Shown here: positions 1 through 22,317 of the stretch, piece after piece
Layout: every line of letters starts with the position of its first letter
Position numbering within the stretch: the stretch's first letter is position 1
Origin: a virus
Taxonomy: Duplodnaviria > Heunggongvirae > Uroviricota > Caudoviricetes
Strand: one strand, 5' to 3'
DNA length: 22,317 bases
Virus record (IMG/VR): IMGVR_UViG_3300035698_011431
Coordinates: 64,001-86,317 of that record
The notes under the pieces: model-generated
What the model was told of the DNA's origin: nothing
The model's database searches: none
Seen by the model: only the letters and a program-made list of their open reading frames with translations
Translations under genes and position numbers: made by a program

Positions 1-639
1 AAGATAAAGAAGTATACAACCTTAGCAGATCAAGTAATTTATCAATCTAAATGGGCAAAGACACATATTGCATGGGGAGAAATACCAAGTAATGGGATAG
101 TAATAACAAATGGAGTAAATCAAGACATATTCAATACGAATGGAGGCGTAAGAGACTTTACAGGAGGTAAGAAGTATAAAGGGGTATATTTGATCCTTAT
201 AAGTAGCTCTGACCCATGTAAGCGATTACATGAGTCATTGCACATATTTGAGCAAACACATAAAAGGACCATAGAAGAAAGTTTTGATCCTGTTAAACTA
301 ATTATTGCTGGAAGGTTACCGGATGAATATCATGTAAGGAAAATGGAATCCAATTGGGATTTTGTAAGAGGGGAAGAGAATGAATACATAGGAGAATTAC
401 ATAGTGCTGAAGAGGTGGCTAAAGTAATGAGAGGGTGTACACATTTATTATTCCCTAGCTACAATGATGCTGCTCCGAATACAGTATTAGAGGCAAGAGC
501 ATGTGGATTGGATGTAATTTATAGTCAAACGGGTGGAACGCCTCAGGTTGCAAGTTTAGAAGGATATAAGATGGGATTGAACGTTATGGTTGAAAATTAT
601 TTTAAATGTTTCGAAAATGTATTAAAAAAACAATGGTAA
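1..639 (+). CDS. GT-B (GT4-like) glycosyltransferase, 5'-truncated by the window edge
   Basis: Frame of ORF 190..639 is open back to base 1 (KIKKYTTLADQVIYQSKWAK...ITNGVNQDIF). C-terminal FPSYNDAAPNTVLEARACGLDVI matches the GT4 E/D-X7-E motif. Confidence 0.8.
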   Translation, partial: KIKKYTTLADQVIYQSKWAKTHIAWGEIPSNGIVITNGVNQDIFNTNGGVRDFTGGKKYKGVYLILISSSDPCKRLHESLHIFEQTHKRTIEESFDPVKLIIAGRLPDEYHVRKMESNWDFVRGEENEYIGELHSAEEVAKVMRGCTHLLFPSYNDAAPNTVLEARACGLDVIYSQTGGTPQVASLEGYKMGLNVMVENYFKCFENVLKKQW

Positions 640-854
640 AGTATTGTAAAAATTGTGCTTATTTCAAACGGGACTTAGATCCAGACATGATTTCTGATGA
701 TAATAGTATATGTAAAGCTACTGAAAATGTTAGCGAAGATATAGGAGATCCGTATGGATATGGGGAAGGGATTCAAGCTTATCATCCCAAGATATTGAAT
801 GCGAATAACAACTGCAAATATTATAAAGTTAAATGGTGGAAAATTTGGATATGA
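633..854 (+). CDS. Small Cys-rich protein (CxxC...C...C) with aromatic/basic C-terminus
   Basis: MVKYCKNCAYF...NNNCKYYKVKWWKIWI. ATG 633 overlaps the upstream stop; similar to 3041..3235. Confidence 0.65.
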   Translation: MVKYCKNCAYFKRDLDPDMISDDNSICKATENVSEDIGDPYGYGEGIQAYHPKILNANNNCKYYKVKWWKIWI

Positions 855-1150
855 AAATACCTAGAACGATATTAATAGGGAATAGTGATTATAAAATCAT
901 TCGAAAAGATTGGGTTTTTAATAAGGTGTTAGGTGGAGAGATAAATTATGATGCAAAAACAATTAAAATCCGAAAAGGAGACAAGGGGATTATGGAGGAT
1001 ACTTTTTTTCACGAAATGGCACATGGGGTAATGAAAGAAATGGAGTATAATTATCCTCAAGTAACAAAATATAGGAATGATGATGATTTTATACAAGAAT
1101 TAGGGTTAACATTACGCAAAACATTTAAAAGCTTATTAGATAATCAATGA
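851..1150 (+). CDS. Small HExxH zincin-like putative metallopeptidase
   Basis: DTFFHEMAHGVM motif preceded by GEINYDAKTIKI; ATG 851 forms an ATGA overlap with the previous stop. Confidence 0.6.
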   Translation: MKIPRTILIGNSDYKIIRKDWVFNKVLGGEINYDAKTIKIRKGDKGIMEDTFFHEMAHGVMKEMEYNYPQVTKYRNDDDFIQELGLTLRKTFKSLLDNQ

Positions 1151-1320
1151 AGCAAATTATAGCTTATATATTAATAAGCCCAATAATTTTCATGATAAGT
1201 TGGGTATTATTTGAAAGGATAATGAAAAGATTAAAACAAGACATTCATGATTGGGCATATATAGCAGTCCCAACATCGATTGTATTAGCAGGATTAGCAT
1301 TAATAGTTTTATCCTTATGA
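1147..1320 (+). CDS. 57-aa two-transmembrane protein (not in the ORF track)
   Basis: MKQIIAYILISPIIFMISWVLFERIMKRLKQDIHDWAYIAVPTSIVLAGLALIVLSL*. ATGA overlaps at both ends (1147-1150 and 1317-1320). Confidence 0.75.
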   Translation: MKQIIAYILISPIIFMISWVLFERIMKRLKQDIHDWAYIAVPTSIVLAGLALIVLSL

Positions 1321-1958
1321 GTTTTTACAGAAATCAATTAGAACAATATTTATCGGAACTGGAAATTAGATGCAATCGTGTACTTGATTGTGGAGGCTCA
1401 GCAAATCCTGTGAATAAAAGAGTTAAATTTTGGGACGTAAAAGACTATAAGATCTTAGATAACAACAACGAAAAAGGATGGCACGATAAATGGAATGAGC
1501 CTGATTATATAATAGATTTGGAAGATATTTGGGAGAATCATGATAGTGAAAATGGATATGAAAATGATCTTGTTGATAAGTTTAGAGGGGAAAGGTTTAA
1601 TTATATTTTTTGTTTAGAGGTTTTTGAATATCTAAGCGATTTTGATCCCTTATTAAATGCCTTCCATGAACTTTTAATTAAGGATAAGAAATATGAGGGA
1701 GGGATATTATATATATCTATTTGCGAAAAATATCCCGTACATAATCCAATCGAGAGTGATTCAAGTAGGCTAACAAAAAAAGGATTTGAGAAGTTGATAA
1801 AGCATCAATTTAAAATATTAGAATGTATCCCCCGCAATTATTCACCAGAAGCCTTTGCTCACATACAAGAAGCATGGAGGATAGATGGACTTAGAGCGGC
1901 GAAACATTTCAAAGGGCATGAGGCAATTGGACATATTTGGAAGCTTAAAAAGATATGA
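1317..1958 (+). CDS. Class I SAM-dependent methyltransferase-like protein
   Basis: VLDCGGS (motif I variant), FNYIFCLEVFEYL, HNPIESDSSRLTKKG. Start moved from 1251 to ATG 1317 because of the upstream coupled ORF. Confidence 0.7.
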   Translation: MSFYRNQLEQYLSELEIRCNRVLDCGGSANPVNKRVKFWDVKDYKILDNNNEKGWHDKWNEPDYIIDLEDIWENHDSENGYENDLVDKFRGERFNYIFCLEVFEYLSDFDPLLNAFHELLIKDKKYEGGILYISICEKYPVHNPIESDSSRLTKKGFEKLIKHQFKILECIPRNYSPEAFAHIQEAWRIDGLRAAKHFKGHEAIGHIWKLKKI

Positions 1959-2248
1959 AAACCGAACTAAGTAAATATATAGAATCGAATATAAAAGCAA
2001 TCGAAGATCCAAAGTTTAGGGGTGACGCTATTCCAACTTGGAAAGGGAATAATGAGTTTATTTATAACAATTTAATGGCAGAAGATATAATTGGATTCAT
2101 GGGAAAAGATAAGAATAAGGTGATAAAAAAGGCTTATTTAGTGTTAAGGGACGGTGAAGTAATTAAGGCGTATAAAGACAAAGCCAGTGCTTTAAATAAT
2201 ATGGAAGGAGGGAATAAATTGCAAACTATTAAGTTCCAAGGATTGTAA
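1955..2248 (+). CDS. Hypothetical protein
   Basis: 97-aa ORF, ATGA-coupled to upstream gene; no motif recognised. Confidence 0.6.
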   Translation: MKTELSKYIESNIKAIEDPKFRGDAIPTWKGNNEFIYNNLMAEDIIGFMGKDKNKVIKKAYLVLRDGEVIKAYKDKASALNNMEGGNKLQTIKFQGL

Positions 2249-2289
2249 AGACCATAGTCTGCGAGAGATATATTTAAATTAAAGAAAAT

Positions 2290-2559
2290 ATGAAATCAAT
2301 GTGTTTAAAAGATTGGAAATCAATGAGTTTCCAAGAGAAGTGGGATTTATATCAAGAATGTTATAAAAAGGCGGTTGTAAGGGTAATGGATAAGGTAGCA
2401 TCTATAAAAGGCAAGAAGATAACCGAAGAGGAGTTTAATGAGAAATTATCCAAACAACAAATGAAGGAATTATTTAAAGTAATAGATATACGGGATTCTT
2501 ATGAATATAAGAACGCAAATAAACACAAGAAAAAGGAATTATTAGAAGAATATAGATGA
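2290..2559 (+). CDS. Hypothetical helical, Lys/Glu-rich protein
   Basis: 89-aa ORF with A-rich leader, ATGA-coupled to next gene. Confidence 0.6.
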   Translation: MKSMCLKDWKSMSFQEKWDLYQECYKKAVVRVMDKVASIKGKKITEEEFNEKLSKQQMKELFKVIDIRDSYEYKNANKHKKKELLEEYR

Positions 2560-3032
2560 ATCCAATGATGTCTGACAAAGAAATAGCCTTGATTGATAAT
2601 CTCTTAAAAGAAAGACAACCTAAGTATTGTTTGGAGTTAGGGGCGGGAGGATCAACGTTACATTTCTCTAGTGCAGTTAATATAGAATACTGGAGATCAA
2701 TAGAGCATAATGGACATTGGTATCATAAGATAAGACCACAGATAAAAGATAATACGGATATAATATGGAATAGAGACGATAAAGAGGACACATATTTCAA
2801 AGAGGCATTGTTATACAAATATGATTTCGTATTGATAGATGGGTTAAATAGGACAAGAGCCATTGAGCTACTACCGGAATTACTGAACAAAGGAGGTTGG
2901 GCATTACTACATGACTCTGGAAGAGAAGAGTATAAAGATGTAAATAAGAAAGGGGAGGTCTTAATAGAAGGGGAGAAGAAACTAGACAATGGGTTTTATG
3001 CACATAGAGGATTAACATTATTTATTAATTAG
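2556..3032 (+). CDS. Class I SAM-dependent methyltransferase (Methyltransf_24-like)
   Basis: CLELGAGGST motif I, SIEHNGHW motif II, YDFVLIDGLNR, ALLHDSGR. Confidence 0.8.
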   Translation: MNPMMSDKEIALIDNLLKERQPKYCLELGAGGSTLHFSSAVNIEYWRSIEHNGHWYHKIRPQIKDNTDIIWNRDDKEDTYFKEALLYKYDFVLIDGLNRTRAIELLPELLNKGGWALLHDSGREEYKDVNKKGEVLIEGEKKLDNGFYAHRGLTLFIN

Positions 3033-3040
3033 ATAAACAA

Positions 3041-3235
3041 ATGAAAACTTATTGTGAAAACTGTAGATATGACAAATTTACTGCAATCCATTGTATTAAG
3101 TGTTTAGAATTAGCGAGGAGTAATGGAGTTAAAAGTATTATAAGAGAAGATCATGATTATGATACAGTTACCTTAAATAAAAACAACGATTGTAAGCACT
3201 ACAAACGTAAATGGTATAAATTCTGGGTTAAATGA
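3041..3235 (+). CDS. Small Cys-rich protein, probable paralogue of 633..854
   Basis: MKTYCENCRY...NKNNDCKHYKRKWYKFWVK. Confidence 0.65.
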   Translation: MKTYCENCRYDKFTAIHCIKCLELARSNGVKSIIREDHDYDTVTLNKNNDCKHYKRKWYKFWVK

Positions 3236-3430
3236 ATGATGAATTGTAAGAATTGTAAATATAGACTTGATTATACTGATAATCATGATTGGGGAACATG
3301 TGAAAATGATAAAGTTGATCTTATGTTCGAGATCGAAGATAAAGACAAGGAATTTATAAGCTTAAAGGCTGGTAGGATTAATAAAGGTTTTGGATGTATA
3401 TATTTTATTAAAAGATCTAAAGCTAAATAA
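3236..3430 (+). CDS. Small Cys-rich protein (CxxC...C...C)
   Basis: MMNCKNCKY...WGTCEN...GFGCIYF; abuts both neighbours with zero gap. Confidence 0.65.
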   Translation: MMNCKNCKYRLDYTDNHDWGTCENDKVDLMFEIEDKDKEFISLKAGRINKGFGCIYFIKRSKAK

Positions 3431-4537
3431 ATGATTAAAATAAACTACAACTCAAAGAAGAGTAAGAAGGGAGCAAAGCATTGCTTTATTTATCGTGGAC
3501 CAAAGATGGAAGAGATCAAGAAAGCTCTAGGTAGGGAGAATCAAGACTTGTGTTTAAAGGTCTTCTTTGATCAAGACAAATTAGACAACTGGGGAGATAA
3601 TCCTAATGGAGACAATCCGAAACATAACACAACAATAAAAGAAGCTACTCAAATACAGAACATATGCTGGTATCATGGATTAGCTCCAAGAGTTTATCAG
3701 ACATTACAAATAGAATGGATAGGGCAATACATAAGAAAGAACGCCAACAAAACTATTATAGGAGAGAATAAGATTTGTGATGCACAGGTAACTGATGATC
3801 TTGGAGAAACTACTGGAACAATTGAAGACTGTCAAAAGATTTGTGGAGAGATAGATAAACTAGGCAAAGAGTATGGGTGGGTATCGAATAGTGCTGAATA
3901 TAAGGGAGCTGACATTATTGGAGGAAAGTTTGTAGACTTCCAGACATTTAATTTAATAGATGATTATAAAGAAAAGATTAAGGATAAATATATAGAATAT
4001 GGAACTTACGGAAAGAAGTATTATCATAACGTACCCGAATTAGATCTTAATGGATGCCCTAGGGAGAATGAGAATAGGGTTAAATGGTTGGGTTTGGATA
4101 AGGTAGATTTTAAGGGGAAGGTAGTTATTGATTATGGATGTGCTAATGGATGGTTTTGTAGGTATATGGATTCAAGAGGAAGTTTAATTGTTAGGGGGGT
4201 TGATACTAAGAATGATTCAATGAAAGATCCAGGCAAGGCGTTCTTTTTAGTGAATAATTATCTAGGTCATTATAATATTAGATTCTCTTATAGAGATTTG
4301 AATAACATATCAGAAGGATCGGGTGATTATGATATAGCATTATTCCTAAGCATGGCTTATCACATTAAAGATATAGGTTTTTTGTCAGACGCCGCAGAGC
4401 TAGTAATAGTAGAAGACAACTCAAAGAACAGAGACGCAAAAGAGAAACTAGAGAAGTTATTTAGCAGGGTAGAACATAAAGGCTTTACTGAGGATAGAAA
4501 CAATTCACATTTGCCAATTTATTATTGTTATAAATAA
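3431..4537 (+). CDS. Fusion of an N-terminal protein-kinase-like domain and a C-terminal class I methyltransferase (WbdD/CmoB-like)
   Basis: Kinase-like: GAKHCFIY, LCLKVF, EATQIQ...HGLAPRVY, KFVDF. Methyltransferase: FKGKVVIDYGCANGWF...RGVD...DYDIALFLSMAYHI. Confidence 0.72.
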   Translation: MIKINYNSKKSKKGAKHCFIYRGPKMEEIKKALGRENQDLCLKVFFDQDKLDNWGDNPNGDNPKHNTTIKEATQIQNICWYHGLAPRVYQTLQIEWIGQYIRKNANKTIIGENKICDAQVTDDLGETTGTIEDCQKICGEIDKLGKEYGWVSNSAEYKGADIIGGKFVDFQTFNLIDDYKEKIKDKYIEYGTYGKKYYHNVPELDLNGCPRENENRVKWLGLDKVDFKGKVVIDYGCANGWFCRYMDSRGSLIVRGVDTKNDSMKDPGKAFFLVNNYLGHYNIRFSYRDLNNISEGSGDYDIALFLSMAYHIKDIGFLSDAAELVIVEDNSKNRDAKEKLEKLFSRVEHKGFTEDRNNSHLPIYYCYK

Positions 4538-4540
4538 ATT

Positions 4541-4750
4541 ATGAAACAAGTACCATTAACTATAAATTATGATCAAAATCCAATAGGCAAAGTTGAATTT
4601 GATGAGAAAGTAGAAAAGCTATTGGCGAGTCATAAATATATTATAGCCCCAGGATTTATAATAAAAGGACAAAATGCTAAAGGGGAAATTAAGGAAATGG
4701 AATTGGTGGAATTATCTATTATTCCGTGGGAGAAATATAATAAAGAATAA
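4541..4750 (+). CDS. 69-aa protein resembling a miniaturised, catalytically dead HK97-type prohead protease
   Basis: VPLTINYDQNPIG and IIAPGF...ELVELSIIP echo the protease N- and C-terminal motifs. The ORF is well supported; the family call is weak. Confidence 0.45.
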   Translation: MKQVPLTINYDQNPIGKVEFDEKVEKLLASHKYIIAPGFIIKGQNAKGEIKEMELVELSIIPWEKYNKE

Positions 4751-5434
4751 ATGAATATAGGAATAATAATATTATATTCAGGGGAAAGGCTATTACAGAA
4801 ATGTTTAGATTCAGTAAAGGATCAATGCAAGAATATTATAATTGTGAGTAATATAAGTCCTTATCATAATGCAATCAATGAATGCTTTAGATTAGGAGTA
4901 AAGAACTTTGATTGGTTTATAGTATTAGATGCGGACACAACTTTAAAAGAAAATGTACTGGAAAGCTATCAAGAGATTATGGAAGACAATTTGTGGTGCA
5001 TTACAGGGCGTCTGGAAGACTATTATCACAAGGAAGGTAGAGATGGAACTATGATGTATAATTCAAAGGTAATAGGGGATTTTAAACATACGGATGATCC
5101 TAATACAGATAGAACAATACACGGGATATTTCATGAGAAAGGATATTCTAAAAAGAAGATAGAAGAGTATGTTGGAGTACATCATCCAGAATGGACATGT
5201 GAAGAAGCATTTAAAAGACATTTCTATTTGGGTACTAGGATAGATGACATGATGGAGTGGAGTGAAAGATTAGGATTCTTGTTTAGAGAAGACGGTCGTG
5301 ATGTGAATAAGGCTGCCTTGTTAGGGTTATATACAGGATTTTATCAACACAAAAGGCCTTTAAATTCAAAAGATGATAGTGATTGGGATAAAGTTAAAGA
5401 TCAATTTAATAATAACGAAATATTAAAATGGTAG
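4751..5434 (+). CDS. GT-A (GT2-like) glycosyltransferase
   Basis: N-terminal IGIIILYSGERLLQKCLDSV and DxD motif FIVLDAD. Confidence 0.75.
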   Translation: MNIGIIILYSGERLLQKCLDSVKDQCKNIIIVSNISPYHNAINECFRLGVKNFDWFIVLDADTTLKENVLESYQEIMEDNLWCITGRLEDYYHKEGRDGTMMYNSKVIGDFKHTDDPNTDRTIHGIFHEKGYSKKKIEEYVGVHHPEWTCEEAFKRHFYLGTRIDDMMEWSERLGFLFREDGRDVNKAALLGLYTGFYQHKRPLNSKDDSDWDKVKDQFNNNEILKW

Positions 5435-6090
5435 TTAAAGAAACGACATATAAAGGAACTAGGATATTATATCAAGAAGAGGCATGGCAGAAAAGGGTAA
5501 TGATAAATACATTTGTAGAATATTTATTAAAGGCTGGATTCGATGAAATCAGTATACCAATAATACAGTATCAGGAAATTTTTAAAGCTAAAGTAGGGGA
5601 AGAGAATAATAATTTAATGTTTAAATTTAAAGATCGTGGACATAGGGACTTATGTTTAGCCCCTGAATATACAGCCATAATCCAGAAACTTAGTCAGGGA
5701 ATATTTAGAAAAGGAAAAGATGTGAAACTGTTTTATATTCAAGAATGTTTTAGAGGGGAGAAACCACAAGCAGGTAGATATAGACAATTTACACAACTCG
5801 GCGTTGAGATTTTGCATCCTAAATGTGATTATACTGAGGATTTACTATCATTGGCAGAAAACTTATTAAAGGTAATAGGGATTGGAGGTTATAATATAAA
5901 TAGAGATCAAAAGAGGGGGCTTGATTATTATAAAGATGGCAAAGGGTTCGAAATTGAATATTCAGATCTGGGTACTCAGAAACAAATCATTGGAGGTGGT
6001 CAATATGAAGGCGGAACAGGTTTCGCAATAGGTGTCGATAGATTATTAGAAATAAAATTAGACAAATGCAAAGAACACGAGAACAAATAA
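5428..6090 (+). CDS. hisS: Minimal histidyl-tRNA synthetase-like protein (catalytic core only)
   Basis: KGTR N-terminus, LAPEYTA, motif 2 FRGEKPQAGRYRQFTQLGVE, RGLDYY, GGGQYEGG, motif 3 GFAIGVDRL. Insertion domain and anticodon-binding domain absent. Confidence 0.9.
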   Translation: MVVKETTYKGTRILYQEEAWQKRVMINTFVEYLLKAGFDEISIPIIQYQEIFKAKVGEENNNLMFKFKDRGHRDLCLAPEYTAIIQKLSQGIFRKGKDVKLFYIQECFRGEKPQAGRYRQFTQLGVEILHPKCDYTEDLLSLAENLLKVIGIGGYNINRDQKRGLDYYKDGKGFEIEYSDLGTQKQIIGGGQYEGGTGFAIGVDRLLEIKLDKCKEHENK

Positions 6091-6632
6091 TAAATACTAG
6101 ATATCAAGATGATTTCGAAGTAGCTAAATGGATTGATCAAAATATCAAAGGAAAATCTATTGGAGATTTGGGTTGTGGTTGGGGTGTAATAATAAGCGGA
6201 TTAAAGAATAGAGGATGGGATGTTTGGGGGGTAGATATATCAATAGAGGGAATCGCTTCTAATGTCATAGAATGTGTTAGGTCGGTCGATTTATCAAAAG
6301 AGGTATATTTGCACAAAGCTGATATTGCAATGTCTCTAGAGGTCGCTGAGCATCTCCCAAGGGGTTCTGAGGATATCTTTATAAAGAACTTAATGAAGTT
6401 GAATGCAGAAACAATAATAATGACGGTTGCAACCCTAGGGCAAGAAGCTAAGTCTCATACAAATATAAAACCCAGAAGGATGTGGATAGAAAAGATAGAA
6501 GCACAAGGATACAAGGAGAATGAAGCAATGGAATATAAGTTTAAGAAAGATTTGGAGGGGAAATTGGAGATTAAAGCGTGGTATAGCTGGAACATTATGA
6601 TATTTAATAAAAAAATTAATGAAAAAAGATAA
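6066..6632 (+). CDS. Class I SAM-dependent methyltransferase
   Basis: IGDLGCGWG, WGVDIS, ADIAMSLEVAEHLP, ATLGQEAKSHTN. Confidence 0.85.
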   Translation: MQRTREQIINTRYQDDFEVAKWIDQNIKGKSIGDLGCGWGVIISGLKNRGWDVWGVDISIEGIASNVIECVRSVDLSKEVYLHKADIAMSLEVAEHLPRGSEDIFIKNLMKLNAETIIMTVATLGQEAKSHTNIKPRRMWIEKIEAQGYKENEAMEYKFKKDLEGKLEIKAWYSWNIMIFNKKINEKR

Positions 6633-6780
6633 ATTGTTTTATTATTCATTAGGACAGAGGGATGCGATAGCATCAGCATTGGCTATCTATGAAGGGAAAA
6701 TAAAATTAAACCATTTAGCACAGGATTATAGAAAGATTTATGGAGAAGAACATTTTAGTCATAAATGGCATACAAAATAA
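6619..6780 (+). CDS. 53-aa hypothetical protein (not in the ORF track)
   Basis: MKKDKLFYYSLGQRDAIASALAIYEGKIKLNHLAQDYRKIYGEEHFSHKWHTK*; overlaps the upstream stop and fills an otherwise unexplained gap. Confidence 0.6.
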   Translation: MKKDKLFYYSLGQRDAIASALAIYEGKIKLNHLAQDYRKIYGEEHFSHKWHTK

Positions 6781-6793
6781 CATACAGTTAAGA

Positions 6794-6799
6794 TATAAT
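6794..6799 (+). promoter_or_regulatory. Possible -10 hexamer (TATAAT) upstream of the AAA ATPase
   Basis: Perfect TATAAT in a 50-bp intergenic gap. No -35 match, and the background is AT-rich. Confidence 0.2.
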
Positions 6800-6830
6800 G
6801 ATATTTAAAAAAAAATAATTATTAATAATA

Positions 6831-7853
6831 ATGAATATAAAGCAAACTAAGAAATATTTTAAAGAGTTAATAGGTTCAAATCAACATGAGTCAATAATGT
6901 TGTGGGGAGGACCAGGGATCGGGAAGAGCCAAGGGATTAAACAAGTGGCGAAAGAATTAAATGCTGATTTAATAGATTTAAGATTATCATTATTAAACCC
7001 TGTTGATTTAAGGGGATTGCCATTTATAGATAAAGCTAAACAAGAGGCTTCATGGCTTAAGCCTACATTTTTGCCAAAAACAGATAAGTTAACAATCTTA
7101 TTCTTAGATGAAATAAATTTAGCACCTTTATCTGTTCAGTCGGCAGCTTATCAATTGATATTAGACAGAAAGATAGGGGAATATGAGGTTCCTAATAATA
7201 CTTTTATTATAGCGGCAGGGAATAGGATGGAAGACAGAGCACATGTAACAGAATTCCCGGCACCTTTGGCTAATAGATTTATACACATAAATGTTGATCC
7301 TGATTATGATTCATGGAGAGATTGGGCAGTTAAGGAGGATGTTAATGAAAAGATTATATCTTTCTTATCAAATGATCCTGAATATTTATATAAGAAACCA
7401 AAGAAAGGAATCAAGGCATTTCCTACTCCGAGGAGTTGGGAGTTTGCTAGTAAAAATTTGAAAATAGATAAGACCATGAGAAAAGAAGTATTAGGTGGGA
7501 TTATTGGAGAGGAAGCAACAAATCAATTCTATTCTTGGGTACGGATATATAAGGATTTACCAGATATAGATAAAATTTTAGATGGGAGCATGATAGATAA
7601 AAGTGGATTCTTTAAGAAGGTAGATGTACCAAGCAGAAATGATATCTTATCAACTCTTGCAATATCATTAGGATTAAGGAGTAAGGTGAATAACTTTGAT
7701 AATGTAGTTAAGTATATAGATTATATGCCTAAAGAATATCAATTGCTTTATATTAATGTAGTTTTAAATGGACAACATGAAGATAAATTCAGATTAAGTG
7801 AAGCGTGGAAAGAATGGGATAAAAAAAATAAAGATTTATTAAATGACTTATAA
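6831..7853 (+). CDS. AAA+ ATPase (MoxR/AAA_5-like)
   Basis: Walker A GGPGIGKS, Walker B ILFLDEIN, sensor AAGNR, arginine finger PAPLANRF. Confidence 0.92.
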   Translation: MNIKQTKKYFKELIGSNQHESIMLWGGPGIGKSQGIKQVAKELNADLIDLRLSLLNPVDLRGLPFIDKAKQEASWLKPTFLPKTDKLTILFLDEINLAPLSVQSAAYQLILDRKIGEYEVPNNTFIIAAGNRMEDRAHVTEFPAPLANRFIHINVDPDYDSWRDWAVKEDVNEKIISFLSNDPEYLYKKPKKGIKAFPTPRSWEFASKNLKIDKTMRKEVLGGIIGEEATNQFYSWVRIYKDLPDIDKILDGSMIDKSGFFKKVDVPSRNDILSTLAISLGLRSKVNNFDNVVKYIDYMPKEYQLLYINVVLNGQHEDKFRLSEAWKEWDKKNKDLLNDL

Positions 7854-8364
7854 TATAATTGATAAAGATGATCAGGAATTAGATGTAATTGGAAAGAAAA
7901 GTAAAGAGCTTTTCATTCATTCCATGTTTCCTCCTTCGAAGATGTTACATATCAATACCCACAAAGAACAGGTAGAGGGAAAAGCTTTAAGGAAAGTATC
8001 AAGGGAATCAATATGGGCAAAGAATCTCCAAGGCGGACTATATTCTCATATGTTTTCAACGAGTTCTGTGGGTTTTCAAGACCATGAGGATCGCAAAGAG
8101 ACATGTATGTGTTGCGGGGAAGAAATAGATTATGGGAATGTATGTACAAAATGCCAATCATATTTAAGTAAGGCACAAATAGAACATTTAGATAATTATT
8201 GTGATAAATGTGATGAATATTTAGCTGAATGTGAACATCGCCCAGAGGATTTCTTTGTAGAGGCTTTTAAAGGGATAAATAAAGGGAATAGATGTGATAG
8301 TTGTGGGGTACACCCAAGTCAATGTGAATGCGAACATAATTTAGATGCTAATAAAATCAAATGA
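7843..8364 (+). CDS. Cys-rich putative multi-zinc-binding protein
   Basis: CMCC...CTKC, CDKCDEYLAECEH, CDSCGVHPSQCECEH. Confidence 0.6.
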   Translation: MTYNIIDKDDQELDVIGKKSKELFIHSMFPPSKMLHINTHKEQVEGKALRKVSRESIWAKNLQGGLYSHMFSTSSVGFQDHEDRKETCMCCGEEIDYGNVCTKCQSYLSKAQIEHLDNYCDKCDEYLAECEHRPEDFFVEAFKGINKGNRCDSCGVHPSQCECEHNLDANKIK

Positions 8365-9488
8365 AAATAGATATAGCAAAATTTAAGATACTTAAGGAAA
8401 GACCTTTGTATGGAAAATTACTATATTATTTGAATTTTAAAAGAGAAGATAGCATTGAAACGCTAGGTGTAGATGGGGATGACAACCTTTATTATAACCA
8501 AGGATATTGGGATTCATTAAAGGGTGAAGAGCAGAAGTTTGTTTTATGTCATGAAGTTATGCATCTAGCGTTAAAACATTTATGGAGGGAGAAAGCAAAA
8601 GATCATGTGAAATGGAACATTGCCTGTGATTACGCTATTAATCAGTTAATAGATTATAGCCCTCCTAAGAATATATTATTAAGCGGGAAATATATAAATA
8701 AATGTGCTGAGGAAATATATAAATTATTGAAAGACAAGAAACAAAAAGGATTTGATAACCATAGTAAATGGGGAGATAAAAGTGAAAAGAAAAACAAGAT
8801 AAAGGGGAAGTCAAAGGGAGAAATAGAAACTACAAAAGAGAAGCAAGATAAGTGGGATGAAAGGACACAAACTGCTGTTAAATATTCAGAAGGGAAACAG
8901 AAAGGAACCGGATCAATATTAAAAGGATTGGGATTGGAATTCTTGGATGAATATAACAGTTATAAAGATATTCTATTGAGGTATGTAGATAATAAAGAAG
9001 ATGATTATGATTTTTATAAAGCAGACAGAAGATTTTTAGATCAAGAATATATTTTGCCATCATTCGCAGAGAAAGAAGTATTAAATTGGATTGCTATAAT
9101 AATTGATACAAGTGGATCGATAAGTCATGAAACATTATGGAAGTTTATAACCGATGTAAGGGGAATTATAAATGAATTTGATGAAGTAAAGGTAAAGTTA
9201 GCTTTTGCAGATGATCAGGTTTCTAAGTTTTATGATATAAATAAAATAGAAGATATCCCTCAATGTTATGGTGGGGGAGGGACTGATTTTAGACCAGCAA
9301 TAGCTAAAGTTAATAAGATGGATAATGCCCCTAAAGCATTGTTTTATTTTACAGATGGATATGGTGACTTTCCAAGGAAAGAGGATAGTAATGGGTATGA
9401 TACGTATTGGGTTATTACGGAATTAGAATCATTCTTAGGAGAAAAGATAACAGTCCCTTATGGAGAATTATTAAAATTTAAAGATTAA
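8361..9488 (+). CDS. Metallopeptidase-like plus vWA domain protein (DUF2201-type)
   Basis: LCHEVMHL (HExxH), WNIACDYAIN, MIDAS IIDTSGS, GGGGTDF, FYFTDGYG. Confidence 0.88.
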   Translation: MKIDIAKFKILKERPLYGKLLYYLNFKREDSIETLGVDGDDNLYYNQGYWDSLKGEEQKFVLCHEVMHLALKHLWREKAKDHVKWNIACDYAINQLIDYSPPKNILLSGKYINKCAEEIYKLLKDKKQKGFDNHSKWGDKSEKKNKIKGKSKGEIETTKEKQDKWDERTQTAVKYSEGKQKGTGSILKGLGLEFLDEYNSYKDILLRYVDNKEDDYDFYKADRRFLDQEYILPSFAEKEVLNWIAIIIDTSGSISHETLWKFITDVRGIINEFDEVKVKLAFADDQVSKFYDINKIEDIPQCYGGGGTDFRPAIAKVNKMDNAPKALFYFTDGYGDFPRKEDSNGYDTYWVITELESFLGEKITVPYGELLKFKD

Positions 9489-9492
9489 GGGA

Positions 9493-9768
9493 ATGATTTA
9501 TTATTATGCAAAGACTAAATTGAATATGGGTATAATCAAAGAACCCGAAGACTTCGTAAAGGCATGGAAAAGTTTTAATGGATATCAAATCAGTGATGAA
9601 CTTCATGATAAGAGAAGACCAAACTGGAAGAATATGGATAGAATACAAAAAGCATTTGTAATGAAATGGGGTAGATGTTTTAGAGGGATAGTAAACCCAA
9701 CTTGTTGGAACAATTTAAATCCAGAAAATTATAAACAATTTGTAGATTTTGATATATATTACGAATGA
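9493..9768 (+). CDS. Hypothetical protein
   Basis: 91-aa ORF, ATGA-coupled to next gene. Confidence 0.6.
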   Translation: MIYYYAKTKLNMGIIKEPEDFVKAWKSFNGYQISDELHDKRRPNWKNMDRIQKAFVMKWGRCFRGIVNPTCWNNLNPENYKQFVDFDIYYE

Positions 9769-10616
9769 ATACATCATTTAAAACAAGCATTATAACTACA
9801 GCTACTATAAATACACCATATAGAAACGACCCTTGGAAGGAAGCTATAAGATGTTATTTAGATTTTGCTGATGAGGTAATAGTAGTTTGTGGTCATCATA
9901 AAGATATACAAACAATTACAGAAGAGTTCGGAGATAACAAGAAATTAGTTTTAAATTATATGGATTGGCCATATAAATGGAACTGGATAGAATTGCCTAA
10001 GCATATGAATAGAGGGTTGGAGCTTGCTACTAAAGAGGTTATAATAAGGATGGACATTGATTATTTTATACATGAGAAAGACTTTAAGGAATTCAAGGAA
10101 CAATTAAAAGTGTTTTATGAGTCAGGGGATCTGATAGCAAAGACTTTAAAGGTGAATGTAATGAATAAGTATAATGGAATGATAAAGAGTAGAAATGCAA
10201 ATGTCATAAATGGTAGGAGGAAAGACGCAATAAGATTCGGAAAAGCAGAGAATAAGGAGACAGATTGGACAGTCCCGACAATAAATATCGGAAGTTGTAA
10301 GAAGCCGAAGTATATTGCATTTGAGGAGGCTGATAGTAAATTATTGAGAACATGGATATATAATTATGATTATTTCTTTTGTACTAAAAGAGATGTACAA
10401 AAAGAGTTCTGGAGGTTTGCACAAGCATATTCAGCTGCATTTATAAAATCATGGGGTGCAACTGAAGAAGAGGCATATGATAAATGGATAAGAATGCAAA
10501 CAGGACGTTTATTAAAGGCAGGGGAAGAAATAGATCATCCTAAATATATAAAGAAGCGGATAGATAAGATGCCGAGAGAAGAATGGGGGTATTGCAATTG
10601 GGATTTAATAAAATGA
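9765..10616 (+). CDS. GT-A (GT2-like) glycosyltransferase
   Basis: AIRCYLDFADEVIVVCG, NRGLELAT, DxD motif IIRMDID. Confidence 0.75.
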   Translation: MNTSFKTSIITTATINTPYRNDPWKEAIRCYLDFADEVIVVCGHHKDIQTITEEFGDNKKLVLNYMDWPYKWNWIELPKHMNRGLELATKEVIIRMDIDYFIHEKDFKEFKEQLKVFYESGDLIAKTLKVNVMNKYNGMIKSRNANVINGRRKDAIRFGKAENKETDWTVPTINIGSCKKPKYIAFEEADSKLLRTWIYNYDYFFCTKRDVQKEFWRFAQAYSAAFIKSWGATEEEAYDKWIRMQTGRLLKAGEEIDHPKYIKKRIDKMPREEWGYCNWDLIK

Positions 10617-11047
10617 GGAAAGATAAGCAGATAATAAACAATAATATAGAGATGAGATTGGCTAGGGAAACTGGAGTGGATGAACGGGACAATTTATTGA
10701 AAAGGATGGGATGTTTCAAGAAAAGGATTAAAGATATACCTCCTTATATTGAAAATGACATAGAACAAGTAATTAATCCTTGGTTAGTATACAAGATGGA
10801 ATGTGAGATGGGGTTTCCAAGAGAGATATTCTTTGAACTATTTGCAGATCAAAACGACATAGAATGCGAAGAGTATTGGAGTGATTGGTGTGATATGTGG
10901 CTTGATGATTTTAAAAAGGCCAACCATAAACTACTATTTAATAGTAAGTGGATGATAAAAGGGATAATAGATAATGAATTAAAAGAATATGCTGTGAACA
11001 AGGGGATATATGAAGAAATATTAGAAACTAAAAAGAAATATCATTAA
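10613..11047 (+). CDS. Hypothetical protein
   Basis: Start moved to ATG 10613 (ATGA overlap with upstream stop); no motif recognised. Confidence 0.6.
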   Translation: MRKDKQIINNNIEMRLARETGVDERDNLLKRMGCFKKRIKDIPPYIENDIEQVINPWLVYKMECEMGFPREIFFELFADQNDIECEEYWSDWCDMWLDDFKKANHKLLFNSKWMIKGIIDNELKEYAVNKGIYEEILETKKKYH

Positions 11048-11059
11048 TTATATGAATAA

Positions 11060-12067
11060 ATGAGAGTATTACAAGTCGTGGATTGCAAGTTTTGGGCCCT
11101 AGATAATTTAGTAAAATCAATAAACAAAAACTTAGAAGACAGGTTTGATATCTCGACAATATATATACATCCAAGAGAAGTTTCGGCAGGATTAGTTTCT
11201 ATTCATCAAGAGATAAGGAAAGGAATAGATGTGATTAATTTCCATTATTGGAGAACGGCTACCCAATTAATGGTATTAATTCCAGATTTAATGTTATATC
11301 CAAGGATATTAAGTCATTGGAATCATGAAAGTTTGGAAAAAGAAAGTTGGAAGAAATTTGGATATTTAACCCATCCAACTAAATACGGCAAAAACTTGCT
11401 AAGCAAAGATCATTCAAATGTAACAAGAATTCCAATGGGAATTGATTTGAGTCGATATAGTTATATCCCAGATGATCTTTATAGGAAGACAAGCAAGGAG
11501 ATAGCAATAGGATATATTGGACGAGTAGCAGATTGGAAGAACTTACATTTCATTTGTGAATGTTGTAAAGAATTAGGATATAAGGTAATAGCTTCAGGAT
11601 ATATTGATAAACCTGAATATTGGAAGAAAGAAGTGGAGCAATATGCAAATGATGGCACGCTAGAAATGAATGGAGGTATGGGTAGGGGCGAAATGATGGG
11701 AGCAATCTTTAAGGACAATCTATATAAGAGAATGACTGTATTAGCAATGGCTAGTGAAGGGGAATATGAAAGCGGTCCACTAGGTCCACAAGAGGCGATG
11801 GCAAGAGGTATTCCAGTATTAGCTACAGAAAAAGGCACATTAAAAGATAGGGGAGAAGATGGAAAGAATATAGTATTTTTTAAGGAAAATAATAAAAAAG
11901 ATTTTAAGGATAAATTGAAGGACTTAGTTGAAAATGAAGAGAAGAGGATGACTATAAGAAAACATGGATGGGAAACAGCAAAACAATTTCCAGAGAAACG
12001 AATGGCAATAGAGTTCGGGAAGTTGTATTATCAAGTCAACAGCGAATTCCAAAAACAAGGGGGGTGA
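11060..12067 (+). CDS. GT-B (GT4) glycosyltransferase
   Basis: IGYIGRVADWKN and E-X7-E motif ESGPLGPQEAMARGIPVLAT. Confidence 0.88.
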   Translation: MRVLQVVDCKFWALDNLVKSINKNLEDRFDISTIYIHPREVSAGLVSIHQEIRKGIDVINFHYWRTATQLMVLIPDLMLYPRILSHWNHESLEKESWKKFGYLTHPTKYGKNLLSKDHSNVTRIPMGIDLSRYSYIPDDLYRKTSKEIAIGYIGRVADWKNLHFICECCKELGYKVIASGYIDKPEYWKKEVEQYANDGTLEMNGGMGRGEMMGAIFKDNLYKRMTVLAMASEGEYESGPLGPQEAMARGIPVLATEKGTLKDRGEDGKNIVFFKENNKKDFKDKLKDLVENEEKRMTIRKHGWETAKQFPEKRMAIEFGKLYYQVNSEFQKQGG

Positions 12068-12073
12068 TGCTAA

Positions 12074-12265
12074 ATGTTTATTGAAGCGTTTTTAATCGAC
12101 AAAACAGGACATATAATTAGTGCAAATGCAAAGGAAAATGATTTTATTGCAAATGCAGTGATTACATTTCTAAAGAGTGGACAAAGTCAATTAGTAAAAG
12201 AAAATATTGATGATGCCCTCAAAGATGTGAATCGTATCAAAATTAACATTGAAGTTGTAGTATAA
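12074..12265 (+). CDS. Hypothetical protein
   Basis: 63-aa ORF in the operon direction. Confidence 0.55.
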   Translation: MFIEAFLIDKTGHIISANAKENDFIANAVITFLKSGQSQLVKENIDDALKDVNRIKINIEVVV

Positions 12266-12298
12266 AGGCTTCCTCCCTCTGAGCCTTAATCAGAGGGA
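12265..12298. other. Intergenic GC-rich inverted repeats with two alternative stems
   Basis: tccctctga (12274-82) pairs with tcagaggga (12290-98); alternatively aaggct (12265-70) pairs with agcctt (12282-87). Confidence 0.6.
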
Positions 12299-12342
12299 AA
12301 TTTCTATAAAGTAAGACTGGGTAGAATTAATAAAATAAGAAC

Positions 12343-12975
12343 ATGGAATTGATTAGTATTGTATTACCGACACACGAAAGACCAATAGAATTATCTAAAA
12401 TTCTACTTAGTATTGAAAAGAATAAGTATCCTGCGAAAGAAATAATAGTAATAGATACAGGGTTGCGAGATAAGGGATTAACAAGGAAGTTAATAGATAA
12501 GTTTAAGCCAAAATTCAAAACAAACATTCTATATCTAGATACTTGTCAGGAAGGATACGATTTAGCTATGGCAAGAAATATGGGAGTGGCTGAATCAATG
12601 GGAAGTATATTAATGTTTCTGGATGATAGATATGAATTAGATGAAGATGTTCTAGGGAAAATAGCTGAAGATGTAAATGAAAACACATGGCATTATGGAA
12701 AAAAAAGGATCAAAGGAAAGATAATTCATGAAAGACCATTTATAGAAAACTTTAGTTGGTTATATAAGAAAGAGTTTAGGAAGTTCGGTTGTTTTAATGA
12801 AAGAATTAATATGTATGGAGGGATGAGCCAAGATGTTAGGGAAAGGTGGCAGGCAATAGGGAATAAGTTCAAACAAGAAGATATATATGTTACTGAGATA
12901 GCGAGTTCGAAATCCAATCATGACAAGGAAGGAATATGGAAGATGAAGTATTTGCTTTATAGATTGAATAATTAA
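12343..12975 (+). CDS. GT-A (GT2) glycosyltransferase
   Basis: ISIVLPTHER, LAMARNMGV, LMFLDDR (DxD variant), GCFNE. Confidence 0.85.
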   Translation: MELISIVLPTHERPIELSKILLSIEKNKYPAKEIIVIDTGLRDKGLTRKLIDKFKPKFKTNILYLDTCQEGYDLAMARNMGVAESMGSILMFLDDRYELDEDVLGKIAEDVNENTWHYGKKRIKGKIIHERPFIENFSWLYKKEFRKFGCFNERINMYGGMSQDVRERWQAIGNKFKQEDIYVTEIASSKSNHDKEGIWKMKYLLYRLNN

Positions 12976-12978
12976 ATA

Positions 12979-13290
12979 ATGAAAACAGAAATAACCAAAG
13001 AAGAAATACAAAAGATAAAAGAAAAGTATTTATTATTGACTTATGATCTTTGGTTTTTTAGATATAAGAAGCCAGGTAAACAATGGTATGAGTTAACAGA
13101 TTATCTTAGGGATAATATGATAAAAGAAGGATTGATAGTTGAGTATGATGACAAAGAGAAAACGGTATATGTATTTGATAGTGCCAATGGAAAATTCCCT
13201 ATGAATATATCTTATAGAATAAAAGAGGGGAGATTAGTAAAAGAATTTAAAAAAGTTAGTGAAGATAAATGGGAACCTATTTATTATTAA
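12979..13290 (+). CDS. Hypothetical protein
   Basis: 103-aa ORF with A-rich leader. Confidence 0.6.
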   Translation: MKTEITKEEIQKIKEKYLLLTYDLWFFRYKKPGKQWYELTDYLRDNMIKEGLIVEYDDKEKTVYVFDSANGKFPMNISYRIKEGRLVKEFKKVSEDKWEPIYY

Positions 13291-13294
13291 TTTA

Positions 13295-13390
13295 ATAAGC
13301 AAAAAGTGTACAATCACTAGGTTCTAATAATTAAGGCAGCGTACACTTCCTTAATCAATTAGAATCTACTGATTAAAATTAAATGCTTAT
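13295..13390 (+). ncRNA. Candidate structured cis-element (long hairpin plus alternative pairing)
   Basis: Arms 13312-13336 and 13349-13374 are near-complementary; 13304-11 pairs with 13341-48; 13295-13301 pairs with 13384-90. Confidence 0.45.
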
Positions 13391-13392
13391 GA

Positions 13393-14586
13393 ATGAAGGA
13401 AGACTTATTTGATAAAGAAGGAAAGTTACAAAGAAAAATAAAAATTTTAGATATCACTTGGCATGTGATGCATCAAACTCACATGATAAGTGCTTTAAAA
13501 AATGATTGTGAGTTTTATTACTTATTAACCTCATGGAGGTCATGGCACGACAAGAGATTTTCAAGTGTTAGGGAAGTTCCTGAGGAGATTAATTGGATAT
13601 CAAGATACGAACCTGGGAAATATGATGTAGCTATATTGCATGTAGATCAAGCATCAATTGATCAAAAGACTGGTAAATATAAAATGCTACATGAGATAGA
13701 TGAACAAATACAAGATATTCCAAAAATAATATTAAATCATGGCAGTCCTGTAGACCCTGAATCGGGGATGCTTAAACAACCGGGAGATACGAATGAACAG
13801 GCACAAGAAAAATGTATCAAAATGATGAAGAAATTGTTACATGGTATGCCAATGGTAGTAAATTCTTATACGGCTGCATCTGACAAGGAATGGGGATGGG
13901 GAACACCGATAATTCATGGGATGCCTCATTTTACAGAAAAGGAAGGGAAAGAAATAAAACAATCATATAAAGAAAAGCTAGAAAAAGATAAATTTTATAC
14001 TATAGAAGAAGCATATATTGAATATGAAAAGAAAATAGGAAAACAAGGTTGGTGGGATCTCTTGAAAGAACCAAGATTATTCTCTGCATTAAGTCCTGGC
14101 GGATGGGCTACTTATTATAATCGAGATGTAATGTTAGCCCTTGTAGGGATCTTAAAAGATGATTACGGGTATCCTTTTTATTGGTGTAAAACATGTTTTC
14201 ATAGGACGAGGACAATGTTTCATCCATCAAATTTTAATGATTATAGAAGCTACTTAGGAAGGTCTTTGATATATTTTGATCCATCAATAAGGACTCCAAT
14301 GAATAGAGCTAGGAGTGAAGCTTTTTTTTCAGGGTGTTGTGTTGTACAAGTAGAAGGAGCGCATGATCTAGAGCGTTGGGCAAAGAATGGTGAGAATATA
14401 ATAATAGTTCCAAATAATCCAAAAGAAATAGCAAAAACATTAGTAGACTTAGTTGAAAATAGATATGAGGAAGCTATGGAAATAGGACAAAGGGGAAAGG
14501 AAATGGCAATGAAAGAATTCAATCCGACTAGATATCGACAAAATTGGATGGATGTTTTTGAAAAAGTATTAAAACCAATTAAATAA
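13393..14586 (+). CDS. GT-B glycosyltransferase-like protein
   Basis: ILDITWHVMH N-terminus, YDVAILH; C-terminal IYFDPSIRTPMNRARSEAFFSGCCVV...IGQRGKEMA typical of the GT-B donor-binding domain. Confidence 0.72.
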   Translation: MKEDLFDKEGKLQRKIKILDITWHVMHQTHMISALKNDCEFYYLLTSWRSWHDKRFSSVREVPEEINWISRYEPGKYDVAILHVDQASIDQKTGKYKMLHEIDEQIQDIPKIILNHGSPVDPESGMLKQPGDTNEQAQEKCIKMMKKLLHGMPMVVNSYTAASDKEWGWGTPIIHGMPHFTEKEGKEIKQSYKEKLEKDKFYTIEEAYIEYEKKIGKQGWWDLLKEPRLFSALSPGGWATYYNRDVMLALVGILKDDYGYPFYWCKTCFHRTRTMFHPSNFNDYRSYLGRSLIYFDPSIRTPMNRARSEAFFSGCCVVQVEGAHDLERWAKNGENIIIVPNNPKEIAKTLVDLVENRYEEAMEIGQRGKEMAMKEFNPTRYRQNWMDVFEKVLKPIK

Positions 14587-14594
14587 TAAAAACT

Positions 14595-15482
14595 ATGGCA
14601 CGTTATGCAATTGTCGACTGGGCCCGTTTTAATGGAAGAGATCCAAAGGCAATAGGCTCAACATTTTTAAGGGCAGATAATTTAGTAGCAAAAGATAAAG
14701 ACTTTTTTCATTGGACACAGGGGTGTACTTCAGATGCTATTATATTTCAAAAAGTCTATTGGACGGAAATGATGAGAACAGATAAAAATCCTAAAATATT
14801 AGACTTATCAGATCCTGATATGATTAAGGGAAGTGTTTTAGGAGGAATGGATCTTAAGGAAATTTCGCAATATGTAGATGCGATAACATGTTCAAGTCCA
14901 GAACTTACAAAACAGGTGGCTAAATATGTAGACATACCAACTTATTATGTTCCTGATAGAATAAACTTTGATTTATTCCCAGACCCTAAGAAACATACAG
15001 AGAGAGCTAAAACAGCTGTATGGTTTGGATATGCTCATAATGCTAAGGAGGTTCTTCAGTATTACATATTAGAAGGATTAGTAAGGCAAGGATTAGATTT
15101 ATTGGTAATAAGTAACACCCCATTTAAACCGGAGGATAATTATGGGGTTAATATTAAGAATGTAAGTTACGAATCGGATACAGCCTATTATGAAATACAG
15201 GCAGGAGATATTTTTATAAACCCTGGAACTGTGACGAATGCGAATTTCAAATACAAATCAAACAATAAAACAGTAATAGCGTGGAAATTAGGATTGCCTT
15301 TAGCTTTAGGGGAAGAAGAGTTACAAAAGTATCTTAATCCACGTGCAAGAGAAGAGGAGTCAATCAAGAGAATAAAAGAAGTAGATGAAAAGTATAATAT
15401 TATTGATAGTGGAAAAGATTATAAAAGGATAATAAACGAAATACTAAAAAATAAATGCAAGGATACAAGCAAAGTAAAATAA
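14595..15482 (+). CDS. GT-B glycosyltransferase-like protein
   Basis: STFLRA, AIIFQKV, ILDLSDPD, VDAITCSSPEL, AVWFGY, KSNNKTVIAWKLGLP. Confidence 0.6.
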   Translation: MARYAIVDWARFNGRDPKAIGSTFLRADNLVAKDKDFFHWTQGCTSDAIIFQKVYWTEMMRTDKNPKILDLSDPDMIKGSVLGGMDLKEISQYVDAITCSSPELTKQVAKYVDIPTYYVPDRINFDLFPDPKKHTERAKTAVWFGYAHNAKEVLQYYILEGLVRQGLDLLVISNTPFKPEDNYGVNIKNVSYESDTAYYEIQAGDIFINPGTVTNANFKYKSNNKTVIAWKLGLPLALGEEELQKYLNPRAREEESIKRIKEVDEKYNIIDSGKDYKRIINEILKNKCKDTSKVK

Positions 15483-15772
15483 ATTCAGGGGATTTGGTAG
15501 AACCTATTACATATACTCAAAAGAATTTTTTAGATTACTGTAAAAAGATTGGATTTGGAGATATAACAATAATCCTTAGAGATGGACAGCCAGTTCAAGC
15601 TATAAATGGAAATCAATCATGTAAAATAGATGTTAATGATACTTGGGAATTAACTGAATATTTAAAAGACATTAAAGATGCGGATGTAACAATATATGTA
15701 AATCATGAGGGGAACATGAGAGTAAAGAAAGTAATAGAAAAGAAACGGTTTGATTTAAAGCCTGAAGAGTAG
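15455..15772 (+). CDS. Small protein with two tandem DUF2292-like units
   Basis: IGFGDITIILRDGQPVQAI and IKDADVTIYVNHEGNMRVKKVIEKKRFD resemble each other and the DUF2292 pattern. Confidence 0.45.
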   Translation: MQGYKQSKINSGDLVEPITYTQKNFLDYCKKIGFGDITIILRDGQPVQAINGNQSCKIDVNDTWELTEYLKDIKDADVTIYVNHEGNMRVKKVIEKKRFDLKPEE

Positions 15773-15814
15773 TAATATAGAAACAACAATATAATAAGCT
15801 TACTTAATACAGAG

Positions 15815-15841
15815 AAGCGGGTTAATCCCTGCTTTTTTTTT
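15815..15841 (+). terminator. Rho-independent terminator-like hairpin
   Basis: aagcggg-ttaat-ccc(t)gctt followed by a 9-T run (15833-15841). Confidence 0.7.
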
Positions 15842-15846
15842 ATGCC

Positions 15847-18504
15847 ATGTTTGAAAAGATACAATCTTTGTTTACAAAACCAATACAGAAACCAATACAG
15901 CAGCCAATAATAAAAGCTCAAAATTCGTCACGAGCAACTGATTTCACACCATCGGCTTCTTTTGATATGAAAGAACCACCACCACTTACGATGACAGAGC
16001 AACTGAAAACATATAGATCGTGGGTGTTTGCAGCAGTATCAATGAAAGCTGCGGCTGTAGCCAGTATGGAATTAACCTTATTTAAAAAGACAAGAGGGGA
16101 TATTGAGATAGTAGAAGAACATCCTGTTTTAGATTTACTAGATAAGGTAAATGAGAGGATGACCTTTTATGGATTAATGAATTATTCCAGTATAATAAGG
16201 AATTTATCAGGAGAAACGTATTGGTTAATGATTTTCAATAATAAGGGGGAACCTGTTGAAATATACCCATGGATTAGGCCGGATTATATTACAGTAATTC
16301 CATCAAAAGATAGGGATGAATTTATAAAGGGATATGTTTATACAGTGCCAGGATCACAAGAAGAGATTCCTTTAAATACAGAGGAGATTATTCAATTCTT
16401 AGATGTAAATCCTATCAATCCTTATCGAGGACAATCACGAGTTGCAGCTACAGCATTTGCAATTGAAACTGATAAAAAAGCATCTGCATGGAACTGGAGG
16501 TTTTATAAGAATAACGCAACTCCAAGGGGTATTTTAAAAATTCAAAACAGATTTGATGAAGCTCAATACAAACAATTGAAAGCTTCCTGGGATGCAGGAC
16601 ATCAAGGAGAGTCGAATTCTAATAAGGTGGCGATAATATTTACAGGTAGTGCCGGAACGGATGCTGATTTTATGGAGGTTGGGATGAGTACTAAGGACAT
16701 GGATTTCCTTAAGCAAAGAGAATATTCAAGGGATGAAATTTTATCAATATTTGGAGTTCCATTTTCATTATTAAATCCAGGGACTAACGTAAACCGGGCG
16801 ACAGTTGAAGCAGCGCAAGTTAATTTCTTAACTAATACGGTTAGGCCGGAGATGAGAGAATGGACAGAAGAGTTAAATGAATTCTTATTGCCTTTATATA
16901 ATGATTCAGAAGGATTATTTTTTGATTTTACTGATCCTGTCCCGGAGAATAGAGAGTTAAGTCTAAAAGCTTATGATAGTGGCCTTAATTTAGGATGGTT
17001 AACAGTAGATGAAGTGAGAGCTAAAGAAGGATTACCACCTTTAACAGAGAAAGAGAAAGAAGCCCAAGATTCTAATGTTCCAGAAGGAGACGACAATTCA
17101 GAGGATAAACCAATAGAAGAAGATGAAGATGCACCACCAGAAGATGAAGGAGAACAAGAGGGGGATGGGGAAGAAGCGGAAGTTGAAAAAACCTTAAAGA
17201 GGAGAAAATTCAATGTAAGGGTAAAGTCGTCAACACCAAAATCTAAGATAGAATCAATAGTTGATAAGGCAACAAGTGTTGAATTAAAGAGAATATTAGA
17301 AAAACAACTAAAAGACAAAGCTCCAAAGAAGAAGAAAAAGGTAATAACAAAGAGAATAAAGACAAGTCAAAATGAGAAGATATTCCAAAAAAGTATAAAT
17401 GAAGAGGAAAAGTTTCTCCAAAAGTTTTATGATGAGAATTTTCTAGATGAAGTTATAAAAACAGAGAAAGAAATTCAAGCCTATTTAGTTAAAAAATATG
17501 AAAAAGCCCCATCGGAAATTGTTAATGGAGTATTAGTCTTCAAGCAGAACGATAGATTAAGGAAAGAAATGGAAAAATGGATAGATAAAAAGATGTCAAA
17601 ACTATTAAAAGACTTCACAGGAGAGAAGATGAAGGAATTGCATAACAATAGCGAAGTAATTGCCAAACAGGCCGTCAAAGACATCTCACGAGCTTCTAAG
17701 GGGTTTGTGTCGAATATCGCAATGTTTATTAAAGGATATTTGTCTAATATTAAGGCATTTATATTCAATGAAGGGAGAAGGATCAAGGAGAAGATAACAG
17801 ATAACTTATTACAAGGTGTAATGGTTTCATTGGCTATTCAACAAGCTAGAGAAACTAGTCTTAATAAAAATACTTTAAAGCTTTCAGCAATATCACATCC
17901 AAGGGGATTATATCGTAAAACAATAGAGGATGCTGCTGATAAAGATGGGATAAGTTTCTTTAAAATGTTAGCTCCACTAGCAGTAATACCAACATTATCT
18001 AAGACGGGAATGACAATGGCAGCATTGTATATGATTAAGACTAAGGATGAATGGAATAAACATATTGATCCTAATAATAATACTAATGTAGTTGGAGGAT
18101 TAGGGTTACATCATGGCTCACAGGATTATTATTTACCTGAAGGATTTGAAAGTTTAAAAGAAGAGAAAGAAATATCAAAAGAACAGAGAAGAGAATTGAA
18201 TGGGAAGTCAATAAAGCCTATAAAGTCACTCGATAAAAAACAGATAGAATCTTATAAGAAGGAGATAGAAGAAGTTAAGGGTGAGATTGAAAAGAATTTT
18301 AAAAAGAAAACCAAAGAATTAGAGAAGGAATATCTTAAGAAAGAAAAAGAAACAACGGAAGGAACATCGAAGAAAGTGAGTGTAATAGAATCTAAATGTA
18401 AAAAGCTAGAAGAAGAGAAAGAAGAACTTCAAAAAGAAGATAATAAAATAAAACAAAAAGAAGAGAAACTAGAAAGTTTAATTTCTGAATTTGAAAATGA
18501 ATAA
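15847..18504 (+). CDS. Phage portal protein (HK97-family core, aa ~1-400) with a ~485-aa C-terminal extension
   Basis: SWVFAAV, LSGETYW, FYKNNATPRGIL, DMDFL...EILSIFGVP, GWLTVDEVRAKEGLPPL, then an acidic linker, a helical region and a terminal coiled coil. Confidence 0.92.
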   Translation: MFEKIQSLFTKPIQKPIQQPIIKAQNSSRATDFTPSASFDMKEPPPLTMTEQLKTYRSWVFAAVSMKAAAVASMELTLFKKTRGDIEIVEEHPVLDLLDKVNERMTFYGLMNYSSIIRNLSGETYWLMIFNNKGEPVEIYPWIRPDYITVIPSKDRDEFIKGYVYTVPGSQEEIPLNTEEIIQFLDVNPINPYRGQSRVAATAFAIETDKKASAWNWRFYKNNATPRGILKIQNRFDEAQYKQLKASWDAGHQGESNSNKVAIIFTGSAGTDADFMEVGMSTKDMDFLKQREYSRDEILSIFGVPFSLLNPGTNVNRATVEAAQVNFLTNTVRPEMREWTEELNEFLLPLYNDSEGLFFDFTDPVPENRELSLKAYDSGLNLGWLTVDEVRAKEGLPPLTEKEKEAQDSNVPEGDDNSEDKPIEEDEDAPPEDEGEQEGDGEEAEVEKTLKRRKFNVRVKSSTPKSKIESIVDKATSVELKRILEKQLKDKAPKKKKKVITKRIKTSQNEKIFQKSINEEEKFLQKFYDENFLDEVIKTEKEIQAYLVKKYEKAPSEIVNGVLVFKQNDRLRKEMEKWIDKKMSKLLKDFTGEKMKELHNNSEVIAKQAVKDISRASKGFVSNIAMFIKGYLSNIKAFIFNEGRRIKEKITDNLLQGVMVSLAIQQARETSLNKNTLKLSAISHPRGLYRKTIEDAADKDGISFFKMLAPLAVIPTLSKTGMTMAALYMIKTKDEWNKHIDPNNNTNVVGGLGLHHGSQDYYLPEGFESLKEEKEISKEQRRELNGKSIKPIKSLDKKQIESYKKEIEEVKGEIEKNFKKKTKELEKEYLKKEKETTEGTSKKVSVIESKCKKLEEEKEELQKEDNKIKQKEEKLESLISEFENE

Positions 18505-21500
18505 AACTCAATTACTAGAGCAGAAGGCAAAGAGGATACTAGAAAAGAGGAAAGAGGAGAAGATTAAGTCTAAACAACAAACTAAAATATTAAAAAAAGC
18601 AGTAGACAGAATCCCTGCATTTTTTGATTTGACTATAAAAAATATAGATGAATTAATTGCCAAGGAATCAGAGGATATAAAAGGTAAGGTTAAGGAAGAT
18701 CTAATTGAGATTGGAAAAGATTTCGATACTAAGCTTGAATCTCTTAAAAAAGAAATCACAGAAATCTATAATGAAGGTATTAGTGAACTCAATATTGATA
18801 TTAAAAATCTAGAGGAAGTTAAGAGTACAAAAGAAGAAACAAATAAAAGAATAACTATATTAGATAAAAAGACGGAAGAGGGTATATTCGATTTAAAAGG
18901 TAAGGTTAAGGAAAACATTCAGGGAGAAAAAATAGTATTATTAAATGAAATTGAAATAGTTCAAAAGAATGTAGTTGGATTGTTAACAGGATTAGAGGAA
19001 ACAGTAAAGAAGAAAGAGGGATTAAATAAGGCAGAATGGAAAGATGCAATGAGGTTAGCAAGGAGAGAAATTTCTAAAGAGATATTAAGACAAAAAGCAT
19101 ATATTATTGAGGTTATTCGATCTAAAGAATTAGAATCTCATACAATAGCGTTCCATTCGGATACAAATGCAACGGGAGAACAATTAAACAGGTTAACTCA
19201 GGGAGATTCTAGTGATGACGTTAATGATTTACATATACATAATCCTGATCATATCCTAGAAACGGTGAATACTATGATCCAAGGGACTGTTTCTAGATTA
19301 GACTTAGGCCATACAGGGTTTAATTTAACAGTGGCGGCTACAGGAAAGAAAGGATACAACCAAATAACAGATATTAGAATAAAGGATGGTATTGTTAAGC
19401 ATATTAGTCCTGGAATAGTTGAGATAGATACATCAACAGAGCCAACAATTAATCATAATCTATTAGCAGGATTACAAGGTGGTCAAGCTGGAGAATATTA
19501 TCATCTTAAAAGTTCTGAATATACTGACTTAACAGACGGAGGGACAACAACCTTGCATTCACATGTAGGTCCTTTATTAATGCCACCAGTAGAAGACTGG
19601 TATGACCCGACAGGAGGATTACCAGTAGCTCCGACAGTTGGTGACAGATATATCTCTGAATCCACTGCGAGTGGTTGGACTGAGGACTATATATATGAAT
19701 GGGATGGTACTACATGGGTAGAGTCAGAACCAACTGAAGGATGGATGGTGTGGATGTTACTTGAATTCATGTTTTATGTTTTCTTTTCTGGTGGATGGGC
19801 AGAGGTTAATGACAAGGTCGGAGTTGATGCAAGTGCAACGCCTGGATATTTAGGGGCAGCTAACAATGATGGTGTATTAAGAACAAATTCAAGTAATATC
19901 ACATATACAGATGGGGGTAATTTCGTAACATTAGATACAGTACAGGATATAGGGACAGGAGACAGCCCGACTTTCGCAGGTATAGACTTAGGTTTCACCC
20001 AAGGATCGGTAATATTCGAAGGAGCCTCAGGATTAACAGAAGACAACGCTAATCTCTTTTGGGATGATGCGAATAATAGGTTAGGGATAGGTACTGATGC
20101 GCCAACAGAGGCATTGTATATCGAAGGAAACTTATTTGTAAATACATCTACTGGTGATTTGCTTATACAAAACCAAGGCGGTTCATCTATAGAGTTAAGG
20201 TCAAGCGGTTCTGCAGCGTATAACTCAATAACTGGTGGACTTGGCTTTCAGATCAACTCTAATTTTGCCATGTGGATAAATACATCTAAACAAATAGGGA
20301 TAGGAAGAGTAGATCAAACCAAAACACTTGATGTGTTAGGTGACTCTAGATTTATGTCAGCTATAGACGCAGTAAACGCCTATTCATGGCTAGACGCAGC
20401 AGGGGCAAGTATACTGAGCATTGATTCTACTAATTTGAGAGTAGGGATAGGTACTGATGCGCCCGAATCATTGCTAGATGTAAACGGTGATTTTACTATA
20501 GGAACTAATGCAACACGACTTAATAACCCAAATATATCAGGTGATTGGATAGCAGATTATTCAAGATTGTTCTTCAATGCTGGTGCTGGAGGAACAGGAA
20601 ATAATAATTTAAGTGTAATATTCGCTCCGACAGGCACAGCAGATAAATGCCTTTTTCAAGTGCGAAATTCTGGAGCAACAAGTTACGGAAGGTTAGCATT
20701 AAGGGTTGAAGGTACTACAGCTGGAATTGTTACAGATTTTAGCGGAGGTGGTCCACCTATAACGGAACTACAATTCGGTGATGGTTCACTGGCTTCTATT
20801 GCAGGGACACTGGATGATATGTCATGGTGGATAAACAACACTAACGTTTTTTCTTTAGGCACTACTGGCAATTCACTACATCAAAATATAACAGATACGG
20901 TTGACGCCTATTCATGGCTAGACGCAGCAGGGGCAAGTATATTGCGAGTTAACTCTGTTAATAAACAAATTGTGTCAGGTGTGAATAGTGTAACAATACC
21001 TGCTTATACATTTGAAGGTGCTGAAGGTTATGGTCTTGGATATGTAACTGGGAATCTTCTTTTATTCGCCGATTCAGTATTGGGTCTTGTTTTAACTCCA
21101 TCTCTAAAAGATTACAGAATACCTTCTGATTGGAAATATGGCTGGTCGTCAACAGTTACAAATACTTCAGGTATAGATACATCACTTCAAAGAGTATCAG
21201 CTGCCAAAATGTCTCTTGGAACATCAGCATTAAATGATTTTTCAGGAACATTTATAACAGGAAACATAGGGTTAGGGATATCAGTACCAACAGCGAAGCT
21301 ACACGTAGCAGGAGATGTGTTATTCCAGAATGCAGTAGATTCTACAACAGCCGTAGTCTTTAAAGACACTGCGGGAACCTCTAATTTCATATACGATGCA
21401 ACAAATAATCAAATATGTGTTGGAGAATTAGCAGCAGCACCAAGTGCAGATTTTCATATTAAAGGTGGTGCTACTGGTACAGAGTTTATTATAGAAGGAG

Positions 21501-22141
21501 GGAACCCTGATTTTTCATATGCTGTTTCTGGTAACGTAAAAGCCCAAATTGCTTATGTAGAAAGTACAAGTAATTTAATTTTACAAGCTAATGATTCTAA
21601 TACTGGCTACGGGGGGCTAGGGACTCTTAACCATCTTGTTGTAAGTGGTGTAGCTGCAACTAGGGGGTTTGTAGGAATAGGAGTAACCCCAACAGAAAAA
21701 CTAGAAGTCTCGGGAAACATATTCCTAACAACAGACAGCCAAAAGATGTTATTTGGCGCTGGAAAGGACATGTCAGTATATTATGATGGGACTAACGCAG
21801 TTGTTAACCCAAAAGAAGTAGGGAGCGGAGTATTGTCAGTGCTGGGGACTATTAGAAGCCAAGGTAGACAGAAAGCAGTAACCACAAAGACAACAACCTA
21901 TACAATCGCAACAACAGATGAAGTTATTGTTTGTAATCATGCTACAACGCCATTTACGGTAACCTTACCAGTAGCGAGTGGTAGTGGGCAATCGTATTAT
22001 ATAAAAAACAAGGGAGTTGCGTCAGTCACGATAGAAGGGGATGGAGCGGATGTCATAGATGGCGATCTAAACCAAGTTTTAGATCAATGGGACACCTTTG
22101 AGATATGCGATGATTCCGCTAACTCGTGGATAATAATTTAA
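18497..22141 (+). CDS. Large fibre/adhesin-like virion protein with N-terminal coiled coil
   Basis: About 200-aa Lys/Glu coiled coil, HNLLAGLQGG...EYYHL, DUF2793-like GDRYI...WDGTTW...PTEGW, four GIG(T)..P...L.V.G repeats, C-terminal TVTLP...IKN...VIDG domain. Likely start ATG 18497. Confidence 0.78.
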   Translation: MNKTQLLEQKAKRILEKRKEEKIKSKQQTKILKKAVDRIPAFFDLTIKNIDELIAKESEDIKGKVKEDLIEIGKDFDTKLESLKKEITEIYNEGISELNIDIKNLEEVKSTKEETNKRITILDKKTEEGIFDLKGKVKENIQGEKIVLLNEIEIVQKNVVGLLTGLEETVKKKEGLNKAEWKDAMRLARREISKEILRQKAYIIEVIRSKELESHTIAFHSDTNATGEQLNRLTQGDSSDDVNDLHIHNPDHILETVNTMIQGTVSRLDLGHTGFNLTVAATGKKGYNQITDIRIKDGIVKHISPGIVEIDTSTEPTINHNLLAGLQGGQAGEYYHLKSSEYTDLTDGGTTTLHSHVGPLLMPPVEDWYDPTGGLPVAPTVGDRYISESTASGWTEDYIYEWDGTTWVESEPTEGWMVWMLLEFMFYVFFSGGWAEVNDKVGVDASATPGYLGAANNDGVLRTNSSNITYTDGGNFVTLDTVQDIGTGDSPTFAGIDLGFTQGSVIFEGASGLTEDNANLFWDDANNRLGIGTDAPTEALYIEGNLFVNTSTGDLLIQNQGGSSIELRSSGSAAYNSITGGLGFQINSNFAMWINTSKQIGIGRVDQTKTLDVLGDSRFMSAIDAVNAYSWLDAAGASILSIDSTNLRVGIGTDAPESLLDVNGDFTIGTNATRLNNPNISGDWIADYSRLFFNAGAGGTGNNNLSVIFAPTGTADKCLFQVRNSGATSYGRLALRVEGTTAGIVTDFSGGGPPITELQFGDGSLASIAGTLDDMSWWINNTNVFSLGTTGNSLHQNITDTVDAYSWLDAAGASILRVNSVNKQIVSGVNSVTIPAYTFEGAEGYGLGYVTGNLLLFADSVLGLVLTPSLKDYRIPSDWKYGWSSTVTNTSGIDTSLQRVSAAKMSLGTSALNDFSGTFITGNIGLGISVPTAKLHVAGDVLFQNAVDSTTAVVFKDTAGTSNFIYDATNNQICVGELAAAPSADFHIKGGATGTEFIIEGGNPDFSYAVSGNVKAQIAYVESTSNLILQANDSNTGYGGLGTLNHLVVSGVAATRGFVGIGVTPTEKLEVSGNIFLTTDSQKMLFGAGKDMSVYYDGTNAVVNPKEVGSGVLSVLGTIRSQGRQKAVTTKTTTYTIATTDEVIVCNHATTPFTVTLPVASGSGQSYYIKNKGVASVTIEGDGADVIDGDLNQVLDQWDTFEICDDSANSWIII
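20082..20103 (+). repeat. 22-bp direct repeat A, copy 1
   Basis: tagggataggtactgatgcgcc, identical at 20442-20463. Confidence 0.95.
20376..20413 (+). repeat. 38-bp direct repeat B, copy 1
   Basis: acgcctattcatggctagacgcagcaggggcaagtata, identical at 20904-20941. Confidence 0.95.
20442..20463 (+). repeat. 22-bp direct repeat A, copy 2
   Basis: Identical to 20082-20103. Confidence 0.95.
20904..20941 (+). repeat. 38-bp direct repeat B, copy 2
   Basis: Identical to 20376-20413. Confidence 0.95.
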
Positions 22142-22150
22142 CAAAAACCT

Positions 22151-22317
22151 ATGTCTTATATCGCAACAAAATATAAAAGAGGATGGGAATGAGTAGATAG
22201 TGATTCTATGGGAACAATCACTTGGACTGAAGGGACAAGGACTTTTTCCCTTGAACCAAAAGCTGGTCAATCTGAATTTCATTTTTGGTCAGGTGGGAAG
22301 TTCTTTTCAAAGACATC
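22151..22317 (+). CDS. Partial gene (3'-truncated by the window) with an in-frame TGA at codon 14, or starting at ATG 22208
   Basis: MSYIATKYKRGWE*VDSDSMGTITWTEGTRTFSLEPKAGQSEFHFWSGGKFFSKT; frame open to the window end. Confidence 0.5.

Follow-up and report, generated by a model that had tools for sequence, protein, structure and literature searches.

Why would a phage keep seven soluble glycosyltransferases (GTs) and four methyltransferase (MT) domains just upstream of its portal gene? The phage in question is uncultivated and has an 86 kb genome; the window analyzed here is a 22,317 nt stretch of it (IMG/VR record IMGVR_UViG_3300035698_011431, positions 64,001 to 86,317). The window ends with 127 bases that repeat the genome's first 127, forming a terminal repeat, and the major capsid gene lies outside the window, across this repeat (genome 2942-4255). 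All ORFs of the GT/MT block are co-oriented on the + strand and end just before the portal gene, as an earlier sequence-only reading had described; the seven GT-like ORFs it listed were confirmed by Pfam, Atlas look-alikes and AF2/Foldseek (Table 1). The island also contains small unassigned ORFs.

Table 1. Features of the window, with position, strand and supporting evidence
Feature	Position	Strand	Evidence
GT1a, GT4-type GT-B, core	1..639	+	Pfam Glycos_transf_1 E 7e-10 (full ORF), E 3.6e-10 (window part)
MTa, SAM-dependent MT, core	1251..1958	+	Pfam Methyltransf_23 only E 0.0055; family profile (24 sequences) vs solved SAM-MTs E 1.6e-8
MT24, small class-I MT (Methyltransf_24-like), variable gene	2556..3032	+	Pfam E 0.0042, below cut-off
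KMT, two-domain protein, variable gene	3431..4537	+	C-terminal Pfam Methyltransf_23 28.5 bits vs cut-off 27, aa 226-315
GT2a, GT-A (GT2), variable gene	4751..5434	+	Pfam Glycos_transf_2 E 4.2e-6, 27.2 bits vs cut-off 23.3
mini-HisRS, class II aaRS catalytic core without insertion/anticodon-binding domains	5428..6090	+	Pfam tRNA-synt_His E 4e-20; E. coli HisRS E 1e-20
MTb, SAM-dependent MT	6066..6632	+	six Pfam MT families, best E 9e-6, 26 bits
MoxR AAA ATPase	6831-7853	+	Pfam AAA E 7e-8
Cys-rich 173-aa protein	7843-8364	+	within MoxR/VWA module
DUF2201 metallopeptidase-VWA protein	8361-9488	+	Pfam DUF2201_N E 2e-25, DUF2201 E 5e-14
p283, GT-A-fold, virus-specific family, frequent cassette gene	9765..10616	+	Atlas look-alikes
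GT1b, GT4-type GT-B, core	11060..12067	+	Pfam Glycos_transf_1 E 4e-17; NCBIfam GT4 families
GT2b, GT-A (GT2), core, split from GT1b	12343..12975	+	Pfam Glycos_transf_2 E 2.8e-11; NCBIfam EPS-type GT2 families
GT1c, diverged GT4-like GT-B	13393..14586	+	Pfam Glycos_transf_1 E 1e-4, 21.9 bits vs cut-off 26.4 (below)
p295, predicted compact GT-B fold, cassette hallmark	14595..15482	+	AF2 model + Foldseek
Small tandem DUF2292-like protein between p295 and portal	15455..15772	+	Pfam DUF2292 E 3.6e-4, below cut-off; same position in 10/83 relative loci
Portal protein, ~490-aa C-terminal extension, start of head module	15847..18504	+	Pfam Phage_portal E 2e-64, aa 59-395
1216-aa post-portal protein, possibly fiber-like or minor head protein	18491..22141	+	weak PHROG + Pfam matches only

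A conserved cassette with accessory inserts

The sequence-only reading treated 1-15482 as one glycan cluster. This view needs revision on two counts: the first gene of the block, for a CE4 polysaccharide deacetylase (genome 61897-62544), lies upstream of the window, and 5428-9488 is occupied by the mini-HisRS and MoxR/Cys-rich/VWA genes rather than by glycan machinery. The block thus combines a conserved cassette with accessory inserts unrelated to it. The core order of the cassette is CE4, GT1a, MTa, variable GT-A and MT genes, GT1b/GT2b, and the invariant GT-B pair GT1c and p295. This order, continuing into portal, protease and capsid genes, is kept in more than 100 IMG/VR contigs, which excludes chance and strongly bears out the synteny of GT cluster and portal that the earlier reading had singled out for follow-up. 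Among the 82-83 p295-bearing IMG/VR loci that were mapped, the portal gene lies downstream of p295 in 78/83, usually with protease and capsid genes next.

Individual genes differ widely in how often they recur. GT1a, a 303-aa protein whose ORF begins 272 nt upstream of the window (the C-terminal 212 aa lie within it), has homologs in 27/83 relative loci, usually in the setting CE4-GT1a-MTa, and MTa has homologs in 30/83. GT1b homologs (45/83 loci) have a median length of 530 aa: GT1b and GT2b form a single ~530-aa fusion in most relatives, such as the 537-aa GT1+GT2 protein of locus L034, and are separate genes here. p283 recurs in 21/83 loci. It has no match in Pfam, NCBIfam or PHROG; in the Atlas it resembles GT2/GT-A clusters, with a structural TM of 0.73-0.78 to GT2 clusters and feature scores of 0.97-0.98 to viral clusters, one of which is 34% PF00535. 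The rarer genes of the same 83 loci include KMT (8 loci) and GT2a (3 loci). MT24 has homologs in L007, the closest relative, and 5 further loci, and the L007 homolog of MTb is 62% identical. In the part of its cassette that corresponds to MT24 by position, L034 has a 179-aa gene with PF13578.

All four MT domains proposed earlier stand, and they are of small-molecule type rather than from DNA methylase families. The same cannot be said of the kinase half of the proposed kinase-MT. The KMT family profile matches the PDB with E 2.5e-13 over aa ~196-333 only, and for the N-terminal ~215 aa the Atlas alone offers leads, to APH/Kdo/RIO/ABC1 kinases at 0.85-0.87 and TM ~0.5. This part is possibly kinase-like, and the phospho-cap once suggested for the glycan is a conjecture that depends on that weak call.

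The mini-HisRS has more than 1600 homologs at 60-68% identity, its neighbors in three other contigs are neither GTs nor MTs, and none of the 149 relative loci in which named genes were mapped contains it; it is probably an unrelated accessory insert. The MoxR/Cys-rich/VWA module, present in 1/83 relative loci and missing from L007, is an accessory element that interrupts the cassette and is unrelated to the glycan machinery.

How is the cassette inherited? In a sample selected by portal (39 informative relatives), 29 loci have the cassette and 10 do not, so it is dispensable for assembly. Cassette-bearing major capsid proteins (MCPs) form a single block in the capsid tree, indicating that the cassette travels with the head genes. 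Inheritance is vertical, and the core of the cassette is retained across a large uncultivated phage clade. A tblastn search of the six core GTs against 50,697 GenBank phage records gave no match to any named or cultured phage.

The GT1c-p295 pair

p295 has no sequence match in Pfam, NCBIfam, PHROG or the PDB. Its AF2 model (pLDDT 93.7) matches the GT4-type GT-B enzymes BshA, PimA/PimB', MshA, TarM, SdgB and GtfA with Foldseek probability 1.0 and TMq 0.6-0.7. Hence, p295 is predicted to fold as a GT-B enzyme, in a family that lacks a Pfam model; it has at least 323 homologs, with 12 invariant polar or charged residues. GT1c, in which H116, R307 and E309 are invariant (39 sequences), shares a locus with p295 in 75/83 viral loci and adjoins it in nearly all. 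Prediction of a GT1c-p295 complex lends weak support to a physical association: the median score was 0.55 (best control, 0.01), a value reached by 58/80 solved complexes and 2/110 mismatched pairs, although most passes at scores of 0.60 or lower are false when the pair was not already likely. Partner pLDDT was at least 86, and contact agreement across three runs was at least 0%, i.e., not guaranteed.

Homologs of the pair occur in Bacteroidota MAGs (E 1e-99 to 1e-113 for GT1c, 1e-50 to 1e-64 for p295). The clusters that encode them also hold LanC-like and GT92-LanC proteins, Peptidase_C39 ABC exporters, AprE, sulfotransferases, and MT23 and MT24 genes, the MT23 genes being related to MTb. Judged by gene content, the make-up of these clusters is that of the predicted modified secreted-peptide type, and this context hints at a polypeptide acceptor for GT1c and p295.

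What does the cassette modify?

The best reading is that the cassette performs virion glycosylation, placing a methylated glycan most likely on the phage's own head protein; we give this about an even chance of being right. There is a functional precedent. In 2023, Freeman et al. reportedly described phage-encoded GT(+MT) cassettes that glycosylate mycobacteriophage capsid and tail-tube proteins. The earlier appeal to mycobacteriophages holds as a purely functional analogy; their enzymes show no BLAST-level homology to the cassette.

No protein from CE4 to the portal has a predicted membrane segment, and the cassette lacks a flippase, polymerase, initiating phosphoglycosyl transferase and Gtr-type membrane protein, the last as previously noted. 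The soluble nature of the island proteins, together with the lack of ThyA and C5-cytosine methylase homologs, makes both Gtr-type serotype conversion and DNA glycosylation unlikely. The expectation that sugar synthesis would be missing was also correct for the two families searched: the genome has no match to Epimerase (PF01370) or NTP_transferase (PF00483), so host NDP-sugars are probably the donors.

Solubility does not by itself point away from the host surface. Lipid-linked host glycans are also substrates of peripheral GT4 enzymes that have no membrane segment, and soluble GTs, a deacetylase and MTs could accordingly work on the inner side of the membrane, using lipid-linked host intermediates of LPS/O-antigen, capsule or glycolipid, altering the surface of the infected or lysogenic cell, e.g., for superinfection exclusion. 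The NCBIfam-named GT4 and GT2 relatives are indeed EPS, LPS, teichuronic-acid and glycolipid enzymes, which are normally peripheral and have no membrane segment; polysaccharides are the usual CE4 substrates; and 2/29 cassette-bearing records are classed as provirus. However, the membrane components listed above are all absent, and the cassette, in line and co-inherited with late head genes, is not placed next to an integrase or attachment site. Moreover, cassette-bearing contigs span 26-62% GC, a range over which a cassette tuned to one surface polymer would not be expected to be conserved, and the bacterial clusters that carry GT1c and p295 homologs are of the peptide type, unlike those for O-antigen or capsule. 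Host glycoconjugate remodeling is therefore unlikely.

A second possibility is a cytoplasmic product that never joins the virion: a free or carrier-bound polymethylated oligosaccharide, for which mycobacterial methylmannose and methylglucose polysaccharides are a model, or a glycosylated non-structural protein or peptide of phage or host. Among the roughly 500 solved structures matched by p295, the methylmannose-polysaccharide mannosyltransferase 7qsg ranks sixth, and alternating GT and MT genes with a cytoplasmic CE4 recall cytoplasmic oligosaccharide pathways, the NodB/NodS type being one such pathway. The bacterial homologs probably modify secreted peptides, and the small unassigned ORFs of the island could be read in the same light. 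Yet neither an exporter nor a leader peptidase is encoded in the phage cassettes, the only precursor-like small gene with any conservation is the DUF2292-like ORF (10/83 loci), and strict placement ahead of the packaging and head genes would go unexplained. We regard a non-virion product as rather improbable, if slightly less so than a host-surface target.

Third, the GTs could glycosylate a modified DNA base, as in the T4, RB69 and 5hmC glycan pathways. Multi-GT DNA-glycan clusters are known in phages, some close to structural, terminase or ParB genes (bioRxiv 10.1101/2023.12.21.572611; PMC13326640). In 13 relative loci a ParB-like gene comes after p295, and the genome studied here encodes ParB, a DpdA-like gene, QueE, QueC and FolE. 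The sequence-only reading saw no base-hypermodification gene, which is true of the window but not of the genome, where a 7-deazaguanine operon lies ~10 kb upstream, such that the base might be a 7-deazaguanine derivative. To our knowledge, though, preQ0-type bases have no hydroxyl acceptor. In addition, QueC occurs in just 1/29 cassette-bearing records, so no known precursor pathway accompanies the cassette. Neither a ThyA homolog nor a C5-cytosine methyltransferase is present in the complete genome, ThyA occurs in 0/29 cassette-bearing records, and the MT types noted above also argue against a DNA target. Tet/JBP had no match in the genome or in the 29 records, but its model also exceeded its cut-off in no control genome in either run, so this absence carries no weight. 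DNA hypermodification is thus very improbable, in agreement with the earlier view.

A candidate acceptor on the capsid

If virion glycosylation is correct, which protein carries the glycan? The enzymes' solubility and the synteny with head genes fit the earlier proposal of a glycan on the phage's own virion; the acceptor is pointed to directly only by the bacterial peptide-type context and by a Ser/Thr cluster in the capsid E-loop. A Ser/Thr-rich C-terminal tail of the mycobacteriophage kind is missing from the virion proteins. In an alignment of 131 MCPs, all 7 clade-specific columns fall within aa 205-239, and T221 and S/T223 are present in 100% of 40 cassette-bearing and 0% of 40 cassette-free MCPs. 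The AF2 model of the capsid protein places S220-S223 in a loop between strands 196-203 and 225-231. Whole-record searches found p295 in 0/27 records of cassette-free clades (12 of them ≥90% complete). Both the motif, K-S-T-T-[ST], and the cassette originated on a single shared branch, or at most two, which means that their co-occurrence is not statistically independent. The cluster, at the E-loop tip, adjoins K219, which aligns with K169 of HK97 gp5; remodeling of the loop around this new Lys, aligned to the HK97 cross-linking lysine, could explain the loop without a glycan. The Ser/Thr cluster as glycan acceptor is therefore a lead only.

For virion glycosylation as a whole, the glycan, its acceptor and the sequence of steps are all inferred. 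The cassette would draw on host nucleotide-sugars and SAM late in infection. GT1c and p295 would attach the first sugar or sugars to a polypeptide, for which the likeliest candidate is the major capsid protein at the exposed E-loop tip; the remaining GTs would lengthen the chain and the MTs would cap it. The product would be a partly de-N-acetylated, methylated hetero-oligosaccharide, assembled directly on a phage protein.

The block between terminase and portal

The record is 86,317 bp long and has a 127-bp direct terminal repeat. The window is its final 22.3 kb, and the last 127 bases of the window are identical to the first 127 bases of the genome, so the head genes that come after the 1216-aa post-portal protein are found at the start of the record. 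GC content in the window is ~32%, and every gene is on the + strand. Outside the window lie structural genes of siphovirus type, which encode a protease/scaffold (genome 1885-2940), a capsid protein of the HK97 family, an adaptor, and tail and tape-measure proteins, and genes that include a 7-deazaguanine operon, RNA-repair genes, TerL, Ro60, TerD, a Ca/Na exchanger and a CE4 polysaccharide deacetylase. The glycosyltransferase (GT) and methyltransferase (MT) block falls within the ~23-kb interval from TerL to the portal gene. A megablast search of the entire window against GenBank phages returned no match.

Features of the GT/MT block and of the genes around it (window coordinates unless marked as genome coordinates)
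Feature	Position	Strand	Basis
GT1-family domain (GT1a)	1-639	+	Pfam Glycos_transf_1
MT domain (MTa)	1251-1958	+	Pfam, weak
MT domain (MT24)	2556-3032	+	Pfam, weak
MT domain (KMT)	3431-4537	+	Pfam
GT2 domain (GT2a)	4751-5434	+	Pfam
Mini-HisRS	5428-6090	+	
MT domain (MTb)	6066-6632	+	Pfam
MoxR/Cys-rich/VWA module	6831-9488	+	
GT-like protein p283	9765-10616	+	ESM Atlas
GT1-family domain (GT1b)	11060-12067	+	Pfam Glycos_transf_1
GT2 domain (GT2b)	12343-12975	+	Pfam
GT1-family domain (GT1c)	13393-14586	+	Pfam Glycos_transf_1, weak
GT-like protein p295	14595-15482	+	Fold
Tandem DUF2292-like ORF	15455-15772	+	
Terminal repeat, second copy	22191-22317		
Portal start	genome 79847	+	
TerL	genome 55662-56870		
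Capsid protein (MCP) gene	genome 2942-4255		

The sequence-only reading had proposed seven GT-like ORFs, and all seven are real: five are recognized by Pfam, p283 through the ESM Atlas, and p295 by its fold. In the Atlas, the p283 protein, which has no Pfam match, is similar to GT2/GT-A clusters of viral and bacterial origin (feature 0.97-0.98, TM 0.73-0.78). For p295 there is no sequence match in Pfam, NCBIfam, PHROG or PDB, and GT1c and p283 also belong to no PHROG family. A model of p295 built from a 40-sequence alignment has a pLDDT of 93.7 and matches the solved GT4-type GT-B enzymes BshA, PimA, MshA and TarM with a Foldseek probability of 1.0 and a TMq of 0.6-0.7. The GT-B fold, with two Rossmann-like domains of GT4-like form, is thereby assigned to p295 by Foldseek and to GT1a, GT1b and GT1c via Pfam. 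In GT1c, the invariant residues R307 and E309 sit inside a GT4-like PMPRxRTEAM motif. There are twelve invariant residues in p295, mostly polar or charged (including D70, D73, D121, D205, K221, S222, N224 and R252), and the EX7E motif is not recognizable in this protein.

The four MT domains are also genuine, as judged from Pfam matches and from family profiles compared with solved SAM-dependent MTs (E 1.6e-8 for MTa), and they are of the small-molecule type. The proposed kinase-methyltransferase, KMT, fared unevenly. Its C-terminal half is an MT (family profile against PDB, E 2.5e-13), while the N-terminal, possibly kinase-like half gives weak Atlas leads at 0.85-0.87 with a TM of about 0.5, and few of its residues are invariant among 9 homologues. 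WbdD, the kinase plus methyltransferase chain terminator of E. coli O9a (PDB 4azs), has an MT domain that matches that of KMT (profile E about 7e-8), and KMT resembles it in pairing an MT with a possibly kinase-like domain. However, the domain order is reversed in KMT, the kinase-like half is backed by weak fold-level leads, and the MT domain is closer to PRMT and UbiG than to WbdD. Neither a WbdD-type coiled-coil ruler nor an ABC-transporter pathway was found with KMT.

A glycan cluster running across 1-15482 is correct for the GT and MT genes but not for 5428-9488, which is occupied by the mini-HisRS and by the MoxR, Cys-rich and VWA module. This module is present in 1 of 83 mapped loci and missing from the closest relative; it was rejected as glycan machinery and, judged by this distribution, is an insert. 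The mini-HisRS is a 220-aa protein with a true HisRS catalytic core only (E 1e-20 against E. coli HisRS). Its family comprises >1600 proteins of about 205-215 aa with 60-68% identity, on phage-like contigs amid small uncharacterized ORFs. In three other contigs its neighbors are small phage ORFs, Band_7, PRPP synthetase, RF-1-like and NUDIX proteins, with GTs absent; one contig places it beside PRPP synthetase, a His_Phos_1 phosphatase and an RF-1-like protein. The MshA/MshB/MshC set (GT, deacetylase and aaRS-like ligase) suggested that the glycan might be aminoacylated, but this was dropped as a general feature because the mini-HisRS occurs in none of the 149 relative loci onto which window genes were mapped and because its other contexts are free of GTs and MTs. 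It is apparently unconnected with glycans.

Distribution of the cassette among uncultivated phages

Searching IMG/VR with p295 recovered 98 relatives, and the window proteins were mapped on 83 loci, whose GC content ranges from 26% to 62%. The cassette spans 5-15 kb across the clade and has a canonical order. The 5' part consists of CE4, GT1a, MTa and a variable set (p283, MT24, KMT and GT2a); the middle has GT1b, usually as a ~530-aa GT1+GT2 fusion, or GT2b, followed by GT1c and p295; and the 3' part has a small ORF or a ParB...TerL segment, and then the portal, protease, MCP and adaptor genes. In the window, GT1b and GT2b are separate (11060-12975), with a 63-aa ORF in the 275-bp gap between them. 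The small tandem DUF2292-like ORF between p295 and the portal gene is kept in 10 relative loci (62-113 aa). GT1c is in the same locus as p295, almost always adjacent to it, in 75 of the 83 loci. The portal gene lies 3' of the cassette in 78 of the 83, a clearly positive answer to the question whether synteny of the GT cluster and the portal extends to related contigs. The nearest relative, with 61% portal identity, has the order CE4, MTb, MT24, GT1b, GT2b, GT1c, p295, DUF2292-like ORF and portal, and has no mini-HisRS, KMT, GT2a or MoxR/VWA genes.

A second sample, selected with an 8-sequence portal alignment and therefore unbiased for the cassette, included 29 informative loci with the cassette and 10 without. 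In trees of the capsid protein, phages with the cassette group together in one block, indicating a single gain of the cassette, or two at most, followed by inheritance alongside the head genes. A tblastn search with GT1a, p283, GT1b, GT2b, GT1c and p295 (E 1e-3; 50,697 GenBank phage records) matched no named or cultured phage, and the sole match was a weak and partial one of GT1a to an uncultured metagenomic record. A full-text literature search turned up no paper on this combination of genes.

Some relatives carry further enzymes. For example, one 39.5-kb record with terminal repeats (IMG 3300033149, mapped as loci L034/L037) devotes at least 10.8 kb, at least a quarter of its genome, to the cassette, which additionally contains a UDP-glucose dehydrogenase and a radical-SAM/SPASM enzyme; in this record a Mu F domain is fused to the portal. 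Radical-SAM/SPASM enzymes are usually peptide modifiers. Radical-SAM genes adjoin the GT pair in five more loci as well (L009, L018, L053, L065 and L031). In the last of these, a phage region of this clade, with a radical-SAM fragment, p295, ParB, a TerL-size ORF, portal, protease and MCP, lies at the end of a 386-kb contig binned as a Patescibacteria-group MAG. It could be a prophage, a clue to the host, or a mis-binned or chimeric contig.

DNA, cell surface or protein as the acceptor

With the enzyme folds, solubility, synteny and co-inheritance of the cassette established, what does it act on? First, the cassette could modify DNA. Like the cassette, DNA-glycan clusters (T4 alpha/beta-GT, RB69/DLP3, 5hmC glycans) group a number of phage GT-A and GT-B enzymes into an operon. 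Such operons, known for arabinosyl-5hoC in RB69/DLP3 (PMC13326640) and for 5hmC glycans (bioRxiv 10.1101/2023.12.21.572611), are sometimes near terminase, ParB or structural genes (PMC13326640; bioRxiv 10.1101/2023.12.21.572611). However, they are defined by a base-hydroxylating or base-hydroxymethylating enzyme. Here, a ThyA homologue (PF00303) and a C5-cytosine methyltransferase (PF00145) are absent from the complete genome, and none of 29 records with the cassette had ThyA in a search whose controls worked. These absences are solid, whereas that of Tet/JBP (PF12851; no match in the genome or in any of the 29 relatives) is uninformative because the model exceeded its cut-off in no control genome of either run. 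A tie to the 7-deazaguanine operon was likewise rejected, with QueC in 1 of the 29 records. The ThyA and QueC counts indicate that the cassette does not depend on the precursor pathways by which known DNA-glycan systems are defined. Together with the small-molecule type of the MTs, they make action on DNA very improbable, in agreement with the sequence-only reading, which had set DNA glycosylation aside.

Second, the cassette could remodel a host glycoconjugate. The same reading had argued against serotype conversion, and the results agree with it. None of the proteins encoded from CE4 through the portal contains a hydrophobic segment, the block contains no flippase, polymerase, exporter or initiating transferase, and there is no match to the Pfam families of Gtr-type systems (GtrA flippase, GtrB bactoprenol glucosyltransferase and membrane serotype GT). 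This argues against surface-polysaccharide systems of the Gtr or Wzx/Wzy type, and we consider host glycoconjugate remodelling as a whole improbable. As for the donors, the genome has no match to Epimerase (PF01370) or NTP_transferase (PF00483), the two sugar-activation families searched, so the sugars are probably drawn from host NDP-sugars, as had been suggested.

Third, the acceptor could be a protein. Bacterial homologues of the GT1c+p295 pair are relevant here. Across 185,579 species representatives, the pair was detected at seven loci in six MAGs, of which five are Bacteroidota (Niastella, Mucilaginibacter, Tannerella with two loci, and two Bacteroidales), and the Bacteroidota loci are not phage-like where the flanks are long enough to judge. 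At four of them (L021, L023, L032 and L033), the neighbors are LanC-like proteins, GT92-LanC fusions, Peptidase_C39 ABC exporters and AprE-type partners. A C39-VKOR-thioredoxin protein, sulfotransferases with APS kinase, an NDP-sugar epimerase and MT23/MT24 methyltransferases are also found among the Bacteroidota neighbors. Such a set is typical of clusters for modified, exported peptides, suggesting that the ancestral acceptor of the pair was probably a polypeptide. From their gene content, the Bacteroidota clusters appear to specify a class of exported peptides, glycosylated and possibly sulfated, that is so far undescribed; a search for Ser/Thr-rich precursor peptides near the bacterial pair gave nothing convincing.

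The obligate adjacency of GT1c and p295 in phages and bacteria makes a heterodimer of the GtfA/GtfB kind plausible. GtfA/GtfB, the O-glycosyltransferases of serine-rich repeat adhesins, and SdgA/SdgB (PDB 5e9t, 4pqg, 7vfk) are likewise adjacent GT-B proteins, perform cytoplasmic O-glycosylation on Ser/Thr clusters of polypeptides, and are both among the structural matches of p295. In contrast, p295 (295 aa) and GT1c (about 340-400 aa) are far smaller, are without the DUF1975 insertion, and share 10-14% identity with these enzymes. Structure prediction of the complex lends the pairing weak support: the score has a median of 0.55 (runs 0.49-0.70; best control 0.01) with partner pLDDT of at least 86, but contacts differ between runs, and passes at or below 0.60 are more often wrong than right unless the pairing is likely beforehand. 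The same mark is reached by 58 of 80 solved complexes but by just 2 of 110 mismatched pairs.

If the acceptor is a virion protein, the best candidate is the E-loop of the capsid protein. In an alignment of 131 MCP sequences, all seven columns that split cassette-bearing from cassette-free phages fall within residues 205-239. T221 and S/T223 are present in 40/40 cassette-bearing MCPs and 0/40 cassette-free MCPs, within a cluster, K-[ST]-T-[ST]-[ST], that reads S220-T-T-S223 in this phage. An AF2 model of the MCP places residues 204-224 in a loop joining two long strands that precede the spine helix. Whole-record searches of cassette-free clades found p295 in 0 of 27 records (12 of them at least 90% complete), and two long records from the motif clade whose cassette status had been unclassified both contain p295. 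The motif and the cassette were gained on one branch, or two at most, so their association is a single evolutionary event rather than a statistical one, and a statistical test of co-evolution is impossible with so few transitions. K219 of the MCP aligns to K169 of HK97 gp5, the E-loop lysine that takes part in cross-linking. The position is Lys in 93% of the cassette-bearing clade and mostly Tyr in cassette-free relatives. The gain of this lysine may mark the acquisition of HK97-type chainmail cross-linking instead of a glycan.

We infer the acceptor, the sequence of steps and the glycan as follows. Late in infection, soluble phage enzymes would glycosylate a phage protein in the cytoplasm, the capsid E-loop being the leading candidate. 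The chain would begin with GT1c and p295 and grow through GT1a, GT1b, GT2b, p283 and GT2a, with CE4 de-N-acetylating an amino sugar and three or four MTs capping hydroxyl or amino groups. That the cassette glycosylates a virion protein at all has about an even chance of being right. The full proposal is tentative and more doubtful. In it, siphophages of a large uncultivated clade would O-glycosylate the E-loop at its tip, beside the counterpart of the cross-linking lysine, using GT1c+p295 as an undescribed two-protein module shared with glycopeptide-type clusters of Bacteroidota, and would then extend, de-N-acetylate and methylate the chain into a capped coat. It is unlikely that the cassette makes another cytoplasmic product, or modifies a protein that is not part of the virion.

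Relation to known virion glycosylation and functional implications

Mycobacteriophages Che8, Corndog and Myrna reportedly carry virion glycosylation cassettes, in which the acceptor is said to be a C-terminal stretch rich in Ser/Thr that extends the capsid or tail-tube subunit. Those cassettes encode soluble phage GTs, sometimes with an O-methyltransferase, near structural genes, and decorate capsid or tail proteins in the cytoplasm with host donors. The layout here is of the same kind, with seven GT-fold and four MT-fold ORFs, no membrane segments, and a position directly upstream of the portal gene. However, the cassette is larger (7 GTs and 4 MTs, plus the CE4 deacetylase), none of its six core GTs matches any mycobacteriophage by tblastn, and the hosts of cassette-bearing phages are probably not actinobacteria. 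There is also no Ser/Thr-rich tail on the MCP or on other virion proteins; the candidate site is internal, at the tip of the capsid E-loop. By these comparisons, mycobacteriophage virion glycosylation appears to be the closest system by function, and the cassette does not appear to be a member of it by descent. Chlorovirus PBCV-1 and mimivirus provide another parallel, since virus-encoded cytoplasmic GTs and sugar methyltransferases build a methylated glycan on their own capsid, independent of host membranes. Unlike the phages considered here, these are giant viruses of eukaryotes, with N-linked glycans at atypical sequons and multidomain enzymes such as A064R.

What are the implications of these findings? 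The GT/MT cassette is real, conserved and uncharacterized, and its interpretation as a virion-glycan system is plausible. What is new is this particular cassette, the GT-B pair that marks it, the tie to peptide-type clusters in bacteria and the candidate sequon. To our knowledge, the only experimental demonstrations of a virus glycosylating its own virion come from a few mycobacteriophages and from eukaryotic giant viruses. Here, a large clade of uncultivated phages spends 5-15 kb on a glycan cassette without a tblastn match to mycobacteriophage enzymes, and half of its hallmark pair, p295, has no Pfam model. The bacterial relatives of the pair point to uncharacterized glycosylated, possibly sulfated, secreted peptides in Bacteroidota. 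If E-loop glycosylation is correct, it would be a second, independently evolved phage capsid glycosylation system with a defined sequon, and would offer a minimal sequon-and-enzyme set for engineering glycosylated capsids. Glycan coats would then be a recurrent phage strategy, which may serve in immune or receptor masking, particle stability, or adhesion to mucus or particles.

Follow-up and report, generated by a model that had tools for sequence, protein, structure and literature searches.

A natural histidyl-tRNA synthetase core of 220 residues encoded by a salt-lake phage

The mini-HisRS gene and its surroundings

The window analysed here is a stretch of 22,317 nucleotides from a salt-lake phage (Caudoviricetes; IMG/VR record IMGVR_UViG_3300035698_011431, positions 64,001 to 86,317) whose genome is complete (86 kb, with terminal repeats) and includes capsid, portal, terminase and tail genes. 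At 5428..6090 it carries a short homolog of histidyl-tRNA synthetase (HisRS), hereafter mini-HisRS, placed between a glycosyltransferase-like and a methyltransferase-like gene. The features of the locus are as follows (res, residues of the mini-HisRS product).

4751..5434 (+), GT2-like glycosyltransferase, upstream neighbour (Pfam 4.2e-06); adjacent, not judged functionally linked
5428..6090 (+), mini-HisRS gene, 220 aa, intact; assigned by profile matches, AF2 model and fold match to E. coli HisRS 2el9
5542..5571 (+), motif 1 and predicted homodimer interface (res 39-48, Pro44); Pro44 in 32/35 short representatives
5632..5646 (+), DRGHR loop (res 69-73), equivalent to the T. thermophilus 70'DRGGR74' G-1 pocket (PMC4357726), with the second Gly changed to His
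5659..5673 (+), APEYT loop (res 78-82); E80 and T82 equal E. coli E83 and T85; intein site in relative P0122
5740..5808 (+), motif 2 and its loop (res 105-127); R109, E111, K112, Q114, R117, R119, F121, Q123 and E127 equal, in the same order, E. coli R113, E115, R116, Q118, R121, R123, F125, Q127 and E131
5878..5883 (+), junction (res 151/152), site of the ~100 aa insertion domain in canonical HisRS
5914..5931 (+), HisA loop RGLDYY (res 163-168); R163 equals E. coli R259
5992..6006 (+), HisB loop GGGQY (res 189-193); Y193 equals E. coli Y288
6019..6045 (+), motif 3 GFAIGVDRL (res 198-206); R205 is the motif 3 Arg
6049..6090 (+), non-conserved 13-residue tail and stop, containing the 25-nt overlap with the next gene
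6066..6632 (+), class I SAM methyltransferase-like gene, downstream neighbour; adjacent, not judged functionally linked

The product of 5428..6090 is a HisRS catalytic core of 220 aa, read from an ATG start in a single open frame without frameshift. It matches Pfam tRNA-synt_His (4.4e-20) and TIGR00442 hisS (3.8e-42, split over two stretches, 144.7 bits, under the cut-off of 286.75), and scores 82.3 bits against TIGR00443 (HisZ), under the cut-off of 271.65, while no PHROGs family matches it at E<=0.001. In alignment with E. coli HisRS (1kmm), residues 22-158 of the latter correspond to residues 20-153 of mini-HisRS, and residues 243-291 to 146-196. All motif strings quoted in the earlier note were found, i.e., APEYT (res 78-82), FRGEKPQAGRYRQF..LGVE (108-127), RGLDYY (163-168), GGGQY (189-193), GFAIGVDRL (198-206) and the junction VIGIGGYNINRDQKRGLDYY (149-168), and its description of a natural, intact HisRS cut down to the catalytic core is borne out by the ORF, the profile matches and the alignment.

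Nothing is left of the two appendages with which HisRS holds its tRNA. Compared with 30 canonical HisRSs, the insertion domain, which clamps the tRNA acceptor stem in the T. thermophilus complex (PMC4357726), is absent between residues 151 and 152 (median 100.5 residues), and the linker and anticodon-binding domain (108.5 residues) are absent past residue 207; the protein ends 13 residues past motif 3, and family members stop 1-28 residues past the same residue 207. No Pfam match to the HGTP anticodon-binding domain (PF03129) was obtained in the protein and none at E<=1 across the complete 86-kb genome, so that the proposed absence of this domain holds and extends to a separately encoded partner; a partner acting in trans was rejected on this result together with the lack of a conserved partner among 899 clustered neighbouring ORFs.

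The AF2 model has a mean pLDDT of 90.4 and in fold resembles E. coli HisRS 2el9 most closely (TM 0.82 over the query). A homodimer is predicted through motif 1 with an ipSAE of 0.85 against 0.00 for the best control, a value that the predictor may owe to HisRS dimers already solved; at least 94% of contacts recur between runs, and the partner pLDDT is 86. Of proteins solved as pairs, 20 of 30 attain the ipSAE mark used for dimers, compared with 1 of 23 solved as single chains.

All 11 checked catalytic residues are retained, including the motif 2 and motif 3 arginines, whose role in catalysis goes beyond histidine binding. The class II core is represented by P44, R109, R117 and R205, the arginines aligning to E. 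coli R113, R121 and the motif 3 Arg, and the histidine-specific elements (TXE loop, HisA, HisB) by E80, T82, R163, Y167, Y168, G190, G191 and Y193. Among 35 diverse short representatives, 25 keep the full set of 11 and 6 have lost catalytic residues. The tRNA-contact residues R115, Q117 and R122 of T. thermophilus (for their roles see PMC4357726 and PMC3937112) correspond to K112, Q114 and R119, positions held by R/K, Q and R in 29/35, 30/35 and 31/35 of the representatives, respectively. Two further positions differ. The GG dipeptide of the T. thermophilus G-1 pocket is GH in mini-HisRS and mostly GN (74), GD (22) or GG (8) among 115 close relatives, and the position of Glu64, essential in T. 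thermophilus HisRS, is Leu63 here and L/M/Q across mini-HisRSs. Charge was considered as a sign of compensating RNA binding and dropped, the pI values of the query (8.2), its close relatives (6.4) and a frameshift type described below (5.3) showing no trend.

The overlaps reported with the flanking genes are real, being of 7 nt with the GT2-like ORF (ATGGTAG at 5428-5434) and of 25 nt with the methyltransferase ORF (positions 6066-6090), which has no in-frame ATG other than the overlapping one. The functional coupling to glycosyltransferase and methyltransferase that the earlier note attached to them is not supported, since neither gene recurs in 31 related loci and overlaps are common in the window (~13 of ~27 co-oriented gene junctions, by 4-34 nt). 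When ten window neighbours were compared with these 31 loci by tblastn, mini-HisRS alone was matched, without any GT2 or methyltransferase homolog; a search of 19 other phage records gave no GT2 closer than 10 kb to the mini-HisRS gene, and all-against-all clustering of the 899 neighbouring ORFs from 27 loci gave no conserved protein neighbour within 4 kb. Coupling as a family trait was thus rejected on the 31 loci and the 19 records. The place between the two genes looks incidental, a matter of gene packing and not of a pathway, and the suggested tie to glycan modification is to be dropped. The sole recurrent neighbour of mini-HisRS genes is a mini W/Y synthetase, at 3 loci.

Elsewhere in the phage genome no other synthetase was found with PF00579 and no HisG (PF01634) at E<=1. 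An Rnl1-like ligase, a PNKP and an Rnl2-like ligase are encoded, which might fit the charging of anticodon-cleaved or non-cognate tRNA suggested in the earlier note; a tRNA-repair link was rejected as a family trait, Rnl1 being present in only 1 of 19 other family-bearing records. The complete genome has no tRNA-His gene, Rfam yielding two tRNAs only, and tRNA-His is likewise absent from five other CheckV-complete genomes carrying mini-HisRS (42-85 kb).

A family of short HisRSs and its tRNA-His context

Searches at E<=1e-5 returned 1,610 short HisRS homologs forming ~45 clusters at 50% identity, those of equal length reaching down to ~35% identity. We defined the family by a length of ~200-225 aa, lack of the insertion domain and an end within ~30 residues of motif 3; the gene of the window fits this definition and is a genuine member, 59-68% identical to its best 119 relatives. 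In the phylogeny a single branch (SH-aLRT 99) parts 35 short sequences from 45 canonical HisRSs, with the query on the short side. The homologs are therefore not sporadic degrading fragments, an outcome against which the original interpretation had been hedged. One relative (P0122) carries a LAGLIDADG intein inserted after APEY, in the histidine-binding loop, and the homolog count, the tree and this intein all indicate a family under selection. N- or C-terminal extensions occur in three members (P0128, P0136, P0141) and contain no Pfam domain, and one locus (L032) shows an internal loss of ~40 residues and a change of frame.

Across 185,579 species genomes only 2 family matches were obtained, both on MAG contigs. 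Identical pieces of the gene are present in four further salt-lake runs, on short contigs of low depth; contigs of these runs also held motif 2 regions of other organisms. Full-text literature searches found no description of the short HisRS family or of its frameshift, and Al-Shayeb et al. 2020 mention phage tRNA synthetases in general terms only.

The earlier note had left it open whether short homologs keep company with glycosyltransferase clusters or with tRNA genes, and only the latter association was recovered. Over 62 dereplicated loci, counted within 3 kb of mini-HisRS, a tRNA gene is present in 29 and a tRNA-His gene in 20, tRNA-His being the nearest tRNA in 7 of those 29. Most distinct tRNA-His genes have G at -1 (23/28, vs 5/219 other tRNAs) and C73 (22/28). 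The most compact arrangement is found at locus L021, in the order tRNA-Trp, tRNA-His, tRNA-His, mini-HisRS and mini-TrpRS-like, the last being a class I W/Y synthetase of 243 aa located 3 nt downstream of mini-HisRS. In the Sinorhizobium phage Phosso a G-1:C73 tRNA-His lies ~300 nt upstream of a mini-HisRS that has Gln in the motif 2 loop and a GG dipeptide, whereas the tRNA-His of Rhizobiales has A73 and no G-1, and Gly replaces the motif 2 loop Gln in their HisRS (PMC3937112, PMC3064791). Four related loci each hold a G-1:C73 tRNA-His and a second tRNA-His with A73 and without G-1. Judged from these sequences, the HisRS/tRNA-His pair of Rhizobiales phages looks orthogonal to the host system.

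A second peculiarity concerns histidine codons. In 15 distinct relatives (40-47% identity) the first ~27 codons are out of frame with the rest of the gene, and joining the two parts would take a +1 shift at (C/G)TT-CA(T/C), in most cases with a GGAGG/GGGGG-like run upstream; the shift site contains the only His codon of the gene, and the joined products are free of His. Close intact relatives are also depleted, 86 of 114 having no His at all, with a His frequency of 0.15% vs 1.77% in neighbouring ORFs. This suggests an undescribed feedback in which charged tRNA-His would be sensed at the ribosome. Both arguments rest on relatives, since the protein of the window has 3 His (res 72, 130, 217) and its gene no frameshift.

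Proposed role and alternatives

From the gene, its domain architecture, the retained residues, the family and the gene contexts we infer, with a probability of about 0.6, a working and probably homodimeric minimal HisRS that would charge tRNA-His through the acceptor end alone, blind to the anticodon. It would bind histidine and ATP to form histidyl-adenylate and then transfer histidine to A76 of tRNA-His, the acceptor end (G-1:C73, 5' phosphate) being read by the motif 2 loop and a loop from the other subunit while the anticodon is ignored. The substrate would be the host tRNA-His, because the phage has neither a tRNA-His gene nor a separate anticodon-binding domain, and during infection the enzyme would enlarge or safeguard the pool of His-tRNA-His.

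Work on reduced HisRSs bears on this reading from both sides. The E. coli catalytic-domain construct of Augustine & Francklyn reportedly still contained the insertion domain. Two tRNA acceptor-end contacts of mini-HisRS (G-1 pocket, Glu64 position) have diverged, which together with the loss of both appendages counts against charging. In PMC4357726 the E. coli catalytic domain alone is credited with ~0.6% of aminoacylation efficiency (citing Augustine & Francklyn) and mini- and microhelices are given as HisRS substrates; PMC3060492 describes histidine activation by HisRS fragments of 119-145 residues. Most known core-only synthetase paralogues, such as HisZ, YadB and the amino acid:carrier-protein ligases, do not charge tRNA (PMC9437257). 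The need for a second HisRS in complete genomes without tRNA-His is unexplained and also weighs against the charging enzyme.

A more specific version, which we put forward tentatively, is that of a phage rescue synthetase for times when charged tRNA-His is short, through host shut-down, through defence directed at tRNA-His or HisRS, or because a phage tRNA-His cannot be charged by the host. The anticodon-blind design, the His-free members and the His-codon +1 sensor would then be parts of one strategy.

Among the other explanations, the one closest to the second option of the earlier note, a histidyl ligase for phage glycan or protein, is a histidine-activating ligase that, like MshC, EpmA or amino acid:carrier-protein ligases, would use a non-tRNA acceptor (a phage glycan sugar, a protein, a small molecule). 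Non-tRNA acceptors are frequent among core-only synthetase paralogues (PMC9437257), the gene is embedded in a series of glycosyltransferase- and methyltransferase-like genes with overlaps on either side, and the two diverged acceptor-end contacts would fit. Against this, the GT2, methyltransferase and other neighbours are not recurrent in the related loci surveyed above, conservation extends to the acceptor-stem-reading residues of the motif 2 loop, and the tRNA-His context and His-codon frameshift of relatives point to tRNA, so that we consider a ligase unlikely. Similarly improbable is a non-charging binder or modulator resembling HisZ or Gcn2, which would sense histidine, bind uncharged tRNA-His or pair with host HisRS via motif 1, and could thereby alter host HisRS activity or the starvation response. 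The conserved motif 1, the predicted dimer, the precedent of HisZ and the 6 representatives without some catalytic residues speak for it; however, the query and most relatives keep the motif 2/3 ATP-binding arginines and R163 (E. coli R259), none of which a pure binder needs, and HisZ itself is without adenylation activity (PMC9437257), works with HisG, which this genome lacks, and has a profile that mini-HisRS matches below cut-off.

Two further readings have very little in their favour. Class II synthetases, HisRS included, make Ap4A from the aminoacyl-adenylate, and loss of tRNA-binding domains would favour this side reaction, so that a tRNA-independent maker of histidyl-adenylate could yield dinucleoside polyphosphates (Ap4A) that alter host signalling or RNA capping. 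The gene contexts contain no pointer to nucleotide signalling, and this proposal would account neither for the tRNA-His genes nearby nor for the conserved residues that read the acceptor stem or the frameshift at a His codon, which makes it most improbable. Finally, a functionless remnant of a captured hisS gene might be suspected from the half-normal length and the disrupted L032 copy, but the intact ORF with all catalytic residues kept, the more than 1,600 same-length homologs down to ~35% identity, the clean domain boundaries and confident fold, and the identical pieces in four further salt-lake runs bring this reading close to refuted by family data.

If mini-HisRSs are active as charging enzymes, they would, at ~210 residues, be the smallest natural histidyl-tRNA synthetases, and would demonstrate that in nature specific tRNA charging can rest on a class II core lacking the insertion and anticodon-binding domains, a sufficiency for which the case has so far come mainly from engineered fragments and urzymes; compact ready-made parts for orthogonal translation would be a further gain. 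Were the rescue function true as well, the phages would hold natural minimal orthogonal HisRS/tRNA-His pairs and present-day instances of the 'operational RNA code' in the acceptor stem that has been postulated for early synthetases.

Comparison with known systems

Canonical bacterial HisRS (class IIa; E. coli 1KMM/1HTT/2EL9, T. thermophilus 4RDX/1ADJ) shares with mini-HisRS the fold, motifs 1-3, the TXE, HisA and HisB elements, the motif 2 loop residues and, by prediction, the dimer interface. It differs by its ~100 aa insertion domain and ~108 aa linker and anticodon-binding domain, by the second Gly of the G-1 pocket and the Glu64 position, both changed in mini-HisRS, and by the TIGR00442 cut-off, below which mini-HisRS falls. 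The engineered E. coli catalytic-domain fragment and the HisRS urzymes likewise consist of a core without anticodon-binding domain and activate histidine; the larger E. coli fragment, which charges tRNA at the low efficiency given above (PMC4357726), is a laboratory construct, whereas mini-HisRS is natural and conserved. Compared with urzymes (119-145 aa, PMC3060492), mini-HisRS with 220 aa is of intermediate size, lacking the insertion domain and keeping motif 3 and both His loops.

HisZ, the regulatory subunit of short-form ATP phosphoribosyltransferase, is also a HisRS paralogue without anticodon-binding domain, but it keeps the insertion region (~310-390 aa by NCBIfam model lengths) and works with HisG; mini-HisRS, in contrast, keeps the catalytic residues that go with adenylation, an activity absent from HisZ (PMC9437257). 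EpmA/PoxA, the amino acid:carrier-protein ligases and MshC are again synthetases cut down to the catalytic core, yet they derive from LysRS, SerRS/GlyRS or CysRS, while the best match of mini-HisRS is HisRS, and EpmA, the carrier-protein ligases and MshC sit with genes of their acceptor or pathway, unlike mini-HisRS with no conserved partner gene over 27 loci.

The +1 autoregulation of prfB (release factor 2) resembles the relatives, not the query, in combining (C/G)UU and a sensed codon with a Shine-Dalgarno-like run 3 nt upstream; prfB senses UGA, whereas the putative shift site of mini-HisRS relatives would sense a His codon, and the gene of the window is a plain ORF. A natural parallel for a stand-alone class II core is PylRS without the N-terminal tRNA-binding domain (Methanomethylophilus alvus type, ~275 aa), which is among the best fold matches of mini-HisRS (TM ~0.7) and distant in sequence (E ~1e-6). 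It uses another amino acid and another tRNA than mini-HisRS, and charges its own tRNA without reading the anticodon.

The short HisRS, its active site and its family

The mini-HisRS, a phage histidyl-tRNA synthetase reduced to its catalytic core, is encoded by the following gene:

5428-6090, + strand: mini-HisRS open reading frame, ATG start, 220 residues

Residues 13-155 match Pfam tRNA-synt_His (4.4e-20), the class II core model is also matched, and NCBIfam hisS TIGR00442 aligns in two stretches (3.8e-42) with 144.7 bits, below its cut-off of 286.75 because the protein is half-length; no PHROGs family was found for it. All the motif strings quoted for a truncated HisRS in an earlier note, written from the sequence alone, occur in this frame, and the gene does overlap the adjoining glycosyltransferase (GT2) and methyltransferase genes, by 7 nt and 25 nt respectively. 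Residues 20-153 align with 22-158 of E. coli HisRS (1kmm) and residues 146-196 with 243-291, and therefore E. coli residues ~159-242 have no counterpart. Aligned with 30 canonical enzymes, the query lacks a median of 100.5 residues between its residues 151 and 152, and 108.5 residues after residue 207. A separately encoded anticodon-binding partner, which the earlier note had considered, was sought as an HGTP domain and is absent genome-wide.

With numbering set by alignment to E. coli HisRS, all eleven catalytic residues examined are kept: E80 (E. coli E83), T82 (T85), R109 (R113), R117 (R121), F121 (F125), Q123 (Q127), E127 (E131), R163 (R259), Y168 (Y264), Y193 (Y288) and R205, the motif 3 Arg. 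The full set is also retained in 25 of 35 diverse short representatives, and several of the residues are missing in about six. In the complex of the T. thermophilus enzyme, the acceptor end is touched by R115, Q117 and R122 of the motif 2 loop (PMC4357726); their counterparts here are K112, Q114 and R119, with conservation in 29/35, 30/35 and 31/35. The loop Gln, numbered Gln123 in PMC3937112, is described there as contacting the G-1:C73 pair specifically. The G-1 pocket dipeptide G72'G73' has diverged, being G71-H72 here and GN, GD or GG in 74, 22 and 8 of 115 close relatives; it is GG in 16/30 canonical enzymes. T. thermophilus Glu64, essential in that enzyme, is replaced by Leu63, and by L, M or Q in the family.

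An AlphaFold2 model built from a 53-sequence alignment (mean pLDDT 90.4, pTM 0.88) has E. coli HisRS chains as its top PDB matches (TM 0.82 over the query), followed by stand-alone PylRS catalytic domains (TM ~0.7). The N-terminal strand and motif 1 form the interface of a predicted homodimer (ipSAE 0.85 versus 0.00 for the best control; at least 94% contact agreement among runs; partner pLDDT 86), which passes a mark reached by 20/30 proteins solved as pairs and 1/23 solved as single chains; since HisRS dimers have already been solved, this pass indicates likeness and is no proof of binding by this copy.

A length-restricted search at E<=1e-5 returned 1,610 homologues. Lengths among the best 120 are mostly 205-225 aa, with a maximum of 293; one of them is the query's own sequence, and the others share 59-68% identity with it. 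Among 50%-identity representatives, about 45 short single-stretch clusters rank before the first canonical two-stretch HisRS of ~420 aa, so the protein is not the sporadic degrading fragment that the earlier note had allowed for. The short architecture may have arisen once, a history compatible with the computed tree, where a single branch (SH-aLRT 99) parts 35 short sequences from 45 canonical ones. Close relatives are carried by IMG/VR contigs of 31 kb to 676 kb, by two uncultured phage genomes of 635-642 kb and by the cultured 469-kb Sinorhizobium phage Phosso, whose host is a member of the Rhizobiales; 185,579 species genomes gave two matches only, both on MAG contigs. Databases name these proteins histidyl-tRNA synthetase, and a full-text literature search found no paper on the short family, its activity or its frameshift.

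Individual members show further variation. In a 564-aa metagenomic relative (P0122), the histidine-binding loop is interrupted after APEY (APEY/T) by an intein (Intein_splicing 2e-13, LAGLIDADG_3) that begins with Cys and ends in His-Asn, with Thr next. Another copy (L032:10001-10544) is short of ~40 residues including the APEYT loop, has a frame change and is probably decayed. On a 131-kb groundwater phage contig (L006:8642-9852), two genes come after the mini-HisRS, one of the histidine-phosphatase family and one with an RF-1 domain (ArfB/peptidyl-tRNA hydrolase-like), and 3 kb upstream there is a PRPP synthetase.

Neighbouring genes and the phage genome

The earlier note had also proposed a coupling of the mini-HisRS to the adjoining glycosyltransferase and methyltransferase, against which several results argue. 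Ten neighbouring window proteins have homologues in 0/31 related loci; when the 899 ORFs lying up to 4 kb from the gene in 27 loci were clustered, no conserved partner emerged; and in 19 other records GT2 genes, where they exist, lie at least 14 kb away, mostly much further. The adjacency is best read as gene packing, because roughly one in two of the window's co-oriented junctions shows an overlap and the overlapping 3' end codes for a tail that is not conserved across the family. The copy is an ordinary, intact family member in an unusual, probably meaningless neighbourhood. Upstream of the portal gene, window positions 1-15482 hold a long series of co-oriented ORFs resembling glycosyltransferases and methyltransferases, several of which (4751, 9765, 12343, 13393, 14595) have weak Pfam or PHROGs matches or none.

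The window forms the final 22 kb of a record of 86,317 b, which ends in 127 b that repeat its first 127 b (IMG/VR class direct terminal repeats; CheckV completeness estimate 100%). The virus is a tailed phage encoding major capsid, tail tube, tape measure, Dit, large terminase and portal proteins; to judge from its M15 peptidase and SLT domains, the host has peptidoglycan. The query's stretch was seen in several salt-lake metagenomes.

Other features of the phage genome (L033-L035, segments of the same genome)
Window 6831-7853 and 8361-9488: MoxR-type AAA ATPase and DUF2201 metallopeptidase-VWA protein
Window 15847-18504: portal gene
Genome 4376-5245 (L033:4376-5242): GIY-YIG/NUMOD3 homing endonuclease, immediately after the major capsid gene
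Genome 27242-27314 (L034:7242-7314): tRNA-Tyr(GUA) with C1:G72, A73, short variable arm and G at -1
Genome 35086-35156 (L034:15086-15156): tRNA-like gene (Rfam tRNA, 40.3 bits) with a 6-nt anticodon loop, no anticodon assignable by ARAGORN
Genome 46405-49430 (L035:6405-9427): three adjoining genes, Rnl1-like ligase (RNA_lig_T4_1), PNKP (AAA_33 + HAD_PNKP) and Rnl2-like ligase (PHA02142 OB fold)
Genome 52019-54403 (L035:12019-14400): preQ0 (7-deazaguanine) synthesis cluster, with radical SAM (QueE-like), QueC and GTP cyclohydrolase I consecutive
Genome 57442-58845 (L035:17442-18842): TROVE/Ro60-like protein with vWA domain, no Y-RNA-like gene found by Rfam

The tRNA-Tyr and the tRNA-like gene are the only two tRNA genes in the complete genome, which holds no tRNA-His, class I W/Y synthetase or HisG. 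The combination of C1:G72, A73 and a short variable arm is the one seen in archaeal/eukaryal tRNA-Tyr, and it stands here despite the phage's peptidoglycan hydrolases. The preQ0 cluster could serve DNA modification or queuosine; Q34 is normal in tRNA-His and tRNA-Tyr.

tRNA-His and histidine codons in relatives

After dereplication at 90% nucleotide identity, 29 of 62 loci carry a tRNA gene within ~3 kb of the mini-HisRS, 20 of them a tRNA-His, which is the nearest tRNA in 7/29 and makes up 27/235 tRNAs overall. G at -1 is found in 23/28 distinct tRNA-His genes versus 5/219 other tRNAs, and C73 in 22/28. A 482-kb phage (L021) has, in order, tRNA-Trp, two tRNA-His, mini-HisRS and, 3 nt downstream, a class I W/Y synthetase of 243 aa (Pfam 1.1e-36). 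Three phages have such a Trp/Tyr-type synthetase of ~240 aa, shorter than usual, adjacent to the mini-HisRS or in its vicinity (L021:10609-11340, L002:1417-2136, L029:8296-9015), that of L021 also close to a tRNA-Trp.

Rhizobiales tRNA-His has A73 without a templated G-1, and in the clade's HisRS Gly replaces the motif 2 Gln (PMC3937112); one HisRS of this type, that of Caulobacter, depends on anticodon, A73 and U72 (PMC3064791). Phosso carries a tRNA-His with G-1, G1:C72 and C73 some 300 nt upstream of the mini-HisRS gene, and the Phosso mini-HisRS has both the motif 2 Gln and the GG dipeptide. A coherent inference is that the phage pair works alongside the host system. Four loci (L123, L124, L127, L128) encode, within 1.5 kb either side of the mini-HisRS, both a G-1:C73 tRNA-His and one with A73 and no G-1; the latter shows the alphaproteobacterial RRCH pattern.

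In 15 distinct loci, Phosso included, a +1 shift is needed at (C/G)TT-CA(T/C) after the first ~27 codons (MLRGTR...), which the Phosso GenBank CDS misses by starting at an internal codon:

L001:4022-4664: +1-shift gene
L115, L117, L119, L123-L128, L130, L132-L137, near 2920-3600: +1-shift genes

The zero frame meets a stop 0-12 codons on, and a GGAGG- or GGGGG-like run precedes the site in most of the 15. The joined products (203-213 aa) align to the query without gaps over the junction and contain zero histidine, the His codon at the site being the only one in the gene. Histidine is likewise absent from 86/114 intact close relatives (frequency 0.15% versus 1.77% in neighbouring phage ORFs; canonical enzymes average 1.7 His in the same columns). 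Full translation only on a His-codon stall, together with a His-free protein, would make sense for an enzyme that restores His-tRNA-His. The query has neither trait: it is a single open frame and contains three His residues.

A probable minimal HisRS and its alternatives

The tRNA context, the private pairs, the His-codon frameshift and the His depletion in relatives point to tRNA-His. We consider it probable (about 0.6) that the protein is a working minimal HisRS that would charge tRNA-His via its acceptor end. Phages of 42-86 kb carry the gene without a tRNA-His, and in the query's phage the substrate would be host tRNA-His. The other readings are less likely. A binder or modulator is unlikely, given the catalytic residues kept, and so, to about the same degree, is a ligase that transfers histidine to a non-tRNA target, given the evidence from relatives. 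Synthesis of Ap4A seems very improbable, and a remnant is the least credible for a gene with so many short homologues. The three adjoining repair genes form a T4-style RNA/tRNA break-repair set; because the Rnl1-like ligase, PNKP and Rnl2-like ligase are present, the phage probably meets tRNA-cutting defences. Rnl1 occurs in only 1/19 other records bearing the gene, and charging of cleaved tRNA by the mini-HisRS stays speculation.

The insertion domain, which holds the acceptor stem like a clamp in the T. thermophilus complex (PMC4357726), is absent from the query, and this counts against tRNA charging. According to the same paper, HisRS recognizes mainly G-1:C73 and the 5' phosphate, the anticodon being a weak determinant in E. 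coli; mini- and microhelices are substrates, and the E. coli catalytic domain alone has ~0.6% of aminoacylation efficiency left. Histidine activation is reported for HisRS fragments of 119-145 residues (PMC3060492).
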